A stretch of DNA of 52,433 nucleotides from a candidate division WOR-3 bacterium. GTDB lineage: Bacteria; SDB-A. A model generated the notes under the pieces. The model worked only from the letters and a program-made list of their open reading frames with translations. It was not told where the DNA came from and did no database searches. The stretch spans positions 1-52,433 of the forward strand of contig JAFGIG010000030.1 in NCBI GenBank assembly GCA_016929715.1, read 5' to 3'. Positions 1-52,433 of the stretch are shown here, in pieces (positions within the stretch are counted from its first letter, which is position 1; each line of letters starts with the position of its first letter). The position numbers and the translations under genes were made by a program.

Positions 1-660
1 GAGAACATAAATCTCTGCAGGCTCCTCGGGATTAAATTTCAGCCAGTCAGCAAAATCCTATATTCAGAGATAGCAAGGTCCGCCGGAGAAGATCCTGATA
101 GAGCCGATCAACTCGCTCAAATGTTCGGACTCGGCAAAACCGGATTGATAAGGATGACGACGGGAGACGTCATTGACGCCGGAAACATGGTCCTTTTAGT
201 AGACACTCTCGCATTGCCGAAAATTTTCGTCGTCCCTTCATGCACCGTCATTAACGACGACAAAACTTGTCTTTCCGCGGTTCAAGACGAGAATTTCAAC
301 TTTTCTGAAAAAGTAATTCTCTCTCAAGAACCTGACATATCGCCGTCTTCCGGCGGCAGTGCACAGATAACGGAATACTCGCCGGACCGGATCAGAGCCA
401 AAATCTCAACCGGCGGTCCTGCTTTAATAGTGGTCAACGACAATTGGGCTCCGGGCTGGAAAGCTTATATTGACGGCGTCAAAACAGACGTATTGAGGGC
501 GAATTATACTCTTAGGTGCGTCGCGGTTCCGGATGCGGGGGAACACGATTTCGTTATGATTTACGACCCTCTTTCTGTTAAAATTGGATATGCTGTCACG
601 CTGTCGGCTATCATTCTTTGGTCAATTCTCGTGATCATCTGCTGGAGGAAGAAAATATGA
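1..660 (+). CDS. YfhO-family membrane protein (GT-C-like), C-terminal part; 5' truncated by window edge
   Basis: Frame is open from base 1. The C-terminus has the typical YfhO pattern (YSPDRI...LIVVNDNWAPGWKAYIDG...RANYTLRCVAVP.GEH...YDP) followed by a terminal TM helix. Confidence 0.75.
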   Translation, partial: ENINLCRLLGIKFQPVSKILYSEIARSAGEDPDRADQLAQMFGLGKTGLIRMTTGDVIDAGNMVLLVDTLALPKIFVVPSCTVINDDKTCLSAVQDENFNFSEKVILSQEPDISPSSGGSAQITEYSPDRIRAKISTGGPALIVVNDNWAPGWKAYIDGVKTDVLRANYTLRCVAVPDAGEHDFVMIYDPLSVKIGYAVTLSAIILWSILVIICWRKKI

Positions 661-1370
661 GACCTCTCGTCGTTATCCCGACATATAACGAAATTGAGAA
701 TATAGAAAAAATCTTAAAAAAAATCCTGTCTCAGGACCCAAGACTAGAAATTCTCGTCGTCGACGATTCGTCTCCCGACGGAACAGGAGAAAAAGTTCTC
801 GGGATGAGAAAAGCTGACGGCAGAATACACCTGAAAAGAAGATCGGGAAAACTCGGCCTCGGAACGGCATACGTTGAAGGTTTCAAGTGGGCTATTGAAC
901 ACAAATACGACTGTGTTTTCGAAATGGACGCTGATTTTTCTCACGATCCGGCTATGCTTCCCGTGTTCCTCGAAGAAATAAAAAAATACGATCTCGTAAT
1001 AGGATCCAGATACATCAACGGCGTCAGCGTGATAAACTGGCCCATGAGCCGCCTTCTTCTGAGTTATTTCGCCAACAAATACGCATCTCTGGTCACAGGT
1101 TGTCCCATAAAAGACCTCACTGGAGGATTCAAATGCTTCAGAAGAGAGACTCTCGAAGCTATAGATCTTGATAAAGTGCATTCAGACGGATATTCATTTC
1201 AAATTGAGATAGATTTTAAGGTTTACGCCAAAGGATTTAGAATCAAAGAGATACCGATAATATTCGCCGACAGGACTGAGGGAAAAAGCAAGATGTCAAA
1301 AAAAATAGTCTGGGAGGCTATTTTCATGGTCTGGCGCCTCAGACTGGCCAGATTATTCAGAAAGCTATGA
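657..1370 (+). CDS. Polyprenol monophosphomannose synthase (GT2, DPM1-like)
   Basis: Motifs VVIPTYNE, VVDDSSPDGT, GLGTAY, EMDADFSHDP, DLTGGFK, GYSFQIE, F.DR..GKSKMS. ATG at 657 overlaps the upstream TGA (ATGA), so it is preferred over 618. Confidence 0.9.
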   Translation: MRPLVVIPTYNEIENIEKILKKILSQDPRLEILVVDDSSPDGTGEKVLGMRKADGRIHLKRRSGKLGLGTAYVEGFKWAIEHKYDCVFEMDADFSHDPAMLPVFLEEIKKYDLVIGSRYINGVSVINWPMSRLLLSYFANKYASLVTGCPIKDLTGGFKCFRRETLEAIDLDKVHSDGYSFQIEIDFKVYAKGFRIKEIPIIFADRTEGKSKMSKKIVWEAIFMVWRLRLARLFRKL

Positions 1371-2755
1371 TCGTCAGCAAAAACGAAAAGATAAATAAGT
1401 TTTTCTGCCTATGGGACCTTTTAGCCACAATCCTGCTTTTTGTTTTTCTTCAGTTCTTCATTCAGATTTTTTTTATTGATACTGAATACAGGACTGTTAT
1501 GCAGAGGCTTTTCAGGCTTCCCTGGGTCATACCTCTCATAATAGTAATTTGGGGTTTCTTTCTCAACGCATATCAGACATACCCGAAACCTGAAACCCGA
1601 AAGACCACTGAACTTCTTTTTTCGCTTATTAAAGCAGTCGTCACGGCAGGAAGCATTCTCGGGCTTTTCTTTTTCCTCACAAAATCATATATACAGAGTC
1701 GCGCTGTTTTCATCTCTTTCATTTCTATTGATTTCGCCGTTCTTCTTCTTAACAGGTTTATTCTTCTGAAAATGAAAAACAAAATGTTAAAGCTCAATAT
1801 AATAATCGTCTCGGACGATCAAAACAGAAGAAACGTCGAAAAGCTTATCCGTAAAAATTTATCCGTCGGAAAGCGAAACATCGAACTGATAAGAGTAGAA
1901 AAAGATATCACTGAAGATAAAATGACTGAAATCTACGACAAGATTAGCGCCGGTTCTATTGACTGGATAGTCGTAGGCCTCGGACCTTCAAATTACAGGC
2001 ATTACGAATCGCTTGTCGAGTTTTGCGAGGAAATAGGAGTCCCGGTATCTCTGCTGGTTGACGCCTCAATAAAACCGAAGATATCATGGCTGAAGGTTGA
2101 GGAAATTTCAGGACTTCCGTTCTTCACTTTTTATACTACAACTGGAAGGGTATGGGGAATCATAGCCAAAGACATCATAGATAAAGTTCTCGCCTTATTA
2201 GGTTTGGCAGCGCTTTTCCCCTTGATTATATTGATAGGAGCCGCGGTAAAAATCTCTTCTCCCGGAAAAATTATTTTCAGCCAAATCCGCTGCGGCTTTA
2301 ACGGCAAGAAGTTCAAAATGTATAAATTCAGGACAATGAGGGAAGGTTCGGAAGATTTACTGCCAGATCTCCTCGAGAGCAATCTCATCAAAGGACACGC
2401 TTTCAAACACCCGAAAGACCCGAGACTCACTCGAATAGGAAGATTTCTCAGAAGATGGAGCCTGGACGAACTTCCCCAGATGTTGAATATAGTGAGAGGA
2501 GAGATGAGCTTTGTCGGTCCGAGGCCCCCTCTTCCCGCTGAAGTCAGTATGTATAAAAACTGGCAGAAAAGGAAATTGTCCATGAAACCGGGATTGACTT
2601 GTCTCTGGCAAATAGGAGGAAGGAATAAAATCCTCGATTTCGACAAATGGGTCAAAATGGATCTTGAGTATATTGACAATTGGTCTTTGTGGCTTGATAT
2701 TACAATAATGCTGAAAACATTCCCCGCGATTATAAGCGGCATGGGAGCATATTGA
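1367..2755 (+). CDS. Undecaprenyl-phosphate sugar phosphotransferase (WcaJ/WbaP-type polytopic phosphoglycosyl transferase)
   Basis: Four N-terminal TM segments and a Bac_transf domain: KDIIDK, FKMYKFRTM, DPRLTRIGRFLRRWSLDELPQ, GEMSFVGPRP, KPGLTCLWQ, DLEYIDNWSLWLDI. ATGA coupling. Confidence 0.9.
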   Translation: MIVSKNEKINKFFCLWDLLATILLFVFLQFFIQIFFIDTEYRTVMQRLFRLPWVIPLIIVIWGFFLNAYQTYPKPETRKTTELLFSLIKAVVTAGSILGLFFFLTKSYIQSRAVFISFISIDFAVLLLNRFILLKMKNKMLKLNIIIVSDDQNRRNVEKLIRKNLSVGKRNIELIRVEKDITEDKMTEIYDKISAGSIDWIVVGLGPSNYRHYESLVEFCEEIGVPVSLLVDASIKPKISWLKVEEISGLPFFTFYTTTGRVWGIIAKDIIDKVLALLGLAALFPLIILIGAAVKISSPGKIIFSQIRCGFNGKKFKMYKFRTMREGSEDLLPDLLESNLIKGHAFKHPKDPRLTRIGRFLRRWSLDELPQMLNIVRGEMSFVGPRPPLPAEVSMYKNWQKRKLSMKPGLTCLWQIGGRNKILDFDKWVKMDLEYIDNWSLWLDITIMLKTFPAIISGMGAY

Positions 2756-2771
2756 AAAATTTGGAGGATAT

Positions 2772-4913
2772 ATGTTTGCACTAATGATAATGGCTTTACT
2801 TTTAACTTCGGCAGACGGCATATCAGTTTACACTTCTCATTCATACGTAACCCGTCTTGCCAATTATGAAGGAAAACTGATAACAATGAGTTCAGGCGGA
2901 CTTTGCATAACCGACACTTCCGGCAACAGCGTTCTTATAAACAATTCGACAGGCTTGCTCGATAACAGCGTTTACGACGTCGCCTTCGACGGCAACTCAA
3001 ATATATTCGCTTCTTCTTCAAGGGGCATCACCGTGTTTTCTCCCGACCTATCCGAATATCTCCAGTTGACTTCTTTTTTTCAAGGACTGCCTCACGGAGA
3101 GATTAAGGAACTCGAATTCAGAAACGACACTCTTTGGGCGGCAGGTGAAAACGGTTGCTGGGTCTGGGAGACAGGAGGAAATCCGCTGATTTATTCTTCC
3201 GGCCATTCAAACAGATTTCTTTCCGATAAAAAGGTTTATTCTCTTCTTCTCCTCGGCGACAATCTTGTGGCCGGAACTTTGGAAGCCGTAATTTTTATTC
3301 CTGCCTCTTCTTTCGTTGACACTTCGTCATACATATACTACTCAAAAGGTCTTTCAGCTCAGGAATCCGTGCTATCTGTCATCTTGCATAAAGACACGCT
3401 GTGGATAGCCACCAACACATTCGTTAAATTTTTGTCCGGAGACAGCTTTGTTTCAACAGGCTTTAATTCCCGAAGAATGCGGCTCTCTATAGTCAACGAC
3501 ACTTTGTTCGTGAACGATTATGAAAACTGGTCCATAAAAAGACGAATCAACGGAGCATGGGTTCAATACGGGCCTGGAATACCTTCAAGACCCGTCAGTG
3601 TGACATTGAATCATGAAGGCAAAATCACAGCGGGAACAGCGACTCTGTCGAATTACACTTTCGAATCCAATCAATGGACACATTCGATTCCTCCCGGGCT
3701 TTTCAAGCCCCTCGTGTCCGCCGCGGCTATGCTCCCTAACGGCACGATTGCCGCCGTTCATTTCGGCATTGAAGACGACGACGCGGTTTCCATAAGATAT
3801 CCCGACGGAAACTGGGAAATAATAAGGTCTCTGAACTGGGATACCGCAGGCGACTGGGGAGCCGGCAGATTCATACAGCCCCGGGATGACTCCTCTTTTG
3901 TCATAGGAGTATGGGGCAGGCCCGGAGCTTTGATTTTTCTATATCCCGGAAAGACGAGTTCGGACACATCTACTTTTCAAAAACTGCCTCTTCCATACAC
4001 CGCCGTTCAGCAGCCAATAAGCGCCATGACAGTGACTCCCGACGGAGACGTATGGTGCGCCTCTTTCGACAATATGGCTCCTTATCTTTTCAGGGTGAAA
4101 CCGGACAGTACCGTATTGTCTTATTTCAGCAACCTTTTTATCTATACTTATTCCATCTGCATGCTGAAAGACGGCAGAATAGCCTTCGGAACCGCGCATC
4201 TTAACGCCAACGGCTTCGCGAGCGTGTTCGACCCCTCCGACTCGTCCCTTTCCTCTGAAATTGTAACTCTTTCAGGCAACGATATAAATTCTATTGATAA
4301 TTTTAAGGACGGAATGATATTTATAGGATCTAACGGCGGTATAAACACTTTTGACCTTGCCTCTTACAGAGTCATGGACACGATAACTTATTCAAGCACA
4401 CAGGGTGGACTCTCTGGTAATTCAGTTGTTTCACTTCTCTACATAAAAGGTAACGGACTCTGGGTTCTTTCTGAAAATGCCGGTCTTTCACACAGAAAAG
4501 AAGACGAAACATGGGAGAAGTTCGAGTCTCCTTCCGTCCTTCCCGGAATACCTGTCGGGTCGAACAGGGGAGGCCTTTTTTACAGTCCTGACACCGGCAT
4601 CCTCCTCGTTCCTACGAGCAACGGTTTGTGCGTTTTTCAAGTCGAAACTCAAAACGAAATTCCCGAAGGGGAACTTTTTATATATCCCAACCCATGGCGG
4701 TCGGATTCTCCTCTTACTTTCTCGGCTCAGGGAGCAACCGATTTTTACATTTTTTCTCTCGACGGAACGTTGGTTTTTTCATCTACATCCTCTTTAGCGG
4801 GGACTCTTGTCATTCAGCCTCAATCTCTTGAAAAAATTGCTTCGGGGCTTTATATTGTGATAGCCAAATCTGGGACAACTCTTTCGAGGGGAAGGCTCGT
4901 CATAGTCAAATAA
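2772..4913 (+). CDS. Secreted beta-propeller protein (two-component-regulator propeller repeats, PorZ-like) with T9SS-type C-terminal domain
   Basis: GGAGG RBS and a hydrophobic N-terminus. Repeats such as GLLDNSVYDVAFD and GLSGNSVVSL..GLWV. C-terminal IYPNPW...IFSLDG.LV...SGLYIV...RLVIVK. Confidence 0.65.
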   Translation: MFALMIMALLLTSADGISVYTSHSYVTRLANYEGKLITMSSGGLCITDTSGNSVLINNSTGLLDNSVYDVAFDGNSNIFASSSRGITVFSPDLSEYLQLTSFFQGLPHGEIKELEFRNDTLWAAGENGCWVWETGGNPLIYSSGHSNRFLSDKKVYSLLLLGDNLVAGTLEAVIFIPASSFVDTSSYIYYSKGLSAQESVLSVILHKDTLWIATNTFVKFLSGDSFVSTGFNSRRMRLSIVNDTLFVNDYENWSIKRRINGAWVQYGPGIPSRPVSVTLNHEGKITAGTATLSNYTFESNQWTHSIPPGLFKPLVSAAAMLPNGTIAAVHFGIEDDDAVSIRYPDGNWEIIRSLNWDTAGDWGAGRFIQPRDDSSFVIGVWGRPGALIFLYPGKTSSDTSTFQKLPLPYTAVQQPISAMTVTPDGDVWCASFDNMAPYLFRVKPDSTVLSYFSNLFIYTYSICMLKDGRIAFGTAHLNANGFASVFDPSDSSLSSEIVTLSGNDINSIDNFKDGMIFIGSNGGINTFDLASYRVMDTITYSSTQGGLSGNSVVSLLYIKGNGLWVLSENAGLSHRKEDETWEKFESPSVLPGIPVGSNRGGLFYSPDTGILLVPTSNGLCVFQVETQNEIPEGELFIYPNPWRSDSPLTFSAQGATDFYIFSLDGTLVFSSTSSLAGTLVIQPQSLEKIASGLYIVIAKSGTTLSRGRLVIVK

Positions 4914-4914
4914 A

Positions 4915-6933
4915 ATGGGAAATTATATACAGCTTTCGGATTTTCTCTGTTCTGCTGAGCACCATTCCCTGTATGCGGAAAAACTCAAAAAAGAGGGTTA
5001 TGGACCTTTCGCGTCACACACTCTCAGGCTGACCAGATCCGTATCCGGCGCCTTTCACGCTCCGCAGGCAGTCTCTTTCGTCGAAAAACACAGGAAGACC
5101 GGCATTATAAGAGTGACTTTTGAAGGCAACCTCAAAACGGAACTATCTGATCTGTTGTTAAAAACCTTGACAAAAAAAACCCAGGAAAAGAACATAGATC
5201 TCGAAAAATCCATGTATCATCTCTATTCGAGGATAACTGAATCTGATCCCGACCTCGCGCCTGTAATCGACGCTTCTTTTTACAAACTCGCTGAAATAGC
5301 CACATCTCCCATCATTCTTTCCCTTCCGCCAAAAGAAGCCGTCAGAAAAGGAAATTCAATGGCATCCAGACTTAGAGAATCTGTAAGAAGCGTAAGAAAA
5401 CTTATGAAGAGCAGAAATCTAATTTTCAATGTCTGGCTGGACCTGACCATACTGCCCGTAATAGGTCCGGTGTGGGATGATCTTTCACTCGAATTGGTTT
5501 CAAATATAATAAGCGAGCTGGGCCTTCCGCCGACAATTTTCTCTTCAATTTACAAATCTGTGTCAAAATTTGCCATTTCAAAAGAGATAACAAAATTTAT
5601 AGACGAGAAACCGAAATTTACAGCTGACGATCTGTCATTTCTCGAAGAGAGAATAAGCAGGCTCGGTTCGGAGATATCAATAGAAGAAATCAAAAAACTC
5701 GAAAAATACTCCAAAAAGAATTCAGCCCAAATCAGCAGAAGATTCCATGTGATGTCAGAAAAACAATCACTCGGTTTTTCAGATGTAATGAACTCTTTTG
5801 AAAACCTTTTCGAGTTAATAGCTTTTCCGCCCCAAGATCTCTTGGGTCTGATTTCCGATGAACTCACTCAACAATACCGGTTTATTACTAAAATCGCCAA
5901 AAAAGACCAGAAAATCGAACAGGAAAACATAATTCTGAGAAATCTCAATCTCGCGGGAGGCAAATATATGGCCGATGCGAAAGGCGCCCTTGATGCGGTC
6001 CGCGCGATAATAGTAGGCGTGTTTGAACCCATAATGACTGCCAAATCCTTTGTGGAGGCAACAAAAATTTGGCCCGACGAAGAACTAAACGAGTCATGGA
6101 GCCCATGGGATACTGCAAATCACGCAGCTCTCGTTCTCATTGAAAACGAAAATTACTACAGGTTTGGACTTCATGGAAAGACCGTTCTCGAAAGGTCCAA
6201 AAACCTCCCTCTTTACAAAGAAATTAAAGAAAAATTGGATGCTTCTTCTTCAATAATGACTCTTGTATTCGGAGACATTGAGACAAACTCTGATGAGGAC
6301 ACGGAAGGATTGTTTTCGAGCGTCTCGGAAATAATCGGACAAATAGAATCCGCCGGCCTTGAAGTTCGATCTTTCGGTCCTTTGACTTTTGCCGTGACAG
6401 CGGATAATTCAGAAGGCGGAGCTGTTAAAATATCAAAAATCCTCGATTCTCTTATTCCCGCCGATGAAACTCCCGTCCCGGGGATCGGCATAGCTTCAGC
6501 TCTGCCCGGAGAGGGATTTCTCGCCAAGACATACCCCGGAGGAATCCTCGTCGCGGCGGGTGAAACCGTTAAACGCTCAATGATTCTCTCGAGACTTTCG
6601 TGGACAGTTAAAAGAGTCCTGTGCGATCTTTCTACGGCTCTCTCCCTGATAAAATACAGCGAAGAATTCAAAATTTTATCCTACAGGAGCGCGTCTTTTC
6701 CTCAGCTTGACGACCCAAGAGAAATTCTGGCTAATATTCTCTACAGAAGGACAGAACCTCATGACATAGCATTGGTGTATCCTCCTCTCTACATACAGTT
6801 TTTTGGAGCCCTAAATAAATCAAGACAGCTGATTTCGACAGACGACTACGGCGGCGAGATATCCACATTGATGGGGAATAATATTGAAGGACCTGTTTTC
6901 TCCGTCACAAAAAAGCCTAACGATTCAAGATGA
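4915..6933 (+). CDS. Hypothetical cytoplasmic protein: helical N-terminus plus degenerate class III nucleotidyl-cyclase-like domain
   Basis: 672-aa ORF starting 1 nt after the previous stop. Residues ~447-580 follow the cyclase motif order (IMTLVFGDI; GLEVRSFGPLTFAV; GIGIAS; AAGETVKRSMILSRL; VLCDLSTAL). Confidence 0.5.
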   Translation: MGNYIQLSDFLCSAEHHSLYAEKLKKEGYGPFASHTLRLTRSVSGAFHAPQAVSFVEKHRKTGIIRVTFEGNLKTELSDLLLKTLTKKTQEKNIDLEKSMYHLYSRITESDPDLAPVIDASFYKLAEIATSPIILSLPPKEAVRKGNSMASRLRESVRSVRKLMKSRNLIFNVWLDLTILPVIGPVWDDLSLELVSNIISELGLPPTIFSSIYKSVSKFAISKEITKFIDEKPKFTADDLSFLEERISRLGSEISIEEIKKLEKYSKKNSAQISRRFHVMSEKQSLGFSDVMNSFENLFELIAFPPQDLLGLISDELTQQYRFITKIAKKDQKIEQENIILRNLNLAGGKYMADAKGALDAVRAIIVGVFEPIMTAKSFVEATKIWPDEELNESWSPWDTANHAALVLIENENYYRFGLHGKTVLERSKNLPLYKEIKEKLDASSSIMTLVFGDIETNSDEDTEGLFSSVSEIIGQIESAGLEVRSFGPLTFAVTADNSEGGAVKISKILDSLIPADETPVPGIGIASALPGEGFLAKTYPGGILVAAGETVKRSMILSRLSWTVKRVLCDLSTALSLIKYSEEFKILSYRSASFPQLDDPREILANILYRRTEPHDIALVYPPLYIQFFGALNKSRQLISTDDYGGEISTLMGNNIEGPVFSVTKKPNDSR

Positions 6934-8169
6934 TTATCCTGTAATCCGGTCTAACTCGGCGCATAGATCGAGAGTGAGTTTTTTTCTCTCATAAACCCAA
7001 AGCCGGGATGCATCTTTTTCAGGTTCAGTGCCTTTGACGAAAAGTTCCCTTATTTTCAAGGCGAGTTCTTCATGGTCTTCGGGCGCGACAACGATACCCG
7101 CTCCGGTTTTTCTAAGGACATCAGCCGCATCGGTATCTTTCTGTATCGAGGCGATTATGGGCAATCCTGTCCCTAAATAATCAAACAGTTTGCCGGTTGT
7201 TACGGCATCGCCTTCAGATGGTGAAATGTAAAGCCAGAGAACATTTGCCTCGCAAGCTTTTTCAAGAGCCGCCTTGTGGTTCAGATAGCCTAATGCGCTC
7301 ACTCTGTTTGACAAACCGGCGTCTTTTGCCGCCTGAACGGCTTTTTGCGAACCTTTGCCTATAAAAACAGCCCTTATATCAAGATCTTTAAGCTCTGCCA
7401 TAGCTTTTATGAGAGGGTCAGGTTTTCTTCCCCTCCATAGCGATCCCATGTGGCAGAGGGTGAAACCTTCTCGTTTTTTTTTGCTTTTTTTGGGAAAATC
7501 TTCAGGGTCGAAACCTTGGCTTATGACAACGATATCTTTCCCGGGGTATCTTTCCGACATGCTCTTTTTTATCTTTTCGTTTATGACTATAACGACTGAA
7601 GAGTTGTTTACAATTATTTTTTCAAGCGAAAGGTTTATTTTTCTGTGGAACTTTGTAGCGCTTGGAAAGAGTTTCTCGTCTATCCAGGGGTCTCTGAAAT
7701 CCACTGCGAGCGGTATTCCCTGCCTTTTAGAAACAATTAATCCTGCTATTGCTGAAGAAAAAGGGGGGACGGAGCACATTACGGCGTCGAATCTCTTTTG
7801 CCTGCATAGTTTGATTCCGAAACTCGAGCAAAAGGGCACCCATCCTATTTGAGCATCGGGAAGCGCGAAAGAACGGGGTTTGCCGAATTGAGCGAGTTTA
7901 TCCCGTTTTTCAGAAATAAAATATTTTCTGAATGGACGGCAATGAAAATGGTCAAATGAAGGGACTCTGTGAATTTTGACAATTTCTTTTATCTCTTTTG
8001 CCAGCTCGTTATCGAAAGCGAAATACCACTTCGGCTTCGACGTAAGAACTTCGGCTTCCCATGTGCCGTATGAAAGATATTTACAGAACTTCGCCGCTCT
8101 CTGGACACCGGAAAGACCGAGCGGAGGGAAGAAATATGATATTAAAAGAAGTCTTTTAAAGCCTTTCAC
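6934..8169 (-). CDS. Glycosyltransferase family 4 (GT-B)
   Basis: LLISYFFPP..SGVQR..KFCKYL, PDAQIGW, VDFRDPW, GFDPEDF, TGKLFDYLGTGLPI. GTG start. Confidence 0.85.
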   Translation of the reverse strand: MKGFKRLLLISYFFPPLGLSGVQRAAKFCKYLSYGTWEAEVLTSKPKWYFAFDNELAKEIKEIVKIHRVPSFDHFHCRPFRKYFISEKRDKLAQFGKPRSFALPDAQIGWVPFCSSFGIKLCRQKRFDAVMCSVPPFSSAIAGLIVSKRQGIPLAVDFRDPWIDEKLFPSATKFHRKINLSLEKIIVNNSSVVIVINEKIKKSMSERYPGKDIVVISQGFDPEDFPKKSKKKREGFTLCHMGSLWRGRKPDPLIKAMAELKDLDIRAVFIGKGSQKAVQAAKDAGLSNRVSALGYLNHKAALEKACEANVLWLYISPSEGDAVTTGKLFDYLGTGLPIIASIQKDTDAADVLRKTGAGIVVAPEDHEELALKIRELFVKGTEPEKDASRLWVYERKKLTLDLCAELDRITG

Positions 8170-8175
8170 AGAAAT

Positions 8176-9180
8176 TTACCGCTTCTCGGTATCGTAGAAT
8201 ATTTTTCCGCCGATTCTCCTGAAAGTGATTGTTAAATTTTCTGTTTCCAGCCTGTCTTGATAGGGATATATGCCTTCAGTGACGACGGCGCTGAGTGTTT
8301 CTCTTTCGATAGCTCTCTTTTGAAAATGTTCAAGGCGTGTATTGGAATCTTTTTGTTGGTCTTTTGACAAAAAGAAAGCCGCTGTGGTCAGCGACGCCCC
8401 GATAATGAAAATGACTACAAGAAAAAAGAAGGCGGAAATAATATTGAATTCAATCTTTTTTTCAGGGCTCAGTGTTTGGGATCTTTTTTTGATGAGAGCA
8501 ACGGCTTTTTTTCGATTGAGAGACGCGAGTATTTTATAAATTTTAACTCTTGAAGGGATGGGAAGACACAGAATTTCACTTAAATATTTCTTGTTTCCTA
8601 TAAAGTTATACAAAAATTTTTCTTCCCTGTTGAGAGTGTCCATGGATATATTGTTCACTGACACAAGCGTTTCTTCGTCTCCAATTGATTCGACTATCAG
8701 TTCCATATTTTCCACGGCTTTATGATAATCGTTCCAGAGAGACTCAATGTCTTCTTCTATCTCAAGTTCTGACTTAGGATAGAGCAGTTCGTTTTCTGCG
8801 AAAGTTGTTCCCTGGATTTCATCGTTCTTGAGAGAAAAAACGTTGAAGGCAATATCGCGAATTTTACTTTTAATAAATCTTATCCGCTTCTCAGGTGAGA
8901 GATTTCCTGTAGAAGACAACAGTTCTCCCGGGCTCAATCCCTTCTCCTGGGCGGTTTTTTCCAATCCTGCAAATTCTTCGTCTCCGATTATTTCGCTGTC
9001 AGTTTGAATGTAGAACCAGAGAGGAATGGCTTTTCCGTCTTTTGTCTGCCATATAGCGGCGTTTAGTTTCCCTGTTGAAATTGTCAAAAAAATACTGTTT
9101 CCTGAAGAGGTTATAATAGAAAAAATACCGCTTTTACCCTCTTTGCTCAGTTTGCTCATCATGTCATAAATCATACTCAT
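8176..9180 (-). CDS. DUF4388-like domain protein with C-terminal membrane anchor
   Basis: N-terminal 'LSKEGKSGIFSI...IFLTISTGKL' followed by 'GELLSSTGNLS' and a winged-helix-like segment (KIYKILASLNRKKAV). One TM helix near residue 250. ATGA-coupled to the upstream TPR gene. Confidence 0.5.
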   Translation of the reverse strand: MSMIYDMMSKLSKEGKSGIFSIITSSGNSIFLTISTGKLNAAIWQTKDGKAIPLWFYIQTDSEIIGDEEFAGLEKTAQEKGLSPGELLSSTGNLSPEKRIRFIKSKIRDIAFNVFSLKNDEIQGTTFAENELLYPKSELEIEEDIESLWNDYHKAVENMELIVESIGDEETLVSVNNISMDTLNREEKFLYNFIGNKKYLSEILCLPIPSRVKIYKILASLNRKKAVALIKKRSQTLSPEKKIEFNIISAFFFLVVIFIIGASLTTAAFFLSKDQQKDSNTRLEHFQKRAIERETLSAVVTEGIYPYQDRLETENLTITFRRIGGKIFYDTEKR

Positions 9181-11123
9181 AAAAACCGGTCCTCATATCT
9201 CGATGCGAAATAAGAAAACAACCCGAAAAGCATATAAACTGCCGCGAAAACAATAAAAGAAGGCGCGAAAGAAACTGCGCTTTTTTCGCCCGCCCGCACA
9301 CTGTAAAACACGAAAAGAGTTATTATAACAGAGGTGACCGCGGCAAAATCAAATCTGAACCCTTTGCCTCTGATGTTGTGGACAAAGCCTGGCAAAAGCA
9401 TCGAATACGCGAAATAAAATCTTTTTCTCCTTTTGCTTAAGGACTCCGATATCTCGCTGATAATACTTTTCTCATCGGCGAGTTTGCCCAATTTTTCAAC
9501 ACGCGAAAGACACACAGAGCAAAGGAGCGTCCCTTTTTGACTTCTCTTGCAAAGGTTGCATACAGGCGCGCCGCATATAGAGCAAATCTCGACTGATATC
9601 TTTCTGAAAGCGGCAAAATTGAGAAGAAAACCGAGCCCGGCAAAAAACACCATGATAAATAGAGTTTTTTTCAGACTATATCCGAAAAAAAATGAAAACC
9701 TCTCATCGTATATCGAACCGTGCGAAAGGATTCCCGCCGGTTTGAGCAAGTCATGAGGCACGATATCGAGAGTAAGAAATTCAGAGGTCGGCAGAAGCGA
9801 AAGCATTCCGAAGCTTTTTTCCTCGAGAAATCCGGGAGAAACATTTTCCAGTTTTGTTTTGAAATACGCGGATTTTTCTTTCTGAAATGTTTTCAGGTGA
9901 TAAACATAGAGATTATAGTTAATTTCAGGAGACATGCTGTCGTTTCTCCACGCATTCTGAAAATAATAGAATGCCGAATCCTTCATTCCGACATCGAAAA
10001 AAAGACATCCCCTGTTATTGAAAACCACGTGTTTAGGAAGAGAAGATTCAATTCGTGAATAAAGAGATAGAGCGGATTTGAAATCCTTGTCTCTTCTGCA
10101 GAGCAGAGCTGAAGTGAAAACCTCGGCGTCAGAAGCTCCATCATCAGGGGCAGGGTTTCCTCCTCCTTCAAGATAGAGGATATTCTCATAGACGCTCCTC
10201 TGGGGCGACAAGGTTGTGTATGCTCTCAACGCGGCACTGGTCTCAACGGCAATCATAGAAAGTAGCAGAGCCCCGATACCTGCGACCGTCAATGAAAATT
10301 TCTCTTTTTTCCCGAGTAAAGGCAAAGACAGTCCGTAGATTAGTGCTCCGAGAAAAAAAGGTTTTCCCGCGAGAATGAAAAAAGAAGATAGAATCAGTGA
10401 AGAGGAAAACTTGGATGACAAATCAAGATATAAAAATTTCTTTGATAGATGATAGACGCTGTGCCATATATAGATAGCATTCTTAAAAAAAGCGCATATT
10501 AAAACATAAAAACCGAAGACCAGAAAAAATATTGCCGCTACATACAGCGGTGTCTGAACAAATTCAAGGGCGTTGAAGGGCTTTTTGAGAAGGGAAATAT
10601 ACCGGATTATTTCCGAAAATGTTTTCGAAAAAAATCTTTTACTCCAGTAACTGGAAATAATTTCTCTTGATACTGCGGGATCGTTTTTCATCTCTCTTGA
10701 CAGGTTCAAAAAAACCAGCTTTTCACCAACATCCGCAGTCTGCAACGATTTAGAATAAAAATACGCGCTTGCGTGCTTTGAACCGGACAATCCTTTGGAT
10801 GCCATTATATCAAGCATCCACTGCATTTCTTCTTTTTTGACGGAATCATCCTCCGCCAGGACATAGAAGTAAAAATGAATGAAAAAATTGTTTGACGCAA
10901 GGCTGTCCGCTTTCTTATAGTCGGACCGGAGAGCAAAAACCTTAAAAGGGTTTTCCTCCGGAGCCTCGTTAAGAATTCTCTGTGTATTGTCATCGGAAAT
11001 ATTCAGAACGCTGTCAATAGACGATGTCCTAAACGCTTCATAAAGCTCTTTCTGGGCTTGCAAAAGATCCGAGGGAACTACAGAACCGATAATAGAGAAA
11101 AAAACGAGAAAAATCATCTCCAT
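9177..11123 (-). CDS. Multi-pass membrane protein with TPR-like segment and Cys-rich zinc-finger (CxxC-x4-CxxC...CxxC)
   Basis: Several hydrophobic stretches, TPR-like VFNNRGCLFF..SAFYYFQNA..PEINYNL, and CSICGAPVCNLC...LCSVC. Confidence 0.6.
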   Translation of the reverse strand: MEMIFLVFFSIIGSVVPSDLLQAQKELYEAFRTSSIDSVLNISDDNTQRILNEAPEENPFKVFALRSDYKKADSLASNNFFIHFYFYVLAEDDSVKKEEMQWMLDIMASKGLSGSKHASAYFYSKSLQTADVGEKLVFLNLSREMKNDPAVSREIISSYWSKRFFSKTFSEIIRYISLLKKPFNALEFVQTPLYVAAIFFLVFGFYVLICAFFKNAIYIWHSVYHLSKKFLYLDLSSKFSSSLILSSFFILAGKPFFLGALIYGLSLPLLGKKEKFSLTVAGIGALLLSMIAVETSAALRAYTTLSPQRSVYENILYLEGGGNPAPDDGASDAEVFTSALLCRRDKDFKSALSLYSRIESSLPKHVVFNNRGCLFFDVGMKDSAFYYFQNAWRNDSMSPEINYNLYVYHLKTFQKEKSAYFKTKLENVSPGFLEEKSFGMLSLLPTSEFLTLDIVPHDLLKPAGILSHGSIYDERFSFFFGYSLKKTLFIMVFFAGLGFLLNFAAFRKISVEICSICGAPVCNLCKRSQKGTLLCSVCLSRVEKLGKLADEKSIISEISESLSKRRKRFYFAYSMLLPGFVHNIRGKGFRFDFAAVTSVIITLFVFYSVRAGEKSAVSFAPSFIVFAAVYMLFGLFSYFASRYEDRFL

Positions 11124-11491
11124 GGGGTATCCGTCAAAGCGTTTTCCAGATGAGTTAGTTCACCTGTTTCGGAATTAACGCAAATCAGATCGAGCCTCAC
11201 GTCCGTATTTCCCCACATCTTATTTTTGGCGAGGTAACTCTTGATGGCTTTGAGAAAAATCTTTCTCTGACCGACACTCCAGGATTCAAGATCGCTGTCC
11301 CAGCTTTCATCGCTCCTAGTTTTGACTTCTACAAACACAGCCAACCCTTTGAAAGAGGCGACAATGTCTATCTCAGCCTTTCCCACCCTTACATTTCTGC
11401 ATTTAACATTGTATCCTTTTTTCTTGAGATATTCAACGGCGATGTTTTCGCCAAATGCTCCCGTTTTCGCCTTTTCTGTTTTTTGAGGCAT
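11114..11491 (-). CDS. yraN: YraN family (UPF0102) PD-(D/E)xK nuclease-like protein
   Basis: [37 protein letters not shown]. Usual position after rnhB. Confidence 0.9.
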   Translation of the reverse strand: MPQKTEKAKTGAFGENIAVEYLKKKGYNVKCRNVRVGKAEIDIVASFKGLAVFVEVKTRSDESWDSDLESWSVGQRKIFLKAIKSYLAKNKMWGNTDVRLDLICVNSETGELTHLENALTDTPWR

Positions 11492-12101
11492 TCTTTTCCT
11501 TTTTCAACGGTTTAAAAGACTTTCTGTGAATAGGTGAAGGGCCGAATCTGATAACTGCTTCAAGGTGTTTTTTTGTCAAATAACCGGCGTTTAGACAAAA
11601 TCCATAACCCGGATAGAGCAAATCATATAACTCCATCATTCTGTCTCTTATGACTTTTGCAACTATGGAAGCCGCCGCAATGGTATAGCTTTTCGAATCT
11701 CCTCTGACTATCGTCAGCTGAGTAATTCCGGGAATCGGGATTTCATAGATGCCGTCCACAAGCAAGTAATCAGGGAAAACAGAAAGCGAGGCGACGGCAT
11801 TTCTCATTGCTTCAAGAGACGCGTTGAGAATGTTGACCAAATCTATTCTTTCGGGTAGTGCGTAGCCTATTCCGATTTCATAAGCGGAAAAGGATATCTC
11901 GTGATAAAGATCTTCGCGTTTTTTTTTGGTAAGCTTTTTTGAATCTTCGACGCCTTTAATTCTCTTTTCCGCCGGTAAAACGCATGCCGCGGCGACAACC
12001 GGCCCGGCGAGAGGACCCCTGCCGGCTTCGTCAACACCGCAGATAACTCTCGCTCCTTCTCTCCTCGCTTTCCTTTCGAAGAAGAGATCCGGCAAATTCA
12101 C
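11433..12101 (-). CDS. rnhB: Ribonuclease HII
   Basis: [46 protein letters not shown]. Confidence 0.97.
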
Positions 12102-12442
12102 CGCCTTTCTTTAATCTTCGCTGCCTTGCCGGTTCTCTGTCTCATGTAGTAGAGTTTGGATCTGCGAACTTTCCCTTTTTTGAGCACTTTTACGCTCGAG
12201 ATTACGGGAGAGTGAATTGGGAAAATTCTTTCCACTCCCACGCCGTCGGATATCTTCCTGACCGTAAAAGTGCCTCGCGAGCCCTTTCCGTTCTTCATCG
12301 CTATCACATCGCCTTTGAATAATCTTATCAGCGTTTTATCGCCTTCCTTTATTTTTATTCTCACGGCGACAGTATCGCCGACAGATATTTCAGGAGCATT
12401 CTGAGACATCTGCGAAGCTTCTATGGCTTTTAACTCTTCCAT
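12098..12442 (-). CDS. rplS: 50S ribosomal protein L19
   Basis: GDTV.V...[37 protein letters not shown]. Confidence 0.98.
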
Positions 12443-12446
12443 TTTT

Positions 12447-13115
12447 TCACCTTTTTTTCCTTTCTTCCCTTTCTTTTGTCCTTTGGATTCTTCTCGATTC
12501 TCTCCATATCTCTATTTTCGAGTGATCCCCCGAAAGTAGGACTTCAGGGACCTTCATGCCCCTGAAAACCGACGGTCTAGTGTAAAGTTCCTCCTCGCAT
12601 AAGCCGTTTTCAAAAGAATCAAGCGCGAGATTTTCTTCGTTGTTGAGAACTCCCGGCAGTAATCTTACGATTGATTCCAGCATCACCAGCGCTGGAAGTT
12701 CTCCGCCCGAGAGTATAAAATCACCTATTGAAATTTCCTCATCGACGAAGTTGTCAATAAACCTCTGATCCACTCCTCTGTATCTGCCGCACACAATTAT
12801 TAAATGCTCTCTTTTTGACAATTCTCTCGCTTTTTTCCTGTTAAAAACGCATCCCTGGGGAGATGTCAAAATAGTCCATGAATTCATTTTTTTCAGTTTT
12901 TCGACTGCCGCGGATAAAGGAGGAGCGGTAAAAACCATTCCCGGTCCGCCTCCAAAGGGATAATCGTCAACCTTTCTGTGCGGATTGTCCGCAAACTCTC
13001 TGAGGTCGACAAATTCAATATCGGCAATTTTTTTTTCAACCGCTTTTGACAAAACGCCAAAAGCCGCGTATGGAACAACGGCTTCGGGGAAAATAGTCAC
13101 AACGTCTATCCGCAT
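12447..13115 (-). CDS. trmD: tRNA (guanine37-N1)-methyltransferase
   Basis: [56 protein letters not shown]. Confidence 0.98.
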
Positions 13116-13120
13116 TATTG

Positions 13121-13145
13121 AAAAACCGCCGCGCGATTGGCGGTC
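13121..13145 (-). terminator. Putative intrinsic terminator/attenuator between khpA and trmD
   Basis: Minus strand reads ACCGCC-AATCGCGC-GGCGGT-TTTT: a 6-bp GC-rich stem and short U tract, 5 nt before the trmD ATG. Confidence 0.5.
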
Positions 13146-13154
13146 AGCCGGGCT

Positions 13155-13406
13155 TCAGTCCAAGATCTCGAGAATCGCCCTTTTGCCGGTTTTCATAGCG
13201 GCAGCGGAAACAATATGCCTCAGGGCTTTAGCTGTCCTGCCTTCTTTTCCGATTATTTTTCCGAGATCGCCTGAACCTACCTTGAGTTCGAGATAAACAG
13301 TTTTCTGATGGTCTGTAGAAGTTACTCTAACATCGTCCGGAGTATCGACGAGCTTTCTGGCAACGAACTCCACAAGTTCCTGAACCGTTTGGTTTGAATT
13401 GTTCAT
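13155..13406 (-). CDS. khpA: KH-domain RNA-binding protein KhpA (UPF0109)
   Basis: ELVEFVARKLVD.PD.V, DLGKIIGKEGRTAKALR. Follows rpsP. GGAG RBS. Confidence 0.93.
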   Translation of the reverse strand: MNNSNQTVQELVEFVARKLVDTPDDVRVTSTDHQKTVYLELKVGSGDLGKIIGKEGRTAKALRHIVSAAAMKTGKRAILEILD

Positions 13407-13416
13407 CTTTCGCTCC

Positions 13417-13665
13417 TTACTGAGTTTGTTCTTTTTTGTGTCTGCGTAGCAGGGACGAAACCGTTTCGGTGACAGAGGCTCCTTTTTGTATCCAGTTTGT
13501 CAATTTCTCGAAATCAAGACTGAACTCCGCTGGTTTTCTCGGATTATAATAACCGAGTTTTTCTATGCATTTTCCGTCTCTTCTGTGTCGTCTGTCTGCG
13601 ACTACGATGTGGTAAAAAGGTGAATTTCTTTTTCCGAATCTGGCAAGATGAATTCTGACTGACAA
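13417..13665 (-). CDS. rpsP: 30S ribosomal protein S16
   Basis: SVRIHLARFGKRNSPFYHIVVAD.R..RDGK.IEKLGYYNP. TTG start at 13665 downstream of GGAGG, rather than the ORF-track start at 13713. Confidence 0.97.
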   Translation of the reverse strand: MSVRIHLARFGKRNSPFYHIVVADRRHRRDGKCIEKLGYYNPRKPAEFSLDFEKLTNWIQKGASVTETVSSLLRRHKKEQTQ

Positions 13666-13713
13666 AAGTTCGATACCTCCTCTTGGCATATTATTGTTGA
13701 TGAACGAAACCAA

Positions 13714-13743
13714 ATATTATCTTTTCTTTCTTTTCTTTGTCAA
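13714..13743 (-). promoter_or_regulatory. Putative sigma70 promoter inside the ffh 3' end driving rpsP-khpA
   Basis: TTGACA (13743-13738), 18 nt spacer, TAATAT (13719-13714). Confidence 0.5.
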
Positions 13744-15051
13744 GCCTTTTGTCAAAGCTTTACGCGCCAAAGAACTTTTCCCCATCATCCCTTTCAGCAT
13801 CTTTTTTGACGCCTCGAACTGTTTGATCAAATTACTGACATCAGTAATTTGCGTCCCGCTTCCCGCCGCTATTCTTTTTTTTCTGCTCGCGTCAATGATT
13901 TGAGGCTTTTGCCTTTCCGACATCGTCATGGAAGATATAATGGCTTCCATTCTTTTTATCTCTTTTTCATCAATTTTAGCTCCCGCTCCGATGTTTAGGG
14001 GAAGCATCGAGAGAATGCTTTCCATGGGTCCCATTTTTTTTAGAGTTTTCAGCTGAGAAAGGAAATCGTCCAGCCCAAAAGAAAAATCCATCATTTTCTT
14101 CGCCATTTTTTCGGATTCAGTCCTGTCTGCCGCCTCTTGGGCTTTTTCAACCAAAGTGGCTATATCGCCCATGCCGGTGATCCGCTGAGCCATTCTATGG
14201 GGATAGAATTCCGAAAGATCTTCAGCTCGCTCGCCTGTTCCTAAAAATTTAACAGGTGCGCCGGTGACCGCTTTCATGCTCAAAGCGGCGCCGCCTCTCG
14301 CGTCTCCATCCATTTTCGTCAGCACAATACCGCTTATCCCGACTCTTTGGTTGAAAGATTCTGCTATTTGGAGTGCCTCCTGTCCTGTCATCGCGTCCAC
14401 AACGAGAAGAACTTCCTGCGGCTTGAATTTCTCTTTAATTTCCACCAGTTCGCCTATCATTTCTTCATCAACGTGCAGTCTTCCCGCGGTGTCGAGAAGA
14501 ACAGCTCCATTCATATTTTTCCGTGCACTCAAGAGCGAGTCTTCCACGCTTTTTAACGCGCTTGAAATGTTGACGGGTGAAAAGTGAAGTCCATACTTGG
14601 AACAGAGAACCTCTAACTGTTCTGAAGCCGCCGGTCTTTTTACATCGCAGGCGGACAACAGCGGATTCATTCCCTTATTTTTCAAAAAGACGCCAAGTTT
14701 GGCGCAGGTGGTTGTCTTGCCGCTCCCCTGCAATCCGACGAGCATTATGACAGGAGGGGTTCCGGCGAGCTTGAGTTCCTGTTTTAGACTTCCGAGAAGA
14801 GAGGTCATCTCATCCACAATAATCTTAGCTACGACATCGCCAGGAGAAAGGCTTTTCAAGACTTTTTCACCGACTGCTTTAACTCTTATCTCCTCGCAAA
14901 AATTCTTTGCTACTTTGTAGTTGACGTCAGCTTCGAGAAGGACATTTCTTACATCCCTGAGAATACTATCGACGTCTTTTTCAGTGAGGTATGACTTTCT
15001 TCTGAGTTTTAAAAACAAATCCGAAAAGTTTTTAGTCAGATTTTCAAGCAA
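13717..15051 (-). CDS. ffh: Signal recognition particle protein Ffh
   Basis: LLEADVN, GLQGSGKTTT, DTAGRL, DAMTGQ, TKMDGDARGGAALS, GMGD, and the M-domain motif AIISSMT..ER. Confidence 0.98.
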   Translation of the reverse strand: MLENLTKNFSDLFLKLRRKSYLTEKDVDSILRDVRNVLLEADVNYKVAKNFCEEIRVKAVGEKVLKSLSPGDVVAKIIVDEMTSLLGSLKQELKLAGTPPVIMLVGLQGSGKTTTCAKLGVFLKNKGMNPLLSACDVKRPAASEQLEVLCSKYGLHFSPVNISSALKSVEDSLLSARKNMNGAVLLDTAGRLHVDEEMIGELVEIKEKFKPQEVLLVVDAMTGQEALQIAESFNQRVGISGIVLTKMDGDARGGAALSMKAVTGAPVKFLGTGERAEDLSEFYPHRMAQRITGMGDIATLVEKAQEAADRTESEKMAKKMMDFSFGLDDFLSQLKTLKKMGPMESILSMLPLNIGAGAKIDEKEIKRMEAIISSMTMSERQKPQIIDASRKKRIAAGSGTQITDVSNLIKQFEASKKMLKGMMGKSSLARKALTKGLTKKRKKR

Positions 15052-16165
15052 TTCCGCTTCCTTTCTTCAGTATAGCCGCGATCAGTTTAGCAAGTTCTCT
15101 CGAAGTTTTTGCTAAATCTTTTTCCGCGTTAAAATTTTTATCACCCCAATGCCTTTGCCGGAAGACGCAAATTACGCTTCCCCCTTTGACTGATGAATCC
15201 GCAGATCCGGTCAAGACAAGCGCAGGAATTCCCGCTTCAAACGCTCTTTTTGAGATAAATCCTGTAATTTTTCCTTTTACAGATGTCGCGTCAACTTTCC
15301 CTTCTCCGGTTACCGCGAGAAAACTCTCTCTCAGTTTTTCTTCGAAAGAAGCCAGTGAACAAACAAATTCAGCTCCTTTTTTTGGACTACAGTCAAAAAA
15401 AACGCTCATCATAGCCGGAACACCGCCGGCTGCGCCGCCAAAAGGCACTCTTCCTATGTCCTTTCCTGTTTTTTTAATGACCACTTCTCTGAGATGTAAC
15501 GCTCCTTTTTCCAAATCCTCTATATCTCGACGGTTTGCACCTTTCTGCTGGGAATACAACCTGATTCCGCCGTTTTTACCGAAAAGAGAGTTTTGAACGT
15601 CACATAGAATTTCAAATTTCGTCAGAGCCGCTTTCGGATTAAATCCTGACAAATCTATATCAGAGATTTTTTTCAGATTAGCGCCGCAGGGTTTGATTTT
15701 CTTGCCTTTGGCGTCAAAATACTTCACTCCAAGAGCGGCCAAAATACCTGTTCCCACGTCTGCCGTAGCCGATCCTCCAGCGCAAAGAAGTATTTTTTGG
15801 GCTCCTGCCTTGATTGCCTTCTCAATGACTTCACCTGTTCCGAAAGTGCTGCCATAGAGAGCCGGTTTCATGGAAGGATCGGTGAGCTTCAAGCCCGATG
15901 AGAGAGCGAGTTCCACGAGCGCGGTATTTGTCTCAAGTGAAAGATACTCTGTTTTTATAGGTTTACCGAAGGGGTCTCTCGAAGAGACTTTTTTCTTTTT
16001 TCCTCCGGCAAAATACTTTACCGACTCGAGGGTCCCGTCTCCTCCGTCGGCGAGCGGCATGCTGATAGTTTCAAAAAAGAGGCTGAATTCCGATGAAATA
16101 ATCCTGCACGCTCTTACGGAGTTGATGGATCCCTTAAAACTTCCGGGGCAGATTAAAACTTTCAC
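15044..16165 (-). CDS. glxK: Glycerate kinase (GlxK/GarK family)
   Basis: KVLICPGSFKGS, PLADGGDGT, STFGTGE, GGSATAD.G.G, GGAAGG, VTGEG.VD..S..GK. GTGA coupling. Confidence 0.92.
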   Translation of the reverse strand: MKVLICPGSFKGSINSVRACRIISSEFSLFFETISMPLADGGDGTLESVKYFAGGKKKKVSSRDPFGKPIKTEYLSLETNTALVELALSSGLKLTDPSMKPALYGSTFGTGEVIEKAIKAGAQKILLCAGGSATADVGTGILAALGVKYFDAKGKKIKPCGANLKKISDIDLSGFNPKAALTKFEILCDVQNSLFGKNGGIRLYSQQKGANRRDIEDLEKGALHLREVVIKKTGKDIGRVPFGGAAGGVPAMMSVFFDCSPKKGAEFVCSLASFEEKLRESFLAVTGEGKVDATSVKGKITGFISKRAFEAGIPALVLTGSADSSVKGGSVICVFRQRHWGDKNFNAEKDLAKTSRELAKLIAAILKKGSGIA

Positions 16166-18210
16166 AGACCGAAATACGACATTGCGGTGTTGAAATGGGC
16201 ATCTTTAGCCTTTATCATCATAACTTCGCTTCGCATGCCGGCAATTTCGATTTGAAAATGTTCGGATTTTGAATCGAAAACGCCGTCTTTGGGCGAAGCA
16301 TCTTGCCAGTTGATGCCGTCGAAGCTGAAAGAAACCGAAATAATTCTCGATTTCGAATCCCGAACTGCGAAAACAGCTGAAGAACCGGAAAATGAAAAAT
16401 CATAAACTTCTGGCGGGGTGTTGTCTATGACAAAAACTTCTGAAAAAGCCGAATCGGTCAGAAATGAATTTGCGGGATTTGATATGCTGTCAGAGGCGAT
16501 TATTTTCAAAAAATACTCGCCGTCTCTAAAAAACTGCCGGTTGAATGCAAAATGCCTTTCCCTCAGGAGCCATCCTATTTTCAGCCATTCGGATTTATTT
16601 GATGGTCTGATATAGATATCGTATGTCATACTGTCTCCGTCGGGATCATTAGCCTCAAAGGAAAGTCCCTGATATGAGGTTTGAAATGAAACCGCATTCT
16701 GTGGGATCTGCCATCCCCCGAGAGAGAGAAGCCGCTTTTCCGGGTCTCCCGCCGAAAGGGGCTTTATATCCGGAACTGTCTGTGAAATTCCGTAGGAAGC
16801 GGATCCCGGGGCATATACAACCGGCACCTGGACAACAGGTTTTCTGTTTTGTGCGGAAAACAAAAACTCCAATTTATCTATGCGACCTGTGAAGGCAAGC
16901 CTGAACTGAATTTTGTTTCCCTGCGGAAGTTCATTCTTAAAAATGTCAAAATCCGCTGTCTCTCTTGTCCAGTCAGACCAGAATTCGTCGGGAGAAGAAG
17001 TGTTTCCTGTCCTGGCTTGTATTCTGACGCTCCCGTCTCCCGTCCAAAAGAAATTTCCCCAGACCGGCCGTTCTCCTCCGTCTATAACCCCTGTCGTGTA
17101 GATTCCTTGATTCGAGCTTTTTCCTGTCATGATATAGATTGTGAGGGGATTTGTCCCGAGAAGAGCGAACTTTCCGGAGTTGTCTTTGGCCCATGAGGTC
17201 AAAATACGTTCTTCCGGTGCCCGAAACATGCTTATCTCTCGTTTATTTGCATCGTAGAGAAATACTGATCCGTCCGGCGCTCCCACAGCGCAGTAAATGT
17301 TTTTTTGGATAGGAAAGACCGCCGTCACAGGGGGAGAAGGAGAGCTAAACAGCAGTTCATACCTTCCGCTTTGAAATCTATATACGTTTGAAGTGATTTC
17401 AGAAGAAGAAGGCGGAATATAAAAATACGGGTCAACTGTAAGCCTAAGTGAAGAAAGACCTGATATGTCAATGTTCCCCGACACTGTCGAAAAAAGAAGG
17501 CAATCGTCGGTTGCGCATATGGAGTTTATTTCGTTGCCGTTCGGATCCGCCTCGACGTAAGCAGAACCCGTCGTCAGGGAATAAGACAGAAGAAAACCTC
17601 TACCGGAAGTTCCTATGTAGAGAGTATCTCTTCTGACCGCAAGACTCACAGCAGACCTGTCTCCGGTTTCTATGCTGTCGAGAAGTTCTCCGGCGTAGGA
17701 TATAAGGTAGACTCTTCCCCTGTTCGAGGTCGCAAGCGCCAGCTTGCGGCCGGGCAGGCAAGCCATATCCCATACCGAAAGAGATTCTCTTTCAAAAATT
17801 TTTTCGACTGAAGACCCTCTGATTCTCAACACTTCTCCCGCAGGCGAGACAGCCGCAAAAACATTTTCGCCGTCAGAGCAAAGACCGAATATTCCTCCTC
17901 CGTCATAACGGATCAGAGTGTCAATTTTTCCTCCTTCTGCGGGATATGAAAACACACAAGCTGGAGAAGCGGAAGATATGTAATATCTGTTGCGGCATTG
18001 GACAATTCTCCAGCCGTATAAGACATCCAGCTGGAAAGCTTTTTCTATCTCATTCGATACGCTTATCGATCCGCCGATAGAGAGCAGGACATTCTCCATC
18101 TTCCCCAAAGAGAATTCTTCAAACGTATTTATAATCCGGTTCTGTGACTTTCCGGCGAAAACGCTCTGAGAAAACAAAAACAACAAAGCGGATACATAAA
18201 ACGGCTTCAT
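16162..18210 (-). CDS. Secreted beta-propeller + fibronectin/Ig-like protein, partner of the S55 peptidase
   Basis: Signal peptide (MKPFYV...VFA). Propeller-like repeats (VWDMA...LALATS..GRVY; SLAV..DTLYIGTS). C-terminal ARTGNTSSPDEFWSDW, DPDGD...YD, DGEY.LKI.ASD, IDNTPP, DGVFDS..E.F. Confidence 0.6.
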   Translation of the reverse strand: MKPFYVSALLFLFSQSVFAGKSQNRIINTFEEFSLGKMENVLLSIGGSISVSNEIEKAFQLDVLYGWRIVQCRNRYYISSASPACVFSYPAEGGKIDTLIRYDGGGIFGLCSDGENVFAAVSPAGEVLRIRGSSVEKIFERESLSVWDMACLPGRKLALATSNRGRVYLISYAGELLDSIETGDRSAVSLAVRRDTLYIGTSGRGFLLSYSLTTGSAYVEADPNGNEINSICATDDCLLFSTVSGNIDISGLSSLRLTVDPYFYIPPSSSEITSNVYRFQSGRYELLFSSPSPPVTAVFPIQKNIYCAVGAPDGSVFLYDANKREISMFRAPEERILTSWAKDNSGKFALLGTNPLTIYIMTGKSSNQGIYTTGVIDGGERPVWGNFFWTGDGSVRIQARTGNTSSPDEFWSDWTRETADFDIFKNELPQGNKIQFRLAFTGRIDKLEFLFSAQNRKPVVQVPVVYAPGSASYGISQTVPDIKPLSAGDPEKRLLSLGGWQIPQNAVSFQTSYQGLSFEANDPDGDSMTYDIYIRPSNKSEWLKIGWLLRERHFAFNRQFFRDGEYFLKIIASDSISNPANSFLTDSAFSEVFVIDNTPPEVYDFSFSGSSAVFAVRDSKSRIISVSFSFDGINWQDASPKDGVFDSKSEHFQIEIAGMRSEVMMIKAKDAHFNTAMSYFGL

Positions 18211-19829
18211 CTTTCCTCCACTATAATCCTGTTGACGATTGCTCCGCTGACGACCGAATTCATCTCTATTTCGCGAATTGCCAAAACTTTCAAAGCGGTG
18301 AAATTCGGCACCGCATTTATGTTTCCGTATTTAAGTATGCTCATGACCGAAACAGGAGTCCTTGAAAGAACATCCGCTCCCAGAGCGAGTTCAGCTTCTT
18401 TTTCGTATAAAACGATGTAAACTTTATTGTTAGAAGGCTGTTTTTCGAGCGCATCTAACAATTCGTCAAAACCGCGGTAATCAGACCAAAGAGGATTTTC
18501 CATAGAAAAAAAAAGCGAAAGGTTCAAAGCGTCGCAGGCGATAATGCCGAGAGTGTCGGGAAAATTGATCCCTTCGAAAGCTATATCGGTATTTACGACC
18601 CGGACGCGTGAATCGCCGAGTTCGAATGAAAGCGTCACCGACAATGTTTCGCCGGGGCTTATTTTCGACGCGCTCAACATCATATTCTTTATACTCGCTT
18701 TATTCGGCTCTCTTGAGCTGGCGATAATAACAGATACGGAATCAGGATAAACCCTGCGGAAAGAATTTGTCGCGATGATATTCAGAACCGACAATATTCC
18801 GTATGTCCAGCTGTCGCTCAAGGAATTTATTCCGTTGAATGAGTTGGATAAAGAAAGTTTTCTTCCCGCCGGAAGATGCAACTCGGTTCTGACGCTGAAA
18901 AAACCTCCATAACTGTAAAGGGAGCTCGTCTGAAGCGCGCTCAAAGAGAGCACAGGCACGAGAACAGGAGTGAAAAGCGAACTGCGGCAAACCCAGAATT
19001 CAAACTTTTTTTCGATATCTTCCGAACATACAATAACTTTCACGGGTATTACCTCCGGCACCGGCCCGATAATTCCCGAAACTGCTGTCGAGACATCACT
19101 TGTGATAGTTCCGGCAAGGTTAGTAGGAGAGGCCATCTTGAATCCGAGAGTGGAAAGAGGCATGACTGTATTGACGAAACCTCCGGCCATCGGATACTCG
19201 CAAGCTCCTTCTCCGAGAAAAGGGTGCCCGAAGCCGATTACAGTGTCTCCTTTTACGAGAGTGACGGTGCCTGTCGCTGCAACAGTCGCATCACCTCCCG
19301 CGAGAACAACACTCAGGACGCTTCCCGGCGATATTTGAGTTTCAATATCTTTTTCCCCTGAACCTTCGCTGAGAGTGAAATTATCAGGAAGATGATCGCC
19401 CAACAGTTCCGCAGCAGCAAAAGACAGGCCTGAAACGGATATACAGACCTCGTATTTCCTCAATCTGCCGCTCTCGATGAATCCCGAAAGGCCGTATTTA
19501 ACATCTTCCATCATTTCTTCAATGGGAGTGATTCCTGCTATCGGTTCTCTGCTGTCGGACCACGCCGCGGAAAGAGCTCCTATCAGAACGCCTTCGTAAT
19601 AAACCGGACTGCCGCTCATTCCGTAGAGAACGCCGGTTTTTTCGAAAAATTCTCCCTCGCACTTCGCTATTATCATATTTCCTGAAATTCTTCCAGAACT
19701 TACAGTTGTTATATAACTCAGTTCAAATGTGTCTATGCGGGTTCCCTTGAAAACCGAAAGTCCCGTCAGAGTTGCGCCTTCAGGAATCCAAACAGAAGCA
19801 AAGAGACATGAAAAAAAAATAGCATTCAT
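18207..19829 (-). CDS. SpoIVB-like peptidase (MEROPS S55) long form
   Basis: GVLYGMSGSPVY..G.LIGALS and AGITPIEEM, then GTVT..GDTVIGFGHPF and G.I..D..TAVSG.IG. Confidence 0.8.
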   Translation of the reverse strand: MNAIFFSCLFASVWIPEGATLTGLSVFKGTRIDTFELSYITTVSSGRISGNMIIAKCEGEFFEKTGVLYGMSGSPVYYEGVLIGALSAAWSDSREPIAGITPIEEMMEDVKYGLSGFIESGRLRKYEVCISVSGLSFAAAELLGDHLPDNFTLSEGSGEKDIETQISPGSVLSVVLAGGDATVAATGTVTLVKGDTVIGFGHPFLGEGACEYPMAGGFVNTVMPLSTLGFKMASPTNLAGTITSDVSTAVSGIIGPVPEVIPVKVIVCSEDIEKKFEFWVCRSSLFTPVLVPVLSLSALQTSSLYSYGGFFSVRTELHLPAGRKLSLSNSFNGINSLSDSWTYGILSVLNIIATNSFRRVYPDSVSVIIASSREPNKASIKNMMLSASKISPGETLSVTLSFELGDSRVRVVNTDIAFEGINFPDTLGIIACDALNLSLFFSMENPLWSDYRGFDELLDALEKQPSNNKVYIVLYEKEAELALGADVLSRTPVSVMSILKYGNINAVPNFTALKVLAIREIEMNSVVSGAIVNRIIVEER

Positions 19830-19838
19830 CTTAAATGC

Positions 19839-20447
19839 CTATATAGAAATGGAAACTTTGTTCATGTTGAAAAGTATGTGGTCGAGGTGATATCCTTCAG
19901 CTTCCGCGATTTTTGTCAATCCGAGAGTTTTGTTGAATCTGTTGGAATAACCCTCCGGAAATTCCGGGAACTGCAGTATGAACCATTTGTTGTCTTTCGC
20001 CTCAACCCGGATTATTCTTTGTTCATATGTGCTTTTGTGAAGATAAGTTTTTCCTTTTACAGTGACTCCGAAATCTATGAGCCTCACCATAACCGTCGCA
20101 AGAAGAGCTCTTTCTTCGACAATCCTCTTTTCAGGCTTGTTTCCTGTCGGCATCATAGGTTTGAGGTCGAAAAGGAAAATTATATCGCCTGCCGGTATCT
20201 GATAACTCGAATAAACTCTCAGGGGAGGGTTATCCCATTTGTTCTCGCCTTCAACAACAAGCTCCGAAACCTCGACGTCTCCGCCATGGGGAGAACCGTA
20301 GAAATTCAAAAAGTCTTTGTGCCCGACGTTGACGCCGTTGAAAAAAAATCCTTTGTCTATAGACCTCACCAAATTCTCATCTATCCATCCTGTTATCTTC
20401 GATGTTTTTGTAAGAACCACTGTTTTCCGCAGGCCGGGAACGAGCAT
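19839..20447 (-). CDS. Hypothetical protein, apparently two tandem small beta domains (DUF6812-like)
   Basis: Strong AGGAGG RBS. The two halves share the pattern V.v.t....i.G.....F.........i....I.F. The family call is tentative. Confidence 0.55.
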   Translation of the reverse strand: MLVPGLRKTVVLTKTSKITGWIDENLVRSIDKGFFFNGVNVGHKDFLNFYGSPHGGDVEVSELVVEGENKWDNPPLRVYSSYQIPAGDIIFLFDLKPMMPTGNKPEKRIVEERALLATVMVRLIDFGVTVKGKTYLHKSTYEQRIIRVEAKDNKWFILQFPEFPEGYSNRFNKTLGLTKIAEAEGYHLDHILFNMNKVSISI

Positions 20448-21288
20448 AGACTCCTCCTTTTTCCTTCAGTTTTTCAAGGATATTATAATCAATATCATAA
20501 TCGAATTTCAACAAATCTCTTCCGGATATTCCGTGATAATCCGTCCCCGCTGTCATTACCAGTCCGTAATCCCGTGCCTGCCTTGAAAACTCGTGTATCT
20601 GCTCGTGCGTGTGGGAAGGGTAATACACCTCGATTCCGTCGAGTCCGCTGTCTATCAATTTGAACAGTATTCTTTCGTATTCGGTTTTTGAAGGATAACC
20701 TTCTCCCGGATGAGCAAGGCATGCTACGCCCCCCGCCGAGTGTATTACCTCAATTCCCTCGCCGATTTCCAACCTGTATCTGGGAAGATAAGCCCTTCTG
20801 CCTTTTGCCAGATATTTAGCGAAAGCTTCGTGATAATTCTTTACGAATCCGACGGATACCATTGCCGCAGCGATGTGCAGTCTTCCGAGATTCTTTTTCT
20901 TACCTGATTTTTGTGCCAGCTCTTCATAGTCGAGGGAAAAACCGTCTTTTTCGAGTTTTTTAAGTATTTCTCTGTTCCTTCTCTCTCTCGAAGCGGAAAT
21001 TTTTTCCAGCGCCTTTTTCAGGGCGCTGTTATCCGGATCGAAAAGATATCCAAGGAGGTGGCATGTCGCCTTCTCTCCTGCTTCCAGACTCAACTCAACT
21101 CCGCTGATAACTTCGAGAGAATATTCATTTCCCATTATTTTCGCCGGGTAGTATCCCTCTATTGTGTCGTGGTCTGTTATGGCTATTGTCTTAAGTCCGC
21201 ACTTAAAAGCTTTTAATGCGATTATTTTGGGTTCGTCCTTTCCGTCGGAGCACGTAGTGTGTAGATGCAGGTTCAGTTTAGAGAGCAT
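20377..21288 (-). CDS. PHP-domain phosphoesterase (YciV/TrpH-like)
   Basis: LHLHTTCSDG, AITDHDT, GVELS, HLLGY, GRLHIA, LAHP, DGIEVYY..H, GTDYHG. Confidence 0.9.
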   Translation of the reverse strand: MLSKLNLHLHTTCSDGKDEPKIIALKAFKCGLKTIAITDHDTIEGYYPAKIMGNEYSLEVISGVELSLEAGEKATCHLLGYLFDPDNSALKKALEKISASRERRNREILKKLEKDGFSLDYEELAQKSGKKKNLGRLHIAAAMVSVGFVKNYHEAFAKYLAKGRRAYLPRYRLEIGEGIEVIHSAGGVACLAHPGEGYPSKTEYERILFKLIDSGLDGIEVYYPSHTHEQIHEFSRQARDYGLVMTAGTDYHGISGRDLLKFDYDIDYNILEKLKEKGGVYARSRPAENSGSYKNIEDNRMDR

Positions 21289-21297
21289 TGAGCGCCA

Positions 21298-21888
21298 TTA
21301 AATCCTGATTTCGCCTTTGCTTATTTTCCCGACAGTTTGTGTATAGAGCAAATGTTCGGCTTCAAGCACCTTCTTTGCGAGCGACGCTGGAGTATCATCT
21401 CCTAAAACTTCTACAGGTTCATGCGAGAGTATATCTCCGGAATCGTAATTTTCATTGACCAAATGGACGGTTGGACCTGTATATTTAACTCCGCTTTCAA
21501 GGACTTTTAGGTGGACCTTTTCGCCGAACATTCCTTTCCCGCCGAATTCCGGAAGCGGAGCAGGATGAATATTGACAATCCTTCTGCTGAAATCACAAAG
21601 CAGGGGATCCCTGACAAGCTCGTCGTAACCAGCCAAAGCTATAAAATTCACGCCGATATCCGATAAAAGACACGACATATGACGATATCTCCCTTTAGGA
21701 TAGTTTTTTTTCGAAAATAGAAACGCCGGCAGACCACAGTTACGCGCTGCTTCTAAGCCTTTTGCACTTTCCCTGTTGGAGACGACGCACAAGATTTTTC
21801 CTCTGATCTCTCCGGAGTCGCATGCGTTTTTTAACGCCAGCATATTCGAACCTCTGCCGGATATCAAGACGGCGATTTTAAGAATCAA
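21298..21888 (-). CDS. purN: Phosphoribosylglycinamide formyltransferase
   Basis: IAVLISGRGSN, LAGY, VNIHP.PLP.FGGKGMFG..VH, TGPTVHLV...YDSG, EH.LY. Confidence 0.95.
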   Translation of the reverse strand: MILKIAVLISGRGSNMLALKNACDSGEIRGKILCVVSNRESAKGLEAARNCGLPAFLFSKKNYPKGRYRHMSCLLSDIGVNFIALAGYDELVRDPLLCDFSRRIVNIHPAPLPEFGGKGMFGEKVHLKVLESGVKYTGPTVHLVNENYDSGDILSHEPVEVLGDDTPASLAKKVLEAEHLLYTQTVGKISKGEIRI

Positions 21889-21903
21889 AGATTTTCCGCG
21901 GTC

Positions 21904-22479
21904 TCAATGCCTGAACATAGACAAAATAGAAAAAAACACCGCGACTATCGAAGCTATGAGCGCGATTATGCTTGCGATGATAGGTTTGATGTCGTTTTTC
22001 TGCTTTGCGAGCTCAGATATAAGATTCTGCTGTTCAAAAAATTTTTTCTTAAGATTTTCCACGTCTCTGGTTAAATCGTTTGTTCCGAACTTTCTGTTGT
22101 CGTCGAACCTGTTATGTTTTTCGTATCTATCCGTTCTATTTACTTTTTTGTCCTGATACTGAAAAGACGACTGTCTGTTTTCGTTGGGCTTAAACTTTAC
22201 GTCGGTCTTTCCGGGATATCTTTTTCTTTCGGGAAACTGATCTTTTCTCGAAAAGCTTTTCTTTACCTTGTCTTTATTCTCTATTGATATCGAATGCTCC
22301 TTCGGTCCGTCTTTTACGGCTTGATTTTTATCTTGGTTTACCGATGCAGGGACTTGTTGTTTATCGTTTATTACACGTCCTTCCGAACCGGCACCGACTT
22401 TTTTTTCAGTCTCAATTTTTACTTCCACGTCGTGCGCCGAGCCTCTCGATCCGGGTCCTTTTCTCTTTGTCTCATCCAT
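21904..22479 (-). CDS. Hypothetical tail-anchored protein (charged disordered N-terminus, coiled coil, C-terminal TM)
   Basis: AGGAG RBS and an 8-bp ATGGATGA overlap with the nadC stop. K/E/D/N-rich body and C-terminal IIASIIALIASIVAVFFSILSMF. Confidence 0.7.
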   Translation of the reverse strand: MDETKRKGPGSRGSAHDVEVKIETEKKVGAGSEGRVINDKQQVPASVNQDKNQAVKDGPKEHSISIENKDKVKKSFSRKDQFPERKRYPGKTDVKFKPNENRQSSFQYQDKKVNRTDRYEKHNRFDDNRKFGTNDLTRDVENLKKKFFEQQNLISELAKQKNDIKPIIASIIALIASIVAVFFSILSMFRH

Positions 22480-23329
22480 TTTTTTCTCCTTTTCTCACAA
22501 TGTCGAGGGCGATATCGAGCGATCTGTATGAATGGGTAAGCTTACCCACTGAAACAAAATCCACTCCAAGGGAAGAAAGAGTTTTTATCTTTTTTTCGTC
22601 AATTTTTCCCGAGACTTCAACTTCAGATCTGCCGGCGATTATCTTCATCGCTTTCTCGATATCTCTCAGATCCATGTTGTCGAGCATTATCCTGTCCGCG
22701 CCTTCTTTCAGCACAGCAGGTATCTGCTCTAATTTTGACACCTCGACTTCTATAAACTGTCCGGGAAAGCGTCTTTTAGCTTTGGCTATCGCCAGAGCCG
22801 CATCATTGTCACAGGAAGCTATATGATTGTCCTTTATCAGAACCATGTCGAAAAGGCCGAACCTGTGATTGACGCCCCCTCCTTTAAATACACTGTATTT
22901 CTCAATCTTTCTCTTGCCGGGAAAAGTCTTTCTCGTGTCGAGAATTTTTGTTTTTTCTCCGGCTTTTCTGACAAACTTTCCCGTGAGAGTAGCTATCCCG
23001 GACATTCTCTGAAGATAATTGAGAGCCACTCTTTCACCGGTCAAAATCGCTTTCAGCTTTCCTTCGATTTCTGTTAAAACATCTCCTTTTTTGATTTTAT
23101 CTCCGTCTTTTTTGCACGCCGCGAAGCGCACGCCTGAATCGAGCATCCTAAAAGTCTCTTTTGCGAACTCCATGCCCGCGAGTATTCCTTTTTCACGGGT
23201 TATGATAACCGCCGAAGCGCTGTCGCCGTTTTCGACGAGGGCTTCGGTCGTCAAGTCGCCTTTGCCGACGTCTTCCTTTAGTGCGAGCAAAACTTCTTCC
23301 CGAATTTCTTCGTCAGTGAAATCTATCAG
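22472..23329 (-). CDS. nadC: Quinolinate phosphoribosyltransferase (nicotinate-nucleotide diphosphorylase)
   Basis: ALKEDVG.GDLTT, ERVALNYLQRMSGIATLT, DTRKT.PG, NHR.GL.DMVLIKDNH, EVEV, IMLDNM. Start extended to CTG at 23329 behind AAGGAG (see findings). Confidence 0.95.
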   Translation of the reverse strand: MIDFTDEEIREEVLLALKEDVGKGDLTTEALVENGDSASAVIITREKGILAGMEFAKETFRMLDSGVRFAACKKDGDKIKKGDVLTEIEGKLKAILTGERVALNYLQRMSGIATLTGKFVRKAGEKTKILDTRKTFPGKRKIEKYSVFKGGGVNHRFGLFDMVLIKDNHIASCDNDAALAIAKAKRRFPGQFIEVEVSKLEQIPAVLKEGADRIMLDNMDLRDIEKAMKIIAGRSEVEVSGKIDEKKIKTLSSLGVDFVSVGKLTHSYRSLDIALDIVRKGEKNG

Positions 23330-23350
23330 GAAAGACTCCTTCTCAAATTT

Positions 23351-24454
23351 TCAGATTATTTCCGAATAAAGGACAGTGCAATTTTTTCCGCGTCTTTTGG
23401 CATCATACATGGCTTTATCAGCAAAAAACAGCAATTCATCTTCATTTTTTACGCTTGGGATTTTTGAAATTTCAGCGATTCCAAGACTTATTGTTTTCCT
23501 GAAAACTGATTTTTTTGAATTAAATTCGAGGGCGGATATTTTCTTCCTTATTTTCTCAGCTATTTTTCCCGCCTGAATTTCATCAGTGTTAGGAAGAATC
23601 ATTAAAAATTCCTCACCTCCAAATCTACCGGCGGTATCTTCTTTCCTAACTCCGTCGAAAATAATTCCGGCTATCTTTTTGAGAACTTCATCTCCTACGA
23701 GGTGGCCGTGCTCGTCGTTGCACTTTTTGAAGTCGTCTATATCTATCATTACGCAGGACAGCGGAGACTTTTGTCTTTTTGCCCTGCTGAATTCTTTTAT
23801 AAGCGAATCCATTACATAAGCTCTGTTGTGGATGCCAGTAAGTTTGTCTGTTATCGCTGTCCTGTAAAGTTCCGTATTCTTTTTTTTCAGCTCCGAGTTG
23901 AGCATTTCAATTTTTACGTTGATTTTTCTGAGTTCTTCGTTTCTCTTTTCGAGCTCATGTTTTGCGCTTTCAAGTTCTTTGTAAAGGTCTTTTATCTTTT
24001 TCAGGTGCCCGAGCTGTATCAGATTTGTTCCGTCGGACCTTTTTAGCTTTTCAATAATTGCGTCAACAATATTCGAATAAGTTGCCGGTATCGCCTCGAA
24101 TATTTTTGAAAGCTCATTTGGTTCTACAACGGCTATCTCAGCGCCGGATACCGCGTAAACGCTCGCTGTAGTTGTCTTGTCGTGTCCGAGAACGCCCAGT
24201 TCGCCGAAAATATCTCCCTCATTTCTAGTCGCTATATGCACTTTTTTGCCGCCGGGCATCTCTTTTGTGACTTTTACACTGCCCCCGAGTATAAGAAAAA
24301 GATTCCCCGCGGGTGCATTCTCCTCAATTATCAGTTGGTCCGGTTTGAAATCCCTTACAAAGAAATACTCTTTTGGTATCTTTTTTATCTCTTCGGGACT
24401 GACATTCTTGAAAAAACGATTATCCGAAAGTTTTGAAACAGTGTTTGTATCCAT
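23351..24454 (-). CDS. Diguanylate cyclase with N-terminal cyclic-nucleotide-binding domain and coiled coil
   Basis: cNMP-like domain (IIEENAP...LFLILGG.VKV...GDIFGE), coiled coil, TDKLTGIHNR, DIDDFK..ND.HGH.VGDEVL, RKED I-site, GGEEF, ADKAMY.AK..GKN. Confidence 0.93.
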   Translation of the reverse strand: MDTNTVSKLSDNRFFKNVSPEEIKKIPKEYFFVRDFKPDQLIIEENAPAGNLFLILGGSVKVTKEMPGGKKVHIATRNEGDIFGELGVLGHDKTTTASVYAVSGAEIAVVEPNELSKIFEAIPATYSNIVDAIIEKLKRSDGTNLIQLGHLKKIKDLYKELESAKHELEKRNEELRKINVKIEMLNSELKKKNTELYRTAITDKLTGIHNRAYVMDSLIKEFSRAKRQKSPLSCVMIDIDDFKKCNDEHGHLVGDEVLKKIAGIIFDGVRKEDTAGRFGGEEFLMILPNTDEIQAGKIAEKIRKKISALEFNSKKSVFRKTISLGIAEISKIPSVKNEDELLFFADKAMYDAKRRGKNCTVLYSEII

Positions 24455-24479
24455 TTGCCGCCTTTTTTATAGCAAAAGC

Positions 24480-24508
24480 ATTCTATATCATGGAATGTTA
24501 TTTTTCAA
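24480..24508 (-). promoter_or_regulatory. Putative sigma70 promoter for the cNMP-GGDEF/nadC run
   Basis: TTGAAA (24508-24503), 17 nt spacer, TAGAAT (24485-24480). AAGGCGG precedes the ATG. Confidence 0.6.
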
Positions 24509-24525
24509 CAACAGATTGCTAGCTG

Positions 24526-24554
24526 TTGACAAAGCCGCGAGAGAATTATAAATA
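24526..24554 (+). promoter_or_regulatory. Putative sigma70 promoter for the cyclase gene (little or no leader)
   Basis: TTGACA at 24526-24531. AT-rich -10 candidates TATAAA (24547-52) or TAAATA (24549-54) lie 5-7 nt before the ATG. No SD. Confidence 0.4.
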
Positions 24555-24559
24555 CTCCT

Positions 24560-27500
24560 ATGCGCGATTTAGTTCCCTTTTTCATAACCCAAAATTACTC
24601 AAAAGACTTAAAAGAAGGAAAGTTCAGAGCCGCTGTCCTTTTCGTGGACATAACCGGTTTTACCCAGATGACAAAAAGACTTATGGAAAAGGGGACCGAA
24701 GGCATAGAAATACTGACCCTGACAATAAACGACGTGTTTACACCTGCTATTACAGCTGTTCGGGCTCGAGGAGGATTCATCTCGGTTTTCGGCGGAGACG
24801 CTTTTTACTCTCTTTTTAACTCAAAAACAATAGGTTTCAAGCAAAACGCCCTTTCTGCAGCTCAGGAGATTACCCGTCTTTTCTCTGAGTTCGGCATAAA
24901 AAAAACAGGAGCCGGCGTTTTCGAGTTATCTGTAAAAACGGGTCTTTCCATGGGCGAAATCGAATGGGGAATTATACAAAATCCTCATCAAAACACATAT
25001 TATTTCAAAGGTGATCCGCTCGATTCAGCCTCTAATATTCAAAGGTATTGCGCCAAAAATCACGTCGTAGTAGACAAAAATTTTGTGGACTCATTCAGGA
25101 ACCGAAAGAGATTCAGTCCTGTCGGGGAAGGAGCGTTCACTCCAGATTTCACAGCAAACCCTCCGAATTCGACCACACAGTTAGTCAAACGCAGAAATGC
25201 CAAACAGAAAGAATTCATGCCGGCAACCCTCTTGGACGGCTCCGTTAAAAGTGAATTCAGAGAAGTAGTGAGTATTTTTATATCGTTTGCCGATTCCCCT
25301 CTTTTTCGAGAAAAAATATCAAAAGTCATAGACATCGTCAATGAGACAGGCGGATATTTTAACAGAGTGAGTTACGGCGACAAAGGAGGCTTCATACTAG
25401 TTTTTTACGGGGCTCCGGAAGGCAGGGAGCTTCTCTGCGAGAGAGCCGCAAAGATGGCTCTGTCAGTCGCCGCAATACCACATTTTATGATATGCGCCGG
25501 AATAACCTTCGGAATGTGTTTTTCCGGCTTCACCGGAACTGAAGAAAGAGCCGAATACACCTGCCAGGGAGAAAGAGTCAACCTCGCCGCGAGGCTGATG
25601 ACGTTAAAAAAAGACAACCTGCCTCCGGAACCGAGAATATTGACGGATTACGTGGTCAAGGAAAAACTTTCGTATTCATTCAGTTTTGAATTCGTCTGCG
25701 ATTCCGTCTTAAAAGGTTTTGACGATCCGGTTCCTGTTTTCTGTCTCAAAGGAGAAAAAACAATGAGTCAAATCCTCAGAGGCGAAGCAGTCGGCAGAGA
25801 AAGACATTTCGAAAAAGCGTCCGAGGTTTTCAACAAGACAATCGAAAGCGGGGTTTTCGGAGGAATCCTCAAGATAGAAGGCGAAGCGGGAACAGGCAAG
25901 AGCTTTTTTGTGGCGGAACTTGTCAAAAGGCATCCGTCTTTCAACTGGATTTTCATGCCCTGCGACCAGATCTTCAAATACTCTCTAAACCCCGTCAAAC
26001 ATTTTCTGAATCTTTTTTTTGGGTTTGGAGAAAAAGCGGCTGAAAATGATAAAATCTCATCGGCGAAAGAAAAACTCGTAAAGATTTTTTCCGGAGAAGA
26101 TTTTTTGGATTCAGGTGAAATTGACGTCATGCTCTTTTTCTTATGCCAGGTAGCCGGCCTGAAATACGAAGACCCTAATTTCGCATCTTTAGACCAGAAA
26201 AACAGAAAAGACATGATCCTGCATTACACTAAGCTGTTTATTAAAACCCTCTCGAAAAAAAAACCGACAATAGTTTTTTTTGACGACTTTCACTGGATAG
26301 ACGATGACACGCTTGATTTAGCAAAATCCCTCTGCCATGGCACTGAAAAAAACCCTTTAATCCTAGTTACGGCCTCCCGCAGGGCTGAATCCGGCGAAAA
26401 TATATTCCAAGACGCCCGGGTGTCTGAGATATCACTCAAACCTTTCAACCGCGAAGATTCTTTCGAACTTGCGAAAAAAATACTCAAAACCGAAGACATT
26501 CCTCAACCCACCCTCGAATTTATCTTCGATAGATCTGAGGGAAACCCATTTTACATCGAACAGACCATTCGTTTTCTTCTCGAAAACGGATATTTCGACC
26601 TTGATTTCAGGTTGAGCTCTGATGCCTCTTTCATCCCTTCCGGTATCAGGTCAATAATTATCTCAAGGTTCGACCGGTTCGGCAGAGATTTGAAAAATGC
26701 CATGATCCGCGCGTCTGTTCTCGGCAGGGAATTTTCCACAGAAATTCTCGCAAAAATGATTTCCGCTAAAAATATTGAAAGAATTCTCGGCGAAGGCGAA
26801 AAGAACGTGGTCTGGATGCCTCAGGGAACCGGACTGTATTCTTTCAGCCACGCGCTCATAAGAGATTCAGTTTATGAAATGCAGTTAAAAAGCGAGCTGA
26901 GAATACTTCACCGCGACGCTGCGAGAGCCTACGAAAATCTGCCTGAGGACTACAAAGAAAAAAACACGGGAATTATAGCCTTTCACTATGATTTGTCAGA
27001 CGACAAGGATAAGGCTCCTGTCTATCTTAAAAAAGCTTTTCTTCTCGCTCAAAAATCCTTTTCAACCATAGATTCTCTGCGGTTTTGCGAAGCTCTCGAC
27101 AAATACTTGGAGCAGGGAAAAGAAAAACTCGAAAACTCTATAAAGAGAATTCGCCTGATTTCCGTCACGGGAAAGCTTGAAAAAGCCGAAGAGATAGCCC
27201 AAAAAACCCTCGCAGACTGCGAAGACGAAATCTCCCTTGCCGCAGAATGTCTTATCAGCCTTTGCGAAATCACTTTGAAACTTTTCAAAATGGACAAAAA
27301 TCTCGAATACCTTAAAAAACTCGATGTTCTTTCGGAAAAGCTCGAAGACAAAAAAATAAGAACTGAACTTTTCAAGCTCTATGGATTTTACTGGCACAGC
27401 CATGAAGATGAAAAAAAGGCTGTTGTATATTTCCAAAAAGCCCTGAATCTGACAAGAATCACAAAAGACAAAAAAGCCGAAGCAAAATGCCTTTCAGATA

Positions 27501-28369
27501 TTTCTGTTTTCTGCGGACGCGAAATAGGCTTGGAAAAAGTCCTCGATTACCTCTTTGAAGCCCTTAAAATAGCTGAGGAAACAGGCGATTTGCGAACTCT
27601 TGAGATTATTTTATCCAACTTAGGTCTCAGCTACGCTGAAATATACCTCGATATAGAGAACTCATTCATTTACTATCAGAAAGGAATCGAAATATGCCGC
27701 AGGACAGGAAATATATCTGCCCTAATGAATAATCTCAACAATTTAGCTACTATCTATCTCGCAAAAGGGGAGAAAAAAACAGCCGAAGAACTTTTGAAAA
27801 CTTCTCTGGACATGGCCGCCGAAAGCGGTCATAAACTTGCAACTGTAAACGCATACTGTAACCTTTCTGTTTTTTACAGAAATTTAAGAAAATTCCGAAG
27901 TGCACTCGACTGCATAAAAAGAGCTGAAAAAATCATCGAAAACACGCCTATGAAAGAATACTTGTTGGCGGTAAAAAAAGACAGGTTCGAGATATATGCC
28001 TATACGAAAGACGCTTTGATGGCAAAAAATGCCCTCGATGATATAAATTCACTTCACAGGAAAATAAACGGGGGGGAAGACCTTCCTGATCTCGTTTTCT
28101 ACGAATTGAGAGTAAAATTTCTCCAAACAGGGGATAAAAAGATACTGACTGAGATGGAAAAAGAAGCTGAAAAAACACCTCTAAAAAGCAGGAAAGCCCA
28201 CACCCATTATATTATCTGGAAGACTTCAGATTCCCCTGAAAGCGCCGAGATTTCTCTCAATCTTTACAGGGAACTCATCCAAGAACCTCCAAAGGATTTT
28301 AAGGACATCTACTGGGTCATAAGAAAAAAAGAACTCGAGAATTATTTCAGGGACATGCGGGAATCCTGA
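24560..28369 (+). CDS. Soluble-AC-like class III nucleotidyl cyclase (two cyclase domains) + STAND/AAA NTPase + TPR array
   Basis: C1: LFVDITGFT...FGGDA. C2: NRVSYGDKG...YGAP...EYTCQGERVNLAARLM. Walker A GEAGTGKS, Walker B FFDDFHWID, SEGNPFYIEQ, ASVLGREF, FSHALIRD.VY, then TPRs (LSNLGLSY, LNNLATIY). Confidence 0.9.
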   Translation: MRDLVPFFITQNYSKDLKEGKFRAAVLFVDITGFTQMTKRLMEKGTEGIEILTLTINDVFTPAITAVRARGGFISVFGGDAFYSLFNSKTIGFKQNALSAAQEITRLFSEFGIKKTGAGVFELSVKTGLSMGEIEWGIIQNPHQNTYYFKGDPLDSASNIQRYCAKNHVVVDKNFVDSFRNRKRFSPVGEGAFTPDFTANPPNSTTQLVKRRNAKQKEFMPATLLDGSVKSEFREVVSIFISFADSPLFREKISKVIDIVNETGGYFNRVSYGDKGGFILVFYGAPEGRELLCERAAKMALSVAAIPHFMICAGITFGMCFSGFTGTEERAEYTCQGERVNLAARLMTLKKDNLPPEPRILTDYVVKEKLSYSFSFEFVCDSVLKGFDDPVPVFCLKGEKTMSQILRGEAVGRERHFEKASEVFNKTIESGVFGGILKIEGEAGTGKSFFVAELVKRHPSFNWIFMPCDQIFKYSLNPVKHFLNLFFGFGEKAAENDKISSAKEKLVKIFSGEDFLDSGEIDVMLFFLCQVAGLKYEDPNFASLDQKNRKDMILHYTKLFIKTLSKKKPTIVFFDDFHWIDDDTLDLAKSLCHGTEKNPLILVTASRRAESGENIFQDARVSEISLKPFNREDSFELAKKILKTEDIPQPTLEFIFDRSEGNPFYIEQTIRFLLENGYFDLDFRLSSDASFIPSGIRSIIISRFDRFGRDLKNAMIRASVLGREFSTEILAKMISAKNIERILGEGEKNVVWMPQGTGLYSFSHALIRDSVYEMQLKSELRILHRDAARAYENLPEDYKEKNTGIIAFHYDLSDDKDKAPVYLKKAFLLAQKSFSTIDSLRFCEALDKYLEQGKEKLENSIKRIRLISVTGKLEKAEEIAQKTLADCEDEISLAAECLISLCEITLKLFKMDKNLEYLKKLDVLSEKLEDKKIRTELFKLYGFYWHSHEDEKKAVVYFQKALNLTRITKDKKAEAKCLSDISVFCGREIGLEKVLDYLFEALKIAEETGDLRTLEIILSNLGLSYAEIYLDIENSFIYYQKGIEICRRTGNISALMNNLNNLATIYLAKGEKKTAEELLKTSLDMAAESGHKLATVNAYCNLSVFYRNLRKFRSALDCIKRAEKIIENTPMKEYLLAVKKDRFEIYAYTKDALMAKNALDDINSLHRKINGGEDLPDLVFYELRVKFLQTGDKKILTEMEKEAEKTPLKSRKAHTHYIIWKTSDSPESAEISLNLYRELIQEPPKDFKDIYWVIRKKELENYFRDMRES

Positions 28370-30095
28370 AAGTGAAAACGCTCCCCTCGTTTGTTTTTGA
28401 AAACACGCCTATTTCTCCTCCGTGAAGCTCTATTAGTCTTTTGACTATGGAAAGCCCGAGTCCTGTTGTCTGTTCTCCTTCCGTCCCCTCTCTTTTCGCC
28501 TCCGTGAATTTATCGAATATTTTAGGCTTCATTTCTTCCGGAATTCCAATTCCGCTATCTTCCACGGACACGACGGCATATAGGATATCCCCCGACAATT
28601 CCCTTTTGTGTGTTATTGAAATCCTGCCGCCTCTTGGCGTGAATTTGAGGGCGTTAGAAAAAAGATTCTGCATTATCTGCCAGAATCTGTTGAAATCAAC
28701 CATGCAAATACAGTTCCCCCCTTCGTTGCTCAATTCGAAATTCACGCCTTTTTTCCCTGAAAGCCTCCTGAAATCGCCGGCAAATTCGGAGATGAGATCG
28801 GCTATGTTCATCTCCGCAAGTTCGAGCCTAAAATCTTCGCTCTCGATTTTGTTTATCTCGAGAATGTCTTCAACGAGAACGAGAGCCCTTTGGACGTAAT
28901 GCTTTATGACTTCAAGAGTTTCTTCTGCCTCTGCGTTCAGATTCTGCAGATGCGCAAGCATTTGGGACAACGGTATAATCGAACCTATCGTTCCCTTGAG
29001 GTCGTGGGAAACAACTCTCATTATAGCGTCTTTGGACTTGTTCAGCTCCGTCAGTTCTTCGTTTTTTTCGGCAAGTTCGGCGTTTTGTTTTTCTATCATC
29101 ATATTAGCACCGGCAAGTTCTTCGTTTTTCATCCTGTAAATTTCAGTTTCTCTTTCTCTGAGCTTGACCTCGAAACGGGCGTCCATTTCTGCGATTCTCG
29201 ATGTTTTTTCTTCATTGAAAATAACGTCCATCTTCTCGGCGTATATCCGGCTGAAATAAAGAGCTTTCTGATATTCTTCTTTTTCTTCGTATAGCTCTGA
29301 TAAGGTTTTTGCAGCGTTCATCTGACCTAAATTATTGTCAGTCGAGAAATATATTTCAAAAGCCTCCCTGACATATTCAAGGGATTTCTCAGTATCTCCC
29401 TTCTCTTTCATTATCAGTCCAAAGTTGAAAAGAGGCGGAGCCTCACCGTTCCTGTCACCTATTTCACGCTTCAAAGCAATAGCTTTTTCGTAATATGAAA
29501 GGGCTTCCTCCAAAGCGCCTGTCTCCCTGTAAACCTCGCCGATGTTGTTCAGTATAAAAGACAATGGCCTTTTGTTTCCGGCGCTTTCGGCGGCTTTTTT
29601 CGCCCTTTCGAGGTATTCAAGGCTTTTCGCGAAGTCTCCTAAACGCCTGTAGACGTTTGCGATATTGTTACAGCTCTGCTGTATGAACTTCTGCAGGCCT
29701 TCCTTTTCCCTTATCTCGAGAGATTTTTTCATATAGAAAAGGGCTTTTTCGGTTAGGTTCATTTTGGCAAATACAACTCCCATGCCTTCGTATGAACTCG
29801 TAAGCCTGTCCGGGTCTGTCTCTGATGACGCCACTTTCTGAAAATATTCTATCGCCTTATCGAAGTCGGACATGTGAAAACACAAAAACCCCAAGCGGAG
29901 GAAGGCTCTGTTTTTAAGGTCTTCGATACTGTTTTTTTCGCATATCTCCAGCGCCGTCAAAGCGCAGTTGAATGAAGGGACGGTTTCCGAAGCTTCAAAA
30001 AATTCTTTTGCTTTTTCAAGGAGATATGTGGCTTTTTCTCTGTCAGTCGAAAGGACGTCCGCTTCGCTGAAAACGATATTTGTTTTATCGGCCAT
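28347..30095 (-). CDS. Cytoplasmic TPR-repeat sensor histidine kinase
   Basis: TPRs (CNNIANVY.RLG, LNNIGEVY..TG) and a coiled coil. H-box VSHDLK, N-box NLFSNALKFT, G1 DSGIGI, F-box IFDKF, G2 TGLGLSIVK. No obvious TM. Confidence 0.92.
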   Translation of the reverse strand: MADKTNIVFSEADVLSTDREKATYLLEKAKEFFEASETVPSFNCALTALEICEKNSIEDLKNRAFLRLGFLCFHMSDFDKAIEYFQKVASSETDPDRLTSSYEGMGVVFAKMNLTEKALFYMKKSLEIREKEGLQKFIQQSCNNIANVYRRLGDFAKSLEYLERAKKAAESAGNKRPLSFILNNIGEVYRETGALEEALSYYEKAIALKREIGDRNGEAPPLFNFGLIMKEKGDTEKSLEYVREAFEIYFSTDNNLGQMNAAKTLSELYEEKEEYQKALYFSRIYAEKMDVIFNEEKTSRIAEMDARFEVKLRERETEIYRMKNEELAGANMMIEKQNAELAEKNEELTELNKSKDAIMRVVSHDLKGTIGSIIPLSQMLAHLQNLNAEAEETLEVIKHYVQRALVLVEDILEINKIESEDFRLELAEMNIADLISEFAGDFRRLSGKKGVNFELSNEGGNCICMVDFNRFWQIMQNLFSNALKFTPRGGRISITHKRELSGDILYAVVSVEDSGIGIPEEMKPKIFDKFTEAKREGTEGEQTTGLGLSIVKRLIELHGGEIGVFSKTNEGSVFTFRIPACP

Positions 30096-30122
30096 AGAAC
30101 TACCTTTCGATTTTCTGCCAGT

Positions 30123-30150
30123 ATTTTAATCTGGTTTTAAGCATATTCAA
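30123..30150 (-). promoter_or_regulatory. Putative sigma70 promoter for the TPR kinase
   Basis: TTGAAT (30150-30145), 16 nt spacer, TAAAAT (30128-30123). Confidence 0.45.
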
Positions 30151-30213
30151 AGTGTTATTTTCGATCCGTTTTTTCGCACTCGTTCACCTTTGCTGTCCAC
30201 GGACACATAAAAC

Positions 30214-30240
30214 AAAAAAAGGGGGCAAAAGCCCCCTTTT
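30214..30240 (-). terminator. Intrinsic terminator downstream of the secreted CTD protein (possibly bidirectional)
   Basis: AAAAGGGGGC-AAAA-GCCCCCTTTT is a perfect inverted repeat. The minus strand ends in a 7-T tract. Confidence 0.85.
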
Positions 30241-30295
30241 AGCAATCCTGCCAGAAAAAATTATCTGACCCTGTCAAATAAATTTTGATCTGAAT

Positions 30296-32170
30296 TTATT
30301 TGACAAGATTGACCTTCAAAGACCTCTCTGAGCCGTTGACGTTCGCCCTGAGGAAGTAAAGTCCCGTTGATAGATCTTCTGTGTTAAATCCGAGGTTGTG
30401 ATTCCCTGATGAAAGTTTCCCCGAGAAAAGCGTCCTGACGTTTCTTCCCGAGACGTCAAAAAGCGATACCGTTACGTCGGATTCGGTCACAAGCGAAAGG
30501 TTGTATAGAGAAGCCGAGGTGACAAAAGTCGGGCAGGCGAGTCTGAACAGAGATGGAACGCTGACGCCAATTTCATCAACGCCGACGGAAGACCATGTTC
30601 CGTGGGCGATGACCCAGACTTCCTGAATTCCTGCGTCCCTTGAAGGAGCCCATGAACCCGTGAACTCATACGCCCTTCTGCTGACAGCTCCCGGGGGAAC
30701 TGCGTTAGTTCCCGTCGAGAAAGATGCGTTTGTCACAGTAATCGCTCCGACATAAAACGCGCCTTCTGTTATCGATATGGAGGGGTTTACAGGTATGTTG
30801 AACCAAAATCCTGCATTTCCCGTGTTCACTGTCATTCTCGAAGAAAAAAGAATGGTCCCCGGTCCGCCGTCTGTTCCGTCATCGTCCATTACGACAAAAT
30901 CCACGCTTCCGGCTGTTGTCACGGTTGCGGGATAAAAGCCTATCGAGTCAAGCGTGAAAGGATAATTCGGGGGAACAAACATATTGCCGTATCCGGACGA
31001 ATCGCCGTTCCACGAAGAGCCTGTGGCAGGTTCTGTGAAGTAACCGAGCCAGGATGGCGCGGCTTTCGCCTGCAGTCTAAATGTAATCGAATCATTGGCA
31101 GGTGTCATATCGCCGGTCATGTATGTCCTGACCTGAACTCTGTATGTTGTGTCAATATCCGGGACTGAGAAAGGGTCAAAAGTGCATGTATCTAAGTCAC
31201 CGGGGTTGAGCGTGTTGTAGATTGTTATTGTGTCGGCGAAAACTATCGAAGCTCCGGATTTATAGTATATCCTCAGAATCACGTTGAAAGTGCTTTCCGG
31301 CTGGTTGCCGAAATTCTTTACTTCGGCGACGGGGGTGAAATCCGCGCCTCTGTCTATGAATATTCCTCCTGAAAGAGGATTGTCAACCCAGGAAATTCCG
31401 ACATCGTGGACAGCGAGCGTAGTAGTTTCCGGGGGAATATATGCAACTGCCATTCCGTCAACAGGCCTTGCCGCTCCAGCGCCCGCTACGCCGTCTCTGA
31501 AATACTGAAGTCCTATTGTCTTTGTTATATTCTGTATGCCTACAATGTCGGCTTCGCCGCTGTGGTTGTAGGTTCCGTTCTGAGGGCCGTATTGCATGGT
31601 TATACAGCTGTCAGCCTTTGTCAGGATGACCTGAAACGTGTGGTATGTGCCTGCCACATCCCATTCTTTTACGCTGTCGTATGTGACAATGAATGTGTCG
31701 AGAGTCGGCGAGGTGTAGTAATAACAGCTTCCGTAAGCCGCACCCGGAGAGAAATCGAGGTCTCCGGTGTAAATCGCAATCAAATCCGGCGGAGCCAGAG
31801 TGCTGGGCAGATTTTGGAAGGGATGCGCGAAATTCTGATTGCTCGAAAAAGAAAGATATCCGTTGGATCCGACATATACCTGATCCACCGCATACCAGTA
31901 GTAGGGGAAATCAAAACCGATGGGAAACGGACCCATGACATTGTCGTCCATAAGTCCAGTGACCTGTGTCCCTATAGTCGAAATGTCTATCCAGTTGAAA
32001 GTCGGTCCGCCCGGATCTCCGGATTTGACATAGACGTATCCGTAGGCGTCGGGGTTGCCCGAATCGGGGGAGAACAGGTTCACATCAGGCGACCTGAAAC
32101 CGCCCGTCCATGGCATAGCCGTCATCGCCGCGGCCGCGAAAAACGCAACCACTAAAAGCATTCTCTTCAT
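30296..32170 (-). CDS. Secreted protein with nidogen-like/CARDB-like modules and T9SS type-A/FlgD-Ig C-terminal domain
   Basis: AGGAG RBS and signal peptide MKRMLLVVAFFAAAAMTA. Motifs GNPDAYGY...GPTFNWIDI, FPIGFDFPYY...GSNGYLSF, HDVGI...VKNFG...DMTPANDS. CTD 'SLFDVSGRNVRTL...LSTGLYFLR...KVNLVK'. Confidence 0.75.
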   Translation of the reverse strand: MKRMLLVVAFFAAAAMTAMPWTGGFRSPDVNLFSPDSGNPDAYGYVYVKSGDPGGPTFNWIDISTIGTQVTGLMDDNVMGPFPIGFDFPYYWYAVDQVYVGSNGYLSFSSNQNFAHPFQNLPSTLAPPDLIAIYTGDLDFSPGAAYGSCYYYTSPTLDTFIVTYDSVKEWDVAGTYHTFQVILTKADSCITMQYGPQNGTYNHSGEADIVGIQNITKTIGLQYFRDGVAGAGAARPVDGMAVAYIPPETTTLAVHDVGISWVDNPLSGGIFIDRGADFTPVAEVKNFGNQPESTFNVILRIYYKSGASIVFADTITIYNTLNPGDLDTCTFDPFSVPDIDTTYRVQVRTYMTGDMTPANDSITFRLQAKAAPSWLGYFTEPATGSSWNGDSSGYGNMFVPPNYPFTLDSIGFYPATVTTAGSVDFVVMDDDGTDGGPGTILFSSRMTVNTGNAGFWFNIPVNPSISITEGAFYVGAITVTNASFSTGTNAVPPGAVSRRAYEFTGSWAPSRDAGIQEVWVIAHGTWSSVGVDEIGVSVPSLFRLACPTFVTSASLYNLSLVTESDVTVSLFDVSGRNVRTLFSGKLSSGNHNLGFNTEDLSTGLYFLRANVNGSERSLKVNLVK

Positions 32171-32209
32171 AAAATACTCCTTTCCTTTTAAGTTAAAGGA
32201 TGAAAAGAA

Positions 32210-32239
32210 ATCTAATACTATAGCTGAAGATATGTCAAG
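32210..32239 (-). promoter_or_regulatory. Putative sigma70 promoter for the secreted CTD protein
   Basis: Minus strand TTGACA, 18 nt spacer, TAGATT, upstream of AAAGGAG and the ATG. Confidence 0.45.
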
Positions 32240-32258
32240 AGAGTTGTTTTAGAAATTT

Positions 32259-33476
32259 CTACGTCTTCAATTCTTTTTTCTTCGCGGCGGGAAAGAGGAC
32301 GTTGTTGAGTATCAGCCTGTAGCCGGGAGAATTCGGGAAAAGAGAAAGGTCGGTCGGGGGGTCGCCTACATAATGTGTGAAATCCTCGGGGTCGTGCCCC
32401 CCAAGATAAGCGAAACTGCCCTGTCCCAGATTTCCGCAGAGGTATTTTATCTCGTCGGCGCCGGGGACGTCCCCGAGGAGTGTTATCTCAGACCTGACGC
32501 AGGATCGCCTGAAACCGGTGCACTGTCCCAGAAACTCCCTGACTGTCCCCACATGGTTCTGGACAAGCATAGAAGGGACGGGGTCTTCCTTTGCGCTGAA
32601 CTCGTATAGTCTGAAAAAGACGTTTTCGCCCCTGAGATGAGCCTCCTGCGAGACATCTATCGTCGAGTGTTCGTATATGTTCGGATCCATTATTATTTCG
32701 AAATCCGTGAAAGCGGGCGAACGGGAAAAATCCACTTCACCCGTTCCGACGGGATCTCCGTCGAAAGGCGACGCGACTATGTCCCTGCCGTAAGCGGCGA
32801 GAGCTATTTCCCATGTATCGGTTGCAGAACACATGGCGAAAAGATATCCGCCGTTTTCCACGTATTCGTATAGCTTTCTTGCGACTTCATGCTTCAATTT
32901 CCAGACCTTGTCATACCCGAGGAGCCTTGCTGTCTCTTCATTGAGCCGAACCTGGTCCTTATACCACTGAGTATTGGCATAGGAAGCCCAGAACTTGCCG
33001 TATTGGCCCGTGAAATCCTCGTGATGGAGGTGGACCCATTCATAATCGGACAGCTTGTCTTCCATAACCTCGACGTCCCATATCCTGTCATAGCTTATAC
33101 CGGCGTAATCGAGCGCCATGACAACGGCATCGTCCCAGGGTTGAGCCCCTGGAGTTTGATAGACAGCCACTTTCGGGGCTTTGTGAAGGAGGACGACGTC
33201 GGCGTTCATATTCTCTATCTCGGATTTTATGAGGGCTTCTTTTTCAGGAGATATCAGGGAATAACCGACTCCGGATCTTTTCAGGTCGTCCTCAATACCG
33301 GAATTGTCTTCCAAAATGAAACTTCCGCCTCTGTAGTTTATAAGCCATTCGACTTCGAGCCCCACTTCGAGAGATCTGTATGCTACACCGTATGCCTTGA
33401 GGTGATTTGTCTGTGACATGTCCATGGGAACAAAAATCCTCTGGATCAGAGCGAAAAAAATTGACAAAATATTCAA
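32259..33476 (-). CDS. Conserved FCB-group protein (often labelled 'asparagine synthetase B'; class-I GATase-like fold, function unknown)
   Basis: PMD..Q.NHLKAYG..Y, WLINYRGGSF, QPWDDAV.MAL.YA.I.YD, LHHEDFTGQYGKFW, FAMCSATD, GGHDPED..H.VGDPPTDL.L.PNSPGYRLILNNVLFPAA. No AsnB N-terminal Cys and no SGG.DS motif. Confidence 0.7.
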   Translation of the reverse strand: MNILSIFFALIQRIFVPMDMSQTNHLKAYGVAYRSLEVGLEVEWLINYRGGSFILEDNSGIEDDLKRSGVGYSLISPEKEALIKSEIENMNADVVLLHKAPKVAVYQTPGAQPWDDAVVMALDYAGISYDRIWDVEVMEDKLSDYEWVHLHHEDFTGQYGKFWASYANTQWYKDQVRLNEETARLLGYDKVWKLKHEVARKLYEYVENGGYLFAMCSATDTWEIALAAYGRDIVASPFDGDPVGTGEVDFSRSPAFTDFEIIMDPNIYEHSTIDVSQEAHLRGENVFFRLYEFSAKEDPVPSMLVQNHVGTVREFLGQCTGFRRSCVRSEITLLGDVPGADEIKYLCGNLGQGSFAYLGGHDPEDFTHYVGDPPTDLSLFPNSPGYRLILNNVLFPAAKKKELKT

Positions 33477-34879
33477 TTTTTTTCTCTTTTTTTGGACTCT
33501 ATTATTCTTTTCGCCAATAAAATTCCTTCTTCGAGGCTGTCGAAATCACCGTCGAGCTGGGCTTCATAGAGTTCTTTCAGGACATCTCCCATGAAGGGTG
33601 AAGGTTCTATACCGAGTTTCAGAAGATGCCTTCCCATAACTATTGGTTTGAGCTGTTCCTCTTGGATTTTCATGTCTCTGAGAGTTCTATCGAGCCAAAG
33701 GATCTCTTCCGAGTCGCCGAAGACCTGACCTCTGCCGAATTTGTCCGCCATAAAAAGTGCTTTCAGGAGTTCGAGCTCAGTCCCACCGAAAAGCCTCCTC
33801 ATTGCGCCTTTTGTTACTATATCGCGCGACTTCCATAAATCGTATATCCTGTGGTGAGACAAGACGAGAGAAGACACTCTTTCCGTGACCGATTTCGGAG
33901 CCTTCCATCTGGAGAGGACTATTTTGGCAATTTTCGCGCCCGCAGGCTGATGCCCCGGCGAAATCAATCTGCCGGCTTTTCTGCCTTCTTGCGCCTGTTT
34001 TGTAGAGACCGTCTTGCCTATGTCGTGAAAGAGAACAGACAGCATGAAGACGAATTTGTCTTCTTCGGAAAGCATATTTTCTCTGAGTGAAGCGGCGACG
34101 TCGAGAGACAGGACAGTGTGAATAAAAACACTTCCCTCTGGATGCCATATTATGTCCTGAGAGCATTCTACCATCGAGGATATCTCGGGTTCCGATGAAA
34201 AGAGAAAAAGCGAGTGTGCGGCGAGAAAACCTCTGCCGGGAAAATCCCCTTCGACGAGCATTTTCTTAATTTCCGCGAAAATTCTCTCTCTCGGCAAACT
34301 CTTTGTGTCTGTTCTTCTGCACAATTCGGCGGTATTTGTCTCTATAGGAAAACCGAGCGATGCCGCGAACCTCATCGCCCTGTATGCCCTCAAGGGATCT
34401 TCGCCGAAGTGATTGGCGTCGCAAGCCCTGAGTATTCCTGTCTTCATGTCCTTGACTCCTCCGAGAGGGTCAATAATTTCGCCTGTCAGCGCGTCTTTCA
34501 GAACGCTGTTTACTGTGAAATCTCTCCTCCTGCAGGCTTCATAATACGATAGCCCCGGGTCGGCTTTTACCTCGAATCCTTTGTGCCCCTCGCCGATTCT
34601 CCTGTCCCTTCTCGGCAGAGATATCTCAAGGTTGCCGATTCTGTAAACGGCGAATGATTTTCCGGTCAAATCGACTTTTCCAAATTTTTTAAGAATCTTT
34701 TCGAGAGCATCTGGAGACAGTCCGTAGACCTCAGCGTCTATATCTTCGTTTCTTCTCATCCTCCCGAGCATGACATCACGGACCGTTCCTCCCACTTCAA
34801 AAAGCCTGCCTCCGGATTCTTTCACTTCTAAAGCAATTTTCTGAAGGAGCGTTTTTGCCTCCCGGACTTTATCTGTCAA
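33473..34879 (-). CDS. cca: CCA tRNA nucleotidyltransferase with HD domain
   Basis: VGGTVRD..LG...DIDAE, RRDFTVNS, DPLGG..D, EDPLR.YR..RF, ERIF.E..K, WHPEG.V..HT, LFHDIGK, GRHLL.LG. Confidence 0.88.
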   Translation of the reverse strand: MTDKVREAKTLLQKIALEVKESGGRLFEVGGTVRDVMLGRMRRNEDIDAEVYGLSPDALEKILKKFGKVDLTGKSFAVYRIGNLEISLPRRDRRIGEGHKGFEVKADPGLSYYEACRRRDFTVNSVLKDALTGEIIDPLGGVKDMKTGILRACDANHFGEDPLRAYRAMRFAASLGFPIETNTAELCRRTDTKSLPRERIFAEIKKMLVEGDFPGRGFLAAHSLFLFSSEPEISSMVECSQDIIWHPEGSVFIHTVLSLDVAASLRENMLSEEDKFVFMLSVLFHDIGKTVSTKQAQEGRKAGRLISPGHQPAGAKIAKIVLSRWKAPKSVTERVSSLVLSHHRIYDLWKSRDIVTKGAMRRLFGGTELELLKALFMADKFGRGQVFGDSEEILWLDRTLRDMKIQEEQLKPIVMGRHLLKLGIEPSPFMGDVLKELYEAQLDGDFDSLEEGILLAKRIIESKKREKN

Positions 34880-35174
34880 AAAAACCTTCCCCCTCCGGGC
34901 ATCTGCAGGGGTTATCTTTGCAGGAAGGGCATTTACCTACATATCTGAGAACTGCTTTTTCAACGTCCACGTCAGCGAGATTTGCCATTGTCATCAGCCA
35001 TGCCAAAACATCGGCGAATTCGTTTTCGCAGTCACTGAGTTTCTTTTTTCTCAGGGCCTGAGAGAGTTCGCCGACTTCCTCCACAAAATGGTTGAAACTC
35101 TTTGAGATCCCTCTTCTTTCATCTCTTTCCCCGAACAGAACCCGGATATTTTCCTGAAATTCCTTTAGAGTCAT
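34869..35174 (-). CDS. MazG-like nucleotide pyrophosphohydrolase (single domain, C-terminal Cys cluster)
   Basis: MTLKEFQ..I, EEVGEL, ENEFADVLAWL..MAN, CPSC...PCRC. Start placed at ATG 35174 behind AAGGGG. Confidence 0.85.
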   Translation of the reverse strand: MTLKEFQENIRVLFGERDERRGISKSFNHFVEEVGELSQALRKKKLSDCENEFADVLAWLMTMANLADVDVEKAVLRYVGKCPSCKDNPCRCPEGEGFFDR

Positions 35175-35211
35175 GCCTTGTCCCCTTTTAGTAAGCAAAT
35201 ATGTATTTTGC

Positions 35212-35240
35212 ATAATACCATTTCCCTTGATTGCTGAAAA
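35212..35240 (-). promoter_or_regulatory. Putative extended -10 promoter for mazG-like/cca operon
   Basis: TTTTCA, 17 nt spacer, TATTAT, with TG at the extended -10 position (TGgTATTAT). Confidence 0.4.
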
Positions 35241-35295
35241 ATTATATTATATCTCTTAATGCGTAAAAGCATCTTTTAATTGGGCTTGTTTAAGC

Positions 35296-36165
35296 ATGAT
35301 AAAATCCGTAAAAGAAATATTGGGTCAGACATTTCTGACTCGTGAAGCCTGGGTGTTCTGGGCGTCTTCTTATATAATACTTTCCCTGATGTATAGATCC
35401 GCTCCCTATTGGAGCTCTCTGGTCCTCAATTATGTCTATTCGACTTTTCTTTTTCTGCTGTTGCCCATTACGGTAGTCTCTTTCCCTAAAGAAAAAAAAC
35501 CCGGCAAGCTCATCTTCTGGTTCACGGCTCTTTTTTTCTCGCTTGGTCCGCTTCTCGCGGCAGAATTATTCCCAAAAATCAGGGCTTCTCTTTTCCCGCC
35601 TTACTCGCCTGCAACAGGGCCTCTCAACGGTCTTGCCGTCGGCATATCCTTCACGGCGCCATGCGCCCTGATAGTATTCACTTATTGTCTGTATTCCGGT
35701 TTCAGCCTTCGTTCGATAGGTTTGGGGACTGGAAAATGGAAATTCTGGCTTCCGCTCGTTTCAGTATTGGTTCTTATAATGACTCCTGTGCTCTTGTATT
35801 TTTCGAAAAAGCCGGATTTTATAGCCACTTATCCGCTTTTTCGACACATGATAAAAAACACAGGAGACTTCTGGGCCATAGATATTTCCTGGTTTTACTA
35901 CCTCTACATATGGGAATTCTTTTTCAGAGGATTCATGCTTTTTTCCCTCGCCAAAAAGACGGGTCCTGCGAGGGCAATTTTCATTCAAGCCGTTGTTTTC
36001 GCTTTCGCCCATCTCGGAAAGCCGGAAATTGAAGTCTATTCCTCTATGATAGGGGGTGTCCTCGTCGGGATTCTTTCTTATTTATCAGGTTCAGTTCTTC
36101 CCGGAGCTCTCATTCATTGGCTTATAGCCATAATAATGGATGTATTCGTGTTCTTCTTCAATTGA
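35296..36165 (+). CDS. CPBP-family (CAAX/Abi) intramembrane metalloprotease
   Basis: Multiple TMs. WEFFFRG, FAFAHLGKP..E, ALIHW. Confidence 0.85.
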   Translation: MIKSVKEILGQTFLTREAWVFWASSYIILSLMYRSAPYWSSLVLNYVYSTFLFLLLPITVVSFPKEKKPGKLIFWFTALFFSLGPLLAAELFPKIRASLFPPYSPATGPLNGLAVGISFTAPCALIVFTYCLYSGFSLRSIGLGTGKWKFWLPLVSVLVLIMTPVLLYFSKKPDFIATYPLFRHMIKNTGDFWAIDISWFYYLYIWEFFFRGFMLFSLAKKTGPARAIFIQAVVFAFAHLGKPEIEVYSSMIGGVLVGILSYLSGSVLPGALIHWLIAIIMDVFVFFFN

Positions 36166-36174
36166 TCTGCTGAT

Positions 36175-36203
36175 TTGATAAAGCTTGGAATTAGTGATAT
36201 AAA
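36175..36203 (+). promoter_or_regulatory. Putative sigma70 promoter of roadblock-Omp85-ABC operon
   Basis: TTGATA, 17 nt spacer, TATAAA with upstream TG. AAGGAG RBS follows. Confidence 0.45.
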
Positions 36204-36224
36204 CTTATATAAAAAGGAGTAGTA

Positions 36225-36626
36225 ATGATAGAATACGCGATTTCAACTCACGCCGATAAGATACTCTCCATGCTCGAGAAATTTGTCGGTGATCACAACT
36301 TCGTCGAAGGTATGACGATAGCTGACAAGGACGGCCTTTCGATTGTCAGCTATTTCCATTCAGAGACACAGGAAGAGATTCTCGCGGCAATATCTCCCGT
36401 GATAATTAAAGACCTTTCTTCTCTTCCTCTCGGCGAAATCAGATATTTTATAGCAATGGGAAAAGATGCTTTTGCGGTCGTCAAACCTCTTGACTCGCAG
36501 ACGTTCCTTTCCATGTTCTCTCAACTTGACGTATGGAACGGACTCATGGGTCAAAAAGACATAATCACGGATTTCGAGATACTGACCGCTCAGCTCATGC
36601 GGCTGGGAAACAGAAATGAAACTTAA
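36225..36626 (+). CDS. Roadblock/LC7 (MglB-like) domain protein
   Basis: 133 aa. VEGMTIADKDGLSIVS...EEILAAIS matches the roadblock pattern. AAGGAG RBS. Confidence 0.65.
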   Translation: MIEYAISTHADKILSMLEKFVGDHNFVEGMTIADKDGLSIVSYFHSETQEEILAAISPVIIKDLSSLPLGEIRYFIAMGKDAFAVVKPLDSQTFLSMFSQLDVWNGLMGQKDIITDFEILTAQLMRLGNRNET

Positions 36627-39450
36627 AATATACTTGCCCCTTCTCTCTCTTTTATTCATTCAGAACTTGACCGCGCAGTATTTCGGCCAGAACAAACTGC
36701 AATACAGGAATTTCGACTGGAAAGTAACCCAGACAGAACACTTCAAAATCTACTATTATCAAGGAATGGACGAAATAGCTTTTTTTGCCTGCCAGGTGGC
36801 CGAAGACGCTTATTCATCATTATCCGTTAATTTCAACCATGAATTCAAGGAAAAAATTCCCGTCCTCATTTACAGGAGCCCGAACGACTTTTCTCAGACC
36901 AACGTAATACTCGATTTGATTTCCGAATCCGTCGGCGGCTTCACAGAATTTTTGAAAAACAGAGTCGTCGTTCCTTTTAACGGCTCTTATTCCGACTTCA
37001 GGCATGTCCTCGCCCACGAGATAACCCACGCGTTTCAAAACGACGTCTTATACGGACAGTCGAATATTTTCCTCAAAATGTATTCCATGGACATACCCCT
37101 TTGGTGGTTTGAAGGCTCAGCCGAATTCGAGTCAAACGGATGGAATTCAGAATCATACATGTATATCAGAGACCTTGTTTTCTCTAACAAACTCGTCAGC
37201 CTCGAAGAGCTCGATTACTACGGCGGATACATAATCTACAAAGAAGGCCAGTCCGTGATGTATTTCATAGCCGAGAAATACGGAAGGCAGAAAATCGGAG
37301 AGATATTCCACAATATAAAAATAACAGGATCTCTCAGAAAAGCGATCCAAAAGACACTGAACATAGAATATGAAAAGTTCAGCGAGGAATGGACAAAATT
37401 TCTCTATTCGCTTTACTGGCCGGATTACAACGCATACGCCGACATAGACGGCTACTCTGTCAGGCTGACAGATACAAAAAACCTTTACAACCGTATAAAC
37501 CTTTCGCCTATTATTTCCCCCGACGGACTCCAAGTCGTTTTCATAAGCGATGCCGGAGTCTACATAGACATCCTCAAGATGTCGGCTCTTTCCGGAAAAA
37601 TCGAAAAGAAACTCGTAGGAGGGCAGAGGACGCCACAGTTTGAAGGGCTTCACATTTTGACGAGTCATGCTTCGTGGTCTCCTGACGGTGAAAAAATAAT
37701 TATTTCTTCCCTGAGCGAGGGCAGGGACCTTTTCTGGATACTGGACGCTAATTCAGGCAGGATCCTCAGAAAGCTCGATTTCGATCTCGACATAGTCCGC
37801 TCTCCTTATTGGTCTAATGAGAACATCATATATTTCGTCGGAACAGCAAACGGCAGGACCGACATATTTTCATCCGACCCTGAAGGGAATTTTCTCCGAA
37901 AAATAACCGACGATGTATTCGACGACAGAGATCCTTTTGTTTCTTCGGACCACAAGTTTTTATACTGGTGCAGCGACAGAAATGAAGGCGAGAATTGGGA
38001 ATACGGAAGTTATTCTGTTTTTCAAATGAATCTCGAAGACGGTTCGGTTCGGGAACTCACGCCGAGAAACCAATCCCTTTCAAATCCCTATGTCCTGTCT
38101 TCAGGCGAAGACGGGAAACAGCATCTTCTCTTTCTCGCTTCATACACTCCGGGCAACAACCTGTTTTCCTGCGACCTTGAAACAGGCGAGATAACCCAGC
38201 TGACTAACCTGCCCGGGGAAATCCAGAGTTTTTCCTTGGATTCAAAGTCGAGCAGAATGGTTATGAGTGTTTACACATCAGGAAAATGGGACATTTTCAC
38301 GGTTCAGAACCCTCTCGAAACACTCGACACTTTCGACTTTGCCTTCGACAGTTCGAAATACATAGAGGTCTATTCCACTGTCCAAAAACCCGGAGACTCC
38401 CTTTCATGGGCTAAGCCGAGTTTAGAGATAAGCGCAGACTGGGGTCAGGCATCAATGGCTTATTCAAGCCTATACGGCTTTGCAGGACTTCTTACGGTCG
38501 CATTGAGCGATTTTATGGGCAATCACAGGTTCCTAATACAGACAGACCTCGCCCAGGACATATTGAAGTCGAATTTCAACATAATTTATTTTTATCTTCC
38601 CAAAAGATGGGACACCGGTTTCGGCATTTATCAGCAGAGTTTCGCTTACTGGTATAAAAGGGACACGATAAACGTGGACAAATACCTCGGGGGTGAATTC
38701 CTTTTTTTGTATCCTTTGAACAGGTTTCAGAGGTTCGATTTGATGCTCGACATATATCAGATAGATCGAAAAAAATATTTCTATGATTCATTCAGAGATG
38801 AGGTGTTTTTTTCGCGTGAGACTTCCGAGGTTTTTTTGGCGCCTTCTCTTTACTATGTTTTCGACAACACACTGTGGGGATACACTTCCCCTTTCCTCGG
38901 AACGAGAATGCGATTCGGGGGAGGACTGGCACAGAGAATTTCCACAAATTCGAGATATCACTGGGGAAGTTTCGACTTGAGGAAATACTGGCGTATCACG
39001 CCCCGCAGCAACGTAGCCTTCAGATTATATCTCGCCGGCATAAGAGGAACAGATCCGCCGAATCTTTATCTCGGTGGATACAACAATCTCAGAGGATACG
39101 AAATAAACGAATTCAGCGGATTCAACACGGGATTTTTCTCTCTCGAAGCGAGGTTCCCTTTCATTGATTATCTGAATGTTATATTTCCTCTGCCTGTTTT
39201 TTTGGGCGGGATAAGGGGATGCCTGTTCGTAGACGCCGGCGGGACAGCGAAGGAAGTTAATGAATTTAAGGTTTTTTCAGACGACCCTGAAAAGGGCTTC
39301 GGGCTCGAAGACTTGAAGATGGACATAGGCTGCGGGATTCGCATGTTTTTCATGACGGCTGTCCTGAAACTCGATTTTGCGGTCCCCACCGATTTGAGGG
39401 ACTTGAACAACAGGACAAAGATATATTTTTCAATCGGGGAAGATTTCTGA
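36616..39450 (+). CDS. Outer-membrane Omp85/BamA-family protein fused to a zincin peptidase and TolB-like PD40 propeller
   Basis: Signal peptide then QYFGQNK. HEITH + WWFEGSAE (gluzincin). PD40 repeats (PIISPDG, ASWSPDG, DPFVSSD). Barrel with LRGY motif and C-terminal beta-signal-like IYFSIGEDF. Confidence 0.85.
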   Translation: MKLKIYLPLLSLLFIQNLTAQYFGQNKLQYRNFDWKVTQTEHFKIYYYQGMDEIAFFACQVAEDAYSSLSVNFNHEFKEKIPVLIYRSPNDFSQTNVILDLISESVGGFTEFLKNRVVVPFNGSYSDFRHVLAHEITHAFQNDVLYGQSNIFLKMYSMDIPLWWFEGSAEFESNGWNSESYMYIRDLVFSNKLVSLEELDYYGGYIIYKEGQSVMYFIAEKYGRQKIGEIFHNIKITGSLRKAIQKTLNIEYEKFSEEWTKFLYSLYWPDYNAYADIDGYSVRLTDTKNLYNRINLSPIISPDGLQVVFISDAGVYIDILKMSALSGKIEKKLVGGQRTPQFEGLHILTSHASWSPDGEKIIISSLSEGRDLFWILDANSGRILRKLDFDLDIVRSPYWSNENIIYFVGTANGRTDIFSSDPEGNFLRKITDDVFDDRDPFVSSDHKFLYWCSDRNEGENWEYGSYSVFQMNLEDGSVRELTPRNQSLSNPYVLSSGEDGKQHLLFLASYTPGNNLFSCDLETGEITQLTNLPGEIQSFSLDSKSSRMVMSVYTSGKWDIFTVQNPLETLDTFDFAFDSSKYIEVYSTVQKPGDSLSWAKPSLEISADWGQASMAYSSLYGFAGLLTVALSDFMGNHRFLIQTDLAQDILKSNFNIIYFYLPKRWDTGFGIYQQSFAYWYKRDTINVDKYLGGEFLFLYPLNRFQRFDLMLDIYQIDRKKYFYDSFRDEVFFSRETSEVFLAPSLYYVFDNTLWGYTSPFLGTRMRFGGGLAQRISTNSRYHWGSFDLRKYWRITPRSNVAFRLYLAGIRGTDPPNLYLGGYNNLRGYEINEFSGFNTGFFSLEARFPFIDYLNVIFPLPVFLGGIRGCLFVDAGGTAKEVNEFKVFSDDPEKGFGLEDLKMDIGCGIRMFFMTAVLKLDFAVPTDLRDLNNRTKIYFSIGEDF

Positions 39451-40388
39451 CAAAAAGATTTTTCGAAAAACATTCGCATTGGCTGTATCTGTTTCCGGCT
39501 CTGTCAGTTCTCGTAGTTTTCAAACTTTTTCCTATTCTTCTGTCGCTAATCGTCAGTTTTTTCAAGTGGAACATGGCGGGTCCGAATACTTTTATTTCAT
39601 TCGGCAATTACCTGAACGTTTTGACTGACTCTCTATTTTGGAATGCTTTTCTAAACACTTTATACTACACCGCTTTCAGCCTTCCTTTCTCAATAGGACT
39701 TTCCATGTTTTTCGCCGTAATGCTCAATTCGGTGACCAAAGGCAGGACTTTTTTCAGAGTTGTTTACTATCTGCCGGTGATAACCTCCATAGTCGCCGTA
39801 TCGGTCATCTGGAAATGGATCTATCACCCCAGAGTCGGCTTGATAAATTCATTTCTTTCGATCCTGAACATTACCGGACCGGAATGGCTCGGAGAATACA
39901 GAGGGATTTTTGAAATTTTTTCGGGTAAAAATTTGCCCTATCTTTTAAAAGGCCCTTCCCTCGCCCTTTTGAGCCTTGCCGCAATGTCAGTCTGGAAAAG
40001 CCTGGGATACGATGTTTTAATTTTTCTCACCGGTCTCCAGAGCATTCCGCAGACTTACTATGAAGCGGCGAAACTCGACGGCGCGGGTTCATGGAAGACC
40101 TTCAGGCACGTTACTTTGCCTTTATTGTCTCCGACGACTTTTTACGTCTTCATTATGTCCACGATAAGCTCTTTTCAGGTCTTCGCTCCGGTCTGGCTGA
40201 TGACCGGTCCTCCGGCGGGAGGACCTCTCGACAGCACTAACGTCGTCGTATTCTATCTATACGAGAAAGCTTTTCAGTTTTTCAAGTTCGGAGCAGCGAG
40301 CGCCACAGCGTTCATTCTTTTTTCAGTCCTCCTCGTTTTGACTGCGATTCAGAAAAGATACTCGGAAAGGAAGGTCTTCTACGGTTAA
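39447..40388 (+). CDS. Carbohydrate ABC transporter permease (UgpA/MalF-like)
   Basis: EAA motif YYEAAKLDGA..W..FRHVTLPLL and YYLPVITS.VA. TM1 (WLYLFPALSVLVVFKLFPILLSL..SF) lies upstream of the ORF-track ATG, so the start is placed at CTG 39447. Confidence 0.9.
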   Translation: MTKRFFEKHSHWLYLFPALSVLVVFKLFPILLSLIVSFFKWNMAGPNTFISFGNYLNVLTDSLFWNAFLNTLYYTAFSLPFSIGLSMFFAVMLNSVTKGRTFFRVVYYLPVITSIVAVSVIWKWIYHPRVGLINSFLSILNITGPEWLGEYRGIFEIFSGKNLPYLLKGPSLALLSLAAMSVWKSLGYDVLIFLTGLQSIPQTYYEAAKLDGAGSWKTFRHVTLPLLSPTTFYVFIMSTISSFQVFAPVWLMTGPPAGGPLDSTNVVVFYLYEKAFQFFKFGAASATAFILFSVLLVLTAIQKRYSERKVFYG

Positions 40389-41199
40389 AAGCAAAAAGAT
40401 ACTTGTCTACACTGTTTTGTCCGCGGGAGCCTTAGCGATGATCTTGCCGTTTTACTGGATGGTCCTAACCGCTTTCAAAACTCCTTCTGAAGCGATTTCC
40501 GTTCCCCCGACGTGGATTCCGTCCGAATGGACATTTTCAAATTTCTCCGAGGCATGGTCAAAAGTCCCTTGGTTGAAATACTTTTTTAATACTGCTTTGG
40601 TCGCTGTTTTCATACTCGCTGGAAATCTTTTGACGTCAATTTTAGCGGGATTCGCTTTTTCCAACTTCGATTTCAAGGGCAAAGAAAAAGTATTTCTACT
40701 ATTTCTCGCCACGATGATGATTCCGATGCCTGTATACATAATACCGGGATATCTGATTCTGACATACTTGAACTGGATAGACACATATGCGGCGCTCATA
40801 GTTCCCTGGACTGTGAGTGTTTTTTCGGTTTTTCTTGTCCGACAGCACATGAAGACTATTCCTCGTGAACTCTGGGATGCCGCGAGAATTGACGGATGCG
40901 GCAAGTTCGGATATCTGTGGAGAATTGTGGTTCCCCTTATAAAACCCGCTCTCGCGACAGTTTCAATTTTTTCAGTAGTGAGTTCATGGAACAGTTTTCT
41001 ATGGCCGCTCGTTGTCACGAACTCAAAACATTTAAGGCCGATTCAGGTGGGGCTCGCCTATTTTACTCAGGAACAGAGCACTGATTACACTCTTCTTTCC
41101 GCCGCGGCGACTTTCACAGCCCTTCCCCTCATAGTTCTGTTTCTTTTCGCCCAAAAAAGGATAATAAACAGTTTCGCCAGATCAGGGTTAAAAGATTGA
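40381..41199 (+). CDS. Carbohydrate ABC transporter permease (UgpE/MalG-like)
   Basis: PFYWM..TAFK, YFFNT, IPRELWDAARIDG, WNSFLWPLVV, FAQKRII. Start placed at ACG 40381 (alternative TTG 40417). Confidence 0.88.
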   Translation, partial: TVKSKKILVYTVLSAGALAMILPFYWMVLTAFKTPSEAISVPPTWIPSEWTFSNFSEAWSKVPWLKYFFNTALVAVFILAGNLLTSILAGFAFSNFDFKGKEKVFLLFLATMMIPMPVYIIPGYLILTYLNWIDTYAALIVPWTVSVFSVFLVRQHMKTIPRELWDAARIDGCGKFGYLWRIVVPLIKPALATVSIFSVVSSWNSFLWPLVVTNSKHLRPIQVGLAYFTQEQSTDYTLLSAAATFTALPLIVLFLFAQKRIINSFARSGLKD

Positions 41200-42443
41200 A
41201 TAAAAGATTCTTTGCTCTTTTTTCTCTCGCCGTTTTATCTTGTTCGAACGGACAACGGGGAAAGGTAACGGTCACTTTCTGGCACGCCATGGGAGGAAGA
41301 CTCGGGACTGTTCTCGACAGCCTTGTAGAAGATTTCAACGGCAAACATACTGAGATTAGAATCATCTCATCTTCCGTCGGAAATTACGGCGCGCTCGCCC
41401 AGAAGCTTATGGCTTCAGTCATGGCAGGTAAACCTCCTGTTATGGCACAGAGCTACGAATCATGGACGGATCAATTCCGAAGAGCGGGAGCAATTGTCCC
41501 GCTTAACGCTTTCGTTGAATCCGACGCGGGATATTCTAAGGACGAAATAGAAGATTTTTTCAGGCCTGTCTGGGAAAACAACTATTGGGGAGACACTATT
41601 TGGAGCATGCCGTTCAATAAAAGCCTCGGAGTTCTCTTCTACAACGCGGATTTTTTCGATTCAGCCGGCATAAGCTTTCCTTCTACATGGGAAGAAATGG
41701 TCAGATTGTGTTCTCTTTTCCCCCCCGAAAAAAATGATTATTACGCTTTCGCACTGCCTTCCAACACTTGGTTTTTTGAAACAGCCCTTTTTCAGAGAAA
41801 AGGCAGACTCTTGGACGATGCCACAGGAGAAGTTTATTTTGACGACAGCATTTCCGCACAACTTCTGACAGAGCTTGTTTTTCTTCTCAAATCGGGAAAC
41901 TGCCGTCTGGGAACCGGCTACGATGGGCAGGATGAATTCGTCTCCGGAAATATTCTGATTTCATGGGGCAGTGTCGTGTCCTATTCTTTCATGGCAAAAA
42001 AGAACCCTTCGTTCAGAATAGGAATCGCCACCTTACCCGCTCCTTTATGGGGAGAGGACGTCAGCGTCATATCCGGAACAAATATTGTTATTTTTTCAAA
42101 GTCGTCTCCGGAACAGCAAGTTGCCGCATGGGAGTTTATCAAATGGTTCAATTCTCCCGAAGTCCAGGCGGCTTGGTCTGCCAGCACCGGATACGTTCCG
42201 ACTCGGAAAAGCTCTCTTGACGCCCGAATTATGAAATCTTACATGTCCGGAATACGCGGACTCGAAGAAGTATATCTAAAAATGTCGGACGCCTTAACAG
42301 AACCGAAAACCGGAGCATGGTTCGCAGGGAGAATATACCTTTCCAGATCAATCGAATACGCCCTAAGAGAGGTCGTTTCGCCCGAAAAAAGCCTCCGAAT
42401 CGGCGCTGATAAACTAAGACGCGACCTCCGGGAAGATTTTTAA
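41196..42443 (+). CDS. ABC transporter substrate-binding lipoprotein (UgpB-like, SBP family 1)
   Basis: Lipobox VLSC. VTFWHAMGG, MPFNKS..VLFYN.D, GTNIVIF, AAWEFIKW, TGYVP. TTGA coupling. Confidence 0.88.
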   Translation: MNKRFFALFSLAVLSCSNGQRGKVTVTFWHAMGGRLGTVLDSLVEDFNGKHTEIRIISSSVGNYGALAQKLMASVMAGKPPVMAQSYESWTDQFRRAGAIVPLNAFVESDAGYSKDEIEDFFRPVWENNYWGDTIWSMPFNKSLGVLFYNADFFDSAGISFPSTWEEMVRLCSLFPPEKNDYYAFALPSNTWFFETALFQRKGRLLDDATGEVYFDDSISAQLLTELVFLLKSGNCRLGTGYDGQDEFVSGNILISWGSVVSYSFMAKKNPSFRIGIATLPAPLWGEDVSVISGTNIVIFSKSSPEQQVAAWEFIKWFNSPEVQAAWSASTGYVPTRKSSLDARIMKSYMSGIRGLEEVYLKMSDALTEPKTGAWFAGRIYLSRSIEYALREVVSPEKSLRIGADKLRRDLREDF

Positions 42444-42451
42444 CTGTTTCG

Positions 42452-42480
42452 TTTTACCAGAGACCAAATAATGATATAAT
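42452..42480 (+). promoter_or_regulatory. Sigma70 promoter of tRNA-Leu-tig-clpPX
   Basis: TTTTAC/TTTACC -35, then an extended -10 TGaTATAAT (TATAAT 42475-42480), 10 nt before the tRNA. Confidence 0.65.
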
Positions 42481-42490
42481 TGGTTTCTCT

Positions 42491-42571
42491 GCGAGAGTGG
42501 CGGAACCGGCAGACGCGCTGGACTTAGGATCCAGTCCTAATAGGGTAGGGGTTCGACTCCCCTCTCTCGCA
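42491..42571 (+). tRNA. tRNA-Leu (anticodon TAG), CCA not encoded
   Basis: Acceptor stem GCGAGAG/CTCTCGC plus discriminator A. D-loop GGCAGA. Anticodon arm CTGGA-CTTAGGA-TCCAG. Long variable arm. T-arm AGGGG-TTCGACT-CCCCT. Followed by ATA. Confidence 0.95.
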
Positions 42572-42608
42572 ATACGATCAAACACAGCGTATTTGAAACC
42601 TGGAGGAA

Positions 42609-43886
42609 ATGTTGAAAGTGACAATCGAAAAGATATCACCTGTAAAGAGAAACCTATTGATAGAAGAATCTTCCGAAGTGATAGACATAGAAGAGAAGAA
42701 GATAATCTCGGAAATCGCATTCACTCATAGATTCCCCGGATTCAGAAAAGGCAAAGTCCCTTATTCTATCGTCAGAAAGATGTTCGGCGACGACATAGCC
42801 GAAACAAGCCTGAACAGCGCAATAGAAAATCTTTCAAGAAAGGCAGTTGAACAGGAAAAACTCGTCCCCATAGGCGGGATAGAGGAAAAAAACGTCAAGA
42901 TTGAAAACGGAATGCTCAGTTTTACTATAACATTCGAGGTTCAGCCTGAAATAGAAGATTATCCTCTCGAAACTCTTGAGGTCGAAAAATCAGTATATTC
43001 CGTGTCTGAAAAACTCGTAAACGAGAGACTCGACCTCATCAGGGAAAGATGCTCGTTTCTGACGACAGCCGAAAGAAGTTCCGCCAAAGGTGATTTCATT
43101 CAGTGCGATATTTCGGCGCGTGACGAAAACGGCGGAGAAATCCCGGAAATTTCCTTCAAAGACAAGATGATAAGCATTGAAGAAGATTATTTTTGGAAAG
43201 GATTTCCGGAAAACATGATAGGCAGAAACAAAAACGACGCTTTTTCTTTTTCTTTCATGATACCTGAAGAAGATCACAAATACGGGGGCAAAAACATTCT
43301 TTTCGATGTTGTGATAAAAGAGATAAAAGAAAAGACTGTCCCCGAACTTGACGACGACCTCGCGAAAGAATTCAACTACAGCGACGTCAAAGAAATGAAA
43401 AGCGATGTTGAAAATAAACTCAGAGAAGAATTAAAAGCTAAAAGCGATGAGGAATTCTATAACAATGTCCTAAGGACTCTTGAGGACGCATATGTTTTTG
43501 AAGTCCCTTCGGCGGTCATAGATAAGGAAACCGAAGACATGCTCGACTTGCTTACTCATAAGCTAAAAATAGAAAAAAACAAGGAAAACCTCAAGTCAGA
43601 AATATCTGAAACGGCAAAAAAAAGAGCAAAGGGCAACATGATTCTCGATCACCTTTCCCAAAAACTCAGCGTTGATATCTCTGATGAAGAACTGAGAGAG
43701 AGTCTTTTGATGGAGATATCAAACGAAGTCGGTTACGACAAACTCAGCAGGCCCGCAATTAAAAGTAAGCTCAATGACTCTGAGTTCGTAAGAAGGGTAT
43801 ATCTAAAAATAAGACGCACAAAAACTTTCGAAAAAATCATTCAAATCATAACAGTCAAGGAGGTTCGGGAAAATGAACCGGAATGA
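42609..43886 (+). CDS. tig: Trigger factor
   Basis: Ribosome-binding [18 protein letters not shown]-like domain, PELDDDLAK. Conserved tRNA-Leu-tig-clpP-clpX order. True start may be TTG 42612, which has better SD spacing. Confidence 0.93.
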
Positions 43887-44523
43887 GCCGAAATCCTATG
43901 TCGTCCCTCTAGTCATTGAAAGGACATCAAGAGGAGAACAGGCATACGACATATATTCTCGTCTTCTTAAAGACAGAATAATTTTTATAGGGTCGCCAAT
44001 AGACGACAACGTAGCAAACGCCGTAGTAGCACAGCTTTTGTTTCTCGAAGCTGACGACCCGGAAAAGGACATAAATCTTTACATAAATTCACCCGGCGGA
44101 AACATCACTTCCGGGCTGGCTATATACGACACTATGAGATTCATTAAACCGGATATTTCTACTACCTGCCTCGGTCAGGCGACAAGCATGGCTGCTGTTC
44201 TTCTTTCGACAGGCAAAAAAGGCAAGAGGTTTGCCCTCCCTCATTCGAGAATCATGATTCATCAGCCATGGGGCGGGGTTCAGGGACAGGCAATAGACAT
44301 AGAAATAGAAGCCCGGGAAATTCTCAAGATGAGAAAAGAGCTTGAGAAAATTCTTTCCTATCATACCGGACAGACTATAGAGAAGATATCTGCGGATTCA
44401 GACAGAAATTTCTGGATGAACGCCGACGAAGCCAAAGAATACGGCATTGTCGATGAAGTCATACTTTCAAGATCCAAAGAATCACAGGAAAAAAACGGAT
44501 CCGATGATGAAAAAGAAGATTAA
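43873..44523 (+). CDS. clpP: ATP-dependent Clp protease proteolytic subunit
   Basis: [27 protein letters not shown] (Ser), RIMIHQP (His), DRN.WM.A.EA.EYGIVD. Confidence 0.98.
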
Positions 44524-45793
44524 GGACGATTTCGGCAAGACCTGTTCTTTCTGCGGTTCAAAGGAGAATATAGGCAATTATCTAATCCACGGAAGAAATT
44601 CCTATATATGCGTTAATTGCGTCAAACTGCTTTATGAATCCATATTCAAATCTCAGGAAAAAACCCTTCCTTTCACTTCCGGAGCTTTTGATCTTCCTCT
44701 GCCCAGCGAGATAAAAGCTCAGCTCGACGAATATGTTATAGGTCAGGATTACGCCAAAAAAGTGATATCCGTAGCAGTTTACAACCACTACAAGAGGATA
44801 ATCAGCTCCATGCGCGAGAGTGATGTGGAAATAGAAAAAAGCAACATACTTTTAATCGGACCGACAGGCTGCGGAAAGACACTCATAGCAAAAACTCTCG
44901 CTAACATACTCCATGTTCCATTCGCGATTTCAGACGCGACAACTCTGACTGAAGCCGGTTATGTCGGGGAAGACGTGGAAAATGTCATAACAAGGCTCCT
45001 TCAGTCATGCGACTACAACATCGGAGAAGCCGAAAAGGGCATTGTGTATATAGACGAAATAGATAAAATCAGCAGACTCAGCGAAAACAGGTCTATAACC
45101 AGAGATGTCTCCGGAGAAGGAGTTCAACAGGCGCTCCTCAGGCTTGTCGAAGGAACTATAGCCAATATTCCTCCATACGGAGGCAGAAAACATCCGGAAC
45201 AGCAATTTCTTCCGGTTAATACATCTAAAATACTTTTCATCTGCGGAGGAACTTTCGACGGGATAGAGACAATAATAGAAAAGCACATGGGGAAAAATGT
45301 CCTCGGTTTCCACGGGCCAAAATCCAGCAGTGACGACTCTTTTCAATTTTATCCCGACGCTTCAAAATCTCTCGGAGCAAGAGCCTTCGTGGAACAGGAC
45401 GACCTTGTGAAGTTCGGAATGATTCCTGAATTCGTCGGACGTTTCCCTATAATTGCCCCTCTTCAGGACCTCGACAGGGACACAATGAAAAAAATCCTCC
45501 TTGAACCCAAAAACGCGGTTATCAAACAATACAAAGAACTCGCTAAAATCGAAAACATCGACCTTTCCTTCACAGGCGAGGCTATAGATGAAGTGTGCGA
45601 GATGGCGGTAAAGAAAAAAATAGGGGCAAGGGGACTTAGATCCATAATAGAAGCGACCATGCTCGACATCATGTTTGAAATTCCCAATCTCAAAAAAAGT
45701 AAAAATCTTAAAAAGTGCCTAATAACGAAAGATGTTATAACAAAAAAAGCCGCACCCGTTTATAATTTCACGAGAAAGGCTTCGTCGCAGTGA
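44504..45793 (+). CDS. clpX: ATP-dependent Clp protease ATP-binding subunit ClpX
   Basis: C4 zinc finger CSFC...[52 protein letters not shown]. Start likely ATG 44504 or 44507. Confidence 0.98.
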
Positions 45794-45809
45794 AAAAGAA
45801 CGGACAACC

Positions 45810-47261
45810 ATGAAAGAGAAGTTCTTCGAAAAAGCATGTGAACTGCCTTTGCCGGTCAGTTTCAGAATTTACGTAAAAAAACATCTTACACCCAACAGAG
45901 CCCTCTTGACCGGTTTTATATTTTTAATTTTTCTGGGTTCTGTTCTTCTGAGTCTTCCTTTCTCATATACCGGAGATTCTCCCTCCCCTGTCAACTGCAT
46001 ATTTACTTCGACCTCCGCCCTCTGTGTTACAGGTTTAATAGTGGAAGACACTGCCGTAAAATGGACACTTTTCGGCAAGACGATAATACTTTTACTCATA
46101 CAGACAGGCGCTCTCGGATACATGACTTTCGCGAGTTTTCTTATCATTTCTCTCGGAGGAAAAGTGACTGTTTACCCGAGGCTTATCATGAAAGAATCCT
46201 TTGCCAGCCAGAATATATACGGACTTGGCAGATTTGCAAAGCGCGTCATAGCTATGACCTTTTTTTTTGAACTAATAGGCGCTTTTTTTCTTTCTTTCGC
46301 TTTCGTCCCAAAATTCGGTTTTGCGAGAGGATTCGGGCATGCGATATTCAACAGTATCAGTGCGTTCTGCAATGCGGGTTTTTCAACCTTCTCGGATAGC
46401 CTTGTCTCATTCAGAACTGATCCCGTTGTTGTTACAACTGTTTCAACTCTGGTTATTTTAGGCGGGATCGGTTTTGTTGTTCTTTTGGACCTGAAGAAAT
46501 ATTGTGGTCTAAAAATAAAAAATATTTTTTCAAAATATCCCACAGGCCCAAAGCCTATTCTGATTCCATACTCTAAGATGATTCTTATCGCGTATGCTAT
46601 TCTCATTGTCTTTCCTTTCTTTTTTTTCTGGTTCAATGAATATGCATTGAGAGCGGATATTTCATTTGCTGAAAAGATTTATTCTTCTTTTTTTCAGGCG
46701 GTGACTCCCAGGACAGCGGGTTTCAACACAGCTGACTTTAATATTTTCACCAACGCTTCTCTCATCGTCGTGATAGTCCTCATGTTCATTGGAACGGGTT
46801 CAGGAAGCACAGGCGGAGGAGTAAAAATTTCAACGGTAGCTCTCGCGCTTTCAACTCTTGTAGCTACTTTACAGGGAAGAGAAAAAATTTCCATCCTGAA
46901 AAGAAGCGTCCCTCCTGCGCAGATATTCAGAGCGTTTTCCCTGATAACCCTTTCGATACTATGGATAATACTGATTTTCGTTTTGATTCAGCTCTTCAGC
47001 GACGGCTATGAAATCGAAAGGATTATATACAAGCTGGTGTTTGAGATAGTGTCGGCTTTCGGGACGGTTGGCTTATCTCTGGGATCTAAAACAAATCCCG
47101 CCCATTCATTTTCATCCGACCTGCCCTCTATAGGCAAACTTCTGCTAGTATCGACTATGATAATGGGCAGACTCGGGCCTCTTACTTTCGGAGCCGCTCT
47201 CGTTAAAAGGACTAAATCCAAAAAAATAAACTATGTCAAAGGGTTTATGCCCATAGGATGA
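45810..47261 (+). CDS. ktrB: Ktr/Trk potassium transporter membrane subunit
   Basis: Four filter motifs: SALCVTGL, SAFCNAGF, PRTAGF, SAFGTVGL. Also MFIG..SGSTGGGVK and MGRLGPLT. Confidence 0.92.
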   Translation: MKEKFFEKACELPLPVSFRIYVKKHLTPNRALLTGFIFLIFLGSVLLSLPFSYTGDSPSPVNCIFTSTSALCVTGLIVEDTAVKWTLFGKTIILLLIQTGALGYMTFASFLIISLGGKVTVYPRLIMKESFASQNIYGLGRFAKRVIAMTFFFELIGAFFLSFAFVPKFGFARGFGHAIFNSISAFCNAGFSTFSDSLVSFRTDPVVVTTVSTLVILGGIGFVVLLDLKKYCGLKIKNIFSKYPTGPKPILIPYSKMILIAYAILIVFPFFFFWFNEYALRADISFAEKIYSSFFQAVTPRTAGFNTADFNIFTNASLIVVIVLMFIGTGSGSTGGGVKISTVALALSTLVATLQGREKISILKRSVPPAQIFRAFSLITLSILWIILIFVLIQLFSDGYEIERIIYKLVFEIVSAFGTVGLSLGSKTNPAHSFSSDLPSIGKLLLVSTMIMGRLGPLTFGAALVKRTKSKKINYVKGFMPIG

Positions 47262-47274
47262 TCTCATATTTGTA

Positions 47275-47303
47275 TTGAAAAAGGAAAACCTTGCCGTTAG
47301 AAT
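47275..47303 (+). promoter_or_regulatory. Putative sigma70 promoter giving a leaderless ktrA transcript
   Basis: TTGAAA (47275-80), 17 nt spacer, TAGAAT (47298-303), 7 nt, then ATG 47311. Confidence 0.55.
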
Positions 47304-47310
47304 AAACTAT

Positions 47311-47979
47311 ATGGACAATAGAAGCGATTATAAGTATTTCGGTATAATTGGAATCGGAAGATTCGGATTTTCAATAGCCGAGAGTCTTGTTTCGAACGGA
47401 GCCAGGGTTCTGGCTTTCGACAAGAACGAAGAATCTCTTGTCCCTCTTCAGAATCTTGTTGAATCAGTAGTCATAGGAGACGCAACCGACCAGAAGACCC
47501 TCATGGATTCAGGATTTCAATACACTGATATCGTCATAGTCAGTTTTGCTCAGGAACTGGCGACGAGTATTCTCACCACAATGCTTTTAAAGGAAATAGG
47601 TGTAAAGAGAATAATCGCCAAAGCGAGAAATTTTACGCACGAAAAAATATTGAAAAAAATCGGAGCTGACGAGGTTGTTCTCCCTGAAATTGATTCCGGA
47701 AGAAGACTCGCAAATCAGCTGACTTCACCGGGTTTTCAGGAGATTATTGAATTCACTCCGGGATACTCGATAGTTGATGTCAATACCCCTAAATCCTTTA
47801 TTGGAAAGACTATCAAGGAACTGGGTCTCAGAACGCACTACAATGTCAATGTGCTGGCGGTAAAAAAACCCGGCAGTATATTGAACATCTCGCCCAATCC
47901 TGAAACCCTCTTTGAAAAAAACGACATAGTAACTCTTCTTGGAAAAGACGAAGACCTTAAAAACTTCTCGAGGATCTGA
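47311..47979 (+). CDS. ktrA: Ktr/Trk potassium transporter RCK regulatory subunit
   Basis: GIIGIGRFG Rossmann motif, GDATD, IIAKA...HEKIL.KIGAD.VV.PE, TrkA-C domain GKTIKELGLR..YNVNVLAVK. Confidence 0.92.
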   Translation: MDNRSDYKYFGIIGIGRFGFSIAESLVSNGARVLAFDKNEESLVPLQNLVESVVIGDATDQKTLMDSGFQYTDIVIVSFAQELATSILTTMLLKEIGVKRIIAKARNFTHEKILKKIGADEVVLPEIDSGRRLANQLTSPGFQEIIEFTPGYSIVDVNTPKSFIGKTIKELGLRTHYNVNVLAVKKPGSILNISPNPETLFEKNDIVTLLGKDEDLKNFSRI

Positions 47980-47980
47980 C

Positions 47981-49453
47981 GTGGCAAAAAACAATAAAGT
48001 CCTTGTTGTGGACGACGAAGAGACTCTGGCATCATTTCTTTCTAAAATCATAGAGAACGACCCGCTCCTCGACTGTCAGGTCAAGACCGCTTTTACAGGC
48101 GAAGAAGCTATTGAAAAAATAATGTCGTTCAAACCCGACCTTGTGCTTTGCGACATTAAACTGCCAAACATGAACGGAATTGAGGTCTTGTCGAGAGCCA
48201 AATCTCTCGATCCTCAGATTTATTTTGTTATGATGACGGGATTCACCTCTGTTGATTCAGCCATAGCTTCCCTTCGGGAAGGCGCTTACGATTATATTAA
48301 TAAACCTTTTGACGCCAACGAAATGAAAGTCATTGTCAGAAATGCTTTGGACCAGCGGAAACTGAAAACGGAAAAAGAGTGGCTCTTAAGAGAACTCAAG
48401 GAGAGAAACGAAATACTTTTAGAGCAAAAAAGTATGCTCGAAAAAAATCTTGAAATAAGAATCGAAGAGCTGAACAAACTTCAGAAGCTTTCGAATCTCC
48501 TGAGTGAAAGCTTCGGCATAGCGTCTCTGATTAAAGTCATCCCAAAGATACTCGCCATGACTCTCGACGCTGACGGTTCTTTTCTTTCATGGTTCAGCGA
48601 ATTCGACAGCACTCTCACTGTCAGAAATACTTTTCAGACTGAAGACATCTTTCCGAAAGGCATGACTCTCGATCTTTCATCTCCTCCTTTCGACATTATA
48701 CTTAAGGAAAAACAGCCGCCGGTTGTGGTTTTCGACTACCCATGCGGCGGGGGGAGGAAAATCCCTGTCCTCGCAGTATGCCAACTTCTCGGCGCCGACA
48801 GGCCTTTCGGTTTGGTCGGTTTTGTATACAGTGAACAGCGAATGGAGACGGACAAAATATTCGTCTCTCTGATTTCTACTGCCTCGAGCATAGTTTCGCT
48901 TTCAATTAAAAATTCGCAGTTTTTCGAGACTATAAAGAAAAAGGACCTTGAAATAATGTCTTTTGTCCTTTCGCTTACCGAGACTTTCGGAGTCAGCAAA
49001 AACTTTCAGCAAAAATCTGCAAACATAGCAGTAGAAATAGCCAAAGAACTCTCCGTCGAAGAAAAATACATGCGACAGCTCCGATACGCCACCTTATTCA
49101 TGCTGTTCGGCATTTCGATCCCGGGCCTTTCAACCCTGAATCAAGCCATAGATAAACTCGTCGGGCTGATTTCAAATCTCGAATTTTTATCCGAACCTCT
49201 TTCATACATACTTCTCTGCCAGGAAAATTTCGACGGGTCCGGAAAAAACGGCATGAAAGGCTCTTCTATTCCGGAAGCCGGCAGAATCCTGAGAGTAATA
49301 TCCGACTTCGTCCTATACATGAAAAGATACACTATGGAGAAATCGATTTCCGCCATTAGGGAGGGCTCCGGAAAATATTACGATCCTAAGATAACCGAAT
49401 CTTTCATTTCCCTTATTTCGCAGGTCAAACTTTCGGAAAACCTCTATGCCTGA
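47981..49453 (+). CDS. Response regulator: receiver + coiled coil + GAF-like + degenerate HD-GYP domain
   Basis: VLVVDDE, DLVLCDIKLP.MNG, MMTG, GAYDYINKPF. C-terminal QENFDGSG..GMKG..IP..GRIL.V...GSGKYYDP. GTG start at 47981. Confidence 0.82.
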   Translation: MAKNNKVLVVDDEETLASFLSKIIENDPLLDCQVKTAFTGEEAIEKIMSFKPDLVLCDIKLPNMNGIEVLSRAKSLDPQIYFVMMTGFTSVDSAIASLREGAYDYINKPFDANEMKVIVRNALDQRKLKTEKEWLLRELKERNEILLEQKSMLEKNLEIRIEELNKLQKLSNLLSESFGIASLIKVIPKILAMTLDADGSFLSWFSEFDSTLTVRNTFQTEDIFPKGMTLDLSSPPFDIILKEKQPPVVVFDYPCGGGRKIPVLAVCQLLGADRPFGLVGFVYSEQRMETDKIFVSLISTASSIVSLSIKNSQFFETIKKKDLEIMSFVLSLTETFGVSKNFQQKSANIAVEIAKELSVEEKYMRQLRYATLFMLFGISIPGLSTLNQAIDKLVGLISNLEFLSEPLSYILLCQENFDGSGKNGMKGSSIPEAGRILRVISDFVLYMKRYTMEKSISAIREGSGKYYDPKITESFISLISQVKLSENLYA

Positions 49454-50288
49454 TAAAGCAAGAGAGCCGGTTTTTTCCGGGCAGTTTTACCCCGGGGACA
49501 GGCATTCTCTCGAAAAAGAACTCTCCTTTTTATTGCCGGATGCATCCTCACTTTCTTTCAGAGGAAAAGTTTCAGGGCTTGTTCTTCCGCACGCCGGATA
49601 CGCATTTTCCGGGGAAACAACGGGAAAAGCCGTTGCGTCTGTTGATCCTGAAAAATACGAAAAAACTACAGTCATTCTTCTTGCGCCATGTCACAGATAC
49701 CCTTCCAAAGGCGCATCAGTTTATAAATCCGGAGCATGGAAAACACCTCTGGGAAATGTCCCCGTGGACGAAGAGTTAACCGAATTACTGCTGAGAGAAT
49801 CCGCTTTATTCGACGACAGCGAAATGCCACATTTATCTGAACACAGCATTGAAGTCCAGCTGCCTTTCTTTCAGTATGTTTTTAAGTCCAGACCCCTTAG
49901 AATTGTCCCGATAGCAGTCGGAAATCAGTCATCAGAATTCTGCCTTTCTTTGGGCGAATCGTTGAAACCGCTCGCTGGAAATGACAGAATTTTCGTTGCC
50001 AGCAGCGATCTTTATCACGGATATTCTCTTTCAGAATGCGAAATAAACGACGAGGAAGTTGTCGGGTCGGTCCAGTCATACGATCTGAAAAAGCTTTGCG
50101 ATATAGCAGACAGAGGCACAAAAGTTTCTGATCAAGCGGGTTGCGGGATAGGACCTATAATTGCTCTCTTGACTGCCCTCAAAGATATTAAAAAAGATAT
50201 ATTCCTCTCAAAAAAAGCAAACTCATCCGAATCGCCCTATTCGGATGGAGGCTACGTCGTAGGTTACGCGTCTTTCGTCATCTTATGA
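49446..50288 (+). CDS. amrB: AmmeMemoRadiSam system protein B (MEMO1 family)
   Basis: REP.FSGQFYP, PHAGY.FSG, LAPCH, WKTPLG, EHSIEVQLPF, ASSDLYH, CG.GP, VVGYAS. Confidence 0.92.
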   Translation: MPDKAREPVFSGQFYPGDRHSLEKELSFLLPDASSLSFRGKVSGLVLPHAGYAFSGETTGKAVASVDPEKYEKTTVILLAPCHRYPSKGASVYKSGAWKTPLGNVPVDEELTELLLRESALFDDSEMPHLSEHSIEVQLPFFQYVFKSRPLRIVPIAVGNQSSEFCLSLGESLKPLAGNDRIFVASSDLYHGYSLSECEINDEEVVGSVQSYDLKKLCDIADRGTKVSDQAGCGIGPIIALLTALKDIKKDIFLSKKANSSESPYSDGGYVVGYASFVIL

Positions 50289-50836
50289 ATCTCGACAAAA
50301 AAGAACAATCTGTTCTTCTCCGAGCAGCAAGAGAGACCATAGTTTCGGCAGCAAGCGGGTTAAATTTACCCCAACCTCCAACCGCACAAGGAAGGCTTTC
50401 AGAAAAACGCGGTATTTTCGTCACGCTTCATAAAATAGGCGAACTCAGGGGATGTATAGGATACGTAGTCGGAATCAAACCTCTTAACCAGGCTGTAATT
50501 GACATGGCTTTTGCCGCTTCGCAGGAAGACCCCAGGTTCCCCCCGGTCAAAAAAGAAGAAATAAATGATATTGAAATAGAGATATCAGTATTGAGCGTTC
50601 CGGAAATTGTTCAAAATCCTTCTGAAATTACCGTCGGGAAAGACGGGCTCATAGTTAAAAAGGGTTTCCGTCAGGGGCTGCTGCTCCCCCAGGTAGCTGT
50701 AGAATGGGGATGGGACAGGGAAACATTTCTCAGTCATGCTTGCATGAAAGCCGGACTGACTCCGGATTCGTGGAAAGAAACCGGAGTCGAAATCTTTATA
50801 TTCAACGCCCAAGTGTTCAGTGAATCTGATGGTTGA
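50285..50836 (+). CDS. amrA: AmmeMemoRadiSam system protein A (AMMECR1 family)
   Basis: GIFVTL...GELRGCIG, DPRFPPV, IEISVLS, GKDGL, GLLLPQV, FL...C.KAGL. ATGA coupling. Confidence 0.93.
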   Translation: MNLDKKEQSVLLRAARETIVSAASGLNLPQPPTAQGRLSEKRGIFVTLHKIGELRGCIGYVVGIKPLNQAVIDMAFAASQEDPRFPPVKKEEINDIEIEISVLSVPEIVQNPSEITVGKDGLIVKKGFRQGLLLPQVAVEWGWDRETFLSHACMKAGLTPDSWKETGVEIFIFNAQVFSESDG

Positions 50837-52433
50837 CGGGAAAAACTAAAAACGCATCGTTTGGATTTGTTTTGATCCCTTCGGAAATCATGTAGTGAAC
50901 CAGATTACTATCCCCCGTTTTTTGAGCGACTAAAGCTCCGAGCAACCAAGCGCTTGAGGATCCAATGTTTGTTTCCCTGTATTTTTTCAGGTAAAAGACT
51001 GCCGAATCCAGGGCTTTCTCCTGAAGGAAAAGGCATGATTTTTCATAATCTGTCAAATAGTAACCGCCTTTTCCTGTCAAATACAGCATGTATAAATCGC
51101 CGCCGACAACAAAAGGTCTCAGTGCGGCTGCACTGCGCGAAAGATAATCTGAAAGACCAGACGAATCAAATCCGCTGATAATCAGATGTGTCACTCCGTA
51201 TTTTTCGATAAAGCCGCTGTCAATCATCCAATCAAACGCTGCAAGTGATTTTATCTCTGTTCCAAGCGTAAGAGCGGGTGCCAGTGAACCCGCAATAAGA
51301 GCTCTTTCTCCTACAATGGATTCAATTTCAAATGATGCCCCTTTTACTGATTGCATCGGAAATAATAGCCATGAAATTATGCGGTAGTTGTCGCAGGAAA
51401 AGTGAAGAATACATAACAATGCTATCAGATACGGGATGAACTTATCCGCTTTTCTGCTGACATAACGTGTTAGTATAACAACTGCAACTGACACAGCGGA
51501 AGAAACGAGCAGTAGAGGAAACCGGACAATCCTTAAGGAAAAAGCTGTGAACTGATATGAAAAAAACAGTGAAAATATTAAAACAGGTATTGTGCTTCTT
51601 TTACCTTTCGAAACTCCCTTTTCTCTATGCTCTCCGAAAGAAGAAACGAGAATAGCAGCGGCATAAACAAAATAAAGAAGAAATCTCGCCGGTCTGTATG
51701 GGAAGAACACAGTATAAAAAACGATTAGAGAACCGAGCCAGCACAACGCCAGAAGCTGAATATCCCCTATTTTATTTTGCCGGGCAATAAAAGCTGCCGC
51801 AAAAAACCCTGAAAAAACTACGAACGGAGTCGAAAAAGTCAAATCAGGTATTCCCGCTCCCAAAACTCTGTAAAAAAACAGATAAATATCCGCTTTTTGA
51901 TTTTCAGTGACTGATTTTAAGCCTGACATAAAATATGAATTGAACATTTCTTTGAACGGCAAATACAGAAAGATAAACCAAAAAGCGAAAACAACAGCTA
52001 TACCTGCAAAATAATTTATAAGCGATTTTTTGTTTTTAACTGATATATAAATAATTCCGGCGGGTAGAAAACTTACGGCGTGAATTTTTGTAAATAATAT
52101 TGCAGCAGCGGTGAAAATTCCCGCCGACAAGTATTTATTCTTCACTATAAAAAAAACGGCAAACATAAGAAAACACGTTGACGCGTTTTCAGCTAAAGGC
52201 GTTCTGCCGTAAACAGTTAAAGGGTATGAAAACAGGATGAAACAGGAAGCAACTAAACCCCTAATTGTCTTTCCGAAAGAAAGAAATACTGCAAAAGCAG
52301 CCAAAAGACAAAAAAATAAACCCGGTAAGACGGCTGAAAAAGCGTTTGTTCCAGCTATTTTGTAAAATAAAAATGAAACAAGACCCAAAGCGGGAGAAAA
52401 AAGAAACCCTGAAAAAGGCGGATTTTCAATATA
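50817..52433 (-). CDS. GT-C fold membrane glycosyltransferase (ArnT/PMT_2, GT39/83-like); 5' truncated by window edge
   Basis: Frame is open to the window end. Many TMs, YGRTPLAE, FTK, YRPARFLLY, and a C-terminal TPR-like tail. Confidence 0.6.
   Translation of the reverse strand, partial: YIENPPFSGFLFSPALGLVSFLFYKIAGTNAFSAVLPGLFFCLLAAFAVFLSFGKTIRGLVASCFILFSYPLTVYGRTPLAENASTCFLMFAVFFIVKNKYLSAGIFTAAAILFTKIHAVSFLPAGIIYISVKNKKSLINYFAGIAVVFAFWFIFLYLPFKEMFNSYFMSGLKSVTENQKADIYLFFYRVLGAGIPDLTFSTPFVVFSGFFAAAFIARQNKIGDIQLLALCWLGSLIVFYTVFFPYRPARFLLYFVYAAAILVSSFGEHREKGVSKGKRSTIPVLIFSLFFSYQFTAFSLRIVRFPLLLVSSAVSVAVVILTRYVSRKADKFIPYLIALLCILHFSCDNYRIISWLLFPMQSVKGASFEIESIVGERALIAGSLAPALTLGTEIKSLAAFDWMIDSGFIEKYGVTHLIISGFDSSGLSDYLSRSAAALRPFVVGGDLYMLYLTGKGGYYLTDYEKSCLFLQEKALDSAVFYLKKYRETNIGSSSAWLLGALVAQKTGDSNLVHYMISEGIKTNPNDAFLVFPVNHQIH

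Follow-up and report, generated by a model that had tools for sequence, protein, structure and literature searches.

Three genes within the window, i.e., the whole stretch of 52,433 nt analyzed here, probably start at codons outside the ATG/GTG/TTG set: nadC and an ABC permease gene (permease 1) at CTG and a second permease gene (permease 2) at ACG. We consider these codons likely to be genuine but weak starts, assisted by a Shine-Dalgarno (SD) motif and by reinitiation, and the phenomenon to be a property of the genus that involves at least 16 genes. That is, the ordinary initiator tRNA (fMet-tRNA) would read the CTG and ACG codons, and the weakness of the codon would be compensated by an SD at the usual distance of 5-7 nt and, in most cases, by a start located at or within the end of the gene before it, where finishing ribosomes could restart. 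For E. coli, initiation relative to AUG is reported to be 1-2% for AUA, AUC, AUU and CUG and 0.1-1% for other codons including ACG, and an ACG-started reporter showed an N-terminal Met in mass spectrometry (bioRxiv 10.1101/063800). The genes discussed here would be expected to have a low output tied to the translation of the respective upstream gene.

The source genome is a metagenome-assembled draft (142 contigs) of an uncultured sediment bacterium. We compared it (G000) with the other genomes of its genus (G000-G003, n=4) and with two other members of its family (G004 and G005; family n=6). The first-pass annotation had described the CTG, CTG and ACG codons as each located 6 nt behind an SD-like motif, and all three are found in the sequence in this arrangement. 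It had also argued that a conserved N-terminus is lost if only ATG, GTG and TTG are allowed and had proposed an alignment with orthologues as a check. In this alignment, the flagged codons fall on the start column of the relatives, i.e., on their ATG or TTG, the extensions are coding-like, and the canonical codons further downstream lack conservation.

The gene nadC (quinolinate phosphoribosyltransferase; 22472..23329, minus strand; Pfam QRPTase_N and QRPTase_C) has 285 codons when read from CTG 23329. Its SD motif AAGGAG (23336..23341, minus strand) is a 6-base match in register, located 6 nt before the CTG (23329-23327). The open frame extends back to 23350, immediately after the in-frame TGA (23351..23353, minus strand) of an upstream 367-codon gene, which precedes the CTG by 21 nt. 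All four genus genomes show CTG in the start column and G004 shows ATG; in G001, an additional ATG is present 4 codons upstream of the CTG column. The first ATG/GTG/TTG codon of nadC, a TTG at 23288..23290 (minus strand), is an unlikely start with an SD match of only 3 bases, and it is replaced by TTA in G003 and by GCT in G002.

The two permease genes belong to an operon that is completed by a solute-binding lipoprotein gene (41196..42443, plus strand, TTG start) and shows weak overlapping starts at all three junctions, namely CTGA, ACGGTTAA and TTGA, the latter between permease 2 and the lipoprotein gene. At the first junction, the TGA (39448-39450) of an upstream 944-codon gene (36616..39450, plus strand) overlaps the CTG of permease 1. 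Read from CTG 39447-39449, this MalF-type permease (39447..40388, plus strand; Pfam BPD_transp_1) has 313 codons including the first membrane helix (TM1) and ends with TAA 40386-40388. Its SD-like GGGGA (39436..39440, plus strand), again 6 nt before the CTG, matches AAGGAGGT in only 3 bases; the site is retained as GGGGA or AGAAGA across the genus. The start column holds CTG in 4/4 genus genomes and TTG in G005, and alignments with homologues of other families begin at residues 3-14. The first canonical codon, ATG 39573..39575 (plus strand; SD match of 2 bases), lies 42 codons inside the conserved sequence and would encode an internal Met.

The MalG-type permease 2 (40381..41199, plus strand; Pfam BPD_transp_1) has 272 codons from ACG 40381-40383, and its start overlaps the last 8 nt of permease 1. 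The SD-like GGAAGG (40369..40374, plus strand) precedes the ACG by 6 nt, with AAGGA as a 5-base match. The start column shows ACG in G000, G002 and G003; G001 and G005 have ATG there. The first canonical codon, TTG 40417..40419 (plus strand), has an SD match of 1 base and is an unlikely start; G002 has TTA instead, and its next canonical codon falls within TM1. The exchange of ATG for ACG is silent in the overlapping codon of permease 1.

We surveyed 1128 usable orthologue pairs of G000 and its congener G001 (median protein identity 67%). A gene was considered a candidate if the similarity began at least 8 codons before the first ATG/GTG/TTG and the DNA concerned was free of other genes. This applied to 58 of the 1128 pairs, and 16 were accepted after reading the DNA. 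The recurrence suggested by the first-pass annotation is thus borne out, with near-cognate starts proposed for at least 16/1128 testable genes (~1.4%, about one in seventy; a lower bound that includes the three flagged genes). The codons are CTG (six), ATT (five), ACG (two, i.e., permease 2 and tsaC), ATC (two) and ATA (one). In each of the 16 genes, the stretch from the upstream stop to the conserved N-terminus holds no in-frame ATG, GTG or TTG. For the 13 added genes, the comparison is with one congener only (G001). The codon aligned in G001 is ATG for pilD, holB, permease 2, a_1570 and dapB, and the same near-cognate codon for permease 1, a_1604, tsaC (ACG), a_309, a_415, lspA, mreC and purQ; selA is a weak case, and the start of dapB is either the CTG or the next codon, ATT. 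Judged from these alignments, the proposed near-cognate starts are a property of the genus, with an overlapping gene set in a congener, and they are old, being common to species with a median protein identity of 67%.

Since an ATG just lost through one mutation is near-cognate by necessity, the identity of the codons proves nothing by itself. In pilD, purQ, holB, lspA, the metallophosphoesterase and dapB, the first canonical codon is preceded by the beginning of the Pfam domain. Among 477 aligned extension codons (G000 vs. G001), 64% are identical, and the differences distribute over the three codon positions as 132:90:275, compared to 1552:1055:2974 for coding and 674:662:656 for non-coding controls. 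By this pattern, the extensions show the evolution expected of coding DNA. An SD core of at least 4 bases in the 5-8 nt register is found for 12 of the 16 proposed starts, for 0/16 first canonical codons and for 37.5% of 1080 confident starts; the first of these figures is partly circular, as several of the 13 added codons were chosen partly for their SD, such that the SD provides independent support only where an orthologue's ATG fixed the codon (pilD, holB, permease 2, a_1570 and nadC). The spacing between AGGAG and start peaks genome-wide at 5-7 nt.

Concerning the position relative to upstream genes, 12/16 near-cognate starts lie between -30 and +10 nt of a same-strand upstream stop vs. 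672/1563 (43%) of the other genes (Fisher p = 0.019), an enrichment that is based on our own gene calls and n=16; within +/-30 nt the count is 14/16. Four CTG starts form CTGA overlaps, and one further start forms an ATAG overlap. The offsets are -4 for permease 1, -8 for permease 2 and +21 for nadC, i.e., two of the three flagged starts show coupling geometry.

This geometry might suggest termination-reinitiation only, i.e., that the codons serve as restart points but never for de novo initiation, so that the output is at most one-for-one with the neighbor. The enrichment, the five -4 overlaps and the three junctions of the permease operon are all in accordance with it, and PMC6728339, PMC12548453 and PMC3592434 establish coupling for overlaps of -4 and -1. 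On the other hand, nadC and lspA (21 nt) as well as a_1570 (99 nt) are located behind the upstream stop and yet have the strongest SDs, and strong SDs at 12/16 sites suggest that direct binding of 30S subunits matters. Furthermore, the near-cognate restart tests described in PMC3592434 cover AUU at the infC junction. We regard pure reinitiation as less likely and favor weak starts for which reinitiation would be one of two aids.

The first-pass annotation had proposed that start-codon selection may be relaxed in this organism. This could be the case if the IF3 of the family had partly lost its rejection of codons outside the set AUG, GUG and UUG, such that near-cognates were repeatedly fixed. 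The inspection of infC suggested there revealed changes in IF3. In E. coli, R131 of IF3 is reported to lie in an exposed loop, with a proposed mRNA contact and a role in start-codon discrimination (PMC3401457). At the equivalent position, G000, G002 and G003 have F, G001 has Y, and V is found in both G004 and G005, i.e., the basic residue is absent in 6/6 family genomes, while R or K is found in 22/24 other relatives. In addition, 14 residues are inserted in the C-domain, between the positions that correspond to E. coli G121 and D122, in 6/6 family genomes but in 0/24 others. A further change, Y75 to F, is probably neutral, since F is also present in one solved IF3 chain of the same alignment. 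Start codon usage points in the same direction as relaxed rejection: among the starts with an SD of at least 5 bases (ATG 394, TTG 76, GTG 60), TTG accounts for 14%, compared to 4.35% reported for annotated model genomes (10.1101/063800).

Several observations argue against such relaxation. We looked for a loss of the discriminated infC start codon in the six family genomes and found none: ATT or ATC is kept behind AAGGAGG in all of them (AAGGAGG-5 nt-ATT in G000). This layout is that of IF3 autoregulation, which needs discrimination, and it can thus be argued that IF3 still discriminates. Moreover, the IF3 changes are also present in G004 and G005, and yet these two use ATG or TTG at all three flagged sites. 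A search for altered fidelity elements found only ordinary ones: tRNA-fMet, for which unusual substitutions had been considered, is normal (C1:A72 and three G:C pairs), the S9 C-terminus is SKR, and RsmD-like and RsmB-like genes are present. Near-cognates are also not abundant behind SDs genome-wide. In an unbiased count of SDs followed by an in-frame codon, CTG (6/111) compares to CTC (6/105), and the five near-cognates pooled (22/724) show only a weak excess over other codons (140/7395). Finally, a frequency above that elsewhere is judged from literature figures and from one genome surveyed with the present pipeline.

Of the earlier proposal, the part that stands is that the near-cognate starts are likely real, recurrent and old, while the weak scan excess, the normal tRNA-fMet and the infC start speak against a global relaxation. 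We rate a partial loss of IF3 discrimination as rather unlikely. It is doubtful that the family IF3 is naturally of low stringency, owing to the R131-type loss and the 14-residue insertion, and has opened CUG, AUU, AUC, AUA and ACG as long-lived starts in at least 1-2% of the genes, preferentially at coupled junctions. The IF3 changes are a lead for relaxed initiation.

Returning to the weak starts themselves, one could argue that translation begins at the downstream ATG or TTG, yielding short proteins, and that the upstream similarity reflects conserved non-coding or overlapping sequence. Canonical codons are indeed available 12-42 codons downstream, and a permease 2 read from TTG 40417 might retain a shortened first helix. 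We nevertheless consider this highly improbable, given the third-position bias of the extensions, the lack of conservation of the TTGs of nadC and permease 2 and the lack of an SD of at least 4 bases at all 16 first canonical codons; it would also remove TM1 from permease 1, the entire A24_N domain from pilD and the DxH motif from the metallophosphoesterase.

For a draft genome of this kind, errors of sequencing or assembly or recently formed pseudogenes might be suspected but are scarcely credible: a separate assembly from the probable source sample (depth ~121), which covers 23000-41000, deviates at a single position (25318 A>C) and not at the start sites of nadC, permease 1 and permease 2, up to three other species carry identical bases, and the genes retain uninterrupted reading frames that show purifying selection, with no frameshifts or stops seen in the relatives' copies of these genes. 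Assembly error, for which the first-pass annotation had advised a check of the bases, is refuted by the independent assembly and the other species. C-to-U RNA editing as in plant organelles (ACG to AUG, CUG to UUG) has next to no probability: it could convert 8/16 codons (CTG in six, ACG in two genes, including all three flagged ones) into canonical starts by a single change but not the remaining 8/16 (ATT, ATC and ATA). We know of no such start-codon editing system in bacteria.

If the codons are starts as we propose, gene finders restricted to ATG, GTG and TTG would strip functional parts from ~1.4% of the genus' proteins, e.g., a permease's first membrane helix, the complete N-domain of the prepilin peptidase, and motifs such as P-loops or metal-binding sites. 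The earlier expectation that gene callers shorten such genes is supported in that calling with ATG, GTG and TTG only truncates the proteins. Public protein sets of such uncultured lineages would consequently hold systematically truncated models. ACG is not on the start list of NCBI translation table 11, which puts the proposed starts of permease 2 and tsaC beyond the reach of annotation pipelines. The set would also provide natural, conserved test cases for the tolerance of reinitiating ribosomes for non-AUG restart codons and for possible differences in stringency among natural variants of IF3. The turnover between ATG and near-cognates among congeners indicates drift or tuning of start-codon strength at coupled junctions.

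Known systems resemble the proposed starts in different respects. The AUU starts of E. coli infC and pcnB are likewise near-cognate codons behind an SD that are selected and give a low or regulated output; 10.1101/063800 reports two confirmed near-cognate starts for E. coli, whereas here at least 16 genes are involved, with CTG and ACG included. In Deinococcus, N-terminal proteomics identified non-canonical starts for dnaA (ATC), rpsL (CTG), Deide_03051 (CTG) and infC (ATA), a number of four genes that the study calls unusual, with a described search for CTG, ATT, ATA and ATC but not for ACG (PMC2830850). Common to both lineages are genus-wide CTG and ATC starts in conserved housekeeping genes that are miscalled by gene callers; the present cases, predicted from sequence, are four times as many and mostly at coupled junctions. 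Termination-reinitiation at ATGA or TGATG shares the geometry of the -4 overlaps (CTGA in four genes, ATAG in one) and of the -8 to -20 overlaps with the SD inside the upstream gene. It differs in that the restart codon here would not be AUG, GUG or UUG, and coupling here is predicted from geometry. For E. coli IF3, known determinants of fidelity are Y75 (Y75N, i.e., infC362) and R131, and the family's IF3 has no basic residue at the R131 position. In contrast to the E. coli infC mutants, this state is natural, family-wide and accompanied by the 14-residue insertion, as read from the genomes; should the family's IF3 indeed be of low stringency, it would represent a naturally occurring equivalent of these fidelity mutants.

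At all three flagged genes, the near-cognate codon and its 6-nt spacing from a Shine-Dalgarno (SD) motif can be read from the sequence exactly as the first-pass annotation had stated. For nadC (minus strand), AAGGAG (23341-23336) is followed after 6 nt by CTG 23329. Its frame opens immediately after the upstream gene's stop codon, TGA, with TTG 23290 as the earliest canonical codon (ATG, GTG or TTG). Permease 1 (plus strand) combines GGGGA (39436-39440) and a 6-nt spacer with CTG 39447, which shares bases with the upstream TGA (CTGA); the earliest canonical codon, ATG 39573, comes 42 codons further on. For permease 2 (plus strand), GGAAGG (40369-40374) lies 6 nt before ACG 40381, i.e., 8 nt within the 3' end of permease 1 (TAA 40386-40388), and its earliest canonical codon is TTG 40417. 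The gene identities are supported by Pfam in each case. The region 36616-42443 of the window forms a single operon with three successive weak-start overlaps: a 944-codon outer-membrane-type gene is joined to permease 1 by CTGA, permease 1 to permease 2 by ACGGTTAA, and permease 2 to a binding lipoprotein by TTGA.

G000, the metagenome-assembled genome to which the window belongs as contig C23, comprises 142 contigs (1.98 Mb) and is 94.7% complete. An ATG in the reads, considered in the annotation as a sign of misassembly, is not what we find: a second, publicly available assembly, from what is probably the source sample, covers 23000-41000 at a depth of about 121 with one difference in all (25318 A>C) and 0 at the three sites; it is independent of the assembler but not of the sample. 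Weightier are the loci of the flagged genes in other genomes, which are readable in three further species of the genus (G001-G003) and in two sister genera (G004, G005). At 25318, both DNA runs give C where the window has A, which is a single error of the window assembly or a variant. Coverage by the study's one RNA run is limited to 24591-24869 and 32990-33025, in three small contigs. These RNA contigs, at depth 2, come from a different sample of that study and carry C for the T of the DNA at 24623 and 24777, both in the 5' part of a 1269-codon gene; a strain difference is the most likely cause.

The orthologue columns also speak against starts at the downstream canonical codons. For permease 1, CTG stands within the same CTGA overlap in 4/4 genus genomes and TTG at the aligned codon in G005, while a further canonical codon is found nearby in G002 only (GTG, three codons downstream). 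Since alignments of the CTG-started protein with homologues from unrelated families begin at residues 3-14, the 42 extra codons code for a conserved element, the first membrane helix. Permease 2 has ACG in G000, G002 and G003 and ATG in the exact same column in G001 (MAKSKK...) and G005 (MAKIR...). The change from ATG to ACG does not alter the permease 1 protein, whose overlapping codon goes from TAT to TAC. In G002, TTA replaces the TTG of 40417; a canonical codon is met again only within the helix, directly before the conserved PFYW. For nadC, CTG is present in 4/4 genus genomes and ATG at the same column in G004 (MVKFNETEINNIVLNALKED vs. LIDFTDEEIREEVLLALKED), while TTG 23290 corresponds to TTA in G003 and to GCT in G002. 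An additional ATG, 4 codons upstream, is found in G001, where G000 has the AAG of its AAGGAG. A nadC fusion by read-through of the preceding in-frame TGA is ruled out, since the G001 sequence has TAA and a separate ATG at this place.

To place these genes in a genome-wide context, we used our own gene calls for G000 (1772 genes by a hexamer model, 91.6% coding; a_ numbers below). G000 uses classical SD motifs with a peak of the AGGAG-to-start spacing at 5-7 nt. A short-motif search did not find the 16S rRNA 3' end, and the anti-SD was inferred from the upstream regions of the genes. Comparison with 1.786 Mb of G001 (about 0.3 Mb of it left out) gave 1225 reciprocal best pairs (1128 usable; median identity, 67%). 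For each pair, we assessed similarity upstream of the first ATG/GTG/TTG of the G000 gene in DNA free of other genes. For most genes, a canonical start common to both genomes ends the similarity within 0-7 codons, but in 58 it extends at least 8 codons upstream; reading of the DNA left 13 of these accepted beyond the three flagged ones. The added starts are CTG for pilD, holB, a_1604 and dapB (for the latter with the next codon, ATT, as alternative), ACG for tsaC, ATT for purQ, a_1570, a_415, a_309 and selA (selA being weak), ATC for lspA and a metallophosphoesterase, and ATA for mreC. Near-cognate starts thus amount to 16/1128 or 1.4% of testable genes, which is a lower bound because extensions below 8 codons are invisible to the method. 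AAG and AGG are absent among the 16 proposed codons, and uvrB (ATT) and a CPBP-like gene (GGGGA-6-CTGA) are likely further cases.

For the 13 added genes, start codons were read in two genomes, G000 and G001. At the aligned codon, G001 has ATG in pilD, holB, a_1570, dapB and permease 2; it keeps the identical near-cognate in permease 1, a_1604, tsaC (ACG in both), a_309, a_415, lspA, mreC and purQ, and the metallophosphoesterase start differs between the two genomes (ATA vs. ATC). Full-length protein matches, starting from residues 1-7, are found for pilD, tsaC and holB in G002-G005. Relatives of tsaC in metagenomes comprise 37 loci, all distant (25-36% over long matches). G001 also has cases of its own, among them miaA (b_800, minus strand of G001 C89), without a canonical codon before its P-loop, and b_742, without a canonical start before its signal peptide, while the respective G000 counterpart has GTG or ATG. 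Changes of start-codon type run both ways.

The rejected members of the 58 have various causes. For selD and a peroxiredoxin (C81 3201-4139, plus strand; C130 151-549, minus strand), the extension reflects read-through of an in-frame selenocysteine TGA, i.e., ...FAEKAG-TGA-AAKIGPCDL in selD and ...FYPGDFTFV-TGA-ATEV in the peroxiredoxin, whose TGA placement therefore puts selenocysteine at the peroxidatic position. Matches to tRNA-Sec occur on C67 and C142, the latter with selA at its start and the tRNA adjoining; the organism uses selenocysteine. Gene a_983 sits behind a tRNA-like conserved stretch, and the conserved DNA at a_343 and a_568 appears to be non-coding or overlapped. Rejected as a poly-T frame junction was a_552 (C102, minus strand, 13343-14596): an ATG-started signal-peptide-like frame (MLLCVIDLFFF...) enters a tract of 9 T in G000 and 11 T in G001, after which the conserved frame resumes at offset -1 in both. 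Slippage during transcription or translation may be the cause, or the tract may be phase-variable. In the remaining unaccepted genes, either similarity is weak or a canonical start common to both genomes lies a few codons off.

Several lines of evidence point to translation of the extensions, i.e., of the codons between the proposed start and the first canonical codon. The 477 aligned extension codons (16 genes, G000 vs. G001) show 64% protein identity, with nucleotide differences of 132:90:275 at codon positions 1:2:3. The coding control (codons 3-14 of genes with a shared canonical start) gives 1552:1055:2974, the non-coding control (in-frame upstream DNA of such genes) 674:662:656. Judged by these ratios, the extensions evolve like coding DNA. 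The A24_N domain of pilD lies almost wholly inside the extension, and further Pfam domains start within extensions, namely Metallophos at residue 1, GATase_5 (purQ) and DapB_N at residue 7, DNA_pol3_delta2 (holB) at residue 8 and Peptidase_A8 at residue 15. An SD core of at least 4 bases is in register for 12/16 proposed starts vs. 0/16 first canonical codons (baseline: 37.5% of 1080 confident starts), a figure that is partly circular since the SD helped to choose the codon in some genes. For the five genes whose codon is set by an orthologous ATG, the SD is independent, and all five match at least 5 bases.

On the other hand, a scan of all upstream-open regions for an SD plus in-frame codon gives no clear near-cognate signal (CTG 6/111, CTC 6/105, all codons 167/8495). 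Pooled manually, CTG, ACG, ATT, ATC and ATA reach 22/724 vs. 140/7395 for the other codons, i.e., a weak excess. Near-cognate starts concern a small minority of genes. TTG is frequent as a start in G000: of the 530 starts with an SD of at least 5 bases, 76 (14%) are TTG and 60 GTG; a value of 4.35% is reported for TTG in annotated model genomes (10.1101/063800).

The 16 starts are biased towards coupled junctions. Between -30 and +10 nt from a same-strand upstream stop we find 12/16 of them vs. 672/1563 other genes (Fisher p = 0.019), and within +/-30 nt of the stop 14/16 vs. 865/1563 (p = 0.010). CTGA overlaps, here the counterpart of the classic ATGA coupling overlap, account for 4/6 CTG starts. 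We propose that such weak starts would work because the ribosome is retained by the SD and because the start receives ribosomes that have just terminated, which would tie downstream output to the upstream gene. The fMet-tRNA would then read the near-cognate codons, reinitiation would contribute, and output would probably be low. In E. coli, initiation relative to AUG is reported as 1-2% for CUG, AUU, AUC and AUA and 0.1-1% for ACG and others, and an ACG-started reporter carried Met at its N-terminus (10.1101/063800). As far as the sources detail it, AUU is the only non-standard restart codon tested (PMC3592434; review PMC12548453).

The first-pass annotation had suggested relaxed initiation in this lineage, to be sought in infC and tRNA-fMet. 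The recurrence of near-cognates across the 16 genes agrees with this, while the weak scan excess does not, nor do the usual fidelity elements: the initiator tRNA is ordinary (C1:A72 mismatch, three anticodon-stem G:C pairs), as is the S9 C-terminus (...FSKR), and RsmD-like and RsmB-like genes are present. Altered is IF3, the infC product. Aligned to solved IF3 chains, it carries F at E. coli R131 (RFRGRE to RLFGRE), an exposed-loop residue described as a proposed mRNA contact with a role in start-codon discrimination (PMC3401457); the E. coli infC362 mutation is Y75N (PMC7145577). The position is non-basic in the six family genomes (F in G000, G002 and G003, Y in G001, V in G004 and G005) and is R or K in 22/24 other relatives; aromatic residues also occur there in G014 and G018. 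Furthermore, a 14-residue insertion (e.g., GKDGKQTKSPLSNK) separates the equivalents of G121 and D122 in the C-terminal domain in 6/6 family genomes and 0/24 other relatives; a species-collection search for IF3 relatives returned four loci and no insertion-bearing IF3 beyond the genus. Relaxed proofreading by this IF3 could explain the near-cognate starts, yet in G004 and G005, which share the changes, all three flagged sites carry canonical codons. The infC gene of G000 (contig C64) itself starts with ATT, 5 bases behind AAGGAGG, and ATT or ATC is kept in 6/6 family genomes. An SD with an AUU-type infC start is the arrangement of IF3 autoregulation in E. coli, so its retention argues that IF3 still discriminates. 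Altogether, we consider the IF3 explanation unlikely.

The observation of near-cognate starts is confirmed, its interpretation as relaxed initiation partly supported. The present analysis adds a lower bound at genome scale, controlled by the test for coding selection; two putative conserved bacterial ACG starts (permease 2 and tsaC); the preference for coupled junctions; and the IF3 changes as a candidate correlate. NCBI translation table 11 lists CTG, ATT, ATC and ATA as possible starts, while ACG is absent. ACG was also outside the codon set searched in the Deinococcus study (PMC2830850). The same study reports four non-canonical starts, called unusually many, and two confirmed ones are reported for E. 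coli (10.1101/063800). Against these literature numbers, the 16 predicted starts of G000 appear unusually frequent.
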